Assembly: GCA_964408285.1 (NCBI GenBank)
Contig: CAYOYV010000006.1
Location: 31,635-95,634, forward strand
Reading direction: 5' to 3'
DNA length: 64,000 nt
From: an uncultured Nitrososphaerota archaeon
Lineage (GTDB): Archaea; Thermoproteota; EX4484-205; JAAOZO01
Part shown: one piece after another, positions 1 to 64,000 of the stretch
Numbering within the stretch: position 1 is the first letter of the stretch
Layout of the letters: every line of letters starts with the position of its first letter
Translations under genes and position numbers: made by a program
Notes under the pieces: generated by a model
What the model saw: the letters and a program-made list of their open reading frames with translations, nothing else
Database searches by the model: none
Told to the model about the DNA's origin: nothing

Positions 1-232
1 AGAGAATTTCATGGGGGAAAGATCCCCGCGCAGGATTACCATACCGGATGGGGTTGAAGTCAACGTGACTGGGGTCGATCTTCTGATGAAAGGAATTGAT
101 AAAGACGGCGTAACCCAATTGGCTGGTTCAATACAGTCAACTACGAGAATACTCCGCAAGGACCCTAGGGTCTACTTGGACGGCATATACGTTGTAGAAA
201 AGGGGTATGAAAGCGAGATCGGAGGGGCATAG
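1..232 (+). CDS. rpl6: 50S ribosomal protein L6 (C-terminal part, runs off window start)
   Basis: ENFMGERSPR...KDPRVYLDGIYV motif; precedes L32e. Confidence 0.95.
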   Translation, partial: ENFMGERSPRRITIPDGVEVNVTGVDLLMKGIDKDGVTQLAGSIQSTTRILRKDPRVYLDGIYVVEKGYESEIGGA

Positions 233-234
233 TC

Positions 235-633
235 TTGACGGATCGAGGCCGAGGCCTGAAGAGGAAGCTAGGGGTAAGAGAGAGAGTTCCCCACTTCAGA
301 AGACAGGAAACTTGGAAATACAGACGCCTAGGCGAGTCGTGGAGAAGACCGAAGGGATTGGATAACAAAATGAGGCAAGAACGGAAGGGTTGGCCGAGCC
401 GTCCCAAGGTGGGATATGGCGTTCCCAAGGAGATTAGGGGGCTGCATCCCTCCGGATTGAAGCCTGCAATGATTCAGAATCTGAATGACCTAGACGACCT
501 TGAGGAAAAAGAGGACGTAATCGTTGTGATATCAAGCAGGATTGGGAACAGGAAGAAGAAGTTGATAACTGACAAGGCAAGGAACATGGGTCTAAGAATA
601 GCAAATCCGTTCAAGGAAGAGGTGTTCGAGTGA
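235..633 (+). CDS. rpl32e: 50S ribosomal protein L32e
   Basis: PHFRRQE...WRRPKGLDNKMR, GLHPSG motifs. Confidence 0.97.
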   Translation: MTDRGRGLKRKLGVRERVPHFRRQETWKYRRLGESWRRPKGLDNKMRQERKGWPSRPKVGYGVPKEIRGLHPSGLKPAMIQNLNDLDDLEEKEDVIVVISSRIGNRKKKLITDKARNMGLRIANPFKEEVFE

Positions 634-634
634 G

Positions 635-1087
635 ATGGCAGTGAAGACAGTCAAGAGGATTGCTGCTGACCTGCTGAAGGTGGGGAGGTCAAGGATCTGG
701 ATGGACCCAAACCGACTGATGGACATGGACGCCGCCGTTACGCGAGGTGACGTTAGACGCCTCATCAAGGATGGAGCGATAGCAGTCAGGCCAGCCAGCA
801 CTCCATCAAGAGGAAGAAAACGGATCTTGCACTCCAGCAAACGCTCTGGTGGAAGAAGGGGGCATGGCAGCAGAAAAGGCTCCGCAAGAGCTCGAGCTAC
901 GAAGCACGAAAGCTGGCCCGAGAAGGTAAGAGCTCAAAGGAGTGAACTGCGGAAGCTCAGGGACTCAGGAAAGGTAACAAGGGAAGTGTACCGGGACCTC
1001 TACATGCAGGTCAAAGGAGGAAAATTCGGATCAAGGAGGATGCTGTTGGATGCCGTACAACCCATGATGAAGAGGGGCAGAAGATGA
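635..1087 (+). CDS. rpl19e: 50S ribosomal protein L19e
   Basis: KRIAADLLKVGRSRIWMDP, RRGHGSRKG. Confidence 0.97.
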   Translation: MAVKTVKRIAADLLKVGRSRIWMDPNRLMDMDAAVTRGDVRRLIKDGAIAVRPASTPSRGRKRILHSSKRSGGRRGHGSRKGSARARATKHESWPEKVRAQRSELRKLRDSGKVTREVYRDLYMQVKGGKFGSRRMLLDAVQPMMKRGRR

Positions 1088-1650
1088 GAAAAGGAACAAG
1101 ATTGAAATTGAAAAGGCGACGGGAAGGCCTGACCTATTATAGGAGAAGAGAAAGCACTGCACCCTCTGGAAAGCCCCGGTTGGTCGTCAGGTCATCGAAC
1201 AAGTACGTTTACGTCTATCTCACCGAAACCGTGGCGGGAGGCGATAGGATATTGTCGTCGGCGAACTCAAGGGAACTCAGGCAGCTAGGTTGGGAATTTG
1301 GACTTGGGAATACACCAGCAACCTATCTGACAGGTGCATTGTTGGCGAAAAGGGCCGCGAGCACCGGAGTCAACGAAGCTATTCTCGACATTGGATTGGC
1401 AACACCGACAACAGGAAACAAGCAGTTCGCGGCAGCGAAGGGATGCGCTGATCTCGGTTTGTCTGTCAGATGCGATGAGTCCGTGATCCCGAACGAGGAT
1501 AGAATCAGGGGAAGGCACATAGCTGCATTTCTCTCAGATATCACGAATGCCAAAACCTTCTCAAAGATCAGGGCAAAGAATCTGGGTCCCGAGTCAATGA
1601 TCCAACAGTTCGAGGCGGTTCTCTCGAAGATAAAGGGAGGCGGGAAATGA
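1084..1650 (+). CDS. rpl18: 50S ribosomal protein L18
   Basis: RRREGLT.Y, PRLVVRSSN, GNTPATYLTG; operon position. Confidence 0.95.
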   Translation: MRKGTRLKLKRRREGLTYYRRRESTAPSGKPRLVVRSSNKYVYVYLTETVAGGDRILSSANSRELRQLGWEFGLGNTPATYLTGALLAKRAASTGVNEAILDIGLATPTTGNKQFAAAKGCADLGLSVRCDESVIPNEDRIRGRHIAAFLSDITNAKTFSKIRAKNLGPESMIQQFEAVLSKIKGGGK

Positions 1651-1651
1651 G

Positions 1652-2284
1652 ATGTCGGAAGAGCCAACGAGTTCCTCGATTGGGCAGAGCTCGGATGAGG
1701 GTCTAATAGCCGTTCGTTCGAACCAAGTCACCACTCTTGAGGAATACTTCGAAAAGGGACTGAAGATATTAGATCCACAGGTAATAGATCTGCTCCTTCC
1801 CAAATTGAGGGAGGAGTTGATTGCCCTAAGCCCTGTTCAAAAGCAGACAGACGCCGGAGAGAGGACAAGAATAAGAACAATTGTCGTGATTGGTGACGAA
1901 AACGGTCATGTTGGAGTTGGATCTGGCAAGGCATCTCAGGTGAGCGATTCGATAGCCAAGGCCTCAAGACGCGCGAAACTTGGCATGATCTCTGTACGCA
2001 GGGGTTGCGGATCATGGGAGTGCAGGTGTGGGGAATCACACTCCCTGCCTTTCAAGGTAAAATCAAGGGCGGGTTCAGTTGGCATAGAGCTAATTCCGGC
2101 GCCAAAGGGAGTCGGGCTCGTTACAGGAGACAAGGTCAGGATTGTTCTCTCATTGGCGGGCATAAGAGATGCTTGGTCCAGATCCGATGGCAGCACTACG
2201 ACCTCTGTCTCCGCTGCGTTCGCGGCCTTCAACGCACTGAAACGCACTTATGTCACACCGACCACAGGAGATTGGGGGGCATGA
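1652..2284 (+). CDS. rps5: 30S ribosomal protein S5
   Basis: QKQTDAGERTR, RRGCGSWECRCG, LIPAPKGVGLV. Confidence 0.97.
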   Translation: MSEEPTSSSIGQSSDEGLIAVRSNQVTTLEEYFEKGLKILDPQVIDLLLPKLREELIALSPVQKQTDAGERTRIRTIVVIGDENGHVGVGSGKASQVSDSIAKASRRAKLGMISVRRGCGSWECRCGESHSLPFKVKSRAGSVGIELIPAPKGVGLVTGDKVRIVLSLAGIRDAWSRSDGSTTTSVSAAFAAFNALKRTYVTPTTGDWGA

Positions 2285-2287
2285 TAG

Positions 2288-2779
2288 ATGAGCAATAAGG
2301 AATCCGCTAGAATGGTCATCGCGGTCCGGATCAGGGGCGAGCCAAATCTGCGCCAAGACATAAGGATGGCTCTTGAGTCGTTACGCCTGAGGAAAGTTCA
2401 TACAGCCGTTGTTATAAAGGCGAATCAGGACGTGATCGGATCGCTTCGAAAGCTGAAAGATGTAATTGTGTGGGGAGAGATAGAGGAGAAAACTCTTGTT
2501 GAGCTCCTGAAAAAGAGGGGCCTTATGAAGGGCGGTTTCAGATTGAGCGAGAAGTTCATAAAGGAAAAATTGAATCTTCCGGATTTCGATGCCCTGGCAA
2601 AGGCTTTGCTCAATAATGAAATGGAGATGAAGAAGATGCCTGGCTTGGTGCCCTACTTTAGACTGGCTCCTCCTTCGCGTGGCTACATTCTGAGGACTGA
2701 GCACAGAAGAAGGGGTAAGAGGGAGATCACTGGTTATGCTGGGACATCGATCAATGAACTCGTCATGAGAATGGTCTAA
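2288..2779 (+). CDS. rpl30: 50S ribosomal protein L30
   Basis: AVRIRG...LRLRKVH, FRLAPP, INELVMRM; operon position. Confidence 0.95.
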   Translation: MSNKESARMVIAVRIRGEPNLRQDIRMALESLRLRKVHTAVVIKANQDVIGSLRKLKDVIVWGEIEEKTLVELLKKRGLMKGGFRLSEKFIKEKLNLPDFDALAKALLNNEMEMKKMPGLVPYFRLAPPSRGYILRTEHRRRGKREITGYAGTSINELVMRMV

Positions 2780-2781
2780 CA

Positions 2782-2789
2782 TTTTTAAG
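2782..2789 (+). promoter_or_regulatory. putative TATA box for hsp20
   Basis: TTTTTAAG directly after the rpl30 stop, about 30 nt upstream of the hsp20 ATG. Confidence 0.5.
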
Positions 2790-2817
2790 GGAGTGACCTC
2801 GGCCTGTCTGATGAAGG

Positions 2818-3363
2818 ATGAGCGAGAACGCGGACTCCTGGGATGAGTGGTTCAAAAACCGGAAGTCGATTTTCGAGAAGTTCTTTGAGGAGGTCTTCAG
2901 AGAAATAGAGGAGATGGACAAGGCCCTCGATGCCTTCGGGCCCATACGGCCAGAAGACATAGAGCGGTTCAGAAGGCCCCTCACGTGGGGTTTCAAGTAT
3001 CATCTGGGTCCGGACGGGAAACCAGCAATAAGCGAGTTCGGGAACGTCAGGAGGAAGGGAGGCATTCCCAAGGTCGTGGGGGAAACTGAGCCTCTGACCG
3101 ATGTCATGGAGAAGGATGATGCCATCTCGGTGGTGGCGGAATTACCCGGCGTTGAGAAGGATGATATCGACGTTAGATGTGACGGAAGGGCCGTGACAAT
3201 CAACGCCAAATCCGAAAAGAGACAATACTCAAAGGAGATTCCCTTACCAGCTGAAGTCCTGCCGAAATCAGGAATGGCGAGGTATAAGAATGGAATACTG
3301 GAGCTCACACTTAAGAAGAAGGCGGCGAGCTCCATCTCAGGAGAACAAATCAAGGTAGAGTGA
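2818..3363 (+). CDS. hsp20: archaeal small heat shock protein Hsp20
   Basis: GPDGKP...EFGNV, EPLTDV, AELPGVEKDDI, ARYKNGILE alpha-crystallin motifs. Confidence 0.95.
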   Translation: MSENADSWDEWFKNRKSIFEKFFEEVFREIEEMDKALDAFGPIRPEDIERFRRPLTWGFKYHLGPDGKPAISEFGNVRRKGGIPKVVGETEPLTDVMEKDDAISVVAELPGVEKDDIDVRCDGRAVTINAKSEKRQYSKEIPLPAEVLPKSGMARYKNGILELTLKKKAASSISGEQIKVE

Positions 3364-3369
3364 GAGCAG

Positions 3370-3780
3370 TTGCCTCACGATTTGCGTAAGACAAGAAAGC
3401 TCAGAGGGGGGCGTCACTATGGTTGGGGCCAAGTGGGACAACACAGGGGCTCTGGTATGCGCGGGGGATATGGAAGAGCGGGGTCCAAGAGTCATAAGCT
3501 CCTAATGTATGAGGACAGCGGAACGAAAAAGAAGGGGTTTATCAAGAAACCTTTGCCAAGAAAAGCAAACACGGTCAACGTCGGAGGCCTTGAGCGTTTC
3601 TTAGATAAGGGAAAGACAGAGGGCGGGAAAATCATCATCGACATGATCAGCCTTGGCTATGATAAGTTACTTGGCTCCGGGATTCCTCCCTCGAACGTTG
3701 AAGTGATCATCTCAAGTTGGTCGAAGAGGGCAGAAAAGAAGCTATTGGAGGTTGGAAGCAACGTGAAGAAACTCAGCTGA
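3370..3780 (+). CDS. rpl15: 50S ribosomal protein L15
   Basis: RKLRGGRHYGWGQVGQHRGSG.RGG, YDKLLGSG. Confidence 0.95.
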   Translation: MPHDLRKTRKLRGGRHYGWGQVGQHRGSGMRGGYGRAGSKSHKLLMYEDSGTKKKGFIKKPLPRKANTVNVGGLERFLDKGKTEGGKIIIDMISLGYDKLLGSGIPPSNVEVIISSWSKRAEKKLLEVGSNVKKLS

Positions 3781-3794
3781 GTTGAGAGTGCAAA

Positions 3795-5222
3795 ATGGTA
3801 AGGTTCCTTGAGGTTTTCGGAAGAATCGGGCAAGTCATACCCCAAGTGCAGAAGCCAACGAAGAAGCCTCGCCTATCTGAGAAGCTGCTTTGGACGGGGA
3901 TAGCCTTGGTGTTATATCTTATCATGGGTTACGTGGAGCTTTACGGAATCCCAACAGGGACCGCTGATCCACTCAGGGCGCTTCGAGTGATAGTTGGAGG
4001 GGCAAGGGGTTCGCTGGCCGAGCTGGGAATAGGGCCGATAGTCACAGGAGGCCTGATACTTCAATTGCTGGCGGGCGCAGGGCTGATGAGTTACAACCAG
4101 TCAGATTCTGCGGACAGGGAGTTGTTCGCGAGCGCCAACAAACTATTCTCGCTTCTGTTCACAGTCGTAATAGCGTCCCTAACGGCCTTCGGTGGAACTT
4201 ACGGTGCCTTGGGTCTTTCGACGAAAGTCATCATACTTACTCAATTGATTGTCGCTGGTTTTGTCCTAATACTCCTTGACGAGATGATGCAGAAGGGTTG
4301 GGGCATAGGAAGCGGAATAAGTCTGTTCATCCTTGCCGGGACGGCCAGGGAGATCTACCTGATGACCCTCTCGCCATTAGGACCAATGGGTGATGGATTC
4401 TCCGAGGGCTCAGTTATTGCCCTTTTTCAGTCGGTATTCTCAGGGAATTTCAATGCTACCTCGTTGATAATAAGAGAGGAGGACACAACGCTCCCTACGA
4501 TCTTTCAGCTCGTTGTGACGTTTGCCCTTCTGGCGGTGGTAGTTTACTTGGAGAACGTGAGCATCCAAGTGCCAATATCCTCCTCTAGGGCAAGAGGATT
4601 CTCAGGGAACTATCCGATAAAGTTACTCTTCGTATCGACGCTTCCAATAATCCTTGCCATAGCGATATTCGCGAACGTAGGCCTAGTCTCGAATCTCATC
4701 CAGAACAACAGCAATCTGTCATCAATCACGTTGTTCAATATGTCTCTAGTTGACATTGTGGGAAGAACCGACTCGCAGGGTAATCCCGAGAGCGGTTTGT
4801 TGTTATATATAACTCCCCCTAGGAGCGTTGAGGCCTCGATCAAGGATCCCACAAGGGCTTTCGTATATGCGATAATCTTGGTTGTGCTGTCAATGTTTTT
4901 CTCGATAATCTGGATGGAGGTGTCTGGCATGGATGCCAAGTCTATGGCCTCCCAACTGGTTGAGGCTGGAATTGCCATGCCGGGATTCAGAACATCGACG
5001 AAACCACTTGAATCCCTGATTTCTGACTATCTTGATGCCGTTACGATTGTTGGTGGTGCCCTGATAGGTCTTTTGGCCGCGGTAGGAGATATCGTGGGGG
5101 TCTACGGATCTGGAACTGGATTGTTGCTATCAGTGGGAATCGTCTACGGGCTATATGAAAGCATACTGAGGGAACAGGCAGAGGAGATCTTCCCGCAGTT
5201 GAGAAGATTGCTTCCCATCTAG
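3795..5222 (+). CDS. secY: preprotein translocase SecY/Sec61alpha
   Basis: ELGIGPIVT, KGWGIGSGISLFI, YPIKLLF, GSGTGLLLSV. Confidence 0.98.
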   Translation: MVRFLEVFGRIGQVIPQVQKPTKKPRLSEKLLWTGIALVLYLIMGYVELYGIPTGTADPLRALRVIVGGARGSLAELGIGPIVTGGLILQLLAGAGLMSYNQSDSADRELFASANKLFSLLFTVVIASLTAFGGTYGALGLSTKVIILTQLIVAGFVLILLDEMMQKGWGIGSGISLFILAGTAREIYLMTLSPLGPMGDGFSEGSVIALFQSVFSGNFNATSLIIREEDTTLPTIFQLVVTFALLAVVVYLENVSIQVPISSSRARGFSGNYPIKLLFVSTLPIILAIAIFANVGLVSNLIQNNSNLSSITLFNMSLVDIVGRTDSQGNPESGLLLYITPPRSVEASIKDPTRAFVYAIILVVLSMFFSIIWMEVSGMDAKSMASQLVEAGIAMPGFRTSTKPLESLISDYLDAVTIVGGALIGLLAAVGDIVGVYGSGTGLLLSVGIVYGLYESILREQAEEIFPQLRRLLPI

Positions 5223-5229
5223 GTCTTAC

Positions 5230-5245
5230 GTCATTTTTATATGAC
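5230..5245 (+). promoter_or_regulatory. putative TATA box for adk flanked by a short inverted repeat
   Basis: GTCAT-TTTTAT-ATGAC; TATA-like core about 25 nt upstream of ATG 5266, compatible with a leaderless mRNA. Confidence 0.45.
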
Positions 5246-5265
5246 CGGAGGCACGAGTCAGCGCA

Positions 5266-5850
5266 ATGGGCAAATTCGCCATCATAGTAGGGATACCAGG
5301 GGTCGGAAAGACCACTGTGTTAGATGTATTGTTGAATCTAGCAAAAGATTCGGGCATCAGGGCCTCTGTTGAGAATATGGGTTCCCTTATGTTGGAGGCC
5401 GCAAAGGAAGCAGGGACCTCCATTGGTAGGGACAAGATGAGAACACTCTCCCTACAGGAGCAAGCAAAGCTCAGGATGAAGGCAATAAAGAAGCTGGTCG
5501 AAAGGAAATCCGCCAATGACCTTACAATACTTGACACCCACTTCCTCATTCGCTCAAAGGGAGGATATCTGGTCGGCCTCCCGAAGGATCTATTGGATGC
5601 AGTCGGACCAGAGTACTTTGGCATAATAGAGGCCTCTGTTCAAGACATTCTATCAAGGAGGGCCGTCGACGCGACCAGGTCCAGAGACGAGGTGAATGAG
5701 GAGGAAGTGAAACTTGAACAAGACTTGACCAGGACTTCAGTATTTCTGCTCGCTGCCCTCTACAACGCGAATGTGATACGGGTCACCAATGAACAGGGGA
5801 AGGCATCGGAATCCGGTAGAAAATTTTATGACTTCCTCCTGAGGGGATAG
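5266..5850 (+). CDS. adkA: archaeal adenylate kinase
   Basis: GIPGVGKTT P-loop, ILDTH, GYLVGLP; follows secY. Confidence 0.95.
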   Translation: MGKFAIIVGIPGVGKTTVLDVLLNLAKDSGIRASVENMGSLMLEAAKEAGTSIGRDKMRTLSLQEQAKLRMKAIKKLVERKSANDLTILDTHFLIRSKGGYLVGLPKDLLDAVGPEYFGIIEASVQDILSRRAVDATRSRDEVNEEEVKLEQDLTRTSVFLLAALYNANVIRVTNEQGKASESGRKFYDFLLRG

Positions 5851-5856
5851 CAGAGG

Positions 5857-6309
5857 ATGGATCCTTCAACAACACTGCTGATCGTGACAGGAGCTGCTCT
5901 TGTCGGATCGGTTGGCCAGACTGTGATTTCTGTGAAAATCGGTGACCCAGAAAAGCTACGGGAGTTGCAGGGACAACTGAAGGACTACCTGTCGGATTTG
6001 GAAGCTGCAAAGAAATCCTCCGACAAGAAGTTGCTCAAGCAGATGGAGAAGAAGAAGAAATACATGGATACTCTTCAGAGCGAGGTCAGTAACGCCACTA
6101 TGAAAATGACTATCTTATCTTCTGTATTCGCCCTATTGATTTTCGCTGGACTTTATTACTTATTCAACCCAGAACAGGGCATTGCGTACCTTTCAACCTA
6201 TTTATGGGAAGCGGGGTCTGGGTTAGTAAACTTGACCATAATTTACTGGTATATTGTCTCCTCATTCTACTTCTCAACAATTGTCAGGAAACTGATGAGA
6301 GTGAGCTAG
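5857..6309 (+). CDS. EMC3/TMCO1-family (DUF106) membrane protein
   Basis: TM-coiled coil-TM-TM layout, YWYIVSS C-terminus, conserved position after adk. Confidence 0.85.
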   Translation: MDPSTTLLIVTGAALVGSVGQTVISVKIGDPEKLRELQGQLKDYLSDLEAAKKSSDKKLLKQMEKKKKYMDTLQSEVSNATMKMTILSSVFALLIFAGLYYLFNPEQGIAYLSTYLWEAGSGLVNLTIIYWYIVSSFYFSTIVRKLMRVS

Positions 6310-6312
6310 ACT

Positions 6313-6897
6313 TTGGTGGGCGAGGAACCCCGCATTATGCCAGGAGGCCCGGTCATAACGATAGGAGGTCTTCATGGCGTCGGCAAATCTACGCATTCCG
6401 AGCTTCTTTCGAAGCTTCTTGGCCTCGAATATGTTTCAACAGGCTTGATCTTCAGGGATCTGGCCAAGCAAAGGGGCCTTAGCCTTATAGAACTGACTAA
6501 AGTCTCGGCCGAGGATAGATCAATAGATCTACAGATAGACAACCTTAGCAAGGAGAGACTTATGAAAGGTGGGATTGTATTTGACAGCCTGCTGGCCCCT
6601 CATCTCTCAGTCGGCTTTGAGGCGCTAAGGATATACCTTTTTGCTCCTATAGAAGTCAGGATGGCCCGCATAGCTGAGAGAGAAAAAAGGAATCTGGACG
6701 AGATATGGCAGGAGACCCTCTTCAGAGAGAAACTGGAGATACAGAGATTCAAGGAGTATTACGACATAGACATGAGCGACACGTCTGCCTATCATCTGTT
6801 GCTTGACACTTCACTGATGCGTATAGACGACAATGTTAAAATCCTAATGGAAGCATCAAAGGTCTATATTGAGAGGAGGTGGCCCAATTGGCGTTAA
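6313..6897 (+). CDS. cmk: cytidylate kinase
   Basis: ITIGGLHGVGKST, GLIFRDLA, RFKEYYDID. Confidence 0.92.
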   Translation: MVGEEPRIMPGGPVITIGGLHGVGKSTHSELLSKLLGLEYVSTGLIFRDLAKQRGLSLIELTKVSAEDRSIDLQIDNLSKERLMKGGIVFDSLLAPHLSVGFEALRIYLFAPIEVRMARIAEREKRNLDEIWQETLFREKLEIQRFKEYYDIDMSDTSAYHLLLDTSLMRIDDNVKILMEASKVYIERRWPNWR

Positions 6898-7172
6898 TCT
6901 CTGTTGGAAGAATATGCAAGAAATTGGCAGGAAGAGATTCCGGGCAGAGGTGCGTGATCATCGACGTATTGGACACAAACTTCATAATGATTACTGGCCC
7001 AAAAAAGATCACAGGAGTCAGAAGGAGAAAGGTGAACATGAATCATGTCTTGCCGCTTGGGAAATCAATAAGAGTGAGGAAGAATGCCTCGGACGATGCA
7101 GTTGCCTCTGCGCTGGAGCGGAGGAAGCTAATACCATTCATGAAGGGTGAGGATGTTGAACCTGCTGAATGA
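6879..7172 (+). CDS. rpl14e: 50S ribosomal protein L14e
   Basis: VGRICKKLAGRDSG, ITGPKKITGVRRRKVNMNHV. Confidence 0.95.
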   Translation: MAQLALISVGRICKKLAGRDSGQRCVIIDVLDTNFIMITGPKKITGVRRRKVNMNHVLPLGKSIRVRKNASDDAVASALERRKLIPFMKGEDVEPAE

Positions 7173-8160
7173 GCTGAGAAAACCTAGGAGGCTTGTCATA
7201 AGGGAAGAGTCAACGACATCTTGGGATTATGGCTGGAACCCGAATCTAAGACGATTGGATCAATTGGTGGACTCTGGCGTAATAGTCCTTGACAAACAGA
7301 GCGGCCCCACCAGTCATGATTTTGTGGCAACCCTGAAGAGACTCCTGAATCTCAAAAAAGCCGGTCACAGCGGGACCCTTGAGTGAATTCGGGGAAATCC
7401 TGGCGTGACTGGAGTACTAATCGCGCTTTCCGGAGCAGCCACAAACCTGGTCCCATACTTGCATAGGCTAGGAAAGGAATATGTCGGAGTTGGGGAGCTG
7501 CATTCCGACGTATCAAAATCCAAACTTCAGGAAGCGATGGGTATATTCATAGGGCAGATATTCCAAAGACCCCCTGTTAGGGCTTCGGTCAGCAGGAAGT
7601 TAAGGACAAGATCTGTCTTCTACTTTGACCTTTTGGAATACGAGGATAGACGATTTCTTTTCAGGGTTGGAACGGAAGCAGGTACATACATAAGGAAATT
7701 GATACATGACCTTGGGCTGTTGACTGGATCGGGAGCTCATATGGTTCAGCTTCGAAGGACTAGGGACGGCCCCTTCGGCGAGTCTCAATCACATGGGATG
7801 TGGAGCATCGCCTTGGCCCTTGAGATATATAGATCACGAAATGATGAGACCGAGCTAAGGAAAGTAATACTACCGATAGAATCGGCAATTGCTCTATATC
7901 CATCGATTTATATCAAGGACGGTGCAGTTTCTGCAGTGTGTCATGGCGCTAATCTCTCGATTGGTGGCGTCTCGTCATTTGAGGAACCTGTGGAAAAGGG
8001 AAACGTTGTTTGCGTGAAAACTCTCAAGGGCGAGCTAGTGGCAATGGCCAGGTCAGAGAAGGATTCTCATGGTCTGCTAAATGACAGAACTGGTCTAGCT
8101 GCAATCACCGAGAGGGTTCTAATGGATAGAGGGCTATATCCAAAAATGTGGAGACAATAG
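7153..8160 (+). CDS. cbf5: H/ACA pseudouridine synthase Cbf5, spliced: join(7153..7381,7397..8160), 330 aa
   Basis: DKQSGPTSH, GHSGTL|DPGVTGVL restored by removing a 15-nt intron; EAGTYIRKL and a PUA domain follow. Confidence 0.95.
7382..7396 (+). other. 15-nt BHB intron in cbf5 mRNA
   Basis: Outer helix CGGGA/UCCUG, central helix CCCU/GGGG, bulges UGA and AAA; cutting after the second bulge nucleotides gives GAU (catalytic Asp); contains an in-frame UGA. Confidence 0.92.
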
Positions 8161-8203
8161 GCCTAGAGAAATCTTAATATCACTTGAGGTTTTGGAATTC
8201 CAC

Positions 8204-8334
8204 GCCGAGGTGCCGAGTTGTCAAACACGGCAGGTGCCCGAATCTGGCCAAGGGGCAATGGAGCCTAAGCCTGGAGTGTCGTAGATAGCTTGTGAACCTT
8301 CGGGTTCTTATGGGTTCGAATCCCTTCCTCGGCG
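8204..8334 (+). tRNA. tRNA-Ser(GGA) with three introns (about 6/7, 29/30, 37/38)
   Basis: Acceptor GCCGAGG/CCTCGGC plus G73, T-loop TTCGAAT, variable arm GAACC-TTCG-GGTTC, anticodon stem CAAGC/GCTTG with loop CT-GGA-GA after removing 8218-8233 (or 8210-8233), 8259-8268 and 8277-8286; 87-nt mature product; tRNA-Ser upstream of S13 is a known archaeal arrangement. Confidence 0.88.
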
Positions 8335-8536
8335 CCTCCTTCTCTCTGTTAGTTTATTTCGTGCCCCTTCAGTTGAGGCCCCCCAATAGCGTTCCAATTT
8401 GCCTCAGTTCAAGTGTTAGTCTTCCAGTTCTGCAGTGCTTTGTACATGAGAATTAGCTATTCGAGCTGCGACGTATTTCCAGTAATGGATTTGCTTTATA
8501 TCATCGCACGATGTTTTTTCTCGGAGGAGGATTCGA

Positions 8537-9520
8537 TTGACACCCCAAAGAGTCAACTTCGGGGTTGACATGGGCCCCTTCCTTGGACTCGAAAGAAGCT
8601 TCTCGTTCTTAGCTAAGGCCGCAATGGAAACGGAAGGTCTCGGTTTTGACTCAGTCTGGGTTCCGGACCACGAGGTCGATCCGCTCTCGACTCTGTCATT
8701 TCTCAGCTCAGTCACAAAGAACATGAAGTTGGGCACATGTGTACTGATACCAGACCATAGACATCCGGCTTTATTGGCTAGAGAGATAGCTACTCTGGAC
8801 AATCTCTCAGAAGGACGGTTGATTCTTGGACTCGGGGCTGGAGAAGGCAAGCAAATGTTCGGCACTCCGATTGACAGACCTGTTGCAAGGATGTTGGAGA
8901 CGATCACTATAATCAAGAAACTGTGGCAGCATCCGAAGGTGACGCACCACGGCGATTTCTGGGAAATAAGAGACCATTCCCTAGAGTGCAACCCGCTGCA
9001 GCGACCTCATCCCCCGATCTGGATTGGCGCAAGTGGACCGAGAATGCTCGAGATAACAGCGAGGCATGCAAATGGCTGCTTTGGCCCTCAGCTTATCCCA
9101 CAACAGTATCGAAATTGGTTGAACAGGCTGCACAGAATCGCGGGCGAAATCGGCAGAAACCCTGAAGAGATTATCCCGGCGCATTTGCCCTTCACAAGTA
9201 TTTCAAAGGATCATGACCTGGCAGTCAAATGGATCGAACCTTATGTGAGATGGTTCCTGGTATGGGCTTCTAAGCCTCCAAGCTCACTGCAGCAAATACT
9301 CGGTTACAAGGAAAGGTGGGAAAAAGAGGAAGATGTGCCGCGAGAAGCAATCGAGAGATGCTTCATTGTGGGAACACCAGAGGAGTGCACTGACAGAATA
9401 GAGGAATTTGTTCACAACGGCGCAAGCTACTTCGTGCTAGCGATTAGGGCTCCTGATGTAAAGAACTACTTGGAATCACTTGAGCTATATGCCAGAGAGG
9501 TATTGCCACACTTCAAGTAA
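8537..9520 (+). CDS. LLM-class flavin/F420-dependent oxidoreductase
   Basis: GFDSVWVPDH, ATLDNLSEGRLILGLGAG, PPIWIGASGPRML. Confidence 0.9.
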   Translation: MTPQRVNFGVDMGPFLGLERSFSFLAKAAMETEGLGFDSVWVPDHEVDPLSTLSFLSSVTKNMKLGTCVLIPDHRHPALLAREIATLDNLSEGRLILGLGAGEGKQMFGTPIDRPVARMLETITIIKKLWQHPKVTHHGDFWEIRDHSLECNPLQRPHPPIWIGASGPRMLEITARHANGCFGPQLIPQQYRNWLNRLHRIAGEIGRNPEEIIPAHLPFTSISKDHDLAVKWIEPYVRWFLVWASKPPSSLQQILGYKERWEKEEDVPREAIERCFIVGTPEECTDRIEEFVHNGASYFVLAIRAPDVKNYLESLELYAREVLPHFK

Positions 9521-9693
9521 CCCACAGCGCGGTGGGGGCGCGAAGACTCGGGGGACTCAGGTTCTGTTTGAGCTGCTTGCCATATGAACGCTAAATCATC
9601 GGATGAGGATCAGCGACGGATCCTTCATCCCCTGGGTCGCGACCGCGGAACTGGGACTGGCGGGATGAAGATCATGGGGGAACGGATAAGGTC

Positions 9694-10060
9694 AATGCCT
9701 TTTGGGGAGAAAGAGTGAAGGAAGAATTGAGCAAGGGGCATGTTCACTTCATAGCGTTTGATGGAAGAAAACCAGTTGATTTTTCAGCAACCCGGATAGA
9801 TAAAGCCTCTATCGAGAGAAGAGGGGTGAAGCTGGGGGCGCTCTGAGGCGGAGTGGCGGTGCTTCCAGAATTCAGGCGCAAATATGTTGTTTCCAGGCTT
9901 CTGACGGAAGCTCTAGTGTTCCTCAAGAGCATACGGTATGGAAAAAGCAATAGTCGGGACGTTCTGTTATCTAGAGTCGACTACACTTGGCATAGATCTC
10001 TATTTGTAATCCGGTGGTAGGATAACGACTGAGCTAGCGAGTTTGACGAAAACTACGTAG
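9694..10060 (+). pseudogene. GNAT acetyltransferase remnant
   Basis: Frame reads HFIAFDGRKPV...LGAL*GGVAVLPEFRRK...SRLLTEAL (motif A) with a stop at 9844, a later frameshift and another stop. Confidence 0.65.
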
Positions 10061-10133
10061 CTCTCCGTTTTTTGCCATCGCGGATGTAGCTACGTTCAGA
10101 ATCTTATATACGATTCGTACGTTCAGCCTATTA

Positions 10134-11525
10134 TTGCCGGAGAGGAAGGAATTAGCAATGTCGTCACGATCCTTCGAGGACATGACGCGGAAGGATTGGG
10201 TGATAGCAATCAGTGCGACGATGATAGTTGCACTTGCCTATGGCATAGTCCTGTTCAGATATCCCCTCGTATATGGCATCGATAGTCCATACTATTTGAT
10301 ACAAGTCAGGTCAATACTCCGGACGGGGATGATATCATATCCCGATCCCCCACTTTCATTCTATTTCTTCGCCCTATTGACAATGATCATCGGGGATTCA
10401 ATGGTTGCTGTGAAGTTAGGTACAGTGCTATTCTGCGCCCTGACGGTGATTCCTTCCTATCTGATTGGCAAGAGGATAAGTGGGAGCACTCCGGCTGCAA
10501 TAGCATCAGTTGTTGCTGCTTCGCTTTCGGCAGGTCTGATGGTAATGAGCGGACAGCTTCTGAAGAATACCCTTGGTGTATTCTTCCTGATGAGCTTTAT
10601 CTACCTGTGCCTTCGAATTCTGGAAGGAGACGAAAGCAAAACAACCAAAGGCGTGGCTATTGCTACATTCACGCTCACTGCACTGACTCATATACTAGAC
10701 CTAGGGCTGGCTCTGCTCTATCTGATGCTCCTCTCAATCGCATCTTTGGTTATGGGCAGCACCAGGAGGAAGTTCCTTCATTTTTCTGTGCCGTTCTTAG
10801 TTGGGTGTGTCATGATCGGAGGGCTCGCCTACTTCGTGTACGCAGGATACACGACAGATATAGGGAAGGGACTGATCTTTCTCCAGCAGTTCGTGGAGAA
10901 TCTTGAGAACAACGATGTGTCGATATTGGCGGTCACTGTCCCGTCAAGAGCAGTTTCCTATCTGAGCGCTGCAATGGGTGTGGTAGGAGTTGCCATATAC
11001 TACAGAAGAAAGAAGCCTGATGAGGCCGCGTTCATGGCTATATCGACGATGGTTATTGTACTGCTGAACCTTCCATTCGTTCCAGACCAATTCTCTATGA
11101 GATTCACGTTGATGTCCTTCGTACCAATGTCCTCGATAGTGGCGGGATTGGCTGGCCTTATAGGAAGAAAGGGATTTCAATGGGGAGCGGTGGTTCTATT
11201 TGTTCCTCTATTTCTCTTGACACAAACTATTCCGGTGTCTAGAAAGTTAGGACCCATGATATCACCAGAGGAATACAATGATCTTCTGGAAATGGCCAAT
11301 CTTATTCCTGAAGGAAGCAAGGTCATCGGAGGCAAGCCAGGAGCAGGATATTGGGTACTATACCTTCTAGATTCGGAGCAGTTCAAGCCATCGCCAGGCG
11401 AGATAATCGACTACCCGCTATACTTTGTCTCCGGTCCTGGGTGGAGGCCTGCACCACGGAATGCAATTTCAATCTACAGCGGAAACGCCCTCCACATGTA
11501 TGTGATTCCGCCAGCAAGACGCTAG
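10134..11525 (+). CDS. multi-pass membrane protein, probable GT-C (ArnT/PMT-like) glycosyltransferase
   Basis: About 11 TM segments, GIDSPYY...PDPPLSFY loop after TM1, soluble C-terminal domain. Confidence 0.55.
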   Translation: MPERKELAMSSRSFEDMTRKDWVIAISATMIVALAYGIVLFRYPLVYGIDSPYYLIQVRSILRTGMISYPDPPLSFYFFALLTMIIGDSMVAVKLGTVLFCALTVIPSYLIGKRISGSTPAAIASVVAASLSAGLMVMSGQLLKNTLGVFFLMSFIYLCLRILEGDESKTTKGVAIATFTLTALTHILDLGLALLYLMLLSIASLVMGSTRRKFLHFSVPFLVGCVMIGGLAYFVYAGYTTDIGKGLIFLQQFVENLENNDVSILAVTVPSRAVSYLSAAMGVVGVAIYYRRKKPDEAAFMAISTMVIVLLNLPFVPDQFSMRFTLMSFVPMSSIVAGLAGLIGRKGFQWGAVVLFVPLFLLTQTIPVSRKLGPMISPEEYNDLLEMANLIPEGSKVIGGKPGAGYWVLYLLDSEQFKPSPGEIIDYPLYFVSGPGWRPAPRNAISIYSGNALHMYVIPPARR

Positions 11526-11577
11526 TAGGTTGATCGCAGGCGAAAGCATCAATAAATGAATACGTAAAGACAACTGC

Positions 11578-11856
11578 GTGGCCTCGACCGTGAAGGCAAC
11601 TGCCTTGGTCTTCAGCGCCAGAAAGAAGGCGAACTGCTATGATTTTGCCCGAACCATGCTGGATGAAATGGAAAAAGAAGGAGTGGAAACGGAGCTAATT
11701 CGACTGTGTGATTACAGCATCAAGCCCTGCCAGAATTGTGACTACGAGTGCCTGGCGCGCATTGATCGCCCTGCCAGCAACAAAGAGCACGAGAAGTGTC
11801 CGATGAGAGATGATGTCGAATCCATTTGGCGCAAGGTATGGCTGTTTTTCATCTAG
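11578..11856 (+). pseudogene. truncated iron-sulfur flavoprotein/flavodoxin-family protein
   Basis: FSARKKANC, IKPCQNCDYEC...CPMRDD N-terminal half, then an early stop and degenerate downstream sequence. Confidence 0.7.
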
Positions 11857-12135
11857 GATCTCCCCCACATTTGACTATGTGCCCACTAGGCTACAGATAG
11901 ACGGAAATGGAGCAAGGTCGTATAATCAGGAAAGGCGGTAGTGGTCTTGGAAACCAGGAACAGGCGAAGCATACGGAACTTCTCTCGTATGTATTACATC
12001 CCCTAATGAAACAGGTTTCCCCAAATACCGCATGGGGCAACCTTCAATTCGCCCACTGGAATGGCAAGGGAGAGTCTGGGCTTAATTCGTTGAACGTTAA
12101 GTATTAATACGAGTCGACCTTTTCCTGCTGGTCGA

Positions 12136-12633
12136 ATGTCCGAGAAAAAGGAGTTCAGGGCCATAATAAGGATAGCAGGGACTGACTGTGACGGAGGTCT
12201 GAAGCTACCATATGGCCTAAGCAGGATAAAGGGAATTGGCAATAGCTTCGCCAATGCAATTATCCTATCCGCTGGCCTTTCTCCAGAAATGAGGCTAGGC
12301 TATCTCACTGATGATGAGGTCGCGAAGATCGAGGGAATAATGCATGACCCAACATCTCACGGCATTCCGGTCTGGTTATTGAATAAGAGATCCGATCAGA
12401 CGACTGGCAAGAGCGCACACGTTGTTGGATCGGATGTTGACATCAGCACAAGATCCGACGTGGAGTTGATGAAGAAGATTGCCTCTTGGAAGGGCATCAG
12501 ACATTCCCTTGGACTCAGGGTGAGAGGACAGAAAACAAAGACGAGCGGAAGGAAGGGAAGAGCGATAGGTGTAGTGAAGACAACTCTGTTTGCAGAGAGG
12601 GCAGCAATCGGAGAGCAAGCGGAGAAAAAATAG
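12136..12633 (+). CDS. rps13: 30S ribosomal protein S13
   Basis: IIRIAGTD, IKGIG, WKGIRHSLGLRVRGQKTKT. Confidence 0.97.
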   Translation: MSEKKEFRAIIRIAGTDCDGGLKLPYGLSRIKGIGNSFANAIILSAGLSPEMRLGYLTDDEVAKIEGIMHDPTSHGIPVWLLNKRSDQTTGKSAHVVGSDVDISTRSDVELMKKIASWKGIRHSLGLRVRGQKTKTSGRKGRAIGVVKTTLFAERAAIGEQAEKK

Positions 12634-12646
12634 CCGGTGACTTTGC

Positions 12647-13168
12647 ATGGGTTCTCCCCGAAGGATCAGAAGTTACCTGGTGGCACCTAGACAGCCATGG
12701 GTCAAGGAACGCATAGATCAGGAGCTTTCGCTCATAGGCGAATTCGGGCTGAGGTCAAAGAAGGAGCTCTACGCTGCGTCATCTATCTTGAGGAAAATGA
12801 GGGCCGCAGCACGTTCTTATCTGGCATTGCCCATCGAAGATAGGGCGTCAAGGGAAAGGGAATTGATCTCTCGTCTCCACAAATTGGGTCTCGTCGAGGA
12901 AAATGCCTCCTTGGATGACGTTCTATCATTGGACATCAGGGCAATACTGAGTAGGCGACTTCAGTCCATAGTCCGGGCAAAGGGTCTAGCTAACTCTCTT
13001 CATGAATCAAGACAGCTGATCGTTCATGGAATGATAAAGGTGGGAGGCAGGGTGGTCAAGAACCCGAGCAGGCTTGTGACGAGAACTGAGGACTCCGAAG
13101 TTACCTCTAAGAAGGGCCAGGCAAAAACAGGAGCCACTGGAACGGAGAGCAGTGGCGTTCAGTCATAG
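12647..13168 (+). CDS. rps4: 30S ribosomal protein S4
   Basis: PRQPW...FGLRSKKE, LSRRLQSIV, SRQLIVHG. Confidence 0.96.
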   Translation: MGSPRRIRSYLVAPRQPWVKERIDQELSLIGEFGLRSKKELYAASSILRKMRAAARSYLALPIEDRASRERELISRLHKLGLVEENASLDDVLSLDIRAILSRRLQSIVRAKGLANSLHESRQLIVHGMIKVGGRVVKNPSRLVTRTEDSEVTSKKGQAKTGATGTESSGVQS

Positions 13169-13243
13169 ACAAACGTGTCCCGACTGCTAATCTGGAAGGA
13201 CCCCAGTCATTTTTTCATCACATAGCACGTGCCATTCCTCTTG

Positions 13244-14107
13244 TCAGAATCTGGCGTCCGGTGCCACTTCGTATGAACTCCTAATCGCCTCCCAATAAGT
13301 CTGGGGTGTTCCTATGTCAAATCTGGTCTCGTCTTGCCTCAGTTTCACTGCATGTACATTGGTGCCGAGTTCAATCAACCTCTGTATCGCATCAGTCAAC
13401 TGCAATTCGCCATGTAGGCCGGGCCTGATCGCTTTCAGTTCCGAGAAAATCATGGGTTTGAAGACATACAACGGGACTACCGCGAGATTGCTTCTTGGAG
13501 CCTCTGGCTTTTCCACGGCAGAGACGACCTTGAGATGACCTGAATCGTCCGTTACCTCGACGACTCCATACTTCCTCGGATCCTCGACCTCCAATACGAC
13601 CAAGGAGGCTGAGTCATCGGTTGAATGATGAAGTTGCATCAGTCTCTTCACGAGGTCATTCTCCCTTGAGGATACGAATGTATCTCCCGCTGCCACCAAA
13701 AAGTCATCATCACCGACGAAATCCTTTGCCAAAAGAACTGCGTCTCCAAAACCTTTGGGAAAAGGTTGATTTATCCAGATGATACTCGATTTCTCGACTC
13801 TTTCATAGAAGGATTTCATCTCTTCGTGCAGTTCGGGCTTTCCAGAAGTCTGCAGGTAGGCTAGGAAATCATAGTCTGGAGTGAAGTGATCCTCTATTGC
13901 CCTCTTGCCGCGACCAACAATGAAGCAGAATTCAGCAAGCCCGCAAACGCATAGCTGCTCGAAAAGAGCCTGCAGAAGCGGCTTCAAAGTCATACCATTC
14001 TTTCCTGCAGAGAAGACAGGTAGCATTTCCTTGGGCAATTCCTTGCTCATTGGAAGCAGCCTCGTTCCCAGGCCGGCCGCGGTTATCACTGCCTTCCTGA
14101 TATGCAT
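13244..14107 (-). CDS. galU: UTP-glucose-1-phosphate uridylyltransferase-like sugar nucleotidyltransferase
   Basis: KAVITAAGLGTRLLP.SKELPKEMLP, AIEDHF, VEKP, ELQLTDAI. Confidence 0.85.
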   Translation of the reverse strand: MHIRKAVITAAGLGTRLLPMSKELPKEMLPVFSAGKNGMTLKPLLQALFEQLCVCGLAEFCFIVGRGKRAIEDHFTPDYDFLAYLQTSGKPELHEEMKSFYERVEKSSIIWINQPFPKGFGDAVLLAKDFVGDDDFLVAAGDTFVSSRENDLVKRLMQLHHSTDDSASLVVLEVEDPRKYGVVEVTDDSGHLKVVSAVEKPEAPRSNLAVVPLYVFKPMIFSELKAIRPGLHGELQLTDAIQRLIELGTNVHAVKLRQDETRFDIGTPQTYWEAIRSSYEVAPDARF

Positions 14108-14211
14108 ACCAATTGCTCCCTGCGTCTTCAACAAATTAAAAGGTTTGTTAGTGTGGTTTGACGATAGGTTTACATGAACCCAATTGCTTCAGCGGATGGG
14201 AAGACCTCAGA

Positions 14212-15294
14212 ATGAAACTGCTCGCCTCGGCCCCAGGCAGGATTTGTCTCTTCGGGGAGCACATGGATTGGTGTCGCAGGTCAGTCATACCGGTGGCCGT
14301 AGACATGAGGATCTTCATGTTATTGAAGGATGCGACTGGAGACATCGTTAGGGTTGATTCACATCCTCCCTTCACTCTCCACGATCAATTTGACCTACGC
14401 GATTTCGACCCAACGGGAGGAGATGACCTCAGATATGTCAGGGCTGTTTGCAGGGCGATGATGAATGCTGGTCATCGTTTGCCCGGCTGCAACATTAGGT
14501 TAGCTAAATGTGGTGAAGTTTCAAGATTGACTGGGGAGAAGGGCATTGTTGATCTTCCAGCGGGACGTGGTTTGTCGTCGAGTGCGGCAGTTTGTGTCGC
14601 AGCAGCCGGAGCTCTAGGAACACTCGCCAACGGGATTGTAGAAGAGAGAAAGGAATTCGTTCCTTTGACAAAGATTGCAGACATTGCCTATACTGCGGAA
14701 AGGAAGATCTTGGGCGTCAATTGTGGGCAAATGGACCAATATGCTTCCGCCTTGGGGAATGTTCTGTATATGGATTGCACCACTGAGCCGGCTACACCAA
14801 CATTCCTCCGGCCCAACACAATCCTTCCTTTGGTCATAGGAGATACTAAACAAAGCAAGGACACCCCAATGATATTGGCTTGGTTGGGGGAGAGATTCGC
14901 ACAAAGGGAGCGTCTCTTTATGGACGGGATGACGGAAATCGTAAGCATAGTTGAGGAGGCAAAACATGAATTGACAAAAGAGAACCCTGATCTGGAGCGA
15001 ATAGGCGAACTGATGAACCTCAATCAGCACTACCTGAAGGACTACCTAAGGGTTTCAGGAGACTGCCCCGTTTCGCCGAATGGGTTGGACCTCCTTATCG
15101 AGGTTTCTCTTTCCGCAGGAGCTTTGGGGGCAAAGCTCAGCGGTTCTGGGGGTGGAGGCGCGATGGTGGCGCTATGCAGACCTCAGGACGTAGATTCCGT
15201 TGCGGAGGCCATTAGGAAGAAAGGAGGAGAAGCCTTTGTGACTGTGGTTGCCAAGGAAGGACTATCTCTGAGGGACCTAACCTCTTGTGCCTAG
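14212..15294 (+). CDS. GHMP-family sugar kinase (galactokinase-like)
   Basis: SAPGRICLFGEHMD, PAGRGLSSSAA, CGQMDQYA, GAKLSGSGGGG. Confidence 0.85.
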   Translation: MKLLASAPGRICLFGEHMDWCRRSVIPVAVDMRIFMLLKDATGDIVRVDSHPPFTLHDQFDLRDFDPTGGDDLRYVRAVCRAMMNAGHRLPGCNIRLAKCGEVSRLTGEKGIVDLPAGRGLSSSAAVCVAAAGALGTLANGIVEERKEFVPLTKIADIAYTAERKILGVNCGQMDQYASALGNVLYMDCTTEPATPTFLRPNTILPLVIGDTKQSKDTPMILAWLGERFAQRERLFMDGMTEIVSIVEEAKHELTKENPDLERIGELMNLNQHYLKDYLRVSGDCPVSPNGLDLLIEVSLSAGALGAKLSGSGGGGAMVALCRPQDVDSVAEAIRKKGGEAFVTVVAKEGLSLRDLTSCA

Positions 15295-16228
15295 AATCCA
15301 GAATCATCAGGGCCGCTCATCCAATGAGAAACATCCGATAAGACTTAAGAAATTGATGGCACTCGAGCAACACATGGGAGTGAGAGTAACAGCGCCGGTA
15401 AGAATCGACATATCCGGAGGCTGGCCTGACTCTGATCCCTACAGGGCTGACTTCGGCGGTTTCGTATTGAATGCAGCGATTAACCTTCGCGTTTCGGCCT
15501 GCCTGAACAGGGATCTCGTGATCTCTCCAGGATCGGTTCCACCTCATAGTGGTCTTGGGGCTTCAGGTGCACTCAGAACGGCTGAACTGGTCGCCTCCAA
15601 TCCACGTCTACTCAGGGATAAGATCGGCCTTATCGGAAAAGTCCATGCCTACGAAAATAAGATAATCGAGAACAGGGCTGGATTCCAAGATGAAGCGGCG
15701 GCCATTTTCGGTGGAGTGAATTATTGGGAGTTTGGCAGGAAGGGAAAAATCCGGTTGCAGAAGATTGCAAGGAAAAAGGCGGAGCACTTGGAGGAAAGGA
15801 TACTCGTGATCTACACAGGTCAGACCCATCTTTCTGCAAATGTCCACGATCTAGTTTTCGGACCCCGAAACTACAGGAGGAACATACCTGCACTGCACAG
15901 GATGAAGCAGATTGCGGCCGAAATGAGAGAGAATATGGCGAACGAAAAGGACATGGCGAGATTGATAGACGAGACTTGGGCTCTGCAGAAGTCCCTCCAT
16001 TCTTCAATAGAAACGAGCCGAATGAGGACCGTTCAGAAAGTCCTGAGGCAATACTATCTGGCTGCCAGAGCTACCGGCGCGGGAGGGGGAGGATCCATGA
16101 TCTTCTACACGGATGACAAAGAGAGGCTAATGAGGATCATGAGACAGAGGAGAAGGGAACTAACCGGTATCAGCATGATCAAATGCAGATTCGATTATCT
16201 CGGCGTCAGGTGCACCGAATTCTCTTAG
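15287..16228 (+). CDS. GHMP-family kinase (HddA/fucokinase-like); true start uncertain
   Basis: APVRIDISGGWPD, PPHSGLGASGA, GFQDE, ATGAGGGG. Confidence 0.8.
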   Translation: MPRIQNHQGRSSNEKHPIRLKKLMALEQHMGVRVTAPVRIDISGGWPDSDPYRADFGGFVLNAAINLRVSACLNRDLVISPGSVPPHSGLGASGALRTAELVASNPRLLRDKIGLIGKVHAYENKIIENRAGFQDEAAAIFGGVNYWEFGRKGKIRLQKIARKKAEHLEERILVIYTGQTHLSANVHDLVFGPRNYRRNIPALHRMKQIAAEMRENMANEKDMARLIDETWALQKSLHSSIETSRMRTVQKVLRQYYLAARATGAGGGGSMIFYTDDKERLMRIMRQRRRELTGISMIKCRFDYLGVRCTEFS

Positions 16229-16289
16229 CACGGATTGGGAGTCCCTGAACAACCTAGAATGCGCCATTGCTTCTTTCATCCATCTCTGC

Positions 16290-17417
16290 TTAGACGGAAA
16301 AAACCTTGTCGACGATCTCATAACTCCGCGAAATGTCATAATTCCTCACGGCACGTTCTCTGCCCTCGGTGCCCATTTTCCTACATAGCCCAAAATCGCC
16401 TAACAGACGCATTATCGCCCCGGCTATCTCATTAACTTTGAGCGGGTCAACATGAAAGCCGGTCAAGCCATCAAGAATGGTTTCCCGGGGGCCTCCTGTC
16501 CCAACGATCGTGGGTCGCCCTTGGGCCATCCCTTCTATTGGAACCAATCCCCACGGCTCATCTATGGTGGGATACGCTACAATCTGTGAACTCCTATAAA
16601 GCTCATCAAGATCACTCCCTGTCTTCACACCGAGATACTCCACTACTCCCTCACTTTCAGTCAGAGCCTCTTTGAATCTCTCCTCTTCGTTTTCGAGAAT
16701 CGGACCTGCTATTGTGAGTCTTGAATCCTTGAAGCTTTGAGTCACGATCTTCATGGCCTCCATCAATCTATACACGTTCTTGATCCAATGAATGGCACCA
16801 ACGTAGAGGATTCTCCTTGTTTCCTCTATTGGTTTGACGATGATCTTTTCAGTATCTATTCCCCAGGGAATCTCGACGATCTTGTCCTGCGATACACCCA
16901 TTCTCATCATGATGTTTCCTATGTAGCGAGAATAGACGATTATCTTGTCGTAGTGGTTCCTGAAAGCGTCCATGTATAGCTTCTTATATATGGGAATCCT
17001 GATCCTAGGACGTATACCCTCATATTTTATGAAAGAGGAGCTTCCAAATTCGTCGAAGAATATGGATCTCCTGGGCTCATGACACCAGCAGTAATGCAGG
17101 GCGCGTCTCTTCCTTTTTCTTGAAATCAAGTAGTCAATTATTGGGGGAGCATTGCTCATGAGAAGTATGTCATATGGAATCACATCCATCTTCCTCTGAA
17201 TTTCCCTTGAAAACGCTAGATTGTTGATGAAATTGAATCCCCGGGAGTCTGTCTTTATTGAGATGTGCTGAGTTCCAGGGATTCCCACCGGGCCCTCATC
17301 GTGAGAGATGACGCATACTTCGTTTCTCACTGCCAGATGAGCGGCCAAATTCCTGATTATCAATTCCGCACCACGAACTTGGGCGAATGTTGGGTGATAG
17401 ATCACAATCTTGGCCAA
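16290..17417 (-). CDS. glycosyltransferase family 4
   Basis: GAE N-terminal motif, EPWGLVPIEGMAQG, ETILDGLTGF. Confidence 0.9.
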   Translation of the reverse strand: MAKIVIYHPTFAQVRGAELIIRNLAAHLAVRNEVCVISHDEGPVGIPGTQHISIKTDSRGFNFINNLAFSREIQRKMDVIPYDILLMSNAPPIIDYLISRKRKRRALHYCWCHEPRRSIFFDEFGSSSFIKYEGIRPRIRIPIYKKLYMDAFRNHYDKIIVYSRYIGNIMMRMGVSQDKIVEIPWGIDTEKIIVKPIEETRRILYVGAIHWIKNVYRLMEAMKIVTQSFKDSRLTIAGPILENEEERFKEALTESEGVVEYLGVKTGSDLDELYRSSQIVAYPTIDEPWGLVPIEGMAQGRPTIVGTGGPRETILDGLTGFHVDPLKVNEIAGAIMRLLGDFGLCRKMGTEGRERAVRNYDISRSYEIVDKVFSV

Positions 17418-17583
17418 CTGCTGTTGTGACTTATTTTTTCGTTTGTATTAAACTTATTGAATCGCGTTGGCCATCTCAAGTGCTTGCTTTGTTGCTCCTT
17501 TGAGCGACCAAGGCGATGGGATCCGTGGTGATTGTCGGCTCGGCGCATTCTTGAAGCCTGAGAGGTTTGTTAGAAGTTAAATA

Positions 17584-18639
17584 GTGGAACTTTTTGAGTT
17601 GAACACCTTGAGGGTGCTGGTCACGGGTGGTGCCGGATTCATAGGGTCCCACATCGTCGAATTCTACTCGAATAGGGGTGACGAGGTCGTCGCTCTCGAC
17701 AGCCTCGCAAGGGGAGAGATGCTAAGGAGGGAGGAGTACGGCATTCAGAGCAATTGGGAATACCTCAGGTCTCTGAAGAACGTTACTCCTGTGAAGGGAG
17801 ACATTCGAGACTTCGAAAAACTGAAGGACGTTGCAGCTGGCTGTGAAGTGATCTTTCACGCGGCAGCACAAGTGGCGGTTACATCATCAGTGACGGATCC
17901 AGTCCTGGATTTTGAGATAAATGCGAAGGGCACTATAAATGTCCTTGAGGCATCTAGGTTACATGACGCCTCAGTGGTCTTCACTTCAACTAACAAAGCC
18001 TACGGCGAGAACGTCAACAAGATTCCAGTTACGGAGAAGGAGAAGAGGTACGAATATGCTGATCCGAAATACAATCGGGGAATACCTGAGGAGTTCCCAA
18101 TAGATCTGACAGGTCATAGTCCCTATGGGTGCTCGAAGTTGTCAGCGGACCTCTATGTTCAGGATTATGCGCACACCTACGGCCTCAAGACTGGAGTATT
18201 CAGACAAAGCTGCATCTACGGCGAAAGGCAATTCGGAGTCGAAGATCAGGGATGGGTAGCTTGGTTTGTAATCGCCACGTTAAGCAATAGACCCATAACG
18301 ATCTATGGCGATGGAAAGCAGGTTAGGGATGTTCTATACGTCAAAGATCTAGTAACGGCCTTTGATGCGTTCTTGAACAGCCATTTGAGGCACGAGGTCT
18401 TCAACACTGGCGGCGGCCCGAAGAACACTCTTTCCTTATTGGAGCTTCTGGACATACTCGAGGAATTCACACGAACTAGGCCGAGGATTTCGTTTTCGTC
18501 CTGGAGGCCTGCAGATCAGAAGGTCTATGTCTCCGATATCTCCAAGATGTTCAGATTGCTCCACTGGAAGCCTCTCGTGGGGCCACAGGCTGGCGTAAAG
18601 AAGCTAGTTGAGTTCTTCAGGAAAAAATCAACATCTTAG
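17584..18639 (+). CDS. NAD-dependent epimerase/dehydratase (CDP-tyvelose epimerase RfbE-like)
   Basis: VTGGAGFIGS, HAAAQVAVTSS, STNK, SPYGCSK, EDQGWVAWF. Confidence 0.88.
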   Translation: MELFELNTLRVLVTGGAGFIGSHIVEFYSNRGDEVVALDSLARGEMLRREEYGIQSNWEYLRSLKNVTPVKGDIRDFEKLKDVAAGCEVIFHAAAQVAVTSSVTDPVLDFEINAKGTINVLEASRLHDASVVFTSTNKAYGENVNKIPVTEKEKRYEYADPKYNRGIPEEFPIDLTGHSPYGCSKLSADLYVQDYAHTYGLKTGVFRQSCIYGERQFGVEDQGWVAWFVIATLSNRPITIYGDGKQVRDVLYVKDLVTAFDAFLNSHLRHEVFNTGGGPKNTLSLLELLDILEEFTRTRPRISFSSWRPADQKVYVSDISKMFRLLHWKPLVGPQAGVKKLVEFFRKKSTS

Positions 18640-18786
18640 TATAGATTGCTTGCGTGAAGCATCTCTAGAGCAAGGAGCTGCGATCTCCCTCGGGCATTTT
18701 CCACGTTCAAACCGAAGTGATCGGCCATCCTAGTGTTAATTCTCACTTTACTTATAAGTGGCTTCTATTGCTCACCGTAAGTATAA

Positions 18787-19914
18787 TTGAAGGTCGGAAT
18801 AGTGCTTGACTGGGCAGACAGATTCGGTGGGGGACAGCGTTGTGCCTCTTGGCTGGTTAGAGCCATGAAAAGCCTCGGGCACGATGTAGCATGTGCCTCC
18901 CTCGCGGGTCCAGTGCAAGGAAGAAGCTATCCAGAGTTCTTCGAAGTTAAGGATTGGTTCACCCCGCGTGGCCTCTTCCCTCCCAAGGGGAAACTCTACC
19001 AACTACTATTGGGATTGGGTGGTGCTACTCTCGATTGCGACAGGGAGTTTCAACCAGAGGTGATCATAAACACCGCTCCATTCCCACCGGCGTTGAGAGA
19101 CATAAAAGCAAAGAAGGTGCAATACATCTATTATCCGTTTGACCTCTCCCTTCTGAAAAAAGACAATCCGCTTTTCAGGTTATACAGGGCACCCATCTGG
19201 CACTTCAACAGAGAGGCTCTTGACAGGATAGACATGTTCATAGCGATTAGCAACTACAGCAGACAGGCAACCATCGATGCCTGGGGGAAGTACCTTCACG
19301 GAAAAGATATCTCGGTGATATATTCCGCGGCAATCGACGTCGAAGATTTCCGAATGCAAATTCCAAGGGAGAATAAGGTATGCTATGTTGGAAGGATTCA
19401 TCCGCTGAAGGGAGTGGACGACGTAATACAGGGATTTGAAAGGGCCAAAGTTCCGGGCAGTAGACTCGTAATAGCTGGAGGCGTGGACAATCAAGCGATT
19501 TCCCAGGCATACTATTCCCGCCTTCTGGAAAAAGAAGCAAAATCCCAGGGCAAGATCGAGGTAATGCCCAATCCATCTGACCAAAGGGTAATCGAAGTCT
19601 ATGCATCAAGTCGTGCCTTTGCGAACTTCTTCTTCGGGGAGCATTTCGGCATAGTCCCTGTAGAGGCCATGGCAGCAGGTACTCCACCTGTTGTCGCAAG
19701 GGGGGGCGGGCAACTGGAAACTGTGGTTGACGGGAAAACTGGCTTTCTCGTTTCAAACGTTGAGGAAATGGGCGATAGGATGAGTTGTCTCCTGACTGAT
19801 GATGCACTCTTTCGAAGAATGTCGGAAGACGCAAGAAGACACGTGGAGGCAAAATTCTCGAGAGAAGCTTTTGTTCGGAGCTGGAACGAGGCCATGGAAA
19901 AACTAATGGCGTGA
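18787..19914 (+). CDS. glycosyltransferase family 4 (ALG11-like)
   Basis: GGGQR, YVGRIHPLKG, EHFGIVPVEAMAAG. Confidence 0.9.
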   Translation: MKVGIVLDWADRFGGGQRCASWLVRAMKSLGHDVACASLAGPVQGRSYPEFFEVKDWFTPRGLFPPKGKLYQLLLGLGGATLDCDREFQPEVIINTAPFPPALRDIKAKKVQYIYYPFDLSLLKKDNPLFRLYRAPIWHFNREALDRIDMFIAISNYSRQATIDAWGKYLHGKDISVIYSAAIDVEDFRMQIPRENKVCYVGRIHPLKGVDDVIQGFERAKVPGSRLVIAGGVDNQAISQAYYSRLLEKEAKSQGKIEVMPNPSDQRVIEVYASSRAFANFFFGEHFGIVPVEAMAAGTPPVVARGGGQLETVVDGKTGFLVSNVEEMGDRMSCLLTDDALFRRMSEDARRHVEAKFSREAFVRSWNEAMEKLMA

Positions 19915-19989
19915 GCAAGTCTACAGGAAACTCTCCGAATATTCTCCAAATGACCGAGTGTAATCGATCTGCTTTTTCGCCTCCCTTGT

Positions 19990-21176
19990 TCACTTGATGC
20001 GCCTCGCGGCGGGGGTTTTGATTAGGGCGATCATCGCAACTGCAGAAACAAGGGAGGTAAAGAAGCTGTACGTGAAAGGAGCGGATGGGCCGATTGTGTC
20101 CCAAAGATACCCGACAACGATATTCGCGAACAAGTAGCCCACTCCAACGACCAGGTAATAGATTCCATATGCGGTCCCACGAAGGCTTTCATCCGTAAAG
20201 GTCGGTACTGTTGCCCTTTGCACGGTCTCGATTGTTCCAAAGTAGAGACCGAACAACGCGGCCACAACTAACACCTGTAGTATTCCATTCGACAGAAGAA
20301 TCAATATCAAATCCCCGCAGCCTAGGATGAGATATCCAAGTGCCAGAACCTTCCCCCTCCCTATCCTATCAAATAATGCTCCTGCTGGTATCCCTATAAT
20401 TGCATGGAATATGTTAATCAACATATAGACTCCAGGAACATATTGCTCAGGAATTCCTGCCTCGCCAGCTCTGATGAGGATAAAGGAAAAATTGAACGCC
20501 CCGATGGAGAAAAGGGCAACAATGGCCAGGAACTTCAGAAACTCGGGGGAAAGGGACCGTCGAATGTCTCCCAATGGAGTTTCTCCTGGTCTGACAGAAG
20601 CGGCCTCCTTCACGAAGAAAAGCAACACGAAAAGGGCAAGTGCCCCTGGTAAAAGCGAGAAGACGAATAGGCCTCTGAAGGAAAGAATCGGCAGCAGAAG
20701 GATAGCCAACAGTGGGCCCAGGATTGCGCCTGACTGGTCCAACGTCCTGTGAATGCCAAACACCTTTCCCAGAGACTCCTTGGGCACTGAGGCGCTGAGA
20801 AGTGAGTCTCGCGGGGCCGTTCTGGTGGCCTTGCCAACCCCGTCCATAAATCTAATGATCAAGACATTCGTCCAATCTGTTGCAGTTGCGAACAAAGGTT
20901 TTGTCAGAGTTGACAGCATATATCCCAACAACACCAAGGGTTGCGCTTTCCAGTGCGATCCGATATGAAACCGGATAGCATCCTAAGAAGGTAGCTGGAG
21001 GATTCTGCAATACCCTCAATGAGGCCTAGTTCGATCTTTGTTCCTCCAAGTTCCTGAACTACGAAGGATGGGAGCACGCTGAATATCATTTCGCTTGAAA
21101 CATCGGTCAGGAAACTTGTGGCCCCGAGTGCGTATACATTCCTCATGTCGTTCTCCTGCTGTTGCTTAGCCTGCAT
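19990..21176 (-). pseudogene. MFS transporter with a single-base frameshift near 20941
   Basis: N-terminal part SFLTDVSSEMI...SDRTGKR continues as PLVLLGY in another frame (cgc aa ccc ttg, one base missing). Confidence 0.8.
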
Positions 21177-21367
21177 CGGGATATCGCCTCTTCACTTCTG
21201 GCACGAAATAAAACTGTTCAGATCCTGACATGCGGAATGACGTTTTTCAACAAGGAGTAGGCTAAGTTTCAAGGGAAGTACTCAACGGAGGAATGGTAGT
21301 CAATCTTTTGATATTCAGATGTCCATGGGACATTCTTAAAATGACCTCCAGCGTGCTTTTTGCGCTG

Positions 21368-22156
21368 ATGGCGGAGCAAGGCAAGGACATAGAGCCCCTC
21401 GTCCAAGCCCTATCACACGACAAGAGGAGGCTGATAATCGCTCTCCTAGCAGAGGAAGGGCCGAAGGGGGTAACCGAATTGAAGTCAAGGCTCAGCCTAA
21501 GCACCGGAAGTCTATATCACAACTTGGAGTTCTTAGAGGGGTTCATTGACAGAGAAGGCAAGAAGTACAAGCTCAACGAGAGAGGAATGGAGCTCTACAG
21601 GATGATGAGAGAGGGAACGCTGAATCCTCCTTTCGCGGGGATTAGTGTAGTCAGGACCCTGATGCCGGTAGACTACATGGAAACCCTTCTGGACAATCCG
21701 AGGATTGCCATACCCTTGGCCTGCCTCATGTCACTAGTGATCTTCGCATCAGCACTTTTGAGGGGATATGGGTTGGTCTTGCTTGTTCTTGCTGGCCCTT
21801 GGCCTGAAAGAATGTTCTCTGCGATGAGCGTGGCCCTTAGCCTAGCCATCATAATCTCTAGCACTACTATGATCTTCAGGTCTGTGAATATTAAGGACCT
21901 ACTTATTCTGACTCTGATAAGCCTGATGCCACAAGCGCTTTATTCGATCGTAGCAGACTACATATATACGTTCGGAACGCCAGTTTCTGATGCGATCTAT
22001 CTACTCGTAGCTGGGTTAGGGATCCTCACGACTGCCAGTGCAGTAAGGGTGGTCTCCAGGACTAGGACTGAATATGCCCTCTTGTTCTCATTTGTACTAG
22101 TCTACCTAGGAGCCGTATTGGCTCCCGTGATCTCAACGTTCCTGGCCGGAGGTTGA
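21368..22156 (+). CDS. ArsR-type winged HTH fused to a multi-TM membrane domain
   Basis: ALSHDKRRLII...STGSLYHNLEFL...YKLNERG, followed by about 6 TM helices. Confidence 0.8.
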   Translation: MAEQGKDIEPLVQALSHDKRRLIIALLAEEGPKGVTELKSRLSLSTGSLYHNLEFLEGFIDREGKKYKLNERGMELYRMMREGTLNPPFAGISVVRTLMPVDYMETLLDNPRIAIPLACLMSLVIFASALLRGYGLVLLVLAGPWPERMFSAMSVALSLAIIISSTTMIFRSVNIKDLLILTLISLMPQALYSIVADYIYTFGTPVSDAIYLLVAGLGILTTASAVRVVSRTRTEYALLFSFVLVYLGAVLAPVISTFLAGG

Positions 22157-22945
22157 TTTCTTCATGAAGGTCCGAAGGTCTTCGCCTATCACGAGTCCAT
22201 CCATGGGTTTGATGTCGTAGATGTAAGGTGCCAAATCAACCCTCGTCCACCTCATTTTCCTGACCATTATCGTCCTGATGTTCGTGTGCCTCATCCTCTC
22301 TATGGATAGGCGCACTATGCCAGCAGCCAAGAATTCCTCCACTCCGAATCTGCTGAGTGCATTTGAGCCGGTCGGTATTTCTGAAGTTATTACGGTTGTG
22401 GTGCCAATGAATTTCTCAATGGCTGCGACAAAGGCCCTTATGTAGTCTCTTGTCCATGACAGGTCTATAACCTCTCCGAGGAGAGGAGCCACAGGGTCCA
22501 CAACCATTCTCTTGGCGCCTATTCTGTCTGCCCTTCGTTTAAGCTCGCCTATGATCTGCTTCATGGTCTCTGCCATGAACTTCTCCCTTACTACCTCGGC
22601 AAAGAAGGGCCTTACGTCGACTATGTCCAGCATTCCTTTCTTTATCGGGTCAAGAAGATCCCAGCCCATGGTCAGAGCGCCTTCGATTGTTCCGTCTATG
22701 GTTTCATCGAATGGTATATATATGCCAGGTTCTTGATTCTCGAAACCCGTCAGGAGAAATTTCAGCGAGAAGAGAGTCTTGCCGGTTCCTGTTTCTCCGG
22801 CGACGAGGTAGGTTTTGCCTCGCATGAAGCCTCCGTTGACAAGCCTGTCAAAGTTGACAACTCCGGTGGGGATCCTGAGGGCCTCGTGCTGGATCTGCAT
22901 GTCGTTGACAGATGGGATCTCCTTTTTACTGCTTTGACCTATCAA
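22133..22945 (-). CDS. KaiC/RAD55-family single-domain ATPase
   Basis: IPTGV..FDRLVNGG, GETGTGKT, RMVVDP, VRKMR. Confidence 0.9.
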   Translation of the reverse strand: MIGQSSKKEIPSVNDMQIQHEALRIPTGVVNFDRLVNGGFMRGKTYLVAGETGTGKTLFSLKFLLTGFENQEPGIYIPFDETIDGTIEGALTMGWDLLDPIKKGMLDIVDVRPFFAEVVREKFMAETMKQIIGELKRRADRIGAKRMVVDPVAPLLGEVIDLSWTRDYIRAFVAAIEKFIGTTTVITSEIPTGSNALSRFGVEEFLAAGIVRLSIERMRHTNIRTIMVRKMRWTRVDLAPYIYDIKPMDGLVIGEDLRTFMKKSTSGQER

Positions 22946-23357
22946 CGAATATCACCTCAAACCAAATCGCCTTGCCGTCCTCCGCTATCCTATGTTGCCC
23001 AAGAGGTCGCATATTCTTGAAATGCTTGGCAGCCCTTTGCGTTGCAATGTGTGCCCTATCTAAGCTCGGAGTGTACAACACACTTCCGGCGTGTCTTGGC
23101 CTCCTCCCTGATCTGGGCCTCGGCTTCCTTCTTCCACCCCTTGGAACCCTGCTGACGACAACCGCATATCCTGGAACGGATCTGTATCCGAACGATTTGG
23201 CCCTCTGAAGATCGACAGGCCTTTCCAACCTGAAGACGGCTGGTTTCTGCTTCAGGGATGGCAGCATTCCGGATCTGGCGTTGCTCTTGGCTTCGATTAG
23301 TTCAACCTTGGATTGTTCGGATAGTTTCAGGTTCATGGTTGTCGCGTCCGTTGTCAT
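22926..23357 (-). CDS. rpl15e: 50S ribosomal protein L15e (short form)
   Basis: RLERP...RAKSFGY, RGGRRKPRP..GRRP, AEDG...WFEVIFVD. Confidence 0.88.
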   Translation of the reverse strand: MTTDATTMNLKLSEQSKVELIEAKSNARSGMLPSLKQKPAVFRLERPVDLQRAKSFGYRSVPGYAVVVSRVPRGGRRKPRPRSGRRPRHAGSVLYTPSLDRAHIATQRAAKHFKNMRPLGQHRIAEDGKAIWFEVIFVDRSKQ

Positions 23358-23431
23358 GACTAGGCTAATTAAAGGTTGTCTGATTTGCGTGCGAAGAAGT
23401 TTAAAAAAACAAGCTGCGAAAGATAGGCCGG

Positions 23432-24628
23432 ATGAGGATAATCGGGGTAACGGGAAAACCGAACGTTGGGAAGAGCACCTTTTTCAGCGCAAGCACATTG
23501 ATACCTGTCAAGATAGCAAACTACCCGTTCACCACGATTGAGCCCAATGTGGGGGTAGGCTATGTTCGGCTCAAGGAGGCGGCTCTGGATTTCAATATCA
23601 TTCCCCAGCCGAACAATTCATACTCCAGGGGCGGATTCAGGTTTGCCCCTATCCAGCTCGTGGATCTTCCCGGTCTCGTTCCGGGAGCACATGCTGGCAG
23701 AGGCCTAGGAAACCAGTTTCTGACCGCTGTGAGCAATGCCGATGCGCTCATCCACGTTATTGATGCATCTGGTGGAACGGATTCTGAGGGAAGAACGATT
23801 AAGCCGGGGACTCATGACGTGATATCCGATGTCAAGTTCCTCGAGGAGGAGTACGAGATCTGGTTGCTTGATGTGATGAAGCGGAATTGGGAGAGGATCT
23901 CGAGGAAAGTCGATTCATCGAACATACCCCTATCTGAGGGCATCTCCATGACGATGACGAACTTGGCCGGCACAAGGGGAGAAGTTGAAACGGCATTGAC
24001 CCAATCGGACGTGCCTCAAGAACCAGCTGACTGGAAGGATGATGACTTCAACAGGTTTTCCAAAGTCCTTAGGCAGAAGACAATGCCGATATTGCTTGTC
24101 GCGAACAAGGCAGATGTTCCCGAGGCAGAGGAAAACATCAGGATCTTGAAGGAAGCCGGCCACAAAGTGATCCCTACCTCTGCTGAGGCCGAACTTGCGC
24201 TCAGAAGGGCGGACAAATCAGGACTCATCGAATACATACCCGGTTCAGAGGATTTTAGTATCAAGAAGGAGGACCTGCTCAAACAGGAGCAGAGAAAGGG
24301 CCTCGAGTTGCTCAAGGAAAAAGTCCTCCGAAAATGGGGATCGACAGGGCTCCAACGAGCTCTTGACGAAGCGACGTTCTCTCTCCTTCAGATGGTCGCA
24401 GTGTTCCCAGTTCAGGATCCAAGGAAGCTTACTGATGGCAAGGGGAGGGTCTTGCCCGACGTATATCTCCTTGACCCGGATTCAACGGCTAAGGATCTGG
24501 CCAATGCAATTCACTCGGAAATCGGTGAGAAATTTCTTTACGCAATCGATGTCAGGACCCTCAGAAGATTGTCCGATGACTACAAGCTCAAGCCGGGTGA
24601 GGTAATCAGCATCGTGTCGGCGGCCTGA
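23432..24628 (+). CDS. ychF: YchF/Obg-family ATPase with TGS domain
   Basis: GKPNVGKST, ANYPFTTIEPN, DLPGLVPGA..GRGLGNQFL, ANKAD. Confidence 0.93.
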   Translation: MRIIGVTGKPNVGKSTFFSASTLIPVKIANYPFTTIEPNVGVGYVRLKEAALDFNIIPQPNNSYSRGGFRFAPIQLVDLPGLVPGAHAGRGLGNQFLTAVSNADALIHVIDASGGTDSEGRTIKPGTHDVISDVKFLEEEYEIWLLDVMKRNWERISRKVDSSNIPLSEGISMTMTNLAGTRGEVETALTQSDVPQEPADWKDDDFNRFSKVLRQKTMPILLVANKADVPEAEENIRILKEAGHKVIPTSAEAELALRRADKSGLIEYIPGSEDFSIKKEDLLKQEQRKGLELLKEKVLRKWGSTGLQRALDEATFSLLQMVAVFPVQDPRKLTDGKGRVLPDVYLLDPDSTAKDLANAIHSEIGEKFLYAIDVRTLRRLSDDYKLKPGEVISIVSAA

Positions 24629-24665
24629 AATGTCCAGGGTCGATCTTCTTGTTGCCCTCTGGTTT

Positions 24666-25274
24666 CTAAGCTGCTTGCTTTGCTAGTTCCTTCGGCCCTT
24701 CGCTTGGAGGAGAAACAAGCTTGACTTTGGTGACACCGGCGTATTTCACTCTCATGTGTTTCTTTGCGAAATTGAAGATATCTGACTCGGTCTTGCCCGA
24801 TACCATCTCCTGGACTAGCTGTGACAACTTATACGATGAGCACTTCTCCCTCATCAACTTCGCCAGCTGATTGGAGAGAAATGTCTTCTTATTGGTCGAG
24901 ACCTTGTTCCTTGCTATCATCGTGACGCGCATCCGGAATGCATGCCCATCCTTCGTGACAACATCCACTATCGGCTCTATTTTTGACGATCCCTTCCTCA
25001 AGACGCTCCTAATGTAATCCCTAGAGACCTCGTGTCCAATGTATTCCGTGTTGGCCTTTCCCCCGGATACTTCGGAGATCCTCAAGTTGATCTTAGTGTA
25101 CGCATGCGCCGGATCCTCAGTGAGATCTGACTGAAGAACATCGATTCTCCTTATCGATGGATCCTCATCCGAATAGATCACCATATTCCCCACTGCCTTT
25201 GCCCCAAGGTATTCAGGGGATACAACCTGCAGCCAGATTTCAGCCCTTTCTTGTTTCTTCTTGGCAGACGACAA
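24666..25274 (-). CDS. rps3ae: 30S ribosomal protein S3Ae
   Basis: GHEVSRDYIRSVLRKGSSKIE, DVVTKDG; conserved synteny. Confidence 0.92.
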   Translation of the reverse strand: MSSAKKKQERAEIWLQVVSPEYLGAKAVGNMVIYSDEDPSIRRIDVLQSDLTEDPAHAYTKINLRISEVSGGKANTEYIGHEVSRDYIRSVLRKGSSKIEPIVDVVTKDGHAFRMRVTMIARNKVSTNKKTFLSNQLAKLMREKCSSYKLSQLVQEMVSGKTESDIFNFAKKHMRVKYAGVTKVKLVSPPSEGPKELAKQAA

Positions 25275-25366
25275 CTTGCACCGGGGGTCATTTTGTCAAA
25301 GGTATTTAAGCAATTCTCGTGTTTCTGCCTCGACAATCTTGGCTATATCCTAGTCTTCGAGATTAC

Positions 25367-25627
25367 TCAATGGGCATCGATCACTTGCAGGACGAGATCG
25401 ACTGCTCTCAGGAGGTCATCGATTGTCTCTGCCATGGATTTTGGGCCTCTCTTGCAGAGCAAATGCGTCACAACAGAATTGCCCCTCTGAACCGTTCTAA
25501 TCCTGAGGCCCTCAAGCTTGAACTTCTCGTCGGGCCGAAGCGCAAAGCACACTGCCCTTGCCTTGAGTTCATTCTCAAGTTGAATCTCGATCTTCGCTCT
25601 GATTAGGGGTGATTCCTTCTGAGGCAA
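25367..25627 (-). CDS. pcc1: KEOPS complex subunit Pcc1
   Basis: Small protein with ALRPD and TIDDLLRAV; position between RecJ-like gene and S3ae. Confidence 0.7.
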   Translation of the reverse strand: MPQKESPLIRAKIEIQLENELKARAVCFALRPDEKFKLEGLRIRTVQRGNSVVTHLLCKRGPKSMAETIDDLLRAVDLVLQVIDAH

Positions 25628-27044
25628 GTTTGCCCACCCTCTCCAAGAATCTCTCTACTCTCCTTCGAGGAATAGTTGCGCCCGCTGCCACGTTGTGTCC
25701 CCCTCCTTGTCCCCCTACTGCCTTTGCAGCCAATTCCATTATTTTGCCTGCGTTCACGCCGGATGTTGCCAGCTCATACGATGCTCTGCTCGAGACCTTG
25801 ACATTGACATCATCCTCGAGCGCAACAGCTACAAAAAGCTTGTTCGGCCTGAAAAGTGTTCCAGTGGAAAGAATAGTGGCAACCGGACTCAATATGTTGG
25901 GATCGATCAGGTCTTCTCCTCTTACGATGACCAGTTTTTCAGTTTCGGTTATGGCTCCCGGAACGGTAAGAACGGACCTGATTGACGTCTGGATGGATGA
26001 AGTATATTCCTGTGACACCTGGATTGACTGCTCCAACAGCTCTCCTCGATAACCCATCGCCAAGCTCATGCCAAGATCGAATCTATTCGAACGTCCCAAG
26101 GAGTTTAGGAGGAAAGAGAACTCCCTAGCATCCCTAGTCGGAGACCATTTGTCCTCCCTTATGAAAGTGTAAGCCTTTCCAACGAATGGTAAGTCAGATG
26201 GCAATTGCATCCCCCTGTCGACGAGTATCTGCAGAAGCCCAGCCGTGAGCCTTTGCTTTTCCTCTTTTTTCAGGTCGGAAATCGTCCTGCTCATGTCATG
26301 TTCCTTCATATCTATCTGGAGGGAATCAAGCAACTTGAACGCTCCCGCCTCATCACCGGTGACTCCGGGTATCTGAAAGGAGAAGGTGCCTGCGAGTGCC
26401 CGCATAAGAGGTCTGGTTTCTCTTCCGAAGAATATCAGATCCTCCTCGACCTTGACAATTCCCCTTTCCTCGCCTTCGTTGACGACAAGTGCATTCAGCC
26501 CCCTCAACTCCCTCATTTCATTCTTGTCCTGAAGATCGGCTAGAGCTCCCACTATGCCGAGAACTGGCAGTTGCTCCGGTTCCCTGTTAATGCTGGAGGC
26601 GACGAAGAAAGCAGTTCCGGAGGCTGACAAATCCTTGCCTCCATCAAATCCGTAAAGGCATGGATTCAACTGGAGGACTCCTTCTCCAGATCCCTGTGGT
26701 TGATGGTGATCCAATACAACTGTCCGTCCAGATAACTTACCTCCAATGGAATCAAGGGAGCCAGACCCTATGTCAATGAAAACCGACGGTAGTCCCCCTT
26801 TCGCCATTGATTCGATCACCTCTTCTGTTAGGGAATCCACGAACTTCACCTTGAACGAGATGTTTTTCGCGGACAGTGAGAGGCTCAAGGTCGCCGCCGC
26901 GGCAACTCCATCCGCATCCCAATGCGACACAAGTGAAAGGTCAGTTCCCTGACTGCAATCGATTATCTTGTCCGCTGCTTCCTCGGCTCTCTCTAGAAAG
27001 CCATCCATATCTCCATGATCCGGAGTGATATCGCTACGCTTCAT
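25575..27044 (-). CDS. DHH-family phosphoesterase (RecJ/GAN/Cdc45-like)
   Basis: SHWDADG, DIGSG, LDHH, GGGHNVAAGA. Confidence 0.92.
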   Translation of the reverse strand: MKRSDITPDHGDMDGFLERAEEAADKIIDCSQGTDLSLVSHWDADGVAAAATLSLSLSAKNISFKVKFVDSLTEEVIESMAKGGLPSVFIDIGSGSLDSIGGKLSGRTVVLDHHQPQGSGEGVLQLNPCLYGFDGGKDLSASGTAFFVASSINREPEQLPVLGIVGALADLQDKNEMRELRGLNALVVNEGEERGIVKVEEDLIFFGRETRPLMRALAGTFSFQIPGVTGDEAGAFKLLDSLQIDMKEHDMSRTISDLKKEEKQRLTAGLLQILVDRGMQLPSDLPFVGKAYTFIREDKWSPTRDAREFSFLLNSLGRSNRFDLGMSLAMGYRGELLEQSIQVSQEYTSSIQTSIRSVLTVPGAITETEKLVIVRGEDLIDPNILSPVATILSTGTLFRPNKLFVAVALEDDVNVKVSSRASYELATSGVNAGKIMELAAKAVGGQGGGHNVAAGATIPRRRVERFLERVGKLASEGITPNQSEDRDST

Positions 27045-27465
27045 ATTTCCAATCAGGCGGCAAAATCCCCTTCTCCTTGTAATATTTTGCCAGGCGTCTC
27101 ACCTTCGAACTCACCAATTGGATGGTGTGAACGTTCAGGTGATCGGAAGGATATCTCTCGGAGTGCCTCTTCATCCTGTCGACCTTCTTCATCAATTGCG
27201 TCAGGTCTTCTGCCTCCATCGCTTGTTCCTTTGCCTCCTTCAAGATGGCAGTGATTGACTTACCAGTGACTAATTTCACAGAGGGTATTCCATATCTGTC
27301 TCTAAGCTCAAGTCCTATCTGGCTCTTTGTCCTGCCTTCCCTTGCCAAGGATAAGGTCAGTCTTTCAACCTCAGCGGCGGGAAGCTGTACCCATTCCGGC
27401 TTCACTTTGGACATGGGCTTGCTTGAGCCGCTTCTTCCACGCCTGTGGCTATATAGACGCGCCAT
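27034..27465 (-). CDS. rps15: 30S ribosomal protein S15
   Basis: MARLYSHRRGRSGS, SQIGLELRDRYGIP, RRLAKYYK. Confidence 0.96.
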   Translation of the reverse strand: MARLYSHRRGRSGSSKPMSKVKPEWVQLPAAEVERLTLSLAREGRTKSQIGLELRDRYGIPSVKLVTGKSITAILKEAKEQAMEAEDLTQLMKKVDRMKRHSERYPSDHLNVHTIQLVSSKVRRLAKYYKEKGILPPDWKYEA

Positions 27466-27503
27466 GGGGATTGGCGAAGGATTGACCACCGGTTTAAAAA
27501 GCT

Positions 27504-28106
27504 TCATTCAACTATGCGGCGGTTTTTCAACACAAATGAGCACAATGCCCTGACCGCCCTGGATCTGTGGGAGAGTCGATTCTTCTCCATGATGCTCAAC
27601 TGAGCAAAAGTCCTAGAAATGCCTGAAGGGACGAATACCGGGTCAAAACCAAATCCTCCTTCTCCCTTTGCAAGCTTCGAGATGCTGCCCTCGACCTCTC
27701 CGATGAAGAGCTTAGGTCCGGAAAGAGTCGAACTAGAGCAGAGGGCCACACAGGACTTGAACATGGCCCTTCTGTCGCTGATGCCGCTCATCAGCTTGAG
27801 AAGCCCGGGAACTCCGATGGAAGAATACACGTATGATGAGTAGACTCCTGGAAATCCGTGAAGCGAATCGATGAAAAGGCCCGCATCCTCTACGAAAAGA
27901 GGCTGTTTGATGATCTGAAACGCGAGCAAAGCTGTCGTCCTGGCCACGTATTCAATCGAATCCGACTGGGGTTCATCCAGTTCAAGATCCTCAAAAGACA
28001 GTCTAAGACCGAACTCCTTGGCTATTCTCGTGGCTTCTCTGAACTTGGCCTTGTTACCGGTTACAAAGTGAATGATCGGCAGTTCATGTACCCTATGTCT
28101 GTTCAT
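27504..28106 (-). CDS. rdgB: XTP/dITP diphosphatase (RdgB/HAM1)
   Basis: FVTGNKAKF, EDAGL, GFGFDPVF, KNRLSHR. Confidence 0.95.
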   Translation of the reverse strand: MNRHRVHELPIIHFVTGNKAKFREATRIAKEFGLRLSFEDLELDEPQSDSIEYVARTTALLAFQIIKQPLFVEDAGLFIDSLHGFPGVYSSYVYSSIGVPGLLKLMSGISDRRAMFKSCVALCSSSTLSGPKLFIGEVEGSISKLAKGEGGFGFDPVFVPSGISRTFAQLSIMEKNRLSHRSRAVRALCSFVLKNRRIVE

Positions 28107-28755
28107 GAGTGCCCCTCCTCCTGTATCTCCCCCTAGACCCTATCTCTTCAAGTCTCTGCAAGATGGACCTTGACTGATCGCCGCCCCGCTTAACATAGCC
28201 ATCCACAAATCTCTGCCAATAGCTTTTCCCCGATTTCCCAAACATCGAATCGAGCGCCAATTTCATGACATTCAAGTCCTCAGCCAACTTCTCCGTTTCA
28301 GCCGTTATCTCTCCGAGTCCGAAGTCCAGGAATATCATGCTTTCCCCCCGGACCAAGATGTTGGATGGGGTGAGATCTCCATGTGATATTCTTGCTCTAT
28401 GTAGTCTGTTCACCATGCTCCCTGCCTTCTCCGCAATAGATTCGCGTTCTGTCGACAAGGCCTCCTTCAATGGGATGCCCTCTACATAGGACATGATTAT
28501 CACTCCCGTAACAGGATTAACATGATAGATGACCGGTGTCGGAATCCCGGCCAGTTTGGCCTCATGCATTAGATTCGCCTCCTTGGCAGTTCTTGATCCA
28601 ATTATCCTCTGGTTCAATTGCTCCAATCTATAGCCCTTTGACCTTCTAATCTTGGAGACGACTAGGAGATCCATCCATGTGCCGAGCCAGATCTCGGCCT
28701 CTGCCCCCAGATATAGTGAGCGGTTAGGCTCAAAACCTTCTGGGAATCTTGACAT
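28093..28755 (-). CDS. bud32: KEOPS kinase Bud32
   Basis: GAEA, HGDLTPSN, DFGLG, RGRY C-terminus. Confidence 0.93.
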   Translation of the reverse strand: MSRFPEGFEPNRSLYLGAEAEIWLGTWMDLLVVSKIRRSKGYRLEQLNQRIIGSRTAKEANLMHEAKLAGIPTPVIYHVNPVTGVIIMSYVEGIPLKEALSTERESIAEKAGSMVNRLHRARISHGDLTPSNILVRGESMIFLDFGLGEITAETEKLAEDLNVMKLALDSMFGKSGKSYWQRFVDGYVKRGGDQSRSILQRLEEIGSRGRYRRRGTHEQT

Positions 28756-29710
28756 CGTCAATCCTCCATTTGTGCAAAACGTTGGACGATCCAACTGGAA
28801 GGATCTGGTTAGAAAGGAATTGTTCCAGTCCGGCCCATGCGATCATCACACCGTTGTCCTGATAAAATCTCTCATCGTAGTCCAAGAACTTCGCTCCCCT
28901 CTCCTCACACATTATCCTGCACATCTCCCTCAGCCTCTTGTTCGCACCTACGCCTCCAGTAAGTGTGAGTTCCTCCTTTCCCAAGAACGCCATCGCCCTT
29001 TCGGACGCTTCCAGCAACATCGAGAAGCAGATCTCTTGTATTGAAAGCGCCAAGTCCTCAAGCGGTTCTTTTTCAAGAAGGGACTCTGCCATCGTGAGTA
29101 GACCTGAGAACGAAACATTCATTCCTTTGACAATGTAGGGCAGATCGATCAGCCTCCTTCCTTTTGTCGCAAGCTCCTCCAGCTTTGGCCCCCCCGGGAA
29201 TGCCAAGCCGACGTTCCTCGCAAAGGCGTCTAGGAGATTGCCCAAGGATATGTCCTCGGTCTCTCCAAATACAACATATCTCCCGTCGACCTCGGAGATC
29301 ACTTGGGTGTTGCCGCCCGAGAGGTACAGGAAGACGGGGTCCTTCGCTCCCCCGAGCTTCATGGCTATTTCGAGGTGTGCTAGACAGTGATTAACCCCGA
29401 CAAGTGGTTTCGAATGAGAGATTGCGATCGCCCTTGCCATTGTGGCACCCACTCTGAGGCATGGTCCCAAGCCAGGACCTTGGGAAAACGCAACCGCATC
29501 TATTTGGTCTAGAGATAGCCCCGATTCTCTCAGTGCCTCATTGATGACGTGAGGACCCACCGAATAGTGGTGTCTTGATGTTTCTCGAGGGTGAATCCCG
29601 CCCTTTTCTGGCTTGATGGTACTTCTTGAGTCCGCCAGTATCTTTGCATTTGAGTCTACAATGCCGATTCCGAACGTGTGAGCCGTTGACTCTATTCCGA
29701 GGGATATCAA
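28730..29710 (-). CDS. kae1: tRNA N6-threonylcarbamoyltransferase Kae1
   Basis: LGIESTAHT, GPGLGPCL, VNHCLAH, SGGNTQ, DNGVMIA. Confidence 0.97.
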   Translation of the reverse strand: MISLGIESTAHTFGIGIVDSNAKILADSRSTIKPEKGGIHPRETSRHHYSVGPHVINEALRESGLSLDQIDAVAFSQGPGLGPCLRVGATMARAIAISHSKPLVGVNHCLAHLEIAMKLGGAKDPVFLYLSGGNTQVISEVDGRYVVFGETEDISLGNLLDAFARNVGLAFPGGPKLEELATKGRRLIDLPYIVKGMNVSFSGLLTMAESLLEKEPLEDLALSIQEICFSMLLEASERAMAFLGKEELTLTGGVGANKRLREMCRIMCEERGAKFLDYDERFYQDNGVMIAWAGLEQFLSNQILPVGSSNVLHKWRIDDVKIPRRF

Positions 29711-29711
29711 C

Positions 29712-29885
29712 TCAGGCGAACTCGGTATAGTGACAGCGCCCGCAGTAATATCTCTGTTTGCCTTCTCCGTAGAAGCCCATGAACGAGCCGCATCTGGGGC
29801 ATCTCTTCCTCTTTGGCTTGAGCTGCTTTTTCCCCTGATCTACATCGTAATATCCCCAGACTCCCTTCTTCTCTTTCTCGCTCAT
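29712..29885 (-). CDS. rps27ae: 30S ribosomal protein S27ae (57 aa, below the ORF-track cutoff)
   Basis: Hand translation MSEKEKKGVWGYYDV...KRCPRCGSFMG...YCGRCHYTEFA; follows S24e. Confidence 0.93.
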   Translation of the reverse strand: MSEKEKKGVWGYYDVDQGKKQLKPKRKRCPRCGSFMGFYGEGKQRYYCGRCHYTEFA

Positions 29886-30241
29886 TTCTTGACACCAGCC
29901 TTCGCTGCCTTAGCTTCGACTTTCTTCTTCTTCATTTCTTCTATTGCCGCCTTCCTTGCCTGAGGTTCCATGTTCGCCAAGATCACATGTTTGGGCTCGG
30001 ATTTCCTCATCTCTTCCTCTGTCCCATAGATATGTGCCTCCCCTTCACTTGAATCGATCCCACTCTTTCCATGGATTCTCACCACCGCAACTCCATCGGG
30101 CTTGAAACCTCCGGCCGCAGCCAAGGCACTTCTAGTTTCCCAAATCGAAGGGGTAGGTTGCGAAGTCCGCCCGATCCTGAATCTGACCTTCTTCCTCCCC
30201 AGCAGCTTCATATCCGAAATGTCCAATATCCTAATCTCCAT
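29882..30241 (-). CDS. rps24e: 30S ribosomal protein S24e
   Basis: LLGRK, PTPS, GEAHIY...EPKHV; synteny. Confidence 0.9.
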   Translation of the reverse strand: MEIRILDISDMKLLGRKKVRFRIGRTSQPTPSIWETRSALAAAGGFKPDGVAVVRIHGKSGIDSSEGEAHIYGTEEEMRKSEPKHVILANMEPQARKAAIEEMKKKKVEAKAAKAGVKK

Positions 30242-30267
30242 GGCGCCCAGCCTCTTTCCACGGGAAA

Positions 30268-30837
30268 TTAAGGCTTTTGCCGAGAAGTGCGTGGTATCTG
30301 AGGGAATGACGCGAGAAGTTCTCGAATTCGCTTCTTGATCTCGGGTTGAATCCTTATCACGACCATTCCCTTGGCGGGTTGGCCATAGATCACCAGTGTG
30401 CCCTCTTCACTCACATCAATCGCAACGGCCGCAAGAAGATCCTCCTCTCCCTCGACGAGCACTAGGCTATTCGGACCCTCTGTCATGGCGGTCTTCAGCA
30501 CTGACCAAGCCGCTGTGTTGATGTGACCAGCCGGATTTCTCAGGAAGAATTTCCTCCGAAAGCGCTCTGTTTCGAAATCTGCTTTCTTCCTCTGTATCCT
30601 CAGATCGATTATCGCTGCCTGAAATGAAACCTCTCCTTTGATCAGAGTCTGAGTGACTACGTCGCCCACGCTGAAAGAGATCCCTTCTGAACTGCCCAAG
30701 TATCTCTCTCTAAGAATTCGAACTGCCTCCTCGGGCCTCGCCTCGACCAGATCTCCGAGGGGGGCAGAGAGGATTTCCCTCTGGGACGGAGTAGGACGTA
30801 GATAGGATTCGTCTGACTCAATGAGCCTTGATGGCAT
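30268..30837 (-). CDS. GTP-dependent dephospho-CoA kinase (DUF359)
   Basis: VGDVVT, NPAGHI, VEGEEDLLA, YGQPAKG. Confidence 0.9.
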   Translation of the reverse strand: MPSRLIESDESYLRPTPSQREILSAPLGDLVEARPEEAVRILRERYLGSSEGISFSVGDVVTQTLIKGEVSFQAAIIDLRIQRKKADFETERFRRKFFLRNPAGHINTAAWSVLKTAMTEGPNSLVLVEGEEDLLAAVAIDVSEEGTLVIYGQPAKGMVVIRIQPEIKKRIRELLASFPQIPRTSRQKP

Positions 30838-31003
30838 ATCGCCCTACCTTCTTGGCTCCTATCTGTCTTGCGATCGAAGAGCTCTCAGGATCGACCACAA
30901 AGACCACTCCGGACCAGTCGGTCGTGAAGCTGTTGGATCCGCAGTTCGGACAGGTCTGGTCATTCGTTATGAACTTACATTTCAGGCAGGCTTTTTCTCT
31001 CAA
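30818..31003 (-). CDS. spt4: transcription elongation factor Spt4
   Basis: ACLKC...CPNCGS...DWSG...GRYAIK. Confidence 0.95.
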   Translation of the reverse strand: MREKACLKCKFITNDQTCPNCGSNSFTTDWSGVVFVVDPESSSIARQIGAKKVGRYAIKAH

Positions 31004-31578
31004 GTTGTCTCACCTGCCTTCTCAGCAACAGCCAATTTCCTGAGGTCGTGATCGATCCATTCCGCCTTGCCCAAGAAGGGTTGCCTCGTTGTGACACCTA
31101 TCCTGTCGCCACCAGTAGCACCACCTATGGAGACGGCAGTCACTCTTAATCTGACCCAATCCCCGACTGAAAGTACCCTTGCGTTTTTCCTACCAGTCAA
31201 TACAGCCTGCGCCTTGTTGAAGTCCACATAATCATCCATAACGGAGCTGACATGTAGCAGAGCCTCGAAGGGACCTATCCTCACGAAAGCGCCATATTCT
31301 TCTATCTCGACGACCCTACCAAGCATGACCTCTTGTACCTCAGGAACAAACGTCAGAACCTTGAACTTCGCTTTGTGATATGATCCCCCATCGCCCGGGG
31401 CCAGTTTCCCCTTATAATCGAAATCGAAGGAGACCACCCCTGCGACAAAGCCCAGATCATCGAAGACCACTCCTTCATATTTCTCGACGAGGAGCGACCT
31501 TATTGCCTCCTCTATAGGCTTCCCGTATAGTTCGGGGGGAATCCTGACTATGTCCTCCAAAGTGATAAGCTTAAACAA
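31000..31578 (-). CDS. rpoE1: RNA polymerase subunit Rpo7 (RpoE1)
   Basis: VRIPP, GDGGSY, GAFVRIGP, TTRQPFLGK. Confidence 0.96.
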   Translation of the reverse strand: MFKLITLEDIVRIPPELYGKPIEEAIRSLLVEKYEGVVFDDLGFVAGVVSFDFDYKGKLAPGDGGSYHKAKFKVLTFVPEVQEVMLGRVVEIEEYGAFVRIGPFEALLHVSSVMDDYVDFNKAQAVLTGRKNARVLSVGDWVRLRVTAVSIGGATGGDRIGVTTRQPFLGKAEWIDHDLRKLAVAEKAGETT

Positions 31579-31663
31579 TTTCCCTAAACTCCGCCCTTTT
31601 CATCTGTTCTTATCTTTTTCCCTGAATGGAATCCGTTCCCGATCTAGGGCGCGAAATGACTTT

Positions 31664-32104
31664 TCAACATAAAGGCTTATTGTCAATCATTATTCTTTTT
31701 CCCTTTGAGACGAAGATGACAGTCATTCCCCTTTTCTTGAGCTTACTCCTTAGAGAGGAGTCGGCAGTGGCCACTGCTGCATCCAGTCGCTGTGCCAATT
31801 TGATTATACTCTCGTCCTCTGGCAGGCCTCTTTCAGATCTCAGGCTCCTCAGGTTCATGGCAAAATCCAAGGCCTTCCGTGAAGCAATGGCCAAAAGAGG
31901 TTTGTTTCCACCCTGGAGCTTCCTCAGCTCACTTATGGTGCCCTCCGTCACTACTAGTTCGTAGCGGCCCTCGAGAGCATGTTGAATTCCTTTCACGAAA
32001 TCCACGCGCTTCTGGAACGGGTATAGCAACGCACTCGTGTCCAGTATGACAGGTAGCTTCCTCGCTCTGCTCAAACTACTTTCCCGTATCCTATTAGCCT
32101 CCAT
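31664..32104 (-). CDS. PIN-domain protein (Utp24/Fcf1-like)
   Basis: VILDTSAL, VATAD..LR; conserved position between aIF2gamma and rpoE. Confidence 0.85.
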   Translation of the reverse strand: MEANRIRESSLSRARKLPVILDTSALLYPFQKRVDFVKGIQHALEGRYELVVTEGTISELRKLQGGNKPLLAIASRKALDFAMNLRSLRSERGLPEDESIIKLAQRLDAAVATADSSLRSKLKKRGMTVIFVSKGKRIMIDNKPLC

Positions 32105-33297
32105 CGCCTCTCGAAAAGCCTACTTACAGTTGCCCTCTGGCCAATCTGGGCAACTATCGGGATCTCCAGATTCAGTTCGGCTATCTTGCCCTTCTTCGAA
32201 GTGATAGTGCCCCTGCTTGTCCCAACTCCCACGTTCAGATTCAGCTTTTCTCCCACTGAAACTGGCTTGACCTCCTGAAGGCTTTCTGTCCCTAGCAGTT
32301 TTTCAAATAGCTCCAACTCAAGCCCGAGTGCCCTCACAACGGGAAGTGGATTGTCAGAAGGCGAGAGAATAGAACCAGAAAGCCTATCGTTCTTCGCAAG
32401 GGCTGGATCAAGAGACGTGCCGACTGCTATGAGCCCTCCTGCATTGGCCTCGTCCAATGAGGCACCATCGAACATAATGGAACCGACAGTGCTCTCCAAG
32501 AGCAGATTGGAGTAATTCGGACTCGTTCCCCTTAACCATCCCGGTGAGATGAGAATTCGATCCCCTAAGGAGAGTTTGCCACTTGTGATAGATCCCCCAA
32601 CGACCCCGCCATTTATCTGCTCCAATGGAACCCCAGGCCTGTTCACATTGAACGACCTTATGATTGGCATCCTAAGCTGGGCATTCGGATCCCTCTTTGG
32701 ATTCGGAAAATATTCCTCTAGGGCCCACATCAATATATCTATATTGAGACTTCTCTCGGCAGAAACCGGTATCACTGGGGACTGACCGTAACCTGCTTCA
32801 GAAAGAAATTGGGCTATCTGCTTCTGATTCTGGATCGCAGTTTCCCTGTCGACCAGGTCTACCTTGTTCTGAATGACCAGAATCTTCTCAAGGCCTAGGA
32901 CTTTGGCTGCATAGAGATGTTCCCTTGTCTGTGGTTGAGGACAGTCCTCATTTGCGGCTATTATAAGGAGTGCGCCGTCCATTATTGCGGCTCCACTGAG
33001 CATGGTCGTCATTAGCACTTCGTGGCCTGGGGCATCGATGAATGAGATGCTCCTGACGAACTCACATGTATGTCCTTTTGGGCAGGTTGCTCGCGTAAAG
33101 TAATTGTAAGGGGGATCGCAGGTGTTGCACTTGTACACCGACATCATCGCGTAACCGAGCTTTATCGTTATGTTCCGAGCAATCTCTTTGCTATATCTAC
33201 TCGTAAAGACTCCTGTCAGTGCTTTCACAAGGGAAGTCTTGCCGTGGTCGACATGGCCTAAGGTCCCTATGTTGATTTCTGGTTTTCTCAGCACCAA
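32071..33297 (-). CDS. eif2g: translation initiation factor aIF2 gamma subunit (start probably TTG 33297 or GTG 33294)
   Basis: GTLGHVDHGKT, ITIKLGY, DAPGHE, QPQTREH, NKVD, WRLIGYG. Confidence 0.96.
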   Translation of the reverse strand: MVLRKPEINIGTLGHVDHGKTSLVKALTGVFTSRYSKEIARNITIKLGYAMMSVYKCNTCDPPYNYFTRATCPKGHTCEFVRSISFIDAPGHEVLMTTMLSGAAIMDGALLIIAANEDCPQPQTREHLYAAKVLGLEKILVIQNKVDLVDRETAIQNQKQIAQFLSEAGYGQSPVIPVSAERSLNIDILMWALEEYFPNPKRDPNAQLRMPIIRSFNVNRPGVPLEQINGGVVGGSITSGKLSLGDRILISPGWLRGTSPNYSNLLLESTVGSIMFDGASLDEANAGGLIAVGTSLDPALAKNDRLSGSILSPSDNPLPVVRALGLELELFEKLLGTESLQEVKPVSVGEKLNLNVGVGTSRGTITSKKGKIAELNLEIPIVAQIGQRATVSRLFERRWRLIGYGKVV

Positions 33298-33319
33298 TTC
33301 GATGAAGCCCGTCTTCACT

Positions 33320-33336
33320 TATAGAAAAGCCTTATC
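33320..33336 (-). promoter_or_regulatory. putative promoter (BRE/TATA-like) of aIF2gamma
   Basis: GATAAGGCTTTTCTATA, 15/17 identical to 33801-33817; both lie about 25 nt upstream of a start codon. Confidence 0.55.
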
Positions 33337-33425
33337 GTAGGTGTCCGGCCTCACTCGATATCGTCTGACTGTTTTCCGTCCAACCTTTCAGGAATGGCCT
33401 AGCCCAGCGTGTGTGAATGAAGTAC

Positions 33426-33776
33426 CTATTCGATCTTGACTAGGTTCACTTGGCTGGTTTCTTCTGAGATTTGTTCTCCCCTTATCGTCGCCCGTATGAG
33501 TTCGCCCTTCTTGGCTCGCCTCGTTCCCGTTCCTCTCTTTAGCAGGATATGCCTCTTTGCCGGCCCATGAATTCCGCTCAGCATCGGAAGGCCCGATGTG
33601 TCTGATCCTCCTGTTATCTGAAGTCTCTCCCCGGGTCTCTTGATCGCAGAACCTTCTATTATGTCTCCTATCTTGCGTCCCAGAAGGGGTGTTGCGTCCG
33701 ATCCTTCCAACACCAGATTCTCCATTTTCCCCGTTTTCTTATCCACCACGATATCGACTTTCATTCTTGCCGGCAA
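33426..33776 (-). CDS. rps6e: 30S ribosomal protein S6e
   Basis: LLGRKIGD, LQITGGSDTSGLPM, IRG..IS....QVNL. Confidence 0.93.
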   Translation of the reverse strand: MPARMKVDIVVDKKTGKMENLVLEGSDATPLLGRKIGDIIEGSAIKRPGERLQITGGSDTSGLPMLSGIHGPAKRHILLKRGTGTRRAKKGELIRATIRGEQISEETSQVNLVKIE

Positions 33777-33800
33777 TTTTCGCCTGACGCCGTCGTTGGG

Positions 33801-33817
33801 TATAGAAAAGTCTTACC
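33801..33817 (-). promoter_or_regulatory. putative promoter (BRE/TATA-like) of rps6e
   Basis: GGTAAGACTTTTCTATA, 25 nt upstream of TTG 33776. Confidence 0.55.
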
Positions 33818-33943
33818 TCATACTGCACTGGTAGGTTGCCTTGGACGGGAGGCAAGGACTTATCTGCACCAGAGGAAAGACGCCTTTGAGCAAGCGATGT
33901 CCCGATCATTAATGCAACGGTTGAAGGCAGTGAGGCGATCTTC

Positions 33944-35311
33944 ATGAGCATACTGATTGTGGATTCGAGGAAGCAGCTCTTCATCGACGATCGCTTTATC
34001 CAGTCATCCCAAGGAGTCGTTTTGTCGGTTAACGAAGCACGGAAATACCAAGAACCGGTCCTCATCGCGGACCGCCCTTGGGAAAGCATGTGCATAGGCG
34101 GCTATAGCACAGTGATGGAGGAGAACGGACTTTACCGCCTGTGGTATGAGGCCTATGCTTCAGACTATAGGGAGGATTATGATGCGAAGCTATGCTATGC
34201 GTTTTCATACGATGGCATTCATTGGGAAAAACCTGCTCTAGGGCAATCTGAATTTCAAGGCTCAAGGGACAACAACATTGTGTTTGACGACTGCCATAAT
34301 TTCGGCTATCATGGCGGAACTGTGTTTAAGGATCCAATAGCCAGCCCTGAGGAAAGATACAAGGTCCTCTACCAAGCCAGGGGAGGAACGCGATCGGATC
34401 AATCCAACGCCTGCATGCGAGGAATATACTCGAAAGACGGAATAAGATGGGTCAAGTACCCAGGCATTCTTGCAGATCACCTAAGCGATACTCAGACTGT
34501 TGTTCACTATGACGAGGATTCAGGCAGATACGTTGGTTACTTCCGAGTCTGGACAGAGAAGGGATATCGTGCCATAGGTCGCTCTGAGACGCCAGATTTC
34601 CTTTGTTGGCCCAGAGACCCAGAATTGATCTTGGCCCCGGATCAAAATGACCCTACAGACATCCACCTATACACGAACGGTTACAGATCCTATCGCGTGG
34701 CCCAAGATGCACATATCTTTGTGATCTCCAGCTTCCATGCGACAACAGATCTCGTTGATGTTCAGCTTGCCACAAGCCGTGATGGTATTTCGTGGCGTAG
34801 ACCTGATCGCCGCCCCCTCATACGCCTTGGAGAGGAAGGGACTTGGGACAGCGGGCAGATCTATGTAGGTGCCGGAACCATAGATAAAGGCAGTGAGCTC
34901 TGGGTCTATTACACCGGATTCAGACATGGACACGGGGAGAACAGGCCGGATGTCATAAGTTACGAGGGAAAAATAGGAATAGCGAAAATTCGAAAGGACG
35001 GGTTCATGTCAGCCGAAGCTGGACCTCAGGGTGGCTTTGTCATGACCCCCCTCCTGAAGTTCTCCGGCAGCCATCTGGAATTGAATTACGATGCCGGAAC
35101 AGAAGGAGAGGTTTCGGTTGAGCTGCTTGGCGAGGATCTCATTCCCATCAGGGCTTTCTCAGGGCCCGATTGTGATCCGCTTCACGGTGATTCAACCACC
35201 AAGACTGTGACATGGAAAGGTAATGACGACTTGGGCCATATTGCCGGAAGACCCACGCACCTCCGCTTCAATATGAGAGATGCCAAGCTCTTCGCGTTCC
35301 ACTTCTTCTGA
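33944..35311 (+). CDS. probable five-bladed beta-propeller glycoside hydrolase-like protein
   Basis: QLFIDD N-terminus, repeated S.DG..W Asp-box-like motifs (SYDGIHW, SKDGIRW, SRDGISW), R.DGF and a beta-sandwich-like C-terminus. Confidence 0.6.
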   Translation: MSILIVDSRKQLFIDDRFIQSSQGVVLSVNEARKYQEPVLIADRPWESMCIGGYSTVMEENGLYRLWYEAYASDYREDYDAKLCYAFSYDGIHWEKPALGQSEFQGSRDNNIVFDDCHNFGYHGGTVFKDPIASPEERYKVLYQARGGTRSDQSNACMRGIYSKDGIRWVKYPGILADHLSDTQTVVHYDEDSGRYVGYFRVWTEKGYRAIGRSETPDFLCWPRDPELILAPDQNDPTDIHLYTNGYRSYRVAQDAHIFVISSFHATTDLVDVQLATSRDGISWRRPDRRPLIRLGEEGTWDSGQIYVGAGTIDKGSELWVYYTGFRHGHGENRPDVISYEGKIGIAKIRKDGFMSAEAGPQGGFVMTPLLKFSGSHLELNYDAGTEGEVSVELLGEDLIPIRAFSGPDCDPLHGDSTTKTVTWKGNDDLGHIAGRPTHLRFNMRDAKLFAFHFF

Positions 35312-35325
35312 TCTTGCGTGCGGAC

Positions 35326-37151
35326 TCACTTCAGGTATCCCCAATAGGGTTCCTTCTGTCTCTTTATCTTGGTTATTTCCTCGATGGCATCCAACATGTC
35401 TTGCGTGGCGAACTGGGACAGGTTCGTCTTTAGGGAAATCGCATCTGAAGCCCTGATCTCAACGTACAATGTCTCTCCTTCCTGCACATTTCTTCCCATG
35501 ACGGCCTCCTTAATGGATATCGACACCTCATCCCCCTTCTTTGCCTCATTGACCGACTGATCCTGCAGCCTTATGGAGTCAATAGCTCCTATTCTTTCGC
35601 CACCTTCACTAATCAAGTTGGAACCTTGTCGCATCAATCCCTTTTCAACCCTTACCCCGAATATGGCTGGTTTGCTCCTCCTAAAGACAAAGCCTGGCAT
35701 TATGAACAGCTTGGCGGGCGTGACCAACTTTGAGAAGAGCTCTTCAGCTGTAGCCTTCTCATAGCTAGTCTTCCAGGAGAAGTATTCATCCATCAGGCCG
35801 TATATGACCTTACCCGTCATTATCCTGACTCCCAAGTCTCTTGCCGCCTCCTCTGCCTCCCCTGTTACGTCTACGTTGAACGCAATTATCACCCTCTGAG
35901 TCATGTCTCCGGATGCCGTTGAGGCGCCAATGACATCCTTCTTGGTTACAGGACCTATATCCGCCATCCTCACCTTGATCGCCTTCGATTGAAGCTCAGG
36001 GACAATCGCCTCAAGCGCCCCCAACGTATCGGCCTTCAGGATTATGCCTTGGATTTCCGTCTTGAACAGGATGGAGGACACCTCTTGCGACAATTCCTCA
36101 ATTGCTCTTCTCTGTTCCTCCAAAGTATTGCAGACTATTACGCTTGAGCCAGCCAGTGCGCCGGCTAGATCTGGGCCACTCAACTTTATTCCGCTGGAGG
36201 CCCTCATCTGTGCAACTGAATCAAACCTGTCCCTGGGGTCGCGTATTTCATCCAATGGCTTAGGAGAAAGAAGGGCCCGAACCTTTGTGACCGTTGGTCC
36301 GGTTAACGTTGTGAGTGCGATGGAATCGCCCACCTTGATGATGCCGTCATATACGATGACGTTTATCGTTGTGCCCAACCCAACATCCTCCGTTACCTCG
36401 AGGACTACGCCCTTGCCCCTGTTCGACTTTGTCTCCAAGGATTTCGTTTGGAAGGACTGAATCATTCCCGACATGACCGCGATCAGTTCCGCGATTCCCT
36501 CTCCCGTCTTAGCGCTGACAGGGACAACTGGATTCTTATCCTTGAAATCACTCAGAGAATAGAACAAATCCGTAGTTAGGCCAAGCTTGGATACCTGCCC
36601 TACGATATCATACAGCTTCTGCTCGAGCAATTTTCTTGTACCTGGTTCCTGCTCCTTGATTGCCTTTAGGAATGAAAGAGAACTGGACGGACGCCAACCT
36701 CTCGTGAGATCAATCTTGTTTGCCGCAATGACGAAAGGAGTCTTTCTTGACCTGAGTATCTCAATAGACTCTATGGTCTGGGGCATGACACCGGCCGTGA
36801 TGTCTATTACAAGGATCGCAAAGTCTGCTATTGATCCCCCCCGTTTTCTCAAATTCATGAACGCTTCATGACCAGGTGTGTCAATTACCAATAGCCCCCC
36901 GATTTTCAGCCTTGAAGCCACTTCAATTCCCTCTATCTGGCCCACGACATCAACCAATGTGTCTAGTGGAAGATATGAGGCCCCAACGTGCTGGGTTTGG
37001 GACGGTTTCTACCGCTATCCCCCCGGCTTCCCTTTTGGCCACTAAGGTGCCTCTTATCTTATCCAGAAGGGACGTCTTGCCATGGTCCACATAGTCCCCA
37101 GACATGCAAGGTATGACCTAGAACCACGACTATGGGTTCCCTTAGGCGCAA
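35326..37151 (-). CDS. infB: translation initiation factor aIF5B (IF2), spliced: complement(join(35326..36996,37016..37090,37113..37151)), 594 aa
   Basis: TTG start with GGGGGGTGA SD; the splice product reads MRLREPIVVVLGH|VDHGKTSLLDKIRGTLVAKREAGGI|TQHVGAS...IDTPGHE...NKID; exons 39+75+1671 nt = 595 codons. Confidence 0.95.
36997..37015 (-). other. 19-nt BHB intron 2 of aIF5B (G2 motif, GGI|TQH)
   Basis: GCGGUAGAAACCGUCCCAA; central helix GGGA/UCCC, bulges UAG and AAA, intron helix CGGU/ACCG, exon helix GGG/CCC. Confidence 0.92.
37091..37112 (-). other. 22-nt BHB intron 1 of aIF5B (G1 P-loop, GH|VDHGKT)
   Basis: ACCUUGCAUGUCUGGGGACUAU; central helix GGUC/GACU, bulges AUA and AUG, intron helix CCU/GGG, exon helix UCUA/UGGA plus CGUGG/CCAUG. 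Confidence 0.9.
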
Positions 37152-37192
37152 ATTATATCACCCCCCAAAACGGCCGAACTACGTCCGTCCGT

Positions 37193-37648
37193 TTAATAAA
37201 CGTATTCTGAAATGGGACTCTTCCAGTCCTGTATCTCGTCCTTCCTGAAAAGTAGGGAGATCTCCTTTGTTGCGATCTCAACCGAATCGGAGCCGTGAAT
37301 AAGGTTCTTTCCTGTGGATAGGGAATAATCTCCTCTGACCGTTCCAGGCTGTGCTTGCAGGAAATCGGTCGCACCGATCATATTCCTGACAACCTTCACA
37401 CAATCGGGTCCCTCCAGAATAAATGCTACTATCGGACCTGTCATCATGAATTCTATAAGTTCATTGAAGAATTGCTTTCCCCTATGTACTGAGTAGAATT
37501 CCTCAAGCATCTGTTTGGATGGTCTAGTCATCTTCAGCCCGATCATCCTAAATCCTTTGTCCTCGAATCTGCGTATTACCTCGCCGATGAGCCCCCTGTA
37601 AACACAGTTCGGCTTAAGCAGCACCAGTGTCCTTTCCTCTTGGACCAA
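37193..37648 (-). CDS. ndk: nucleoside diphosphate kinase
   Basis: ERTLVLLKP, PGTVRGDY, NLIHGSDS. Confidence 0.97.
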   Translation of the reverse strand: MVQEERTLVLLKPNCVYRGLIGEVIRRFEDKGFRMIGLKMTRPSKQMLEEFYSVHRGKQFFNELIEFMMTGPIVAFILEGPDCVKVVRNMIGATDFLQAQPGTVRGDYSLSTGKNLIHGSDSVEIATKEISLLFRKDEIQDWKSPISEYVY

Positions 37649-37817
37649 CCTTCATCACCCACTTCATTCGCCTAGGATTCCTGCCCAACTCTAAAGCATT
37701 TTTCCTGCACTTCTTGCTGCAGAACCACGACATGGTGCCATCATTTCTCACGTAAAGGGTACCACTTCCCGGCTCCATCTTCGAACCACAGAATGAGCAA
37801 TTCCTGAGAACAGGCAT
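37614..37817 (-). CDS. rpl24e: 50S ribosomal protein L24e
   Basis: CSFCG..MEPGSG..YVRNDG...FCSKKC...RNPRRMKW. Confidence 0.96.
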   Translation of the reverse strand: MPVLRNCSFCGSKMEPGSGTLYVRNDGTMSWFCSKKCRKNALELGRNPRRMKWVMKVGPRGKDTGAA

Positions 37818-37819
37818 GT

Positions 37820-38038
37820 TCACCTGAGCCTCCTTGCTTCCCTTTCGGCTTCTCTTAGATAGATCAATTCTCCCACTCTGATTGGCCCTCTTACGTTTCT
37901 TAGGATGACCCTTCCCTTGTTCCTTCCGGTCTGAATCCTCACTCTAGCCTGTATTACCTCGCCCGTGGCTCCAGCTCTTCCAAGTACCTCCACGACCTCA
38001 GCGATGACGCCCTCCTCAGAGCTCAAGGTAGAAGTCAC
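37820..38038 (-). CDS. rps28e: 30S ribosomal protein S28e
   Basis: [29 protein letters not shown]. Confidence 0.96.
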
Positions 38039-38430
38039 TCCTTTTGCTCTGTTGCGGTGCCGGACCTTAGCCTATCTACCTTATCGACCAGCTCCATCAG
38101 CTGCTTCTGGCTCTGCCCTGGATCCTCAATCGCCACACAAGAGGCAGGCACCATTAGACCAACGCTATTGCCCAACGTTTTCCTGTCTGGAACAACGATA
38201 TAGGGGATCTTCCTATCGCGGCACAGCAAAGGCACGTGCAATACTATCTCGACTGGGTCGACATTCTCTGCAATGTACACCAATTTAGCGACTCCCCTTT
38301 CGACCGACTTGGTGGTCTCATTGGTGCCCTTTCTCACCTTTCCAGTCTGGGCCGCGAGCTTCAGCACATCAAGGGCCTCCGTCTGAAGGGCCTCAGGTAC
38401 TTCATACTCAGCGGTCGTTATTTTTCCCAT
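38035..38430 (-). CDS. rpl7ae: ribosomal/K-turn-binding protein L7Ae
   Basis: [28 protein letters not shown]. Confidence 0.97.
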
Positions 38431-38471
38431 TCTTAAACACCTCGACCAAGCGGGCCGGATTGCCGTTCTAG

Positions 38472-39330
38472 TTAATATAAAGATTGTTCTCCAGACGAGA
38501 TATTTAGCGTGCCCATCATGTCCTTTCTGAGCGTTTCCCAGAGCGCTCTAGCATAGATCTCAGCCTCGTCCTTCTCAGTCACTATTGTTCTGCCGGCCAT
38601 GAACTCAGGCTTCAGGTATTTTCCCGGATCCTCGCCTTTGGGTTTGATTATTTCGCTTGGCACGTCCACCAAGGCCGCTTTCTTTTCCAGTCTGATCCTC
38701 AGGTTGGCCGGTGTGTAGATGCTTCGGTGGAATCCGATCCCTTGCTTGCAATGTCTTGATAGGTTGAAAGCCGGTGTCCCATGAATTCGATACACTTCGC
38801 TGGAACGCCTAACGCTGTCATTATGGTCCGTAGAATTCTGCCAAGCCATGAGTCCTGACATCGTATCTCTTGTTGTTCTTCTTTGAGATTCCGGTCATGT
38901 TCATGAGGCTCCTGATTGCAGCATAGGCTCTAGTCCTGTTTAATCGCACGACCTTTCTCTCATTGTTTCGGAACAGGGGAGACTCATCGGTTATCTTTTC
39001 TGCCGATGTTTTCTATGTGCCCCTTCTCCTTCCGCTAGGTAGAGCTTCAGATAATTCGCGGCCTCTTCGTTTATGAAAGTGTCAAAGTCGCAGTATTCTC
39101 CTCTTGCGAGTTCCGCCTCGACATGGACATGAGCCACGACCCTGTTTGCCTCGAGGTTCTGCCTTACGTGTCTATATCCGAGTTTTGCTAGATTTCCGAT
39201 CCTGAAGCATCCTGTGGCGAGTATTACAATCAATGCTTTCTCCCTGATTGGAGCCACTTCAATTAGCTTCTCGATTTCCTCTCCGGAAGGGCCCTGTTCT
39301 TGCAGGTTGATCCGCGCATGCGAATTGTAT
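38472..39330 (-). pseudogene. degraded tyrosine recombinase/integrase
   Basis: Fragments KNRA-P...EEIEKLIEVAPIREKALIVILATGCFRIG, YCDFDTFINEEA, ITDESPLFRN spread over several frames. Confidence 0.75.
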
Positions 39331-39338
39331 TATTCCGC

Positions 39339-40010
39339 TCAGGAAGCCATCGTCCACAATATGCCTTCGAGCAGGTGCTTTCTGAGCCATTCTTGGCCCC
39401 AGGTCTCCTTGAAGTGACCGAAGGCAGTATAAAACACTCTTCCTTTGCCATACCTATGACACCAACAAAGAGCATAGTCATTATCTTCTCTCGTTCCCTT
39501 GCCAAGGTCAACTGACGAATTGTCTAGGCTCAACAACACATGAGTCTTATCCCTTTGCCAATTCCTGAATGTGTACACCTCCTCTTTTGTCACAAACTTC
39601 CTCGGCAGATGCCTTGTGGAGGGATGCGAGGGATCTTCGACTATGACCCTGACCTCTTGAGTCCAAGGGTGTCCATTGAAATAACCTCCAAGCATCTCTC
39701 CGTATTCCGGGAATTTGTAGAAGGTGACGGCCGCGTTGTGTACGCCAACAAAGGCATTTCCGTTCCTAACGAAATCCAATAAGGCGGTCTTCTGATCATC
39801 GCCCAAAGGCAGTTCGCCCTCTGTCGCGAATAGTATCGCGGAGAAATCCCGCAAGTTCGCTTCCGTAACGATTGAACAATCCTCCGTGGCGAGTGTATCA
39901 TACATGCCAGAGACTTCGCCCAATTCCTTCATTGATCGGGAGGCGACTGCCAGGTAGTCATGTCGGAAAGTCACTGAATGCGTGAGCATGAGCAATCTCT
40001 TGTTCGTCAT
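39339..40010 (-). CDS. ThuA-like (class I glutamine amidotransferase-like) protein
   Basis: FRHD, FVGVHNA, GGYFNGHP, EEVY, YGKGRVFYTAFGH. Confidence 0.85.
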   Translation of the reverse strand: MTNKRLLMLTHSVTFRHDYLAVASRSMKELGEVSGMYDTLATEDCSIVTEANLRDFSAILFATEGELPLGDDQKTALLDFVRNGNAFVGVHNAAVTFYKFPEYGEMLGGYFNGHPWTQEVRVIVEDPSHPSTRHLPRKFVTKEEVYTFRNWQRDKTHVLLSLDNSSVDLGKGTREDNDYALCWCHRYGKGRVFYTAFGHFKETWGQEWLRKHLLEGILWTMAS

Positions 40011-40531
40011 CTGATTTGGCTTCTACCCAACACGGGTAATTCAACGTTCGGATATTAACTTTGGGGGATGCAGAAAATCGTGCGCATTCTCGCAATGTCG
40101 ATATTACCATTGGCCTGGTGCCTTCTGACTTAGATCTTGAACTCTTTCGGATTTTGGGTCCCAATAGAGAAAAAATCAGAAGGGGATGGCGTGTGTGATT
40201 ATGTCGGCGCACACGAGCATACCAGATAATACTCGTATTTCATGCACGGCTTTCGCAAGTTAGCAATGACGGACAAATCAGATCTAGAGAACTGGAGGTG
40301 GATCCTGCCTACCTGTTTCTCCGACATTCAGGTCCAGTCACACTCGGGGAATCTCTCGGTACGGTCAAGCCTTAACGCGCATGCCGTTTGGTCCAGAAGT
40401 CATTGGGGCGATAGGGATACTCGGTTAAGCAGCAATCAAGCGGAAACAGAAAGTGCACGAGGAAAAAGAAGTGAGAGGAGTGGCTTAACTCATCTCTCCA
40501 GAAGCTTTTCTAAATATGAACTTACCTCACT

Positions 40532-42280
40532 TCACCGATGGGCAAAGACTGCGCTAACCGAGTCTTCTTCGAGCTTCTCCAGTTTGACGAAGCCAAATCT
40601 GACGAACTGCGCCATTTCGCCCTTCCGATGCTGAAGCACGTTGCGCTCAGTTAGGCCCCTAGTGATTGTGGCATCTGACATGAGGACCTCGGTTTGGACG
40701 GCGAAGGATACGGGCACCCATTGTACTATCTTTACTCCTGCCTTCTCAACAAGTTCAAGAGGAGTCTCCAAGGCATTCGCTCGCGAAATTTCCTGCTCCA
40801 AGGAATCCACTCTCACGTTGAACAGTCCCATCAGCCTTATCTCATGTCCAACATCAAAAGAGAAAAGATCGAGTGAAGCCAAGTAGAGGTCAAGAACGCC
40901 ATCCTTGATCTCTATTGGAACGCGTCTTTCGCCAAGATCCTTGTTGTCAGGGTGATTGGGCAATGGGATTTCCTTGATTGCCTCCTTCACCCCACTTATC
41001 CTTAGGATCACCGGGTTCTCAACGAAGAACAACCTAGGAGTGGCTCCATCTATCAGGGTCCTGTTCGCCGAATACAGGTTCTCCCATTTAAGAGTAGCCT
41101 CCACGGATTTTGTTCCCAAATCCAGCACAGCATTTCTTATCACCTCGGCCTTGATTCCCTTTCGAATCACTGACCTAACAGTTCCGAGCCTTGGATCATC
41201 GAACCCTGAGTATTCGCCGGCTTTCAGACCCTCCATCATCTTCGACTTGCTCAGTGAGTAGCCCTCAAGCTTCACCCTTCCTATGGTGACGGTCGTCGGC
41301 TTCTTCCATCCGAAGTGCTTGTACACGTATGATTGCCGGACATCATTCGTGAGATGTTCCTTCGCCCTTATCACATGCGTAATCTTCATGGCATGATCGT
41401 CGATTGCACATGCCCAGTTGTAAAGGGGCCAGACCCTGTACTTCTTCCCTACCCTTGGATGCGTGGTCTCATCTATCCTCAACGCCGGCCAGTCCCTGAG
41501 AGCAGGATTGGGATGAGTCAACTCAGTCTTCACTCTCACGACCGCCTCTCCCTGACGAATTTCCCCATCGAGCATTGCTTTCCAGAGTCTCATGTTTTCC
41601 TCCGGGCTCTGGTCTCTGTGTGGGCAAGGTCTTCCATTCTTCACAAGCTCGCTGAATTCTTCCCGAGGGCATCTGCACACATAGCCAGCCCCCATGGAGA
41701 GCAATTTCTCCGCGCCCGCATAGTATATGTGGAGCCTGTCGGACTGATAGTATATCTCATCTATTCCTATCCCGAGCCAATAGAGATCTCCAAGTATCCA
41801 ATCATAGGCTTCAAGAAGTGGTGGCTTGACTGATGGTGAGGTGTCCTCAAACCTGAGAATGAACGTGCCATTGTATTTCTTCGCAAAGTGGTCACAGAGC
41901 AGGGCGGCCCTAGCATGTCCCAACGTTAGCGGACCATTTGGATTTGGGGCAAACCTCAGCACGAAACCTCGGATGCCAGGGTTTGGTTGGAGTTCGAGCT
42001 TATCCTGCACCTCCTTCTTCTCTATCTGCGTTGTTGGGACCTCACCCAGTTCAGAGAGTCTAGATGATATTTCATCCATGGACATCGAATTGACCTCTCT
42101 ACACACATCGGCGACAATCTTGAGGATCTCTCCAGACCTTTGCTTGAGGTCTGGTCTCCTTGCTACCAGATGACCCATAACTATCCCTGGTGAGGTCTTT
42201 CCTCCGAACTTCGCAGCATTCTCAAGGGCCAAGTGCAGAATCAGTGCTCTGGTCTCACCATCACTCGACAAGAGATCCAC
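40532..42280 (-). CDS. gltX: glutamyl-tRNA synthetase
   Basis: RFAPNPNGPLTLGH, LRFEDT, YYQSDR, LSKSK, QFVRFGF. Confidence 0.97.
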   Translation of the reverse strand: MDLLSSDGETRALILHLALENAAKFGGKTSPGIVMGHLVARRPDLKQRSGEILKIVADVCREVNSMSMDEISSRLSELGEVPTTQIEKKEVQDKLELQPNPGIRGFVLRFAPNPNGPLTLGHARAALLCDHFAKKYNGTFILRFEDTSPSVKPPLLEAYDWILGDLYWLGIGIDEIYYQSDRLHIYYAGAEKLLSMGAGYVCRCPREEFSELVKNGRPCPHRDQSPEENMRLWKAMLDGEIRQGEAVVRVKTELTHPNPALRDWPALRIDETTHPRVGKKYRVWPLYNWACAIDDHAMKITHVIRAKEHLTNDVRQSYVYKHFGWKKPTTVTIGRVKLEGYSLSKSKMMEGLKAGEYSGFDDPRLGTVRSVIRKGIKAEVIRNAVLDLGTKSVEATLKWENLYSANRTLIDGATPRLFFVENPVILRISGVKEAIKEIPLPNHPDNKDLGERRVPIEIKDGVLDLYLASLDLFSFDVGHEIRLMGLFNVRVDSLEQEISRANALETPLELVEKAGVKIVQWVPVSFAVQTEVLMSDATITRGLTERNVLQHRKGEMAQFVRFGFVKLEKLEEDSVSAVFAHR

Positions 42281-42387
42281 CCTGCAAAATCAGGCCTGAT
42301 TAGGATTCGTTGTATTATTAAATCATAGGTCGATTCGGGCGCAAAGACCCCGTATATCAATCTCCCGCCCAAATCCTTTTCTGAGGC

Positions 42388-43215
42388 ATGACAGCCATGA
42401 AAGGCAACATGGAATTGAGACGAGAGAAGATAGTCAGAGCACTCAACGACGCCTTGGCGCCGCTCGACTACGCCAAAGCCTTCTATGAGGGAGGCGCTGT
42501 AGCGTTCAACAGGATCGACGAGTGGTCTGACTTGGATTTCTATGTGGTTGTGGATGACGACAAGGTGAATGATACTTTCGCTATCATTGAGAAGGCCCTT
42601 GAGTCCATTTCGCGGATTAGTCAGAAATGCGAGCGACAGAATCCAGAGTGGCCAGACATGTCGCAAGCCTTCTACAGATTGGAGGGCACGAGCGAATACC
42701 TTCTCATCGACCTAGTCGTCATCAAGCTGAGCAGCCCTGAAAAATTCCTCCAACCTGAGATCCATGGTAATGTCTTATTCCACTTCAATAAGTCCAATAT
42801 GGTCAAGGCCCTTCCTTTTGATAAGGCTCATCTAGTGACCAAAATCCAGCGGGGGCTAGAGAGGCTCAGAGCGAGGTATAGCATGTTCAACAAGTTCGTA
42901 CAAAAGGAGATAAACAGGGGAAACAAACTCGAGGCAATTGATCTGTACCACAACCTAACTCTCGCAATGCTCGTCGATGTTCTCAGGTTGAAGAACAACC
43001 CTTTCCACTGGGATTTCAGGATGCATTACATACACTACGAGCTGCCCCAAGAGGTAGTGAAGCGGCTCGAGCATTTGTATTTCGTTCGAGACGATGTAGA
43101 TCTGAAGAGCAAATACGACGAGGCGACTCAGTGGCTCTGCGAACTACTTTCGGAAATCAGAGAAGATGATGTTCGAAAAATAATGGGAGCCACCGAGACG
43201 AAAAGCATACCTTGA
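42388..43215 (+). CDS. Pol-beta-family nucleotidyltransferase
   Basis: GGAVA...DEWSDLD signature with a helical C-terminal domain. Confidence 0.75.
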   Translation: MTAMKGNMELRREKIVRALNDALAPLDYAKAFYEGGAVAFNRIDEWSDLDFYVVVDDDKVNDTFAIIEKALESISRISQKCERQNPEWPDMSQAFYRLEGTSEYLLIDLVVIKLSSPEKFLQPEIHGNVLFHFNKSNMVKALPFDKAHLVTKIQRGLERLRARYSMFNKFVQKEINRGNKLEAIDLYHNLTLAMLVDVLRLKNNPFHWDFRMHYIHYELPQEVVKRLEHLYFVRDDVDLKSKYDEATQWLCELLSEIREDDVRKIMGATETKSIP

Positions 43216-43373
43216 TCTTCTCTGGCCGGCAGCCAATGACATAGAGTCACACGTGAATGGACGTTACGAACATTGGAATGAAGAAGATTCTGGGGAAGCC
43301 TTCGCTGCCATATCCAGCCGCAACCCATGAACGATATGCTTTTAAGACATAGCCTTCTCGGCTTGCGGAAAGC

Positions 43374-43865
43374 ATGACCGAGCCATTCTACTCTAGGGAG
43401 TCCCTGCTTAACTTAGCAGTTGAAATAGAGAAAAGTGCAGAGGCCTTCTATACAGCCTTGGCGGACAAGTTTGCACAGAGTGCCGAAACATTCAAGCAAC
43501 TTGCCCAAGATGAGAAGGGACATGCCATAAGCTACTCAAGACTATTGTCAAAGGGAGAGAATGTTGCAGGTGAGAAGGGTCTGGAGAAGGCTAGATCGTA
43601 CATAGAAGCTTTGGATAGCCTCGACATTGTGGCTTCCCTAAGAAAGCTCGATCGCGATGCTCTAGATCCAAAGGACCTAGCTGCCGCACTCGATCTGGCA
43701 ATCTCACTCGAGAAGGACACCCTGCTGCTCTATCAGACTCTACTGCTATATCTCGTTAACGACAAAGACAGAAGAGTAATTCATATGGTAACCGATGTTG
43801 AATACGTTCATCTTGTTAGGCTTTCGAGAATGAGGGCCAAGAGTCCAAGCCCAACAAAGCGCTAG
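43374..43865 (+). CDS. ferritin-like/rubrerythrin-family protein
   Basis: AVEIEK.AEAFY, LAQDEKGH, AISLEKD, VEYVH diiron motifs. Confidence 0.85.
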   Translation: MTEPFYSRESLLNLAVEIEKSAEAFYTALADKFAQSAETFKQLAQDEKGHAISYSRLLSKGENVAGEKGLEKARSYIEALDSLDIVASLRKLDRDALDPKDLAAALDLAISLEKDTLLLYQTLLLYLVNDKDRRVIHMVTDVEYVHLVRLSRMRAKSPSPTKR

Positions 43866-43955
43866 GTAACTATCCATTTGCGTCGCTTTTGATCATCGTC
43901 TCATTGGTTTGCAACGTTATTTGGGTCTCATCAACAGAAATGGCCCCGATCTTTC

Positions 43956-45065
43956 CTAATGCACTGAAGTTGTAAATCCTCTTTGGGCCAGTGCAGAGGG
44001 TTGGAATCCCCTTAGCATTGCCCATTGACCAATTTTCCCAGTCAGTATTACCGGCCTCTTCCTCAGCGCGTCCAGATTTCGGGCTCCAGTCAGGAACATC
44101 GCTGTCCTCAGTTGCGATTCGTATCCAAGTATCCACTTCTCGACGTGCTCATGTCCCTTGACTGCCTGTTCAAGAATCGGTCTCGCTATCCCTACGTAAT
44201 CCGCATTCAGTGCAATTGCCTTAGCCCCATCCAACCCATTCTTTATTCCTCCGGAGGCTACTATCTTCAACCCAGTAGAGTTAGTCTCGATCAAGCTTAT
44301 TGCAGTCGGTATGCCCCAATCTGAGAAGAGATCGCCAAGGGCCACCTTATCGGTCAATCCACGCTTCATTGCCCTATATGTCTCTATGACGGCGAAGTTC
44401 GTACCTCCTGCGCCAGCTATGTCTATGTATCTAAAGCCCATGGCCTTCAATTCCTTAGCGACCTCCTTTGAGATGCCGCAGCCGGTTTCCTTGGCCACGC
44501 ATGGGACATCAAGCTGTTCTATTACGTCCATAACCTTCTCCTTGGTTCCCTTCATTTTCGGTTCTCCTTCAGGCATCACGACTTCTTGGAGTTTGTTCAA
44601 ATGAATGGCCAGTGCATCTGCTTTTACTAGGTCGACAGCTTCCTTTGCCAATTGGGTGCCCCCTTCCCTCAGCTGCTGGGCGCCTATGTTTGATATAATC
44701 ACAGTTGAAGGTGCAGCTTCCCTGACCACAGAGTACGTTTCCCTTGTTGAGGAAGCCAGTGCAAGACCAGCCCTCGTACTGCCAACTCCCATTGGAATCT
44801 TCAGGGCTTCGGCTGCCTTTGCAAGATTCCTGTTGATGTCCTTAGCTCCAGGGAAGCCCCCAGTCATGGATGATATTATGAGGGGGCAGCCGATCTCCTT
44901 GTCCTCGAACGTGGAAGAGATTTTGATTTCGTCAAAATCCAGATCAGAAATGGCCTCATGGACAAGGAAGACTTCCTCGAAACCGGTTGTTATTCCCTTC
45001 GAAAACGGAGCCCCCTCAAGTGAAATCCTGACATGTTCCTCCTTCCTCTCCTCTATGCTACTCAA
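43956..45065 (-). CDS. fni: type 2 isopentenyl-diphosphate isomerase
   Basis: RKEEHV, SSMTGG, HLN.LQE, KETGCG, GAGGTN. Confidence 0.96.
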   Translation of the reverse strand: MSSIEERKEEHVRISLEGAPFSKGITTGFEEVFLVHEAISDLDFDEIKISSTFEDKEIGCPLIISSMTGGFPGAKDINRNLAKAAEALKIPMGVGSTRAGLALASSTRETYSVVREAAPSTVIISNIGAQQLREGGTQLAKEAVDLVKADALAIHLNKLQEVVMPEGEPKMKGTKEKVMDVIEQLDVPCVAKETGCGISKEVAKELKAMGFRYIDIAGAGGTNFAVIETYRAMKRGLTDKVALGDLFSDWGIPTAISLIETNSTGLKIVASGGIKNGLDGAKAIALNADYVGIARPILEQAVKGHEHVEKWILGYESQLRTAMFLTGARNLDALRKRPVILTGKIGQWAMLRGFQPSALAQRGFTTSVH

Positions 45066-45071
45066 CCTAGG

Positions 45072-45845
45072 TCACCATACTATCCTCGTGCCCCTAAATG
45101 GTTTTCCCGAAATCGCATTCAGCAGTCTTCCGCTTCTCGAGGGGCAAAGTAGATAGGCTGGTATTCCGGCCTGGACAACCTGCTCTAACGACTCAAGCTT
45201 AGCCTTCATGCCGCCAGTTACATCAGTCCGGGCTGGGTCCTCCGGCCAGATCAGGCCATCGTATGGTTGGCTAAGCCTAAGTTCCTCCACCAGCTTACCG
45301 TCTTTGCCTATCATTCCCTCCTGGTCTATACACATTATGATCTTCTCGGCGAAAAGTGCTTTGCCAATCCGCGCTGCCAGTGGATCTCCTGACACTATCC
45401 TATGAGATCCATTTTCCGATAGCACCAGATCTCCCTTCAACAACGGCATGAATCCGGAAGTCAAGGACAGTCTGATGGCGTCAACATCCAAATCCATTGA
45501 ACCATCAACTCCAATCTTCGCGATTGAATGCGTCGGCAAAGAAAGACCTGCATTGCCATTTTCCACCAGATGAGACAGAATCTTCGCTGTCAGCTTGTCC
45601 ATTTCCAGAAGGAGGTAAGCGAGCGACTCGGGTTTGCTGGGGACGCCCGCACCGAATCCTATCTTATTCGCAACATAGTGTCCGACTGAGCCTCCGCCGT
45701 GAATGAGAACTATATCACGCCTGTTTGAAGCAAAGATTTCCCTGGCAATAGACTCAATCAAGCCGTCATTGACCTCGAATGGGACATTCTTATTGGTCAC
45801 GACGCTTCCTCCCAGCTTGATCACAATAGGTCTCATTCCTGCCAA
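45072..45845 (-). CDS. isopentenyl phosphate kinase
   Basis: IKLGGSVVT.K, HGGGSVGH, VSGD, DVTGGM; located between mvk and fni. Confidence 0.92.
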   Translation of the reverse strand: MAGMRPIVIKLGGSVVTNKNVPFEVNDGLIESIAREIFASNRRDIVLIHGGGSVGHYVANKIGFGAGVPSKPESLAYLLLEMDKLTAKILSHLVENGNAGLSLPTHSIAKIGVDGSMDLDVDAIRLSLTSGFMPLLKGDLVLSENGSHRIVSGDPLAARIGKALFAEKIIMCIDQEGMIGKDGKLVEELRLSQPYDGLIWPEDPARTDVTGGMKAKLESLEQVVQAGIPAYLLCPSRSGRLLNAISGKPFRGTRIVW

Positions 45846-46807
45846 CTCCTCACGCCAATGCTCGAGAGCTTGGCCTTAAATGATTGATATCCGATCTCAT
45901 TCATCCTCCTATTGATCTTATCTGAGACCTCCTCGGTGACGAGTATTATGGCCGAACCTCCTCCACCTGCCCCTGTAAGCTTAGCACCAGGCGCTCCCAA
46001 TTTGTTCGCCTCAAACACAATCTTGTCGAGATGTGGAGTCGACATCCCAAAGAAGGAAAGTGCAAGGTGATTCGATGTCATGAGCGCTCCAGCTAACTGA
46101 AGATTCTCCGTCTCCAAGGCCTTCTCGATCTGAGCCGTGAGAAGTCCAATGTGATTCAACCAAAGTTGAGCTGTTTCGCCTCCGTTCTCAAGGGCCATTC
46201 TGAATTTCGCAACCATGTCCCCTGTTCTTCTGGGGTCCCCAGTGTTCACCACAAGGAGAGGGATCTGGGCTCCTATGGGAGATTTTGATGACCCCTTGGA
46301 TTTGGCATACCTTATCACGCCCCCGGATATCGCGATCTCAACATCGACTCCGCTCGGATTCTCATGAACAATCCTCTCACCGACCATTGCTGCCTCGAAA
46401 ACCTCTTGCTTAGTCGGCTCATGGCCCAAGGCGTTGAAACATGAGCTAGCGACTGACACAAACGACGAGGCAGATGAACCTATGCCAGCAGCTATCGGTG
46501 CATTGCCCCATGTCCTAATGTTGAGTCCTCCTCCGCCGCCAATCCTTTTCTTCACATGGGCGGCCACCTCTGTCGCTGCCATCAGAGGCTGATCTCCCCT
46601 CCGCGTTGAAGACTTCATGTCGATCTCATAGGTTCCCAATTCAGGCGACGTGACAACTATGGTCTCCCTATCAGTGAGTTCAGTGGTTGCACCTACTTTC
46701 AGATCAAGTGCCATGACGAGCGCGGGAAAACCATAAACGACCGCGTGTTCGCCTGAGAGGATGACCTTAGTAGGGGCATCAGCATGAGTTATCTTGTTCA
46801 TTTTCAC
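45833..46807 (-). CDS. mvk: mevalonate kinase
   Basis: KVILSGEHAVVYG, GIGSSA, H.NPSGVD, KLTGAGGGG. Confidence 0.94.
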   Translation of the reverse strand: MKMNKITHADAPTKVILSGEHAVVYGFPALVMALDLKVGATTELTDRETIVVTSPELGTYEIDMKSSTRRGDQPLMAATEVAAHVKKRIGGGGGLNIRTWGNAPIAAGIGSSASSFVSVASSCFNALGHEPTKQEVFEAAMVGERIVHENPSGVDVEIAISGGVIRYAKSKGSSKSPIGAQIPLLVVNTGDPRRTGDMVAKFRMALENGGETAQLWLNHIGLLTAQIEKALETENLQLAGALMTSNHLALSFFGMSTPHLDKIVFEANKLGAPGAKLTGAGGGGSAIILVTEEVSDKINRRMNEIGYQSFKAKLSSIGVRSWQE

Positions 46808-47658
46808 TCAAACGCCACTGATCCATATCCGACCACTGCAGAATTATCCCCAGTCACGTCCCCGCTATGATAGTATTTGAGAACTCTCCCCCTCTTCGCT
46901 TCCAGTTCCTTCACTGCCCTTATTGCGGCAACAACAGGGGCAGAGCCGCAGAGCGATTCATATTTCTGGCTCGCATTCCAAGTCCCATCCTCGTCGAGTT
47001 CAGAGATTCTCTTGAGCGTCAATGAATCCCTCTCAGAAGCTATCTCCGATGGAACATAGTGCGACATGTCACTTGAGGCTATTACCAACGAACGACTGCC
47101 CTTGATTGCCTTTGCTATAGCCGAGCCCAGGCCCTTTGCAAGCTCGAGATCATACAACCAGATACTTATGGGAACTAGCCTGAAATGATCACCATAGATG
47201 AACTGAAGAAAGGGCAATTGAATCTCTAGCGAATGCTCTTCTCTATGAGCCATCTCATCGAAGTCTATGGATTTGAATTGCCCTGCAATCTCCTTCTCAA
47301 CTGTCGTCTCTATCTTAACCTCCCCGAGGGGAGTCTGCCAGATCTCGGATTCAGGGAACGAAATGCCTGATCCAACACCCCGATGATTGGGCCCCACGAG
47401 AACCACGAGGTCCCTTGGCCCGTGTGCCGCAGCCTCAGCATAGGCCCAGGCCGCTGATTGTCCGGAATATACATAACCAGCATGAGGTGAAATGAGGCCA
47501 AGAAGGTTCCGGTCGTATTCAGCCAGATCCGGAATGTGACCCGGACCGAGCTTTCCTAGGAATAGTGACTTCAGCTCTTCAATCAACGACGCCCTTGAGC
47601 CTGGATACCAAGTCCCTGCAATAGCCGGGTGTCTTGTCCTGCTACCTCGCAATCTCAT
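46804..47658 (-). CDS. MEMO1-family protein (AmmeMemoRadiSam protein B)
   Basis: PAIAGTWYP, PHAGYVYSG, EHSLEIQLPFLQ, SSDMSHY. Confidence 0.93.
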   Translation of the reverse strand: MRLRGSRTRHPAIAGTWYPGSRASLIEELKSLFLGKLGPGHIPDLAEYDRNLLGLISPHAGYVYSGQSAAWAYAEAAAHGPRDLVVLVGPNHRGVGSGISFPESEIWQTPLGEVKIETTVEKEIAGQFKSIDFDEMAHREEHSLEIQLPFLQFIYGDHFRLVPISIWLYDLELAKGLGSAIAKAIKGSRSLVIASSDMSHYVPSEIASERDSLTLKRISELDEDGTWNASQKYESLCGSAPVVAAIRAVKELEAKRGRVLKYYHSGDVTGDNSAVVGYGSVAFE

Positions 47659-47769
47659 CCTCCCCCGAAATCAGGTTCCCCGATTTCCTATGTCTCCTAT
47701 TCATCTACATTCCATCACTAAGCTGATTGATTTACCATAGGCGGGCCGATAAGAAAATAAAAGGATAAC

Positions 47770-47965
47770 GTTAGTTCAGGTTCCCGGGTAGCGATCAATC
47801 CACCGATTTCGCCTTGTCGCGAGGGATATTTGAGATCCACAATTACCATCATCTAAAAGCACGAGATAGGACCATACATTGTTTATTGAATCAAGGTAAG
47901 TGACAGCGTATCTACGAGTCACCGGTAGCCGCTCCGGGCGCCTCTAGTTCACCTTGACCAACTAC
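47770..47965 (-). ncRNA. candidate structured non-coding RNA of unknown family
   Basis: Nested stems CCCGG/CCGGG, AGCGG/UCGCU, CUACCG/CGGUGG enclosing several hairpins; G-U pairs only on the minus strand; followed by a U-rich tract. Confidence 0.4.
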
Positions 47966-47972
47966 TTGTTTG

Positions 47973-48617
47973 TTAAGGAGTTTCCTCGGCAACTTCTTCC
48001 ACAGGATATTCGAAGGCAGAATATTGCTCCGGTAGAGTTCCGTCACGGGATATAGTGCCTCGGGATCTGTTTATCTCACGCGCGAGAATCCAGAAAATCA
48101 GAGCCAAGGATCTTCTGCCCTTGTTATTCACAGGTACAACAAAATCAATGTTTGAGCAGGAGTTGTCCGTATCGCAAAGGGCCATGACTGGCACTCTTAC
48201 AAGGGAAGCCTCAATGACAGCCTTCTCGTCCATCTTAGGATCAACTACCAATATCATGGAAGCCGGGGAGTAGTACCTGGTCATCGGATTGGAGAAGATG
48301 CCCGGTGGGAATCTCTTAGCTATCGATCTGATTCCTGTATATTCGGAGAACTTCTCAACAGGTTTGGTCCCATACTCCTTGCTCGATACCACAACCGTCT
48401 TCTGGGGGTCAGATCTTGCAAGGGCCTTTGCCGCAATCCTCAGGCGCGCATCCAATACCTCAAGGTCTATGAGGTTCAACCCATCAGCTGTTAGTATCTT
48501 CACGAATCTCCTCATCTCCTTCGTGGCAACTTTCGTCCCTATGTGAGCTGCCGCATAGAGATAGTCCGTGGCTGGGACAAGCAGATCTTTGCCGGGAGAA
48601 ATTGCGAATTCAGCCAT
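47973..48617 (-). CDS. rps2: 30S ribosomal protein S2
   Basis: AHIGTK, RFPPGIFSNP, ALCDTDN, PVNNKGRRSL. Confidence 0.96.
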   Translation of the reverse strand: MAEFAISPGKDLLVPATDYLYAAAHIGTKVATKEMRRFVKILTADGLNLIDLEVLDARLRIAAKALARSDPQKTVVVSSKEYGTKPVEKFSEYTGIRSIAKRFPPGIFSNPMTRYYSPASMILVVDPKMDEKAVIEASLVRVPVMALCDTDNSCSNIDFVVPVNNKGRRSLALIFWILAREINRSRGTISRDGTLPEQYSAFEYPVEEVAEETP

Positions 48618-48619
48618 TC

Positions 48620-48826
48620 TCACCGCTTCACCCCCTTCGTATAGGCCATGACCTCGTCAATGTACTCACAGGCCGTAATCAGCATCCTCCTGCAACAGAA
48701 CCTCTCAAGTCCCAAGGAATCCAGAACCCTCTCCGCATCTTCCCCACCCTTCACGCGCTTGACGAATTCATCATACTTGTCTCCGACCAGTTTCCCGCAT
48801 GTAAAACATCTAACAGGCACTATCAT
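48620..48826 (-). CDS. rpoN: RNA polymerase subunit Rpo10 (RpoN)
   Basis: [12 protein letters not shown]...RFCCRRM. Confidence 0.97.
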
Positions 48827-48831
48827 GCAAA

Positions 48832-49245
48832 TCACCTGTAACTCTTCTGGAATCTCCTCCTCGATCCCGGACCACCGAACTTCTTCGGTTCCTTTGTCCT
48901 CGGGTCACCGGAGAGTATATGTGGATCATAAGATGTCAGATCCTTCTTGATGGTGACGGATCTCGTCCACCTGGCTATTCCCCTCCCAAGCACTGTCATG
49001 ACTGCCCTTGCTTGCCCGGTCCATCCGCCACCCTTAACCTTCACTGAAACGTCCACCTCCTTGAATTTATCTGAAACGATCTTCAATGGAATGGATGCTA
49101 TTTCACTCTGCAATTTGGTTCCCCAGACCTCTATTGGCTGCGAGTTCACTAGGACCCTGCCAGTGCCGGGCCTGAACGTTGCCCTAGCCATAGCGGTCTT
49201 GATTCTGGCCGCGACGACTATTGGTAATTTTCTTGCCGGTGGCAT
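48832..49245 (-). CDS. rps9: 30S ribosomal protein S9
   Basis: [32 protein letters not shown]. Confidence 0.97.
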
Positions 49246-49246
49246 C

Positions 49247-49702
49247 TCACGTGGTCACCCGCTCCTGCCTCCATCTTGAGAATCGAGATGCAAGCTCCCC
49301 AAGGGTTGTGTAATCACCACTAAGACGTGACACATCAGCATCCTCAAACCTCATCGGAGTTCCCTTTACTGAGGATGGGTGACCTATATATGACCTAAGA
49401 CGGGCGAGCGCGTCCATCCCCTTCCTCTTTCTCCTCGGGAGCATTCCCCTCACCATCTTCCTGAAGAGCATGTCTGGCCTCCTATAGTGTATCGGTCCAT
49501 ATCTCGGATTGATCAGACTTCCCTTCTCGAGGTACTCTTGGAATTTCTCCGCTAACTTCGCGGGCTTTCCGGAAAGAACAGCGTTCTCGATATTTATGAC
49601 ATCAACCCTGTTCCCCTGCAGCAGAAGCTTGGATATCCTACTCGCAAGTCTGCCCGCGATCTGATTCGAAGCATCAACGAGCTTCCTTTCGTTCTCAGAC
49701 AA
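49247..49702 (-). CDS. rpl13: 50S ribosomal protein L13
   Basis: VDASNQIAGRLAS, GPIHYRRPD, VRGMLP. Confidence 0.96.
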   Translation of the reverse strand: MSENERKLVDASNQIAGRLASRISKLLLQGNRVDVINIENAVLSGKPAKLAEKFQEYLEKGSLINPRYGPIHYRRPDMLFRKMVRGMLPRRKRKGMDALARLRSYIGHPSSVKGTPMRFEDADVSRLSGDYTTLGELASRFSRWRQERVTT

Positions 49703-50048
49703 TTATCTTCACCCCTTTGCCCTTTGGATTTGCCTGAATGAGCTGCTCAATGGTGAGCGCCTTTCCACCTGCCTCTGTTATTCCCTTCACGGCACTCACC
49801 GAAAATGAGAATGCTGCCACCTGTGTGGCGTGTTCAAGCTTCCCCGAGCCAAGCACCTTTCCCGGCACAAGTATCTGATCACCGGCCGATGACAATCTTG
49901 ATATCTTCGATAGATTCACAGCTGGAATGTCCTTCCTTGGGAGGATCATGTATTTGGAGACCACTTTCCAGATCCCACCCCCCTTTGAGTGCTTCTTCGC
50001 GAGCAAATGAGCACTCCATCTCCTTCGGGAGAGCTTCCTATTACTCAA
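49695..50048 (-). CDS. rpl18e: 50S ribosomal protein L18e
   Basis: VNLSKI, VPGKVLGSG, AAFSFS, NPKG. Confidence 0.95.
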   Translation of the reverse strand: MSNRKLSRRRWSAHLLAKKHSKGGGIWKVVSKYMILPRKDIPAVNLSKISRLSSAGDQILVPGKVLGSGKLEHATQVAAFSFSVSAVKGITEAGGKALTIEQLIQANPKGKGVKIIV

Positions 50049-50859
50049 CTGCCTCCACGCCTTCCTCGAGCTTTTCCCTGATGTTATTGAACTTTTCTCC
50101 CATTATTGTGAGCGCTTCATCAAGTATTCGCCCGGACGGGATGGCACCGGTTGACTCAATTGAGAATACAACACTATTCTGAGAGAGGGCCAGTTTCGCG
50201 GCAGGCGGATCTTGAGGACACGCCTTCACGCACTCATCGCATTGAGTACATAGCTCTGGGTCAACTATGGCCGTCTTGTCTTCGCTCATTGTGACTGCCT
50301 TCTTAGGACATGCCTCAACACATTTCGCGCATTGATCGCACCTTTCAAGATCTATCTCCAAGACCGGCTGAAACCTATAGAATACCGTTGAAACTGGCTG
50401 AAACTTTGCATGTTTCCTTCCATTTCCGAGAACCGCATACGCCTCCAGCTTGATTCTCTGATTTGGCCCGATCTTAGTGATTGGTATCTTATCTGTAACT
50501 GGCTTGACCTCCTCATCATCGCTTGTTAGGTTCCCCGAAGTCAGGTTCTTGATCTCCTCTGAAGCCATGATGTCCAATGAAAGGGTGGCTCTGCACTTCT
50601 GATCTTCCCTCTTTTTCTCGCAATTCTCAGGGAAGACATACTTGTCCTTCGGGGTCGTAAGGGGAACAAGGCCCAAAATATGCGCGATCTGCTCGTCGCT
50701 CATAGGGCTTCCATTCTCGTCCACCACTACATCCTCTATCGCCAACGTCGGCACCTCTGAAAGAATCGTCCTCCTGAGGCAATTTACAAGCGAAGGAGTG
50801 GTTCCACTCCACTTGAAACTCATCTTCTCATCCGACAAAGAAGTAATCGCAATTTCCAT
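50041..50859 (-). CDS. rpoD: RNA polymerase subunit Rpo3 (RpoD) with ferredoxin-like domain
   Basis: NCLRRTILSEVPTLAI, GRKHAKFQP, two CxxCxxCxxxCP motifs. Confidence 0.96.
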   Translation of the reverse strand: MEIAITSLSDEKMSFKWSGTTPSLVNCLRRTILSEVPTLAIEDVVVDENGSPMSDEQIAHILGLVPLTTPKDKYVFPENCEKKREDQKCRATLSLDIMASEEIKNLTSGNLTSDDEEVKPVTDKIPITKIGPNQRIKLEAYAVLGNGRKHAKFQPVSTVFYRFQPVLEIDLERCDQCAKCVEACPKKAVTMSEDKTAIVDPELCTQCDECVKACPQDPPAAKLALSQNSVVFSIESTGAIPSGRILDEALTIMGEKFNNIREKLEEGVEAVE

Positions 50860-51013
50860 GGGAACGGCTAATCTCTTGAAAACTCGTTATAAATCTTCGC
50901 TGTCTAAGCGGGCGTAAGAAGAAGGGATGCCCGAACCATTGCCGCGAATTCTGTGATTCATGAGGGCTCCCTCGAATCCTTTTCTTCCGGCAACCAGGTA
51001 GGCGCATGCGACG

Positions 51014-51679
51014 TTACTCGATTGCCTTGAGGAATTGAGTTACCATTTCAGCTACATTCTCGTTCGACCTAATCCCAGTCCAAGGGTCCTCGGAAGTCAC
51101 AATGTTAACCATGACGATGTTGGCACCATTGAAGACAGCACTTCTCGCCTCCTTCAGATCAACGCCTCCGGCTGCAGAAATGAGGACGTCATACTTGCTC
51201 CTTATCTTGTTTATCTGCCTGTACTTTATCGCCTTGCCCCTTGTCGTTTCCTCATCCCTCCCCCGATGCAGAACCACAACCCTAGGCGGCTTTTTCAGAC
51301 TCCTCAATATCCTGAGGGGCTCTTCAACACCAATCATGTCTATCATCGAGTCTAAGCCGTGTTCATTGCAGGTTTTTATGAAGAGGTCTACGGTTTCAAT
51401 CGGAGAAGCGCCCAAGACTGTCGCTGCAGAGGCCCCAGCTTCATAGGCAAGTTCAACTTCCTCCAATGCACCATCCATCGACTTGAGATCCGCAACTACC
51501 TTCCCGCCCCAAAGAGCCCCGATTTTCATTATTCCACGGGTGCCCTCCCTCTTCACGAACGGCGTCCCAGCCTCAATGAGCACCCTGTCGTTTCTCGGTA
51601 TAGTCGGGAGAATTCTCTCTACTGACGATAGATCATCGTTGAAGGCTACCTGTAGGTACCGGGTCTTTTCATCCAGCAT
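51014..51679 (-). CDS. 3-hexulose-6-phosphate synthase/OMP decarboxylase-superfamily protein
   Basis: YLQVAF, IEAGTPFVK, ADLKSMD, LHRGRD, AAGGV. Confidence 0.75.
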   Translation of the reverse strand: MLDEKTRYLQVAFNDDLSSVERILPTIPRNDRVLIEAGTPFVKREGTRGIMKIGALWGGKVVADLKSMDGALEEVELAYEAGASAATVLGASPIETVDLFIKTCNEHGLDSMIDMIGVEEPLRILRSLKKPPRVVVLHRGRDEETTRGKAIKYRQINKIRSKYDVLISAAGGVDLKEARSAVFNGANIVMVNIVTSEDPWTGIRSNENVAEMVTQFLKAIE

Positions 51680-51689
51680 CCGTCATCGC

Positions 51690-52463
51690 CTACTCCGCGG
51701 TGAATTTCTTCAACATCTCCTTTATATCTGATGGAAGGAAGAGAACTATCTTCTCCGAAGGGTCTGCAGCGATGTCCCTTATGGTCTGCAGGGTCCTCAG
51801 GTGAACTGCAATTGGACTTTTTGCAAGATTCTCCGCAGCCTTCTTCAGGTCCTCTGAGGAAGTCAACTCGCCTTCGGCTGCTATGATCATAGCCCTCCTC
51901 TCCCTTTCCGCCTCTGCTTGCTTCGCAATGGCCCGCTTCATCTCTGCAGGGAGTTCGATCTCCTGCATCTTTATTGAAGCGATGTCTATGCCCCAGCCAG
52001 AAGTCTCGGCATCTACTATCTCCTTTATGCTCCCAGCTATTTTTTCCCTTTCTGTCAGAACCATGTCGAGTTCAGAATTCCCGATGACGTCTCTCAAGGC
52101 TGTCTGCGTGTATTGCCTGACTGCGTATTCAAAGTTCTCTATCTTTATCACTGCATCCTCTGCTCTCTCGACCCTGTAGTATACGACGGCGTTCACGAGA
52201 ACGGAGATGTTGTCCCTGGTCATGACCTCTTGGCGAGGAATATCTACAGTCCTGATCCTCATGTCAACGGTCCTAATTTCCTCCAATATAGGAACGAAAT
52301 AGATCACACCTGGGCCAGAGACTCCTTTGAACCGGCCAAGCCTGAATACCACTGCCCTCTGATATTCCAGAAGAATTCTAAGCCCGGTCAACAGAAAAGC
52401 AGCTATGAGTGCCAGTGGAATCAAGAATAACCAAGTTAAATCCAACCGATTCTCACCTCTCAA
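51690..52463 (-). CDS. SPFH/stomatin-family protein
   Basis: EYQRAVVFRLGR, QEVMTRDN, QAEAERERRA, LRTLQT. Confidence 0.95.
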   Translation of the reverse strand: MRGENRLDLTWLFLIPLALIAAFLLTGLRILLEYQRAVVFRLGRFKGVSGPGVIYFVPILEEIRTVDMRIRTVDIPRQEVMTRDNISVLVNAVVYYRVERAEDAVIKIENFEYAVRQYTQTALRDVIGNSELDMVLTEREKIAGSIKEIVDAETSGWGIDIASIKMQEIELPAEMKRAIAKQAEAERERRAMIIAAEGELTSSEDLKKAAENLAKSPIAVHLRTLQTIRDIAADPSEKIVLFLPSDIKEMLKKFTAE

Positions 52464-52597
52464 CCGAGATTGAGCTCTCTGCTTTTAGGTCTTATGCAGA
52501 TAGACCATATACAGAATCATACAAGCTCGTCGGGGTCGAAGTTAGCTCGTACAGACACGTTTCATAGAGGTTTTGCTAGATTCCTCATGCTAGCCTC

Positions 52598-53212
52598 CTA
52601 AGCGTGCTTGAGATCAAGCGTCTCTGGGATACCCCCTCGGAAACCATATCGGTTTACGTGAACGAACTCCCGTAAGGTCCTTCTTCTCCTTCTCGGATAG
52701 GAAGGGCTCTCTGCTGGAAAACCAATAGGCATTATGGCCACTGGCTTGAAATGCCCTGGTGCGCCCAACAATGGGTTCAGGAATTCCATTTCACCCGGGG
52801 TGTAGGTCAGGCACCCTAACCCCTGTTCCGTTGCTGTCAATGTGATATATCCTATCGCTATCCAGACAGACTCCAACCAGTAAGGAGCCGTGCAATCCCC
52901 GAAGATACACAACAACAATGGGGCAGATGTCAGGAAATCCTTCTCCGGTGAAATGCCGGCCCCCTTTGCCCAGACCTTGAACCAATGAGGAGCTTGTTGC
53001 CTCCATTCTCGGTCGGCCTCCTCGGATTTCTCCCTTATTCGCGATTTGAGGCCTCGGTCATCGACTACTATCATCAATAATGGTTGTCTGTCAGCTCCGG
53101 AGGGAGCGAATCTACCCGCCTCTAGAATCGCAAGAAGCTTCTCTTCCGGGATTCTTCTGGTCTTGAATTTCCTAACGCTACGTCTCTTTCGGATAAGATT
53201 CAGAACATCCAT
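52598..53212 (-). CDS. nitroreductase-family protein
   Basis: RRSVRKF, APSGADRQP, PIGFP. Confidence 0.9.
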   Translation of the reverse strand: MDVLNLIRKRRSVRKFKTRRIPEEKLLAILEAGRFAPSGADRQPLLMIVVDDRGLKSRIREKSEEADREWRQQAPHWFKVWAKGAGISPEKDFLTSAPLLLCIFGDCTAPYWLESVWIAIGYITLTATEQGLGCLTYTPGEMEFLNPLLGAPGHFKPVAIMPIGFPAESPSYPRRRRRTLREFVHVNRYGFRGGIPETLDLKHA

Positions 53213-53237
53213 GACCCTCTCATGTTCGGCAGCATAT

Positions 53238-53870
53238 TCAAGCTTTTGGAGGATCAGGAGCTGGACTCCTCTCCATTTCACCCGGTTTGGATTCCGGGCC
53301 GATCAAAATTGGGATGAGTGTAGAACAGATCTGAGCCAAGCGCGCGACCTCATTCGCGGAATTCGAATGTTGGTTTCCAGTCTGTCTGGTCATTTCTCTT
53401 CTTGAGACCAGATACTGCACGCACCCAACAACAATCCCGGCTGTAACAGCTAATATCATCGCAATCGCGAAGAACCTCAGGTCGAGGACGAATCCAATAC
53501 TTGCCTGTTCCATGCTAGTGATTCTTGACACGTACCCGATCGAGCTGATATCTCCCAATCCTATGAGCAACACGAATATCAAGAGAGAGGACAGGGATGA
53601 GATAGTTTTGGCAACGAGATTCGTTAATGAGGACGATTCGGTCAGATCTGCTATCAATGAGGCGACCGCTATTACAGCTCCGGCGATTGCGATGGAAACA
53701 GGAATCCCACTTATGTCGATATTGGCCATCTTCTTTAGCAGATTCATCATTTCGAGCATTGTGTCGTTTTGTTGGATGAAATGGGACAGGACCAATGGAA
53801 GGATAACGAGGAGTCCTGCATGGAAAATGAACGCCATAGACGCGATTAGTATTTTCTTTTTCGAGACCAT
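53238..53870 (-). CDS. hypothetical 4-TM membrane protein
   Basis: Four hydrophobic segments; operonic with 53874..54329. Confidence 0.65.
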   Translation of the reverse strand: MVSKKKILIASMAFIFHAGLLVILPLVLSHFIQQNDTMLEMMNLLKKMANIDISGIPVSIAIAGAVIAVASLIADLTESSSLTNLVAKTISSLSSLLIFVLLIGLGDISSIGYVSRITSMEQASIGFVLDLRFFAIAMILAVTAGIVVGCVQYLVSRREMTRQTGNQHSNSANEVARLAQICSTLIPILIGPESKPGEMERSPAPDPPKA

Positions 53871-53873
53871 CTT

Positions 53874-54329
53874 CTATCCCACCTTGAACGGAAAAGGCAC
53901 AGACACTGAGAAACCGACCAGGTCAAAGAAAGTTCTGATCTCGAGTTGAATTTCTGCCTTGTCTATTCTCTCCGCGAGCGAACTCGGAATGTTGAGCGAC
54001 AACGAAAAGGATTCGACCGCTCCTGGCATTATCCGTTTCCTGTCGGATACTTCGCCTAGGGATTCTCCCCCGGAGCCGCGGAGTATCACCTTGAATCCCG
54101 GAAGGATGTCAAGGGGTCCATCATTGCGAAGTTGCCAAGTGATGGTGCCATTGAATCCGCCGTCTGCAGTTGCACCTCCCGAAAGTCGAAATGGCCCCCC
54201 AGGCGAGGAGGCCGTTGCCTGAGCTACTCTCAATATTGTGAAAATGCTAAGGCCAAAAGCCACCAGCACGCCGATCTCAGCCAACGCCATGAGAAGGCTA
54301 AGGGTTTGAAGTACAGTTTTCGCTCTCAT
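53874..54329 (-). CDS. hypothetical membrane-anchored protein with a probable Ig-like/LEA2-like beta domain
   Basis: N-terminal TM helix, then a beta-rich region containing LRNDGPLDI. Confidence 0.6.
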   Translation of the reverse strand: MRAKTVLQTLSLLMALAEIGVLVAFGLSIFTILRVAQATASSPGGPFRLSGGATADGGFNGTITWQLRNDGPLDILPGFKVILRGSGGESLGEVSDRKRIMPGAVESFSLSLNIPSSLAERIDKAEIQLEIRTFFDLVGFSVSVPFPFKVG

Positions 54330-54509
54330 CTCAATTCGCGGCAGAAGGACTAGAACTGAATTTAAGGCTTAGTAGTGCGTTATATTTCAGGATGGCAATG
54401 GTCTCTAACTTGATCAAGGGAAGCCTATTGAGGCGAACCTGTGCAGAAGAAGAACGAGAAACGCGGAAAACGCTTATTTGAGGCATTGAGCGGCAGATGC
54501 TAATGTGCC

Positions 54510-54974
54510 ATGACTCCAAAGGACCTTAAGGATTACCTAAGTAGGATGGATGTAGAAGCGCGATTCTTCGGATTCGAGGAACACACAATTACCGTCGATG
54601 CAGCTGTCCGGCGTCTGGGTGTGAGCCGAGAGAGAATAATCAAGAGTATTCTCTTCGTTGACGATCGTGGTTTGCCGCTTCTAGGCATAGTGACTGGGGA
54701 TAGGAGGGTAAGTGAGAAAAAGCTTGCGGCAGTCTGCGGAGCCAAGAGGATCAGAAGGGCAGATCCTGATGAAGTGAAGAGGTTTACCGGTTATGACGTT
54801 GGCGCCGTTCCCCCAGTCGGTCATAGGACGCATATACGCACGTTCCTCGATGAGAAAGTCGTGGGCCTCAATTGCGTCATTGGGGGCGGAGGACAGATCA
54901 ACGTACTCCTTGAAATGAAAAGTGCTGACATTAAACGGCTAACAAATGGCGAAGTCAGATACATAAGTGAATGA
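54510..54974 (+). CDS. YbaK/EbsC aminoacyl-tRNA deacylase family
   Basis: IIKSIL, TGYDVGAVPPVG, GGGG. Confidence 0.9.
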   Translation: MTPKDLKDYLSRMDVEARFFGFEEHTITVDAAVRRLGVSRERIIKSILFVDDRGLPLLGIVTGDRRVSEKKLAAVCGAKRIRRADPDEVKRFTGYDVGAVPPVGHRTHIRTFLDEKVVGLNCVIGGGGQINVLLEMKSADIKRLTNGEVRYISE

Positions 54975-55001
54975 AAGACCCCAAAGTGCGTGGCAATACA
55001 A

Positions 55002-56474
55002 TCATTTTCGTGCTCCTTCCCCGAACATTAGAGAGTGCACATTGCGGTATGCTGGTTTCGGGTGGCCGTTTTCATCCAGCAATCCTGCATGAGGTATGAA
55101 AGCCCTTTCGTCATCGAAATCCCACCAGTTCAATAGCTTCACCTGTGGGCGGCTGGCAGCTGATGTGTACCAATACTCCACCCACTTTGCTTGTCGTTCA
55201 GGTGTCCAGGGTCCCCGCCAACCGACATAGGGGTCGATTCGCCCTGTGCGTGTCTCCTCCCTTCCCCGAGGATCCGATGGCGTACCCATCTCCGTTATAT
55301 ATATCTCCTTGCCGAAAGTCAGATATCTATCTAGATGTTGAACGCACTCCATCAGGTCCCGATGTGGGTCGTAATACTGCAGACCGATTCCCTCAAACTC
55401 AATGCCTGCCGCTTTGACGTCTTCCAGATAGGTCAGCGGGCACCAAGGACCTCCACTTGTTCCCTTCTGCAAATATTCTCCCCAGATGCAGCAATGATTG
55501 ATCACTCTGGGAATTTGAGGGTCCAAGTCGCCGACCAAATCACTCACGAACTTGGTTAGATTCAATGCCTGTTCATGGGACAAGCGGGATGGATTCGCGA
55601 ACCCCCAATCGTGCATTTCGTTGACGATCTCCCAGGCAGCGATACGGCCCCTGTAGCGACTGACGAGATCTGTGGTCCAATTTTCCAATGCCTGCATTTT
55701 CTCGTCGAAATTCAAGTTCCTGAACCAAGGAGGAGTCCCGCCGATTCCTCCCCAATATATGGCGAAGGACTTGACCTTCATCTCATGCCGTTGGGAGAAT
55801 TCAATGATCTTGTCAAGTGGCTCCCATCGGTATTGGCCCCGTTCGTATTCTATCCACCGCCAGAAGTTCGGTAGGATAGTACCGTTACAGAGCCGAGCAA
55901 CAAGATCCCATTGAGCCGCAGGTCTCAGGAAATCCGGCCTCTGATCGCCTGGCCAATCAGGGCCAACTCCTATGGCCCATCGTCCCAATCGCTCACCAAA
56001 CAAGGGGGCAGAGATCAAGGGGAGGGGATGGCTGGTTCGATCTCTGGTTTGAAGCAGGATTTGCGCATGTCGGAATTCGATCTCCTCACCTGCGACCAAG
56101 GCGACGGCCAGGGCCTTCATCGGATTTCCTGCGTCTAGATGTTTCTTGGCGTCCTGCAGGTTTGGTTTCAAGCCAAAAGTGTCAGCCCTGCTTTCACAAT
56201 TGGCAATCCGGCTCAAAGCCGTGTCATGGGCTAGGGAAACATTGCCCCCGGCATACCCGATTCCCTGGTTATCTGCAGTGGCCCAAGTGTAGCCGAAGCC
56301 AGGAACCGCTAGAAGAGCATGGATTGCGGTGGGCATTTCGTCAGGTAACTCCACAATGCAGGTTCCACCATCCCATTCTAGCGGTAGTTGCCTAGGTCGG
56401 TGGCGCAAGTCAGTAAAGTAGAGTTCAACCGGATTCGAGTGTTTTATGATTAGTTTGCTCGCCATGCATAGCAC
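55002..56474 (-). CDS. glycoside hydrolase family 10-like protein
   Basis: WEIVNE acid/base motif, GIGLQ, IYITE nucleophile motif, GLLDENGHPKPAY. Confidence 0.8.
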   Translation of the reverse strand: MLCMASKLIIKHSNPVELYFTDLRHRPRQLPLEWDGGTCIVELPDEMPTAIHALLAVPGFGYTWATADNQGIGYAGGNVSLAHDTALSRIANCESRADTFGLKPNLQDAKKHLDAGNPMKALAVALVAGEEIEFRHAQILLQTRDRTSHPLPLISAPLFGERLGRWAIGVGPDWPGDQRPDFLRPAAQWDLVARLCNGTILPNFWRWIEYERGQYRWEPLDKIIEFSQRHEMKVKSFAIYWGGIGGTPPWFRNLNFDEKMQALENWTTDLVSRYRGRIAAWEIVNEMHDWGFANPSRLSHEQALNLTKFVSDLVGDLDPQIPRVINHCCIWGEYLQKGTSGGPWCPLTYLEDVKAAGIEFEGIGLQYYDPHRDLMECVQHLDRYLTFGKEIYITEMGTPSDPRGREETRTGRIDPYVGWRGPWTPERQAKWVEYWYTSAASRPQVKLLNWWDFDDERAFIPHAGLLDENGHPKPAYRNVHSLMFGEGARK

Positions 56475-56576
56475 CTTCCCTTGGCAATTCTCTCACAGGC
56501 CAGGATATGGCATTATCTCCTTGCGCGCAACCTGTGCGAAAATCGGCTGCAATGGGAGTGGACAAAGCCATCAATG

Positions 56577-57212
56577 TCAGGCCATTGGCACCGTCCGACC
56601 GTACTTTCCTTGGTACCTTATCTGATGAAGAGATTTCCGGGCAGGAGCCTCCGGAATATTAGCTGGGTATCCTATGGGCAGAATCGCCATGATTTTAATG
56701 TCCTCGGGTATCTCAAGCAGATTTTCAAGATCCTTCAAGAGGTGCTCGTGTTCGGGCCTGTTGAAGTCTATGTAGACAGATCCCAATCCAAGGGAATGAG
56801 CCATCAGGAGCATATTCTGAATGGCTACGGCACAATCCATGAAATGCGTCCTCATCCGATATGACTCCTTGATCGCTGCACAAATCGCTATTGAGACTGG
56901 GGCGACGAAGAAGATGTTTTTGTAATAGTCGGCCTCAATCCTCTCCTTCAAGGTGGCAAAGCGAGGACTGTCTGCAGGTATCTCCCTTAGTCCCTCTGCA
57001 ATGATCTCTTGATAGATCTGACCTATCTTCTCCCTCGGCTTAGCGTCCTTGATGACTATGAATCTCCAAGGTTGCCGATTTCCGGCAGATGGAGCCCATC
57101 TTCCAGCCTCAATGATAGCGTCGACTAGTTCGTTCGGAACTTCACCAGATCTGAAACTTCGTATGGATCTTCTATTCTTGATGAGATTCAACAAGGATGA
57201 AGCTTTTTCCAT
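56577..57212 (-). CDS. nitroreductase-family protein
   Basis: RRSIRSF, APSAGNRQPW, QNMLLMAHSLGLGS. Confidence 0.92.
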   Translation of the reverse strand: MEKASSLLNLIKNRRSIRSFRSGEVPNELVDAIIEAGRWAPSAGNRQPWRFIVIKDAKPREKIGQIYQEIIAEGLREIPADSPRFATLKERIEADYYKNIFFVAPVSIAICAAIKESYRMRTHFMDCAVAIQNMLLMAHSLGLGSVYIDFNRPEHEHLLKDLENLLEIPEDIKIMAILPIGYPANIPEAPARKSLHQIRYQGKYGRTVPMA

Positions 57213-57405
57213 TTTCAGCCCCCAATTCCATTGGGTATTCTTCAGTATATTATGTTTGACGCGTGCGATGGATCAGTAGACACATTTGGTTCCAGGGGAC
57301 AAAAAGAATAACATGCTCCGCGCTAGAAGTATTTCCTTTGGCCTGGCAGTGCACTCGCGGAGAAGACCAACATCTATTTAAGACCAATATCGCGTAATCG
57401 ATCCC

Positions 57406-58260
57406 GTGACTCAAGTCGTCAGGAGATATTATGACGAGCACGCTGAGCAAGAGTGGGCAAGGCTCACTCAGGATCCGTATCACATGTTGGAGTTTCTCGT
57501 CACGACCCATTACCTGGAAAGATATCTGCCAAAAACGGGCGGCCTGATACTTGACGCTGGGGGCGGGCCAGGCAGATACACGATATACCTTGCTAGTAGA
57601 AATTACGATGTTGTCTTGCTGGACCTTTCTGCCGGTTGCCTGGAGATAGCTAAAAGGGAAATCAAGAAGGAAGGGATTGGAAAGCACGTAAAGAAAATCG
57701 TCGAGGGCTCCATTGTGAATATGGCAGAATTCGATAATGATGCTTTCGACGCGGTGCTCTGTCTCGGTCCACTCTCCCATCTGCTCGATAGAACAGCGAG
57801 GGAAAAAGCAGCCGCGGAACTCGTAAGAGTTTCGAAAATGGACGCTCCTATATTCGCCTCCGCATTCAGCAGATACGGGGTATTCCGAGCTTTTTTGGAG
57901 ATTGTCCCCGATGAGATACTCGATCCATCCCACAACGAGCTTTTTGACTTCGGCATTCACCGCGGGCATCCTACTCCTCATAAGGGCGGGCACGGGTTCT
58001 CAACAGTAGATGCGTACTTCTTCCTTCCTGCCGAATTCAAGAGCCTGTTCGAGAGCGCGGGTGTTAGGACTTTGGAGATGGCGTCTTGTGAGGGATTATC
58101 ATCTAGGCTTGAAGAGGAGACGAACAGATTGTACGAAAACAAGAAAAAGTGGAATAAATGGGTGGATCTAGTTCTTCGAACGTGCAATGACCCAACGATA
58201 CTTGGAATGGCTGATCATATATTATATGTTGGTAGAAAGGGCCGAGATACTGGAACATGA
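57406..58260 (+). CDS. class I SAM-dependent methyltransferase
   Basis: ILDAGGGPGRY, FDAVLCLGPLSH. Confidence 0.9.
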   Translation: MTQVVRRYYDEHAEQEWARLTQDPYHMLEFLVTTHYLERYLPKTGGLILDAGGGPGRYTIYLASRNYDVVLLDLSAGCLEIAKREIKKEGIGKHVKKIVEGSIVNMAEFDNDAFDAVLCLGPLSHLLDRTAREKAAAELVRVSKMDAPIFASAFSRYGVFRAFLEIVPDEILDPSHNELFDFGIHRGHPTPHKGGHGFSTVDAYFFLPAEFKSLFESAGVRTLEMASCEGLSSRLEEETNRLYENKKKWNKWVDLVLRTCNDPTILGMADHILYVGRKGRDTGT

Positions 58261-58351
58261 GCCGATTTTCCTTTCCATCTTTCCTCGGGCGCGTTATCTA
58301 GCCGACGCAAGCGATTTATGCCCGTCTATTGTAAGTGCATCAGGTGATACG

Positions 58352-59149
58352 ATGATCGAGAATCCAGTCATCAGGACTATGCTAGAGCACAGATCTATCC
58401 GTAGCTACACTGCTGATATGCCCAGTGATGAAGTCATTAAGACGATCGTACGCGCCGGGCAGCAGGCACCATTCGCGCACCAGATCTACAGCGTGCTGTT
58501 GTCTCGCAAACGCGAGAAGAACCCGTTCAAAGCGCCACTGCTATTCACCATATGCGTTGACGTGCAAAAGTTCGAGCGCATTATGGCCAGGCGTGGATGG
58601 AAGACGGTCTCGAACGACTTGACTCTCCTATTGTTCGGAATTGAGGACGCATCGTATATGGCGCAGAACATGGTTGTGGCGGCGCGTAGCCTTGGTCTTG
58701 GCAGTTGTTTTCTGGGAGGGGTGCTCACGAATCCCGCTGGTGTCGCGAGTCAATACCGACTGCCCAAGCGAGTTTATCCGATAGTGCAGCTGGCGATGGG
58801 CTATCCCTCCGAAAATCCGCCGACAAGGCCTCGGTACCCATTAGACTTTGTGCTGTTCGAGGATGAGTATCCCGAACTCAACGATGCGACGATTGAGAGG
58901 GCAATGAAGGAGATGGATGAAGGCTACCTTGCCCAAGACTACTACAAGAAGAACAAAGCCATGATTTCAGTCAAGGGCAAACGCGAGGAGACCTATACGT
59001 TCATGGATTACAGTTGGACCGAGCACATCTCACGCAAGCTCGGTTTATGGAATGCATCAGAAGCAGTTCAGAGAAAGCACCTAGCCGAGCGAGGGTTCGT
59101 TATATGTCGTGAAAAAGGGGGATCTCGGCGATCACAGCGCGCACTCTAA
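58352..59149 (+). CDS. nitroreductase (NfsA/FRP-like)
   Basis: HRSIRSY, AQNMVVAARSLGLGSCFLG, RPRYP; GGTGA SD before ATG 58352. Confidence 0.88.
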   Translation: MIENPVIRTMLEHRSIRSYTADMPSDEVIKTIVRAGQQAPFAHQIYSVLLSRKREKNPFKAPLLFTICVDVQKFERIMARRGWKTVSNDLTLLLFGIEDASYMAQNMVVAARSLGLGSCFLGGVLTNPAGVASQYRLPKRVYPIVQLAMGYPSENPPTRPRYPLDFVLFEDEYPELNDATIERAMKEMDEGYLAQDYYKKNKAMISVKGKREETYTFMDYSWTEHISRKLGLWNASEAVQRKHLAERGFVICREKGGSRRSQRAL

Positions 59150-59919
59150 GACTCATATGCGCGCGCCTTCCTACTGGCCTTTACAGATTCGATTATAACG
59201 GACTGTGGCCTTACCAGTACTTCCCTGAGCGGAGGATGCTTGCGTGCTGCTTTGCTTGTCGGAGTTGGCTCAATCATCCTTCGAATCAGAAAGCCGTTCT
59301 TGTACAATGCCCTAGAATAGTCCGATAGCGTTCTGTGGAAACCTGTAGTCCTGAATGGCTTTGAAAGTCTCTTCATGTTCCATCGGATGGGACACTTCAC
59401 TGTGCCAAAATATCCGAGCCACGCATGAATTCTCATCCTCTTCCTCACTGTAGTTTCGAAACACGGATGCGGGATAGAAAAAATGAACCTGCCACTGTTC
59501 TTCAGGACCCTTGCCACTTCGGATATGGCTTTTTCGTAATGCTCAATGTCTTGTAGCGACATGAAACAAGTTACGAGGTCGAAACAATCACTTGACAAGC
59601 CCTTCAGGTCAGCAGCGTCGACTTTGTGATAGCGTATGCCGAGTCTATGCTTTCTTTCTTCCAGTCTTGCCAGTCTTATCATTTTCTCTGAGAAATCTAT
59701 GCCGGTAGTCCTGGCACCTCTTCCTGCCAGAATTCTCGTATTGTATCCTTCTCCACAGGCTAGGTCCAGCACGAACAGACCCCTGACATCACCTATTACC
59801 TCAAAAGCCGCTGGGTTATTGAGTTCGTCTCTGTAATAGTCCTTGTGATTCCTTACAAAATCCGCCCAGGCTTCCACCGCGTCATCCCATTCCTTTTCTA
59901 TGGATTGCTTCCTGGGCAA
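59146..59919 (-). CDS. class I SAM-dependent methyltransferase
   Basis: VLDLACGEG, RVLKNSGRF..SIPHP, FHRTLS.Y. Confidence 0.9.
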   Translation of the reverse strand: MPRKQSIEKEWDDAVEAWADFVRNHKDYYRDELNNPAAFEVIGDVRGLFVLDLACGEGYNTRILAGRGARTTGIDFSEKMIRLARLEERKHRLGIRYHKVDAADLKGLSSDCFDLVTCFMSLQDIEHYEKAISEVARVLKNSGRFIFSIPHPCFETTVRKRMRIHAWLGYFGTVKCPIRWNMKRLSKPFRTTGFHRTLSDYSRALYKNGFLIRRMIEPTPTSKAARKHPPLREVLVRPQSVIIESVKASRKARAYES

Positions 59920-60083
59920 GAAACTTCCACCTTTTGTCTTCGCATTCCAACGGCAAGATAAGTGTTTTAGCAGGCGCTAAGGAAATAAAGGCATCAAAAC
60001 GGGGGACGGCCAAACGTGAGGGCAATAACGGTCTTTCAAAGCTCAGGAATCGAGGAAAACATCTTATCGGCCGCGGCGATATC

Positions 60084-60290
60084 TCAATATTTGACACCTC
60101 TGTCCCACCATGGACACGTCATCTGCGAAACGCCTACGAAAAACCCGACAATCTGTCCGTTCATCTCCGCTACAATAAACCCGTCCTCGGACTTCAACTG
60201 GGGGCAATCCTCAAAGAACTGGGGGTAGATGCTTCGAATTCCATCAGTATCTCTCTCCTCAAATCGTCTGAAGAAGACGTTGGATGAATC
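60084..60290 (-). pseudogene. N-terminal fragment of a GNAT acetyltransferase
   Basis: FRRFEERD..GI...FIVAEMNGQIVGF followed by an early stop. Confidence 0.5.
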
Positions 60291-60626
60291 TTTTGGTGGC
60301 ATTCTCCCCCAATTTGCATAGTCGATGATTCTGAGATTTTTATAAGAGTTGCTTTGATAAGCGGGCGCTAAGCGGCTGAGGGCTGAAACCTGCATGAACC
60401 CCTGGACAGATCTCTAAGTTCCTACGTGAACTGATGCGGACAACGCGCGGATGATTGACGGTACATTATCTATTCCCTGTTCTTAGTTCTCTTTATTGAT
60501 TTCCAAATCAGCCAAGGGAAAGCAAGAGCAAATCCCTCGACCGTTAGGCACCCTCGCACGCGGGGAATCCGATGGCGACAAACATTTTATAAACGGGGCG
60601 CTCTATTTTCGGCTGTTGGGCGACTC

Positions 60627-60986
60627 TTGGGGGAGACGTACATTCGTATAAGAATACGAGCGTTAGGGGGAACAGAGGTTGAAGAAGCACATCTTCTCGT
60701 GGACACAGGGGCGACCTACTCTTGGATTTCTGGCAAAACGCTGGAAAGAATCGGGGTAAAGTCCTCTAGGAAGATGAAGTTCAAGACGATCAATGGTGAG
60801 ATAGTGGAAAGAAAGGTCGGACATGTGCTTGTAGAATACGCTGGCGAGGAAGCACCGACTACTACGGTACTTGCGGAGGATGGCGACGGAAATGTTTTCG
60901 GCCTGCACGGCTTAGAGAGCTTGGGGCTTGAGGTCGACCCGACGACACAACAAATCAGGAAAAGCGAGGCCCTGCTTGCACTATAA
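60627..60986 (+). CDS. clan AA retropepsin-like aspartyl protease
   Basis: LVDTGATYS, FGLHGLESLGL.VDP. Confidence 0.88.
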   Translation: MGETYIRIRIRALGGTEVEEAHLLVDTGATYSWISGKTLERIGVKSSRKMKFKTINGEIVERKVGHVLVEYAGEEAPTTTVLAEDGDGNVFGLHGLESLGLEVDPTTQQIRKSEALLAL

Positions 60987-61045
60987 CTAGCAATGGATTC
61001 GTCAGCATCTGGATGACTAGGCTACTGGCGGGATCGCCACTTGGT

Positions 61046-61450
61046 CTACCAATGCCTTGAGAGCGTGATTTTCAAAAGCTCCTCCCGCAGGTCATACACC
61101 ATTTGCCTCATAAGGTCCTGATGGATGTCTGTCCAAACTGCGTCTGGGGATCTCACGATTAGCTCAACCTGATAGAATTCCGTTGAAGAAATATACCTGA
61201 TATTGACTTGGTGAGTGGCTGATCTTTCTGAATTCCCGACGAGGTCCCTATAGTCCAAAAGCAAACTCTCTCCGTCAGCTTCTCGTTCGTGTGAACGGAC
61301 AGAGACACCGTAATGTGTGGTGGAATAGCGCGCGCGAGATGAGCGATTATCCATCCGAGACTGGTCAACATACGCTTGGATAGGGGAGCAAATCAGCGAA
61401 TAGTTGGAGCTAAGATTTCGTTCTCCGGTCCAGTCTCCAAGGTAGAACAT
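61046..61450 (-). CDS. hypothetical protein (possibly a fragment)
   Basis: 134-aa ORF directly downstream of relE; no recognised motif. Confidence 0.35.
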   Translation of the reverse strand: MFYLGDWTGERNLSSNYSLICSPIQAYVDQSRMDNRSSRARYSTTHYGVSVRSHEREADGESLLLDYRDLVGNSERSATHQVNIRYISSTEFYQVELIVRSPDAVWTDIHQDLMRQMVYDLREELLKITLSRHW

Positions 61451-61458
61451 GAACCAGC

Positions 61459-61728
61459 TTAGAGGAGTTTTGAGAAATCATCGTAGACCTTCCGCCTGTG
61501 GCCAACGAATAGAATGATGACTCTGCGGTCCTTGACCTGAATCTCATATATCGCCCTATGATCTCCGATCTTTAGCCTCCAGAAGTTCGTCGGTTTAAGC
61601 CTCTCTCCTTTTCGCTCGGGCGAATCCTGCAGTTCCTTCAGGCGACTCTTGATTGTGGTTCTAAGCTGGGGATCTGCTTTCTTGATAGACTCGGCTGCCT
61701 TTGGATGTAAGAGGATCTGGCAGCGCAA
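61459..61728 (-). CDS. RelE/ParE-family toxin
   Basis: HPKA...IK.RLKEL..SP, WRLKIGDHRAIYEI, VGHRRKVY. Confidence 0.9.
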   Translation of the reverse strand: MRCQILLHPKAAESIKKADPQLRTTIKSRLKELQDSPERKGERLKPTNFWRLKIGDHRAIYEIQVKDRRVIILFVGHRRKVYDDFSKLL

Positions 61729-61729
61729 G

Positions 61730-61960
61730 TCAACGAACTGCCTCTAGGGGCAACAGGACTTCAGGCTTTTCTCTGGCATCCTTGCTCCGTTGCATTAGCA
61801 TCTCATAGAACTCCCTAGTCCGTTCCCTCTCCTGATGCAAAGCTACAATTGTCTTGATCGCATCGCTTCTGCTCGCAAATCTCCCTCTTGCAACTGATCT
61901 GTCGATTTGATGAATCAATTCGTCTGGCATTCTGACCTGAACCTGAACTGTCCGTTTCAT
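61730..61960 (-). CDS. ribbon-helix-helix antitoxin
   Basis: VQVRMPDELIHQIDRSV..GRFASRSDAI; immediately upstream of RelE. Confidence 0.85.
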   Translation of the reverse strand: MKRTVQVQVRMPDELIHQIDRSVARGRFASRSDAIKTIVALHQERERTREFYEMLMQRSKDAREKPEVLLPLEAVR

Positions 61961-62286
61961 GTGTAAACAATCTGGTTTACGTCTTATAAGGGTTTCTAGG
62001 ACCCTTTTCAGCTGGGCCTGACGTGACAACTTGAGATCAGTGAATCAGTCGTCTACTCATGTTGGGAATGTATTTTCTGGGGCCGTCTCAGGAAAAAGGA
62101 TGAAGGGCGGCTTGCAACAACCGATAGACAGTTCTGTCAGTCTTTGGATGAAATGGATTGATGATTGCCCAAGATGCGGTCAGAAGGTCGTCTAAGAAAT
62201 GCCTCACTGCAATTGCAGCGAGATACGTGCGCGCCCACCTTACAACTGGCGATTACTTTATTACCACCTTAATGATTGTGCCGGCG

Positions 62287-62682
62287 ATGAGCGAGAAGGA
62301 AGTTAGATGGGCGAACATCTACGTCTACTCCAGCTTCAATAATACATTGATCCACGCGACGGATTTGTCCGGGACACACACACTGGCCTTCTCGAGCGGA
62401 GGGAGACACGTTAAGGCTGACAGGTTGAAGCCGAGCCAATATGCAGCGATGAGTGCTGCGTTTAGAGTTTCGGATGAGTTGAAGAAAAGGAAGATCACGC
62501 ATGTGCACATACTCGTGCGTGGGGTCGGGGGTCATGGACCAAAAACTCCGGGACAAGGAGCTCAATCAGCGATCCGCGCAATTGCGCGATCAGGTTTTGT
62601 GATTGGAAGGATCGAGGACGTAACGCCCTTACCAAGTGACGGAACACGCAGAGCTGGGGGGCGTCGCGGAAGACGCATGTGA
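62287..62682 (+). CDS. rps11: 30S ribosomal protein S11
   Basis: [48 protein letters not shown]. Confidence 0.97.
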
Positions 62683-63047
62683 GATTTCTATATATATCTC
62701 CATAGTAGATGAATCATGACTGTTTGAATAACGTACATGAGGGATCGTTGGACTATGTGGAGGTGGCACAGGGGGCGGCTTGATTTGATGGGTCCTTATG
62801 GTATGGTCGCTTGTGTTCGGGGTACAATGGCATATTGCATGGTGGGGAAGGCGGGACGATTGCGTCGGCTGTGTTTAAGATGAGGGCTGTGATTTTTCGT
62901 TTGGCCGTGAATGGAAACACGAGTCGATTTGGTGGGTTATAGGTGCCATGAGGCGTGATGATGTGTGATTGTGTTTGCGGGAGGATCTTCGGACAGGAAC
63001 ATGGCGGAATGCCTTATCCGAAGCCTGTACTAGATCTGCTGCATGAG

Positions 63048-63737
63048 TTAGGTCATTGTGTCCTGATTCTCTTGTATGTAGATCTTGGTGGCGTATTTGA
63101 GGCCGTCGTAAACCCTGAGGAGAATCGAGTTTTGTTTCCTATCAATTTCGAAGTCTTCGATTATCCTTTGGACGGAAATGAGCCTTCTTGTTTCGTCCCA
63201 GTACCGCTTCTTGTTGTTATGTATTATGAGATTCCTGGCATCTGATATCAGCGCATATAGCATCATTCCTATCAGGACATTCGTTAGCTCCATCATGTCC
63301 CCTCTGGGCAATTCATCGCGGTAATTTCTGGCGAGCACCAAGTACAATTCGTGCAGACAATTCTCGATGTCCTCATAGAGGCTCTCGTATTTGCCTCCTG
63401 GACTTATATCGGGAGTTTCAGGAAGCGGAATGTCTAATCTTTCAGCTGAGGCCGTGAAGTACTTCTCTACTAGGTTCCCGACCTGCTGCGTTCTTGCGAA
63501 CTTGATTTCCTTTTTCTTCCACATTTTCCGAACATGATAGAGCACAGTAGTCTTACTAACATGCAAGGCCCTAGCGATCTTGCTCGGTGACATTTCGCCT
63601 TCCTCATAGAGCAAATTGAAAATCTTCCTTCGCGTTCCGGACTCTGCTTTCAGGGTGTTTGCAAGACTATCATCAGTGACAACAAAGTTTCTTTCAAACA
63701 CATGGGGTATGATTTCTTTCATTAGACCAAGAACCAT
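63048..63737 (-). CDS. ArsR/HTH_20-type transcriptional regulator
   Basis: TRRKIFNLL...MSPSKIARAL.VSKTTVLYHV, GNLVEKYF. Confidence 0.8.
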   Translation of the reverse strand: MVLGLMKEIIPHVFERNFVVTDDSLANTLKAESGTRRKIFNLLYEEGEMSPSKIARALHVSKTTVLYHVRKMWKKKEIKFARTQQVGNLVEKYFTASAERLDIPLPETPDISPGGKYESLYEDIENCLHELYLVLARNYRDELPRGDMMELTNVLIGMMLYALISDARNLIIHNNKKRYWDETRRLISVQRIIEDFEIDRKQNSILLRVYDGLKYATKIYIQENQDTMT

Positions 63738-63916
63738 TAGTAATACCGGGAATATGAGTATATTCCCGAGCCGGCTGAGTAGCTGCCCAATACCAATGAT
63801 CTTGGCTGCAGATTAACTAGGAAAGCATGGACCGCCCTGTCCTGGTGCCATAATGGGAGAAGGGGTAGAATTCTAGTCCGCAGCCCTGGTAGGTTGAGCT
63901 CCTCGTCTTCTTTTCT

Positions 63917-64000
63917 CTATTCTCTGTCAGGAGCCTCCCCAAAGAGTTCTGGGAAGTCCTCCTTCAGGAATTCGATCTTCTCAAGCGGGAATGGCTCAAG
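63917..64000 (-). CDS. possible C-terminal end of a CDS running off the window
   Basis: Open frame LEPFPLEKIEFLKEDFPELFGEAPDRE* up to the window edge. Confidence 0.35.
   Translation of the reverse strand, partial: LEPFPLEKIEFLKEDFPELFGEAPDRE

Follow-up and report, generated by a model that had tools for sequence, protein, structure and literature searches.

Within the window, by which we mean the whole 64,000-nucleotide stretch of archaeal DNA that was analysed, the genes for Cbf5, aIF5B (archaeal IF-2) and tRNA-Ser(GGA) are each broken by very short inserts. Are these inserts introns that the tRNA-splicing enzymes also take out of mRNAs, and how much of the genome is affected in this way? 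We read the inserts as protein-spliced BHB micro-introns, with a probability of about 0.92. The genome is a MAG, 93.7% complete, that groups with Ca. Brockarchaeota; 16S rRNA was not found in its assembly. The two protein-coding genes are laid out as follows.

7153..7381, plus strand: cbf5 exon 1 (TIGR00425 4-69), ending with the first base of the catalytic Asp codon
7382..7396, plus strand: cbf5 BHB intron, 15 nt, in frame and with a stop
7397..8160, plus strand: cbf5 exon 2 (TIGR00425 71-322)
37113..37151, minus strand: aIF5B exon 1, 13 codons with a TTG start, ending at the GH of the P-loop
37091..37112, minus strand: aIF5B intron 1, 22 nt, strict BHB, frame-shifting
37016..37090, minus strand: aIF5B exon 2, 25 codons (TIGR00491 13-37)
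36997..37015, minus strand: aIF5B intron 2, 19 nt, strict BHB, directly 5' of the conserved Thr of GGITQH
35326..36996, minus strand: aIF5B exon 3 (TIGR00491 38-590)

We called a BHB strict when its central helix is complete (4/4) and its flanking helices amount to at least 4 bp in all. The cbf5 intron splits the catalytic Asp codon after its first base (G|AT), as in crenarchaeal cbf5, and has a 4/4 central helix, an exon helix of 5, an intron helix of 1 and the bulges UGA/AAA. The central helix is likewise 4/4 in both aIF5B introns, with an exon helix of 4, an intron helix of 3 and the bulges AUA/AUG in the first, and 3, 4 and UAG/AAA in the second. When the inserts are removed at the predicted cuts, the conserved products are restored in cbf5, aIF5B and tRNA-Ser(GGA); the exon pieces adjoin in both HMMs, and the open frames reach 330 aa for cbf5 and 594 aa for aIF5B. 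Unspliced cbf5 runs into a stop at codon 78, and both aIF5B introns must go, or else a stop is met at codon 31 or 60.

The tRNA gene lies just downstream of cbf5.

8174..8181, plus strand: TATA-like box upstream of tRNA-Ser(GGA), read by eye
8204..8211, plus strand: extra copy of the first 8 nt of the mature tRNA-Ser(GGA)
8212..8336, plus strand: tRNA-Ser(GGA) gene in four exons (8212-8217, 8234-8258, 8269-8276, 8287-8336)
8218..8233, plus strand: tRNA intron at 6/7 in the acceptor stem, 16 nt, central helix 4/4, bulges AG/AG, no exon helix
8259..8268, plus strand: tRNA intron at 29/30, 10 nt, 4/4, AA/AA, central helix alone, read by eye against relatives
8277..8286, plus strand: tRNA intron at the canonical 37/38, 10 nt, relaxed helix (3/4), exon helix of 6 after removal of the 29/30 intron

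Neither ARAGORN nor Rfam detected this gene; across the genome they gave 21 calls and 18 matches, respectively, and the separate aligner applied to tRNA introns was too loose for counts. The rebuilt tRNA matches those of three relatives (L130, L132 and L145), and in L132 the first 39 nt are identical and the sole intron is the one at 37/38. The 8-nt copy, which is absent upstream of the tRNA in the three relatives compared, may be a leader or the true 5' end followed by a 24-nt first intron (8210-8233), and both readings yield an identical mature tRNA. A sigma-70 promoter scan upstream, a method that does not cover archaeal promoters, returned nothing. The earlier note had described six micro-introns of 10-22 nt, three of them with the bulge pairs AU/AU, AG/AG and AA/AA, and we find all of this as it stated: the introns in cbf5 (15 nt), tRNA-Ser(GGA) (16, 10 and 10 nt) and aIF5B (22 and 19 nt) are real, with a 4/4 central helix in five of them (the 29/30 one by eye) and 3/4 in one.

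A motif-blind scan of the genome, in which 860 of 1753 genes were testable and the 893 genes without a reference lay outside, revealed three more coding-sequence BHB introns, in pyrG, aIF5A and dnaG. The coding-sequence total is therefore six introns in five of the 860 testable genes (cbf5, aIF5B with two, aIF5A, pyrG and dnaG). All interrupt invariant motifs and lie no further in than roughly codon 80, and the interrupted genes have one match each per genome. The dnaG break recurs in 23 of the 23 order members matched. In relatives, purA and a radical SAM gene are repaired by a BHB in the same manner; the purA motif is uninterrupted in this genome, as are those of rnhB, hypD, uppS, rtcB and aIF2-gamma. 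The suggestion that other broken marker genes may be spliced is supported, in that BHBs repair further core genes, but "genome-wide splicing" overstates a phenomenon that touches a handful of core genes, 5 of the 860 testable. The window contains two of these five because it covers a translation cluster.

Strict BHBs were found in 6 of 34 frame-breaking inserts of the motif-blind alignment (0.24 expected); among 190 inserts that are in frame and harmless there was 1 (1.85 expected). Under the strictest flank requirement, the proportions were 5/9 versus 1/39. The probability that a cut register in the genes of this genome shows a strict BHB by chance is 0.0012. A geometry scan over 1222 of 1269 alignments gave no new convincing intron; decoy geometry was unusable as a control, because shifting both cuts retains the same helix. 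A search for introns shared with the relative G039 had low sensitivity, being swamped by gene order and missing aIF5B, and an N-terminal rescue search yielded no convincing case among its best 30 candidates. A reference-free scan recovered three of the six known mRNA introns; its 63 candidates were for the most part neighbouring genes joined by chance. Most of the 63 are false, and strict-looking BHBs also arise by chance within intact genes.

We then compared the insertion sites across relatives. The cbf5 site is occupied by an insert in 27 of 30 cbf5 loci, aIF5B site 1 in 6 of 30 loci (each of these six in the window's own family) and aIF5B site 2 in 10 of 30 loci, to which metagenomes add 31 distinct inserts. 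Relatives and metagenomes together provide 97 distinct inserts of 11-41 nt at seven fixed sites, 90 with a 4/4 helix and 7 with 3/4; such counts overstate significance, because kin are not independent. Compensatory helix changes are seen at aIF5B site 2 (with three exon-side types), aIF5B site 1, aIF5A and cbf5. The metagenomic aIF5B inserts were collected with a pattern that makes no helix requirement; 28 of the 31 nevertheless have a 4/4 helix, all have at least 3/4 and all are frame-breaking, while 39 chance matches of the pattern include no strict BHB. An exon-exon helix of at least 3 bp is present in 10 of 10 intron-bearing aIF5B genes versus 5 of 20 intron-free ones.

Two statements of the earlier note do not survive this comparison. 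It saw no obvious primary sequence in common, and this must be corrected, since A occupies the first place of the 3' bulge in 95 of the 97 inserts across relatives. It also took matching bulge dinucleotides as a possible hint of the insertion mechanism; they are no commoner than chance (9/97 observed, 17.1 expected by shuffling, 95% range 11-23), and we rejected bulge identity as an insertion footprint. An endonuclease ORF was found in none of the intron loops, all 97 inserts being 11-41 nt long and the searches covering inserts up to about 40-70 nt.

Inserts whose length is a multiple of three contain an in-frame stop in 32 of 32 cases in the full set of 97. In unselected surveys the figure is 23 of 23, with 7.1 expected by letter shuffling and 3 and 3 in the other frames. 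The passages of PMC2738675 that name frame-keeping cbf5 introns of 33-39 bp leave stops unmentioned, and the rule on stops may therefore have exceptions.

The genome has two PF01974 matches, which are separate EndA subunit genes, one catalytic and one structural. The alpha subunit resembles S. tokodaii 2cv8 and A. pernix 3p1z most closely and aligns with them residue for residue across the catalytic region; its loop K-P-K aligns with theirs and has the crenarchaea-specific form, given as Lys-Pro/Val-Lys/Arg in the relevant passage of PMC12397907. The second subunit has no catalytic His and matches the beta model NF007085 weakly, below its cut-off. An RtcB gene is also encoded. The broad-specificity EndA postulated by the earlier note thus appears to be present, as a two-subunit enzyme with a crenarchaeal-type loop. 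The sequences themselves display the geometry, the frame repair, the conservation, the covariation, the stop rule and the enzyme genes; the cutting would be done by EndA and the joining by RtcB. In this scheme, the pre-mRNA would fold into a 4-bp helix, to which exon and intron contribute half each, flanked by two 3-nt bulges, (alpha-beta)2 EndA would cut after base 2 of each bulge, and RtcB would ligate the exons. For at least five core genes (cbf5, aIF5B, aIF5A, pyrG and dnaG), the mRNAs too would be made by the system that matures tRNAs. The introns may persist because invariant motifs tolerate exact removal only. Selection would maintain the helix, constrain the adjoining synonymous codons and ensure a frameshift or stop in the unspliced message, which would prevent the synthesis of proteins whose active site is broken.

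The introns might in addition be kept as a regulatory gate, a coupling raised by the earlier note, with EndA/RtcB capacity determining how much of the translation factors, of Cbf5 and DnaG and of the nucleotide enzymes is made; this would add to splicing, not replace it. The targets are indeed RNA, translation and nucleotide genes, the dnaG and cbf5 interruptions are nearly constant among the loci compared, and unspliced messages always stop early. However, the introns at aIF5B site 2, aIF5A, pyrG and purA are patchy, with intron-free close kin, as expected of tolerated passengers; the RNA contig of a relative, described below, has the spliced form alone; and detection requires conserved flanks, which biases it toward core genes. 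We therefore regard such a gate as possible but doubtful. It is just as speculative that EndA-dependent mRNA splicing forms a regular expression layer across uncultured Thermoproteota, in which introns guard the codons for the active sites of translation factors and nucleotide enzymes, the unspliced message is untranslatable and splicing capacity throttles the translation machinery.

The MCR-bearing relative G039 has three intron sites, at 134914-134940 in aIF5B, 1051982-1052009 in purA and 1135054-1135032 in the radical SAM gene; the aIF5B intron, of 27 nt, lies at the window's second aIF5B site. In metatranscriptome run X2, a contig has precisely the predicted 27 nt missing at L051:14914 (depth 3135.8 of 3135.8), and the probable-DNA run X1 retains them. 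Splicing is thus observed in RNA for one intron in one relative, and it probably takes place in the window's organism as well. The X2 evidence consists of a single contig assembled from a single run, and its strain is near G039, with 24 other letters in 3111; 4 of the 10 listed runs were mapped, with 0 reads from X10 and no depth at the aIF5B site in X7. The earlier note had staked its proposal on further BHB-repairable genes and on spliced RNA, and both were found, the latter as this contig.

The intron is present in both genomes of that genus (G039 and G032) as well as in X1. No contig other than the deleted form covers the site; this form has the conserved motif restored, and its deletion is the sole indel listed across 16.6 kb. 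These points argue against a strain that had lost the intron from its DNA, or a reverse transcriptase that skipped the hairpin between 3-nt end repeats, although the X2 strain is slightly different from G039, the DNA is not from the same sample, intron-free alleles occur within the order (14 of 15 family-f4 loci; genus g3) and four registers, 14914 to 14917, give the same joined sequence. We consider such a deletion improbable, and the introns could be real even then. Hairpins are a frequent kind of recoding signal, and every insert here forms one where the frame breaks; a ribosome that passes the inserts by frameshift, hop or read-through is nevertheless very hard to reconcile with inserts of all three length classes at one site (16-37 nt at aIF5B site 2), with split catalytic codons, with the exact match to EndA cut geometry, and with one insert absent from RNA. 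That the genes are pseudogenes or assembly errors with coincidental helices, as the MAG origin, the common chance BHBs and the 28 of 34 frame-breaking jumps without a strict BHB at a loose threshold might suggest, is refuted by cross-genome conservation and covariation, the same codon being interrupted in many independent genomes by inserts that vary in length and sequence and keep the helix; the genes are otherwise intact, and the non-BHB jumps inspected are end-of-gene alignment noise.

BHB micro-introns spliced by protein enzymes therefore remain our reading. In a literature search that covered sources other than subscription papers and bioRxiv supplements, archaeal mRNA introns appeared only in cbf5 and in one 5'-UTR case. 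To these the present analysis adds six sites in six gene families (aIF5B twice, aIF5A, pyrG, dnaG and purA; a radical SAM gene in one genome) and an mRNA with two introns. Since at least five core genes are interrupted, the same codons are affected in related lineages and one intron is missing from a relative's RNA, archaeal mRNA splicing extends well beyond the single known coding gene, and the MCR-bearing relative with RNA data makes the question directly testable. Common archaeal marker genes are concerned: in these lineages aIF5B, aIF5A, pyrG and cbf5 are called as truncated genes or pseudogenes, with the P-loop or hypusine site lost, and such miscalls can distort annotation, completeness scores and trees.

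In eukaryotes, short introns with a length divisible by three reportedly carry stop codons (a finding attributed to Jaillon, 2008). Unspliced messages are untranslatable there as here, but the splicing machinery is another one, and we know of no nonsense-mediated decay in archaea. Inteins insert in invariant motifs, are patchy at a fixed site and are lost exactly. These traits are shared by the introns described here and, as far as the relevant passages go, by the homing-endonuclease-bearing BHB introns of archaeal rRNA (PMC2738675). The present sites differ in having no ORF-bearing form among inserts searched up to about 40-70 nt. A BHB intron in cbf5 pre-mRNA is said to have been described by Watanabe in 2002. 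In Desulfurococcales and Sulfolobales this intron measures 16-44 bp and lies at G|AT (Yokobori 2009, PMC2738675, in the part on cbf5); the site, the size class (11-34 here) and the (alpha-beta)2 EndA type agree with ours, whereas here the lineage is another and four more protein genes have introns, one of them two. Haloferax HVO_1309 likewise has an EndA-processed mRNA intron, but there an alpha2 enzyme does the cutting and the intron is part of the 5' UTR (Schwarz 2020, PMC7714728; review PMC10485636); the pertinent section of that 2023 review counts two archaeal genes with mRNA introns in all and expects more. The multi-intron tRNA genes of Thermoproteales and Atabeyarchaeia/Freyarchaeia (PMC11291895) resemble tRNA-Ser(GGA) in having several short introns per tRNA at non-canonical positions; the passages concerned give tRNA introns alone, whereas here mRNAs are interrupted too.

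We confirmed all six introns that the earlier note had claimed in the window, each at its implied place, by their helices, the restored frames, protein family models and the tRNA genes of relatives. These are introns of the bulge-helix-bulge (BHB) type found in tRNAs, with a 4-bp central helix between two 3-nt bulges.

7382-7396: 15-nt insert within the catalytic Asp codon of cbf5 (gene 7153-8160)
37112-37091, minus strand: 22-nt insert in aIF5B (gene 37151-35326), site 1
37015-36997, minus strand: 19-nt insert in aIF5B, site 2
tRNA-Ser(GGA): three introns, of 16 nt at 6/7 and of 10 nt each at 29/30 and 37/38

All three cbf5 and aIF5B inserts have a perfect 4-bp central helix and flanking helices. 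The chance rate of a strict BHB (complete central helix, flanking helices totalling at least 4 bp) is 0.0012 per cut register in the genes of this genome. With the inserts removed, cbf5 reads open for 330 aa and aIF5B for 594 aa, and their exons are contiguous in family models; retention of any one insert brings a stop, at codon 78 in cbf5 and at codon 31 or 60 in aIF5B. The tRNA-Ser(GGA) gene is not detected by ARAGORN or Rfam. Its rebuilt 5′ half is identical to that of a relative having the canonical intron alone. The rebuilt molecule (window 8210 and 8308) has a T-stem U-U mismatch near 8308, a G-C pair in relatives. Directly upstream of this gene, whose acceptor stem is interrupted by an intron, lies an extra copy of the first 8 nt of the tRNA (window 8204-8211). 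The copy might base-pair with the 3′ acceptor strand during folding of the 6/7 BHB; alternatively, it might itself form the true 5′ end, which would make the intron 24 nt long. A second multi-intron tRNA of the same genome (contig C11, 44831-44970) also has a near-copy of its own 5′ acceptor strand directly upstream. Four tRNA-Ser genes from family f4 of the order (L130, L133, L134 and L135) carry longer, sequence-variable 37/38 inserts, and L135 has an additional D-loop insert containing a repeated stretch.

We searched the window organism's genome (G000) with a protein-to-DNA aligner that permits any jump and has no built-in knowledge of BHBs. The queries were 677 proteins from the complete genome of G039, an MCR-encoding relative, and 592 proteins from 1.19 Mb of the 2.2 Mb of a second reference genome, G012; they covered 860 of the 1753 called genes, and 51 of 85 in the window. 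Where a jump broke the frame and its flanks were fair, 6 of 34 cases coincided with a strict BHB (0.24 expected), against 1 of 190 in-frame, stop-free inserts (1.85 expected). The six are the window's three mRNA introns and those of pyrG, aIF5A and dnaG. Reverse runs found introns in purA and a radical SAM gene of G039 (721 proteins), and in cbf5 and dnaG of G012 (1023 queries).

G000, C1:204650-204628: pyrG intron, 23 nt
G000, C14:36146-36128: aIF5A intron, 19 nt, within the codon for the Lys of GKHG (presumably the hypusine site)
G000, C15:5546-5526: dnaG intron, 21 nt, containing a stop
G039, C1:1135054-1135032 (L101): AmmeMemoRadiSam-like radical SAM gene, 23-nt BHB just 5′ of the CxxxCxxC motif; gene uninterrupted in G000

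Thus, the expectation that other broken core genes would be BHB-repairable was borne out by pyrG, aIF5A and dnaG in G000 and by purA and the radical SAM gene in G039. The wider interpretation, genome-wide splicing of core genes, is partly supported: further core genes do carry introns, but six introns in 860 genes mean that splicing touches less than 1% of testable genes. Further introns could be shared with both references, follow very short first exons, or lie in the 893 unreferenced genes. A textbook-looking BHB inside a seemingly intact ABC-transporter-like frame (G000, C3:34275-34297) is probably due to chance but may mark a place where EndA cleaves and no splicing follows.

The genomes compared are kin, and the following counts are therefore not independent: the cbf5 site is interrupted at 27 of 30 loci (2 intact, 1 unreadable); aIF5B site 1 at 6 of 30, every one from the window's family; aIF5B site 2 at 10 of 30, from four families of the order plus G039 and the relative G032; among matched genomes, 3 of 34 have a broken pyrG and 2 of 39 a broken aIF5A, one of these two belonging to a distant family and interrupted at the identical base; and the dnaG match begins late or contains a stop in 23/23 matched order members and 0/14 other genomes, with an insert at 10/10 junctions looked at. 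The purA gene is intact in G000 and interrupted in 10/10 relatives, which were picked because it appeared broken. In the genome G037, the cbf5 match falls in two pieces within a 797-aa open frame (C11:292017-294362), probably an intein in Cbf5. A metagenome pattern for aIF5B site 2, in which the gap could be anything from 12 to 40 nt, matched at least 118 stretches, 80 of which were analysed. Among these listed matches, 36 (31 distinct) passed an aIF5B filter; the 31 inserts all break the frame and 28 have the full central helix. Among the 41 distinct listed stretches that did not pass, two are clipped aIF5B loci with a strict BHB and the remaining 39 have no strict BHB.

Pooling gave 97 distinct inserts of 11-41 nt at seven sites, with the full central helix in 90 and concerted change of both helix strands at four sites. 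The exon-exon helix at aIF5B site 2 is present in 10/10 intron-bearing vs 5/20 intron-free genes. The first base of the 3′ bulge is A in 95/97 inserts. Identical bulge dinucleotides, put forward in the earlier note as a possible hint of the insertion mechanism, are not a rule and are rarer than expected (9/97 vs 17.1). In surveys unselected for breaks, all 23 inserts of 3n length contain an in-frame stop (7.1 expected by letter shuffling), against 3 and 3 inserts with a stop in the other two frames; overall the count is 32/32. The stops lie at differing places, indicating that this rule was met more than once. In-frame cbf5 introns of 33-39 bp are named in the accessible part of PMC2738675, which does not state their stop content, and the rule may not be universal.

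The G000 genome (1.82 Mb, 93.7% complete) has no 16S gene in its assembly. In an aIF5B tree of 36 sequences, the window row belongs to a clade of 25 rows (support 100/97), among them a Ca. Brockarchaeota-titled record. The genome has two EndA genes and an rtcB motif within a 494-codon frame. The best alignments of the first EndA are with those of S. tokodaii (2cv8) and A. pernix (3p1z), and its K-P-K loop is of a type associated with relaxed substrates in the accessible text of PMC12397907; the second lacks the catalytic His. The alpha-type first subunit and its partner agree with the broad-specificity EndA predicted earlier. In the best EF-1alpha-like match (G000, C4:98942-100436), the first GTPase motif is atypical, and the gene may be a CysN-like paralog. 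No canonical EF-1alpha was found in G000, and the EF-2 gene is truncated where contig C29 ends; assembly gaps are the probable reason.

The most likely reading (probability about 0.92) is that these pre-mRNAs are spliced by EndA and RtcB. EndA would cut and RtcB would join them, as they do pre-tRNAs; the shape of the introns, the presence of the enzyme genes and the precedent of cbf5 all point this way. The intron sites are invariant motifs, which we take to be P-loops, a switch Thr and a modified Lys, a bias partly built in because detection favours conserved flanks. For cbf5, the catalytic Asp is the site described in the accessible part of PMC2738675. At such motifs only exact loss would be tolerated, as for inteins, which fits both the long retention in cbf5 and dnaG and the cleanly intron-free alleles of closely related genomes. 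Candidate origins, with no preference between them, are reverse splicing out of an intron-rich pool of tRNAs and decay of endonuclease-bearing introns. Regulatory coupling through the introns is possible, if doubtful.

RNA evidence comes from G039, whose aIF5B site 2 carries a strict BHB intron of 27 nt. We compared four of ten listed runs with 16.6 kb that include this site. In a contig from RNA run X2, 27 nt are missing exactly at the predicted cut (L051:14914), at full depth and as the sole indel listed. Because the evidence is a single contig, without matched DNA and from a strain slightly different from G039, a relative of the window organism, the short form might instead reflect loss of the intron by that strain or skipping by reverse transcriptase. 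We consider this quite improbable, as run X1, marked as probably DNA, retains the 27 nt. Run X10 yielded no reads, and X7 did not cover the site.

The nearest known case is the crenarchaeal cbf5 intron, to which the window's cbf5 intron belongs by site and shape, as far as the accessible part of PMC2738675 describes it. The archaeal mRNA introns counted in the accessible text of PMC7714728 (2020) and PMC10485636 (2023) are that of cbf5 and a 5′-UTR intron of HVO_1309. In the literature found, we saw no introns in aIF5B, aIF5A, pyrG, dnaG or purA; subscription papers and supplements may hold some. The EndA/RtcB reading would extend a known mechanism to a new scale: it would act on several essential coding genes and on an mRNA with two introns, with a rule for stops and a first piece of support from RNA.

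What the first reader, a model, noticed from the sequence alone, without database searches (positions are those of the whole stretch)
35326..37151. Essential translation factor aIF5B/IF2 is split by two tRNA-type (BHB) micro-introns
Seen in sequence: the ORF track gives a 543-aa IF2 lacking its G1 and G2 GTPase motifs. Those motifs lie upstream in two other frames, separated by a 22-nt insert (37091-37112) and a 19-nt insert (36997-37015). Each insert folds with its flanks into a 4-bp helix between two 3-nt bulges. Cutting after the second nucleotide of each bulge gives GHVDHGKT and EAGGITQH and a continuous 594-aa ORF from a TTG with an SD sequence. Both lengths are 1 mod 3, so both must be removed. 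Established knowledge: the archaeal splicing endonuclease EndA cleaves BHB motifs, RtcB ligates, and cbf5 is the well-documented archaeal mRNA intron case. Inference: this is a multi-intron protein-coding gene making translation initiation depend on mRNA splicing; I know of no description of this for aIF5B.
Basis: partly seen in the sequence, partly recalled or inferred. Interest (0 to 1): 0.95.

Follow-up and report, generated by a model that had tools for sequence, protein, structure and literature searches.

The report
Two tRNA-type introns split aIF5B gene
The only gene for the essential translation initiation factor aIF5B in this uncultured archaeon is interrupted by two tiny introns of the kind normally cut out of tRNAs, so the cell most likely has to splice this messenger RNA before it can make the protein.

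Summary
On the minus strand, TTG 37151 opens a 13-codon exon. A 22-nt insert (37112-37091), a 25-codon exon and a 19-nt insert (37015-36997) follow, then the 543-aa ORF. Removing both inserts gives one 594-aa aIF5B with GHVDHGKT and GGITQH restored.

Both inserts fit the archaeal bulge-helix-bulge (BHB) geometry, and cutting after the second bulge base gives exactly these junctions. Free-energy folding alone is not significant. The support is comparative:
- Homologous inserts of 17-36 nt sit at the same two codon boundaries in many genomes of the phylum: site 2 in at least 41 of 401, site 1 in 15 of 401, both in 7.
- Their helices covary strongly.
- Exons 1-2 are under purifying selection.
- An exon Gly codon that pairs in the outer helix is GGG only-and-always when the intron is present.
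- All 27 of 27 site-2 inserts whose length is a multiple of 3 carry an in-frame stop.

Independent metagenome contigs carry the inserts. The genome has one infB, two EndA subunits, RtcB, and a cbf5 gene split by a 15-nt BHB insert.

No RNA data were available, so splicing itself is inferred. I found no prior description: a new member of the cbf5-type mRNA intron class.

The parts
37157..37162 (-). Shine-Dalgarno-like GGTGAT, 5 nt upstream of the TTG start
   Evidence: Read. The same GGTGAT-plus-TTG arrangement is seen in relatives L008-L010.
37113..37151 (-). infB (aIF5B) exon 1: TTG start plus 12 codons, ending ...VVVLGH (first half of the G1/P-loop)
   Evidence: The amino acids are identical in relatives despite many third-position changes.
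37091..37112 (-). Intron 1, 22 nt, BHB type, between the His and Val codons of GH|VDHGKT. The junction could slide by up to 2 nt (AU repeat) without changing the product; the BHB register fixes it here.
   Evidence: Homologous inserts of 17-36 nt occur at the same codon boundary in 15 of 401 genomes. Covariation.
37115..37122 (-). 5' strands of the outer helix (37122-37119, UCUA) and central 4-bp helix (37118-37115, GGUC) of BHB 1. Bulge 1 is 37114-37112.
   Evidence: Pair counts anchored on the splice sites.
37086..37096 (-). 3' strands of BHB 1: central helix GACU (37096-37093), bulge 2 (37092-37090), outer helix UGGA (37089-37086)
   Evidence: The GGUC/GACU pair set differs from the GGCC/GGCU of most relatives by a change on both sides (U-A instead of C-G). 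That change recurs in L101.
37016..37090 (-). infB exon 2: 25 codons, VDHGKTSLLDKIRGTLVAKREAGGI (rest of G1 and start of G2/switch I)
   Evidence: Against L006 and L007, exons 1-2 show 0 of 33 amino-acid differences with 19 of 99 nt differences.
36997..37015 (-). Intron 2, 19 nt, BHB type, between the Ile and Thr codons of GGI|TQH. Inner hairpin CGGU-AGAA-ACCG.
   Evidence: Inserts of 17-33 nt occur at the same boundary in at least 41 of 401 genomes. Covariation.
36993..37024 (-). Whole BHB 2: outer helix GGG (37024-37022) with CCC (36995-36993); central helix GGGA (37021-37018) with UCCC (37002-36999); bulges 37017-37015 and 36998-36996
   Evidence: The MFE fold finds the same motif shifted by one register.
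35326..36996 (-). infB exon 3: 556 codons plus stop (TQHVGA... to the C terminus). Its 3' part (35326-36957) is the 543-aa ORF that the ORF list shows.
   Evidence: NCBIfam NF003078 scores 641 bits (cut-off 468) over profile positions 70-597 of 598. Pfam finds GTP_EFTU, IF-2 and GTP_EFTU_D4.

Best explanation
The two inserts are archaeal bulge-helix-bulge (BHB) introns in the pre-mRNA of the single-copy infB (aIF5B) gene.

Proposed mechanism: after transcription, each insert pairs with its flanking exon bases into an outer helix, a 3-nt bulge, a 4-bp helix, a 3-nt bulge and an inner hairpin. The genome's two-subunit splicing endonuclease (EndA alpha and beta) cuts after the second base of each bulge. 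RtcB joins the exons. The spliced mRNA encodes a complete 594-aa GTPase. Unspliced mRNA yields no functional factor, because both inserts shift the frame. In relatives whose inserts have a length divisible by 3, the inserts carry in-frame stops.

Shown: the anatomy; conservation of the sites; covariation; selection on the exons; presence of the enzymes; presence of the inserts in DNA.

Inferred: that cleavage and ligation happen in vivo, and which enzymes do it.

The introns most likely persist at these sites because the exon halves of the BHB are made of near-invariant codons of the G1 and G2 motifs. A regulatory role is possible but not shown.
For: 1. Removing exactly 22 and 19 nt restores one 594-codon frame and the motifs GHVDHGKT and GGITQH. 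Intact homologues have the same spacing with no gap.

2. Both inserts satisfy BHB geometry, and the cut after bulge base 2 gives exactly these junctions.

3. Site 2 comparative data. On 31 aligned sequences (28 distinct), 95.6% of cells pair, against 79.2% in shuffles (0 of 500 shuffles as high) and 31-45% when partners are slid. Eight pairs show changes on both sides. The central helix is 100% paired, with GC<->CG swaps. 15 further loci keep the motif. Three more use GAAA/UUUC or GAGA/UCUC where the exon encodes GEM instead of GGI.

4. Site 1 comparative data. On 14 sequences, 90.9% pair against 81.6% shuffled (0 of 500) and 20-53% slid. Four pairs show double changes.

5. Distribution. The site-2 pattern hits 41 of 401 phylum genomes, with 0 hits of the reversed control. 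Site 1 has 15 confirmed among 26 of 401 hits.

6. Exons 1-2 against L006: 19 of 99 nt differ, 18 of them at third positions, with 0 of 33 amino-acid changes.

7. The Gly codon that pairs in the outer helix is GGG in 47 of 47 intron-bearing loci and in 6 of 31 intron-less loci.

8. All 27 of 27 distinct site-2 inserts with length divisible by 3 carry an in-frame stop, against 3 of 27 and 2 of 27 in the other two frames.

9. Contigs of four other DNA runs carry the inserts with 0 gaps and show no joint.

10. The genome has one infB only, two EndA paralogues each with N and C domains, and an intact RtcB.

11. cbf5 in the same window is split by a 15-nt insert with an in-frame TGA. The insert forms a BHB whose inner helix has only 1 contiguous pair, and its removal restores GTLDPGVTG.
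Against: No RNA evidence: no listed sequencing run holding this stretch is on record as RNA, so no spliced junction or excised intron was seen.

Folding energy alone gives no signal (z = -1.68 and +0.09). For intron 1 the canonical BHB (-4.9 kcal/mol) is well above the computed MFE (-11.1), so the motif would need the enzyme or other factors to form.

The related sequences are kin. Shuffle statistics therefore overstate independence, and the codon and stop-codon contrasts are not phylogenetically corrected.

Some site-1 inserts in other families have one mismatch in the central helix (L092, L093, L094).

The catalytic residues of the EndA subunits were not inspected.
Confidence: 0.88

Rival explanations
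1. Translational recoding: the ribosome bypasses (hops over) or frameshifts across the two inserts, as in phage T4 gene 60, and no RNA splicing occurs.
For: Both inserts are short and lie inside a coding sequence. A stem-loop sits inside each, as in known bypass elements (the T4 gene 60 comparison is recalled, not from a call).
Against: There are no matching take-off and landing codons. His CAU is followed by an insert ending UAU, and Ile AUA by an insert ending CAA. Insert lengths vary from 17 to 36 nt between relatives, while the 4-bp helix and 3-nt bulges stay fixed. That fits what an endonuclease measures, not what a ribosome measures. The intron strand of the central helix tracks exon codon changes (GGGA/UCCC, GCCA/UGGY, GAAA/UUUC). 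Two such events in 40 codons of an essential gene would be very costly.
Confidence: 0.03
2. The gene is a decaying pseudogene, or the cell uses only the 543-aa ORF as an N-terminally truncated protein.
For: Gene callers would report only the 543-aa ORF. The protein atlas holds clusters of 'IF-2' proteins of 514-558 aa.
Against: It is the only infB in a 93.7%-complete genome. Exons 1-2 keep 33 of 33 amino acids against L006/L007 despite 19 of 99 nt changes. The truncated ORF lacks the P-loop and switch I, without which a translational GTPase should not bind or hydrolyse GTP (established knowledge). The same split is kept in dozens of genomes across at least ten families.
Confidence: 0.03
3. Assembly or sequencing artefact: the inserts are not in the organism's DNA.
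For: The window comes from a 46-contig metagenome-type assembly.
Against: Logan contigs of four other runs from four studies cover one or both inserts without any gap or joint. X3 record 2 covers 36637-37400, X4 record 5 covers 36840-37366, X7 record 12 covers 36600-37120, and X5 record 9 covers 36600-37042. Homologous inserts occur in independently assembled genomes, including single-contig ones (G032, G039).
Confidence: 0.01
4. The BHB motifs are cut by EndA but serve mainly to destroy or throttle the mRNA (a processing or decay site) rather than to be ligated into a coding mRNA.
For: EndA also processes non-intron BHB sites in rRNA precursors and a 5' UTR (Schwarz 2020, PMC7714728; passages read).
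Against: Without ligation the only infB could never give a factor with G1 and G2. The junctions restore the frame and motifs to the nucleotide. Exons 1-2 are under protein-level selection.
Confidence: 0.03

Closest known systems
BHB intron in the cbf5 pre-mRNA of Desulfurococcales and Sulfolobales (Watanabe 2002, seen only as a citation; Yokobori 2009, PMC2738675, abstract and passages read)
   Same: A short intron inside a protein-coding sequence, folded with its exon flanks into a BHB, and attributed to the hetero-oligomeric splicing endonuclease. It lies inside a highly conserved catalytic motif and shows lineage-specific presence and absence. A cbf5 insert of this kind is also present in this window.
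   Different: The host gene is a translation initiation GTPase rather than a pseudouridine synthase. There are two introns in one mRNA, 75 nt apart. The introns are 17-36 nt long. The lineages are uncultured relatives of Brockarchaeota plus several other families of the phylum. In 2009 cbf5 was the only gene with confirmed splicing. In 2020 it was still called the only coding-region example.
BHB intron in the 5' UTR of HVO_1309 mRNA, Haloferax volcanii (Schwarz 2020, PMC7714728; passages read)
   Same: An mRNA substrate of the archaeal splicing endonuclease other than tRNA or rRNA, with removal linked to expression.
   Different: That one lies in the untranslated leader of a euryarchaeon with a homodimer-type enzyme. 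Here the introns interrupt the reading frame itself, and the product depends on exact ligation.
Multiple and non-canonical BHB introns in tRNA genes of Thermoproteales and Asgard archaea (passages and citations in PMC11291895; PMC5829648, abstract)
   Same: Same motif and presumably the same enzymes. There are several introns per gene and very short introns. [quoted passage not shown] In this genome ARAGORN reports introns in 13 of 21 tRNAs it found.
   Different: The substrate here is an mRNA, and the exon parts of the helices are codons under protein-level selection.
IRE1/RtcB unconventional splicing of HAC1/XBP1 mRNA in eukaryotes (review PMC13149111, passages; details recalled)
   Same: A small frame-changing intron is removed from an mRNA by a protein endonuclease that reads RNA structure. 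Ligation is by an RtcB-type ligase in animals. The product depends on splicing.
   Different: The endonuclease is different (IRE1 rather than EndA) and the motif differs (twin stem-loops rather than BHB). That system is a stress-regulated switch. No regulation is shown here.
Translational bypass of T4 gene 60 (recalled, no call)
   Same: A short untranslated gap inside a coding sequence.
   Different: It needs matched take-off and landing codons and acts at the ribosome. Those features were looked for here and not found.

Membership tests
Archaeal BHB (hBHBh') intron | Two 3-nt bulges on opposite strands separated by a 4-bp helix | tested here: met
   Window: GGUC/GACU and GGGA/UCCC, with 3-nt bulges. 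Across relatives the central helix is paired in 100% of cells at site 2 (28 distinct sequences) and 98.2% at site 1 (14 sequences).
Archaeal BHB (hBHBh') intron | Flanking helices on both sides of the bulges | tested here: met
   Intron 1: outer helix 4 bp, inner 3 bp. Intron 2: outer 3 bp (plus 2 after a mismatch), inner 4 bp. In relatives the outer helices are 98.6% and 89.3% paired, and the inner helices 89.9% and 83.3%.
Archaeal BHB (hBHBh') intron | Cuts at the symmetric bulge positions give a functional joined RNA | tested here: met
   Cutting after bulge base 2 on both sides gives one 594-codon frame with GHVDHGKT and GGITQH. The cut position within the bulge is taken from established knowledge of EndA (recalled).
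Archaeal BHB (hBHBh') intron | Structure supported by compensatory change | tested here: met
   Site 2: covariation score 0.475 vs 0.188 shuffled, 0 of 500 shuffles as high, 8 pairs with double changes. Site 1: 0.336 vs 0.161, 0 of 500, 4 pairs. With only the six same-family sequences the signal was weak (18 of 500).
Archaeal BHB (hBHBh') intron | Splicing endonuclease and RtcB ligase encoded by the genome | tested here: met
   Two EndA paralogues (194 aa and 217 aa) match TIGR00324 above its cut-off, and each carries Pfam N and C domains. RtcB matches PF01139 at 560.7 bits in a 494-aa open frame without stops.
Archaeal BHB (hBHBh') intron | Spliced exon-exon junction or excised (circular) intron seen in RNA | not testable with these tools
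   No listed holder of the stretch is on record as RNA. Only DNA contigs could be laid.
Archaeal BHB (hBHBh') intron | Cleavage by purified endonuclease at the predicted phosphates | not testable with these tools
   This is a bench experiment.
aIF5B / archaeal IF-2 (NCBIfam NF003078, TIGR00491) | Full-length match to the family profile, including G1-G5, domain II, the IF-2 domain and domain IV | tested here: met
   Exon 3 scores 641.2 bits (cut-off 468) over profile positions 70-597 of 598, and Pfam finds GTP_EFTU, IF-2 and GTP_EFTU_D4. Exons 1-2 supply the missing N-terminal 38 residues with G1 and G2, and align without gaps to intact relatives.
(alpha-beta)2 heterotetrameric EndA (broad-specificity type) | Two different subunits, one catalytic and one structural, with the specificity loop | tested here: inconclusive
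   There are two paralogues. One matches the C-terminal half and the other the N-terminal half of fused alpha'2 models, and the second has a weak hit to a beta-subunit model (E = 4.9e-7, below cut-off). Catalytic residues and the Crenarchaea-specific loop were not examined.
cbf5 intron of Desulfurococcales/Sulfolobales | Same insertion site in cbf5 as in the published cases | not tested
   The window's cbf5 insert lies between profile positions 70 and 74 of TIGR00425, inside GTL|DP. I did not compare this with the published positions.
Programmed translational bypass (T4 gene 60 type) | Identical take-off and landing codons flanking the gap | tested here: not met
   CAU vs UAU at insert 1 and AUA vs CAA at insert 2, read.

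The most novel reading that the evidence does not exclude
Splicing of the aIF5B pre-mRNA is a conserved checkpoint, not a frozen accident. Placing one or two BHB introns in the P-loop and switch I codons, and keeping in-frame stops or frameshifts in them, makes the supply of the subunit-joining initiation factor depend on spare capacity of the tRNA-splicing machinery (EndA/RtcB). Translation initiation would then be tuned to tRNA maturation in these intron-rich archaea. This would be an archaeal counterpart of IRE1/XBP1-type regulated mRNA splicing, maintained in at least ten families of the phylum.
Probability: 0.2. Interest if true: 0.9.

Novelty: new member of a known kind. Interest (0 to 1): 0.8.

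Why it matters
In the literature I could search, cbf5 has remained since 2002 the single protein-coding gene with a BHB intron in Archaea. A 2020 paper adds one 5'-UTR case and still says so.

Here a second, unrelated and essential gene carries such introns, two of them within 120 nt. The same sites are occupied in roughly a tenth of a 401-genome sample of the phylum.

This matters in four ways:
- Archaeal mRNA splicing becomes a recurring phenomenon with a natural comparative data set: dozens of intron variants, with exon-intron co-variation.
- It is directly testable in any culture or metatranscriptome of these lineages.
- It gives defined natural mRNA substrates for broad-specificity EndA.
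- Standard gene callers truncate aIF5B in these genomes. Atlas clusters of 514-558 aa 'IF-2' are compatible with this, but I did not check whether their members are truncated at the intron. Such truncation would matter for annotation and for phylogenies using this gene.

It also raises the question of whether initiation-factor supply is coupled to the tRNA-splicing machinery.

Tried and rejected
RNA evidence: the look-up of sequencing runs listed 13 holders, and no RNA holder was listed. Only DNA contigs could be laid.

Thermodynamic folding of the window's inserts gave no significant z-scores and does not pick the canonical BHB as the minimum. I do not use it as support.

Genome-wide screen for further mRNA introns in the window's genome. 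57,503 loose BHB candidates were filtered by 'removal merges two open frames'. The filter gave no enrichment over controls (2838 real vs 2795 at random positions). The strict subset also showed none (152 real, vs 138, 146 and 161 with shifted length, and 131 and 139 at random positions). The screen recovers the cbf5 insert but can neither find nor exclude others.

Four of the eleven window candidates listed (last exon bases 14150, 16346, 53905, 25641) were checked with NCBIfam. Two, at 14150 and 25641, are boundaries beside complete genes (mevalonate kinase; RecJ next to Pcc1). At 16346 one flank matches glycosyltransferase models and the other matches no family. At 53905 neither flank matches any family. 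None showed the signature of a split gene, which would be two halves matching adjacent parts of one profile. The other seven were not checked.

'Stops inside' the infB matches of L019, L020, L028 and L029 are not further introns. tblastn gives one unbroken segment for residues 39-592, or 3-594.

MAFFT misplaced the 3' ends of L093 and L094 (alignment A3). I dropped these two rows and counted on A4 (14 rows). In A4 the inner-helix 5' strand of L095 and L096 is offset by 4 columns, so their inner pairs count as unpaired.

The site-1 pattern is noisy. 10 of its 26 genome hits (G217, G229, G163, G174, G246, G063, G042, G401, G406, G219) were judged from the matched strings alone not to be intron-like inserts. 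In some of them a second ...GH immediately precedes the VD..GK codons. They were not fetched. G347 stayed undetermined. The reversed control hit 4 genomes.

The site-2 pattern misses exon variants such as KEPGEM, found later in L096-L098, so 41 of 401 is a lower bound.

I did not build a gene tree, so the history of gain versus loss is unresolved.

Literature: searches found no report of an intron in aIF5B/infB. Tocchini-Valentini 2011 (PNAS) is not held. Watanabe 2002 and Yoshinari 2006 were seen only as citations. Supplements were not opened.

Structure prediction, complex prediction and the large protein searches were not needed and not used.
Full report
WHAT IS THERE

On the minus strand of the window the ORF list shows a 543-aa ORF (35326-36957). 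It matches the archaeal IF-2/aIF5B model NF003078 at 641 bits, but only from profile position 70 to 597 of 598, so the region that should hold G1 and G2 is absent.

Upstream, in two other frames, lie ...EPIVVVLGH (ORF 37059-37151, TTG start) and ...VDHGKTSLLDKIRGTLVAKREAGGI (ORF 36950-37105). A script that removed 37112-37091 (22 nt) and 37015-36997 (19 nt) obtained 1785 nt. That is 594 codons plus a stop, with GHVDHGKT and GGITQH rebuilt. Intact relatives have exactly the same spacing between these motifs. A GGTGAT hexamer sits 5 nt before the TTG. The gene follows ndk (37193-37648).

THE MOTIF

Counting pairs from the proposed splice sites gives two BHB motifs:
- Intron 1 has an outer helix UCUA/UGGA, a central helix GGUC/GACU, bulges AU|A and AU|G, and an inner helix CCU/GGG.
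- Intron 2 has an outer helix GGG/CCC, a central helix GGGA/UCCC, bulges UA|G and AA|A, and an inner hairpin CGGU-AGAA-ACCG.

Against this, free-energy folding is no better than shuffled sequence (z = -1.68 and +0.09). The canonical BHB is not the computed optimum (-4.9 vs -11.1 kcal/mol for intron 1; -13.0 vs -16.0 for intron 2, whose optimum is the same motif shifted by one register). The sequence of this one genome therefore shows a fit, not proof.

NOT AN ARTEFACT, NOT A SPARE COPY

The window is contig C6 of a 1.82-Mb, 46-contig, 93.7%-complete assembly. Logan contigs of four other DNA runs from four studies cover the inserts with no gap and no joint:
- X3 record 2 covers 36637-37400.
- X4 record 5 covers 36840-37366.
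- X7 record 12 covers 36600-37120.
- X5 record 9 covers 36600-37042.

The genome has no second infB. The only other hit is a different GTPase at E = 2e-4.

MACHINERY

Two EndA paralogues (194 and 217 aa) each carry the N-terminal and catalytic-type C-terminal Pfam domains. They resemble the C- and N-halves of fused endonucleases. The genome also encodes one uninterrupted RtcB. This fits, but does not prove, the two-subunit broad-specificity enzyme type. ARAGORN reports introns in 13 of the 21 tRNAs it can find.

In the same window cbf5 is split into ORFs 7147-7386 and 7405-8160, in one frame, by a 15-nt stretch (7382-7396) with an in-frame TGA. Its removal restores GTL-DPGVTG. The flanks form a central helix CCCU/GGGG, and the two ORFs match CBF5 profile positions 4-70 and 74-322.

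RELATIVES

One relative in the same order carries a contig titled Candidatus Brockarchaeota (L035, the same contig as L027). NCBI places that phylum in Thermoproteati.

All 26 genomes of the order were searched. The 25 loci that were fetched and scored split as follows:
- Both inserts: the window's genus and genus g2 (4 genomes).
- Site 1 only: genus g3 (2 genomes).
- Site 2 only: genera g4 and g5 (3 genomes) and one of the 16 scored g6 genomes.
- Neither: the other 15 g6 genomes.

In a second family, f11, 32 genomes were searched. Among the 29 loci whose site could be read, 26 carry a 22-33-nt insert at site 2 and 3 do not, and none carries site 1.

A degenerate pattern for 'exon-13..40 nt-exon' at site 2 hit 41 of 401 genomes sampled from the phylum, with no hit of the reversed control. 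All 41 were inspected at locus level and lie in the infB N-terminus.

The site-1 pattern hit 26 of 401 genomes, and the reversed control hit 4. 15 hits are inserts in infB. Five of those 15 genomes are in the window's family and ten are in five other families. Ten hits were judged from the matched strings alone not to be intron-like inserts, and one is undetermined.

Three genomes of two other families have both sites occupied. Their site-2 exons encode GEM, which the site-2 pattern had missed.

Over all 95 loci examined, 83 could be scored: 43 have site 2 only, 8 have site 1 only, 7 have both, and 25 have neither. These loci were partly chosen by the patterns, so only the 401-genome figures are prevalence estimates.

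EVIDENCE THAT THE STRUCTURE IS UNDER SELECTION

Site 2 (31 sequences, 28 distinct):
- 95.6% of cells pair, against 79.2% in shuffles (0 of 500 as high) and 31-45% with slid partners.
- Eight of 15 pairs change on both sides.
- The central helix is always paired, and two of its positions flip between G-C and C-G.

Site 1 (14 sequences):
- 90.9% of cells pair, against 81.6% in shuffles (0 of 500) and 20-53% slid.
- Four pairs show double changes.
- With only the six same-family sequences the signal was weak.

The intron strand of the central helix follows the exon codons: GGGA/UCCC or UCCU for Gly-Ile, GCCA/UGGU or UGGC for Ala-Met, and GAAA/UUUC and GAGA/UCUC for Glu-Met.

The first Gly codon, whose third base pairs in the outer helix, is GGG in 47 of 47 distinct intron-bearing loci. 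It is GGG in only 6 of 31 intron-less archaeal loci.

These sequences are related, so the statistics overstate independence. The slid-partner controls, which keep relatedness, point the same way.

EVIDENCE THAT THE INSERTS ARE NOT TRANSLATED AND THE EXONS ARE

Insert lengths fall in all three classes modulo 3. Among the 27 distinct site-2 inserts divisible by 3, all 27 have an in-frame stop. Only 3 and 2 of the 27 have a stop in the other two frames. At site 1 the figure is 4 of 5.

Exons 1-2 of the window differ from L006 at 19 of 99 bases, 18 of them at third positions, with 0 of 33 amino-acid changes. The other relatives compared give similar figures.

MECHANISM

The best reading is ordinary archaeal BHB splicing applied to an mRNA. 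EndA cuts in both bulges, RtcB ligates, and the spliced mRNA is translated from the TTG. Which enzymes act and whether splicing is efficient or regulated are inferences.

Ribosomal bypass is unlikely. There are no matching take-off and landing codons. What is conserved is the endonuclease's ruler (4 bp between 3-nt bulges), while length and loop sequence drift.

The introns sit in the most invariant codons of the gene, as does the cbf5 intron. My inference is that only there do the exon halves of the helices stay constant long enough for an intron to persist.

KNOWN OR NEW

Yokobori 2009 states that splicing had been confirmed for no gene other than cbf5, and found the cbf5 intron only in Desulfurococcales and Sulfolobales (PMC2738675; passages). 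Schwarz 2020 adds a 5'-UTR intron in Haloferax and says that only the cbf5 case was otherwise known (PMC7714728; passages). Seven full-text searches found nothing on an intron in aIF5B/infB. Papers outside the held library and supplements could not be checked.

I file it as a new member of the known class 'BHB intron in an archaeal pre-mRNA'. It is notable for four things: a new and essential host gene, two introns in one mRNA, wide distribution, and rich covariation.

VERDICT

Confidence that these are spliced BHB introns is 0.88. Interest is 0.8.

Noticed in passing
window 7147-8160 (+), insert 7382-7396: cbf5 is split by a 15-nt in-frame stretch carrying TGA. Removing it restores GTL-DPGVTG. 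The flanks form a BHB with central helix CCCU/GGGG, a 5-bp outer helix, and only 1 contiguous pair in the inner helix. The two ORFs match CBF5 profile positions 4-70 and 74-322 of 322. In 2009 the cbf5 intron was reported only from Desulfurococcales and Sulfolobales, so this would widen its range. I did not compare the insertion site with the published ones or look at relatives.
   Followed up: partly
window 37113 (run X4, tables 7 and 8): A 277-nt contig of run X4 matches exon 1 (37113-37162, 5 differences) and then runs on with unlike letters. Read by me in reverse complement, these look like a different insert of about 22 nt followed by the start of exon 2. That suggests a co-occurring relative with its own version of intron 1.
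   Followed up: no
loci L049-L091 and the matched strings: Every site-2 insert whose length is a multiple of 3 carries an in-frame stop (27 of 27 distinct), against 3 and 2 of 27 in the other two frames. In many the stop is the UAA formed by the last base of the central helix plus the two bulge As. In others it lies in the hairpin loop. This may reflect selection against translating unspliced mRNA, or a by-product of the motif.
   Followed up: partly
whole genome G000: ARAGORN finds only 21 tRNA genes in a 93.7%-complete genome, 13 of them with introns. One reported 'intron' of 1514 nt is probably spurious. Many tRNAs may be hidden by non-canonical or multiple introns.
   Followed up: no
protein atlas: The nearest atlas clusters to the site-2-truncated ORF of L031 are 'Probable translation initiation factor IF-2' clusters of 556, 514 and 558 aa. 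They have 98, 77 and 363 members, and their commonest labels are Bathyarchaeota, Thermoproteota and Nitrososphaerota. This hints that truncated gene calls for aIF5B may be common in public data. I did not check whether the members are truncated at the intron.
   Followed up: no
window 33944-35311 (+): A 455-aa ORF converges on the 3' end of infB, 14 nt from its stop codon. It was not analysed.
   Followed up: no

What the first reader, a model, noticed from the sequence alone, without database searches (positions are those of the whole stretch)
36997..37015. aIF5B intron 2 is a strict BHB motif in the G2 (switch I) codons
The minus-strand RNA reads GCC-GGG-[GGGA]-UA^G-CGGU-AGAA-ACCG-[UCCC]-AA^A-CCC-AGC. 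It has a Watson-Crick 4-bp central helix, two 3-nt bulges, a 4-bp intron helix and a GGG/CCC exon helix. The structure-predicted cut sites coincide with the boundaries required by the protein motif (I|T, phase 0). That agreement is unlikely for a random insertion.
Basis: seen in the sequence. Interest (0 to 1): 0.85.

Follow-up and report, generated by a model that had tools for sequence, protein, structure and literature searches.

The report
Spliced mini-intron in archaeal aIF5B gene
A 19-base insert that breaks the gene for an essential archaeal translation factor has the exact shape cut by the tRNA-splicing enzyme and recurs at the same codon in dozens of related genomes, so it is very likely a rare protein-gene intron of the tRNA type.

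Summary
On the minus strand, 37015..36997 is a 19-nt insert between the Ile and Thr codons of GGI|TQHVGA in aIF5B. Removing it, together with a 22-nt insert at 37112..37091, gives one 594-aa open frame.

The insert sits in a helix-bulge-helix-bulge-helix (BHB) motif: GGG/CCC, GGGA/UCCC, bulges UAG and AAA, and CGGU/ACCG. The predicted cuts fall exactly at the codon boundary.

- Inserts of 17-33 nt lie at the same site in 35 genomes of at least three Thermoproteota lineages. In 34 of 35, all seven core pairs form.
- Covariation is strong: 96.7% of cells pair, against 28-47% when partners are slid.
- All 15 in-frame inserts among the first 24 loci carry stop codons, which argues against read-through.
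- DNA contigs of four other runs carry the insert.
- The genome encodes a two-subunit EndA and RtcB.
- It also has the classic cbf5 intron at the published position.

No RNA data were available, so splicing itself is inferred. I found no paper describing an aIF5B intron. I file it as a new member of a known kind. Interest 0.72.

The parts
37157..37166 (-). Shine-Dalgarno-like GGGGGGTGAT, 5 nt upstream of the TTG start
   Evidence: Read directly. Its complementarity to the 3' end of 16S rRNA is recalled, not tested.
37113..37151 (-). aIF5B exon 1 (TTG start, 13 codons, ends ...VLGH)
   Evidence: translation. Intron-less relatives read ...VLGHVD.GKT continuously.
37091..37112 (-). Intron 1 (22 nt) between GH and VDHGKT (G1 motif codons), also a BHB
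   Evidence: H1 3/3 and H2 4/4 standard pairs at the protein-defined register, in 6 of 6 loci of the same family (L001-L006).
37016..37090 (-). aIF5B exon 2 (25 codons, VDHGKTSLLDKIRGTLVAKREAGGI)
36997..37015 (-). Intron 2 (19 nt), the finding itself
36993..37024 (-). Whole hBHBh' motif of intron 2. Exon bases supply H1 (GGG/CCC) and the 5' strand of the central helix (GGGA).
   Evidence: The same register holds in 35 loci.
35326..36996 (-). aIF5B exon 3 (556 codons plus stop), starting TQHVGAS
   Evidence: Pfam GTP_EFTU, GTP_EFTU_D2, IF-2 and GTP_EFTU_D4. Aligns to residues 39-590 of PDB 1g7r_A at E 7.7e-131.

Best explanation
The 19 nt at 37015..36997 (minus strand) are a bulge-helix-bulge (BHB) intron in the aIF5B pre-mRNA.

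The proposed mechanism has four steps:
1. The transcript folds so that exon bases GGG GGGA pair with intron UCCC and with exon CCC. This exposes two 3-nt bulges, 4 bp apart.
2. The genome's two-subunit splicing endonuclease (EndA) cuts after the second nucleotide of each bulge.
3. RtcB joins the exons to restore GGI|TQHVGA. The intron is probably released as a small circle.
4. The 22-nt intron 1 upstream must also be removed. Only the doubly spliced mRNA encodes the 594-aa factor.

Shown here: the structure, its exact register, its conservation and covariation, the enzyme genes, and that unspliced RNA cannot encode the protein.

Inferred: the cleavage, the ligation and the circular intron.
For: 1. 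Splicing out both inserts gives one 594-aa frame with intact GHVDHGKT and GGITQHVGA. Every unspliced frame is closed. The 38 + 556 residues equal the length and alignment start of the solved aIF5B 1g7r_A.

2. The strict hBHBh' sits at the protein-defined boundary. The chance of this is about 3e-4 per site.

3. The same site carries inserts of 17-33 nt in many relatives:
- 8 of 24 loci of the window's own order.
- 2 of 2 loci of family f11 among the loci.
- 14 of 15 further loci, which I chose for their short open frames.
- 11 of 12 loci nearest a truncated Nezhaarchaeales-labelled protein.
All seven core pairs are standard in 34 of these 35.

4. Where the exon reads GCCA instead of GGGA, the intron reads UGGU or UGGC instead of UCCC or UCCU.

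5. Counts on alignment A1:
- 96.7% of cells are paired, against 28-47% for slid partners.
- 7 of 12 pairs show changes on both sides.
- 0 of 500 shuffles reach the observed score.

6. All 15 of the 15 inserts whose length is a multiple of three (among the first 24 loci) contain in-frame stop codons.

7. Intron-less orthologues in the Methanomethylicaceae-labelled family read REVGAMTQHIGASF continuously (P0009, P0010, P0036, P0039). This is the product predicted for the spliced form.

8. DNA contigs of four other runs span the site with no indel or joint.

9. The splicing machinery is encoded:
- Two tRNA_int_endo genes.
- One is most like the catalytic chains 2cv8_A and 3p1z_B. The other is a divergent paralogue.
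- RtcB is full length.

10. Positive controls for the cut rule in the same genome:
- A 16-nt intron of tRNA-Ala(GGC) fits it exactly.
- The cbf5 gene carries a 15-nt perfect BHB. Its cut falls between letters 1 and 2 of the catalytic Asp codon. That is the boundary published for crenarchaeal cbf5 (PMC2738675, passage read).
Against: - There is no RNA evidence at all. No listed run is on record as RNA, so splicing, the ligated junction and the circular intron are unobserved.
- Fold energy alone is unremarkable (z = -1.88). A rival pairing (G-U in place of A-U) is equally stable.
- The inner helix is only 4 bp here. In some relatives it is 2 bp or not predicted at all (L013, L020, L022).
- One locus (L069) has an A-C mismatch in the central helix.
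- The distribution is patchy. It needs at least 4 gains or losses on the aIF5B tree, 3 of them forced by well-supported branches.
- My genome-wide scan for BHB cores that merge open frames gave no excess over shifted-cut controls. It therefore gives no independent sign of widespread mRNA introns.
- The loci were chosen for short frames or a truncated annotation. Their hit rates are not prevalence estimates.
Confidence: 0.85

Rival explanations
1. Translational recoding: the ribosome frameshifts or hops across the 19 nt, so no RNA splicing is needed.
For: The length of 19 nt is 6 codons plus 1, so a single +1 shift late in the insert could in principle rejoin the frames. The site lies early in the mRNA.
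Against: - Inserts at the same site are 17, 18, 19, 20, 22, 27, 29, 30 and 33 nt long, so no single shift fits them all.
- All 15 of the 15 in-frame inserts carry stop codons.
- The last three bases of the inserts (CAA, UAG, CAG, UAA) do not repeat the take-off codon AUA or AUG, which hopping would need (read).
- Read-through would add 6 or more residues inside a motif that is contiguous in intron-less orthologues.
- The covariation preserves BHB geometry, which recoding does not require.
Confidence: 0.03
2. Artefact or decay: an assembly or sequencing error, or a pseudogene that is accumulating insertions.
For: The genome is a 46-contig assembly that is 93.7% complete. The gene carries two frame-breaking inserts.
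Against: - Contigs from four other runs, in four studies, carry the identical stretch with no indel.
- The genome has no second aIF5B. The only other match has E = 1.9e-4 and is to another GTPase-like frame.
- The exons keep all motifs and domains.
- 34 other genomes carry an insert at exactly this codon boundary, with compensatory changes.
Confidence: 0.02
3. The insert is removed, or only cut, at the RNA level by something other than EndA plus RtcB. One example is a cut that serves mainly to destroy the mRNA rather than to splice it.
For: No enzyme assay exists. Yeast TSEN cleaves some mRNAs for decay without ligation (PMC10485636, passages read).
Against: - The geometry is exactly that of EndA substrates, and it is shared with this genome's own tRNA and cbf5 introns.
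- aIF5B is a single-copy gene, so a productive spliced mRNA has to exist.
- The predicted ligation product equals the intron-less orthologue sequence.
Confidence: 0.05

Closest known systems
cbf5 pre-mRNA BHB intron of Crenarchaeota (Watanabe 2002, reference list only; Yokobori 2009, PMC2738675, abstract and passages read)
   Same: - It is a short BHB-type intron inside a protein-coding frame.
- It disrupts codons of a catalytic or essential motif.
- The host organisms have a two-subunit EndA.
- Its distribution is patchy, with inferred loss.
- The same window carries this very intron at 7382-7396.
   Different: - The host gene differs: aIF5B, not cbf5.
- There are two introns in one gene.
- The motif is strict hBHBh', whereas the cbf5 motif is described as often relaxed.
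- The lineages are labelled Brockarchaeota, Methanomethylicaceae and Nezhaarchaeales, not Desulfurococcales or Sulfolobales.
HVO_1309 5'-UTR BHB intron of Haloferax volcanii (PMC7714728 and PMC10485636, passages read)
   Same: It is an mRNA processed by the tRNA splicing endonuclease at a BHB.
   Different: That intron lies in the 5' UTR and is cut by an alpha2 enzyme. The intron here lies inside the coding frame, and the protein cannot be made without its removal.
Archaeal tRNA BHB introns
   Same: The motif, cut rule and size range are the same. ARAGORN-16-nt introns in this genome's tRNAs, and tRNA-Ala(GGC) fits the rule exactly.
   Different: There is no tRNA body. Half of the motif is supplied by codons, which are constrained by the protein sequence.
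IRE1/RtcB unconventional splicing of XBP1/HAC1 mRNA in eukaryotes (recalled; mentioned in PMC13149111)
   Same: It is spliceosome-independent removal of a short frame-changing intron from an mRNA, by a protein endonuclease followed by ligation.
   Different: The endonuclease and RNA motif are different. Any regulatory role here is only a hypothesis.

Membership tests
Archaeal BHB (hBHBh') intron, EndA substrate | Two 3-nt bulges on opposite strands, separated by a 4-bp helix | tested here: met
   GGGA/UCCC with bulges UAG and AAA. The strict form is iso-energetic with the MFE structure (-15.9 against -16.0).
Archaeal BHB (hBHBh') intron, EndA substrate | Flanking helices on both sides (h and h') | tested here: met
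   GGG/CCC is the exon helix and CGGU/ACCG the intron helix. The inner helix is weak or absent in 3 of the first 10 relatives.
Archaeal BHB (hBHBh') intron, EndA substrate | Cuts at symmetric bulge positions yield a functional product | tested here: met
   The cuts give the phase-0 join GGI|TQH and a 594-aa frame. The rule was validated on this genome's tRNA-Ala intron and on cbf5 against the published boundary.
Archaeal BHB (hBHBh') intron, EndA substrate | The structure is conserved through compensatory change | tested here: met
   96.7% of cells paired, 7 of 12 pairs changed on both sides, 0 of 500 shuffles as high, slid controls 28-47%.
Archaeal BHB (hBHBh') intron, EndA substrate | The host encodes EndA and an RtcB-type ligase | tested here: met
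   Two PF01974 genes (PDB matches). RtcB matches profile positions 1-426 of 426.
Archaeal BHB (hBHBh') intron, EndA substrate | Cleavage and exon ligation are observed in RNA | not testable with these tools
   No RNA holder was listed.
Programmed frameshift or translational bypass | One consistent shift, or matching take-off and landing codons; no stop codons in the path | tested here: not met
   Insert lengths fall in all three residue classes modulo 3. In-frame stops occur in 15 of 15 in-frame inserts.
Group I / group II self-splicing intron or other described RNA family | Match to a curated RNA family; size of hundreds of nucleotides | tested here: not met
   Rfam gives 0 matches at E <= 1 over 35300-37700. 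The insert is 19 nt.

The most novel reading that the evidence does not exclude
The aIF5B introns may be a conserved checkpoint rather than passive passengers. The only gene for the subunit-joining initiation GTPase needs EndA and RtcB to become translatable, so the cell would tie its capacity to start translation to its capacity to splice tRNAs. Most tRNAs that ARAGORN detects in this genome carry introns (13 of 21). This would be an archaeal counterpart of IRE1/RtcB control of XBP1/HAC1. A second bold reading is that BHB introns repeatedly home, by reverse splicing, into the GGG...CCC site that these codons create.
Probability: 0.15. Interest if true: 0.9.

Novelty: new member of a known kind. 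Interest (0 to 1): 0.72.

Why it matters
A 2023 review counts only two archaeal mRNAs spliced by the tRNA endonuclease, cbf5 and HVO_1309, and expects more (PMC10485636). The intron described here would add an essential, universal translation factor. It is interrupted inside its GTPase motif codons, and the comparative support (35 genomes) is unusually strong.

It also has a practical consequence. Public gene calls for these genomes are truncated or start inside the intron (P0001 549 aa, P0016, P0047, P0098). Annotation pipelines therefore miss the G1 motif of aIF5B in whole lineages.

The site can be tested directly with RT-PCR, or with existing transcriptomes of Methanomethylicaceae-type methanogens.

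Tried and rejected
- RNA evidence. The look-up of sequencing runs listed no RNA holder, so I could only lay DNA contigs.
- Genome-wide hunt for further coding BHB introns.
  - I scanned G000 for seven-pair BHB cores (75,658 found) and kept those whose removal merges open frames.
  - Counts matched those with cuts shifted by 1 to 3 nt: for example 1539 against 1449-1572, and for inserts of 30 nt or less, 147 against 127-165.
  - The filter is therefore uninformative, although it does contain true cases. The first version timed out.
- Search for other copies of the intron in the genome. There are none. A 16-nt identity at C1:41194-41209 lies in an uninterrupted frame.
- Rfam gave no match.
- Literature searches that found nothing on an aIF5B intron:
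  - aIF5B + intron + splicing endonuclease: none of the 15 listed papers (of 457) holds aIF5B.
  - aIF5B + bulge-helix-bulge: 0 papers.
  - BHB + pre-mRNA + archaea + intron + protein-coding genes.
  - cbf5 + intron + archaea + splicing endonuclease + mRNA.
  - Methanosuratincola + intron: 0 papers.
  - Brockarchaeota + intron: 1 paper, on tRNA introns only.
  - 'BHB intron' + coding.
  - 'archaeal pre-mRNA' + intron.
- Limits of the literature check. Subscription papers are not searched, PMC3064391 was not held, and supplements were not opened. A published report may therefore exist outside this library.
- Five loci from other lineages, titled Nitrososphaeria, uncultured archaeon, Thermoplasmata, Methanosarcinales and Helarchaeota, have no insert at the site (0 of 5).

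Full report
**What is there.** The minus strand of 35326-37151 encodes aIF5B. Exon 3 (35326-36996) carries the Pfam domains GTP_EFTU, GTP_EFTU_D2, IF-2 and GTP_EFTU_D4. It aligns from its first residue to residue 39 of the 594-residue solved archaeal factor 1g7r_A, and to residue 50 of 5fg3_A.

Upstream, the frame is broken twice. A TTG start at 37151 follows a GGGGGGTGAT element 5 nt away. Thirteen codons then end in ...VLGH. Next comes a 22-nt insert (37112..37091). It is followed by 25 codons, VDHGKT...KREAGGI, and then the 19-nt insert of the finding (37015..36997). The frame resumes with TQHVGAS.... Removing both inserts gives a 1785-nt, 594-aa frame. None of the three unspliced frames is open.

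**The structure.**
- GGG/CCC is the exon helix.
- GGGA/UCCC is the 4-bp central helix.
- UAG and AAA are the bulges.
- CGGU/ACCG with loop AGAA is the inner helix.

Cutting after the second nucleotide of each bulge removes exactly the 19 nt. RNAfold's optimum differs by one pair (G-U instead of A-U), at -16.0 against -15.9 kcal/mol, and the two alternatives have about equal probability. Fold energy alone is not significant (z = -1.88). The register argument is what counts. A seven-pair BHB core occurs at about 3e-4 of fixed site-and-length combinations in this genome.

**Is the cut rule right?** I checked it on two known substrates in the same genome.
- ARAGORN's 16-nt intron of tRNA-Ala(GGC) fits the rule with 7 of 7 pairs. 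tRNA-Arg(CCG) fits with 6 of 7. For the other eleven ARAGORN calls, the boundaries did not fit without shifting them.
- The cbf5 gene of this window (7147-8160, plus strand) has a 15-nt in-frame insert with a TGA stop at 7382-7396. It forms a perfect core, GGA/UCC with CCCU/GGGG. Its cut lies between letters 1 and 2 of the Asp codon of GTLD|P. Yokobori et al. give the same boundary for crenarchaeal cbf5 introns (PMC2738675, passage read).

**Comparative evidence.** In 24 aIF5B loci of the window's own order, 8 have an insert at exactly GGI|TQH, with lengths of 17-22 nt, and 16 have none. One of these genomes (G007) is the record titled Candidatus Brockarchaeota archaeon.

Two complete genomes of another family (f11) carry a 27-nt insert at GAM|TQH. 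From the 150 rows listed in a 401-genome phylum sample, I fetched 15 loci with short open frames. I left out G313, whose match starts at the contig end. Of these 15, 14 have an insert of 22-33 nt at the site. The fifteenth (G072) instead has an insert at the intron-1 site.

These f11 and f38 genomes encode McrA. The f11 protein is named Candidatus Methanosuratincola petrocarbonis or Methanomethylicaceae by its sources. A truncated protein named Nezhaarchaeales (P0098) led to 12 more loci, in families f36 and f29. Of these, 11 have inserts of 29-33 nt at the same site, and in one the site could not be located. Five loci from other lineages have none.

Across the 35 insert-bearing loci, all seven core pairs are standard in 34. 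L069 has one A-C mismatch. Where the exon reads GCCA rather than GGGA, the intron 3' end reads UGGU or UGGC rather than UCCC or UCCU. The inner helices differ freely but still pair, for example CGGU/ACCG, CUCUC/GAGAG, CCACGGC/GCCGUGG and CCAUGCCAGC/GCUGGCAUGG.

On the 24-sequence alignment A1, the counts are as follows:
- 96.7% of cells are paired, against 28-47% with slid partners.
- 7 of 12 pairs change on both sides.
- 0 of 500 shuffles reach the observed values for four of the five measures; for pairs with a change on both sides, 21 of 500 do.

These sequences are related, so the shuffle count is not a probability. The slid control does keep relatedness.

**Why not something else.**
- Recoding. 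Insert lengths fall in all three classes modulo 3. All 15 in-frame inserts among the first 24 loci contain stop codons.
- Artefact or pseudogene. Contigs of four other runs carry the stretch unchanged. There is no second aIF5B in the genome. The exons are intact.
- The predicted product is real. Intron-less orthologues of the Methanomethylicaceae-labelled group read REVGAMTQHIGASF without interruption and are 590-591 aa long.

**Machinery.** Two tRNA_int_endo genes are present.
- The 194-aa one matches the crenarchaeal chains 2cv8_A, 3p1z_B and 2zyz_B over its full length. That these are catalytic subunits is recalled.
- The 217-aa one is a divergent paralogue. Its best matches are 1a79_A and the N-terminal half of the fused 5x89_A.

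This fits a two-subunit enzyme, the type that the literature links with mRNA and non-canonical introns (PMC2738675; abstract of PMC5829648). RtcB is complete.

**Evolution.** On an aIF5B tree of 30 rows (all of L001-L030, none dropped), the intron label needs at least 4 changes, 3 of them forced by well-supported branches. The tree has no reliable root, so gains and losses cannot be told apart. Three further observations bear on origin:
- Some intron-less relatives keep GGGGGGAT..ACCCAG (L010, L015).
- In L013, L020 and L022 the intron ends TCCCAG next to exon ACCCAG. This may simply reflect both pairing with the G run, or it may hint at a local duplication.
- The intron is not repeated elsewhere in the genome.

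**Novelty.** The papers I could search know cbf5 and the HVO_1309 5' UTR as the only archaeal mRNAs spliced this way (PMC7714728; PMC10485636). Eight searches found nothing on an aIF5B intron. Public annotations truncate the gene. I therefore rate it a new member of a known kind. It is well supported by comparison but lacks RNA proof.

**Limits.**
- There are no RNA data.
- Only 150 of 396 match rows of the phylum survey were visible.
- Loci were chosen by features linked to the insert, so the fractions above are not prevalence figures.
- Supplements were not opened.

Noticed in passing
window 37091-37112 (-): Intron 1 of aIF5B is a 22-nt insert between GH and VDHGKT. It forms a BHB core at the protein-defined register. 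Inserts of 17-22 nt occur at the same site in 6 of 6 genomes of the family, including the two (L002, L003) that lack intron 2.
   Followed up: partly
window 7382-7396 (+), cbf5 gene 7147-8160: A 15-nt in-frame insert with a TGA stop splits the catalytic Asp codon of Cbf5 (GTLD|P). It forms a perfect hBHBh', and its removal gives a 332-aa frame. The position equals the published crenarchaeal cbf5 intron boundary. That paper reports the intron only for Desulfurococcales and Sulfolobales, so this would widen its range.
   Followed up: partly
G000 whole genome: ARAGORN finds only 21 tRNA genes in a genome that is 93.7% complete, and 13 of them have introns. Many tRNA genes are probably interrupted beyond what the program can model.
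   Followed up: no
L059 (G072:C45:25648-25858): A genome of another family (f23) has no intron 2. Instead it has an insert of about 31 nt at the intron-1 site, GH|IDTGKT. I judged the pairing by eye only.
   Followed up: no
proteins P0001, P0002, P0016, P0047, P0098: Public gene calls for intron-bearing aIF5B genes are truncated (526-564 aa). They start after or inside the intron and lack the G1 motif. Intron-less relatives in the same named family are 590-591 aa.
   Followed up: partly
L010, L015, L013, L020, L022 around offset 1500: Some intron-less relatives keep the exon bases GGGGGGAT / ACCCAG that would form half of the BHB. In three genomes the intron ends TCCCAG directly before exon ACCCAG, which looks like a tandem duplicate.
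   Followed up: no
G000:C1:41194-41209: A 16-nt exact match to the 5' exon-intron junction of intron 2 lies in an uninterrupted frame (...GGIAVVTG...). It is a coincidence, not a second intron.
   Followed up: yes
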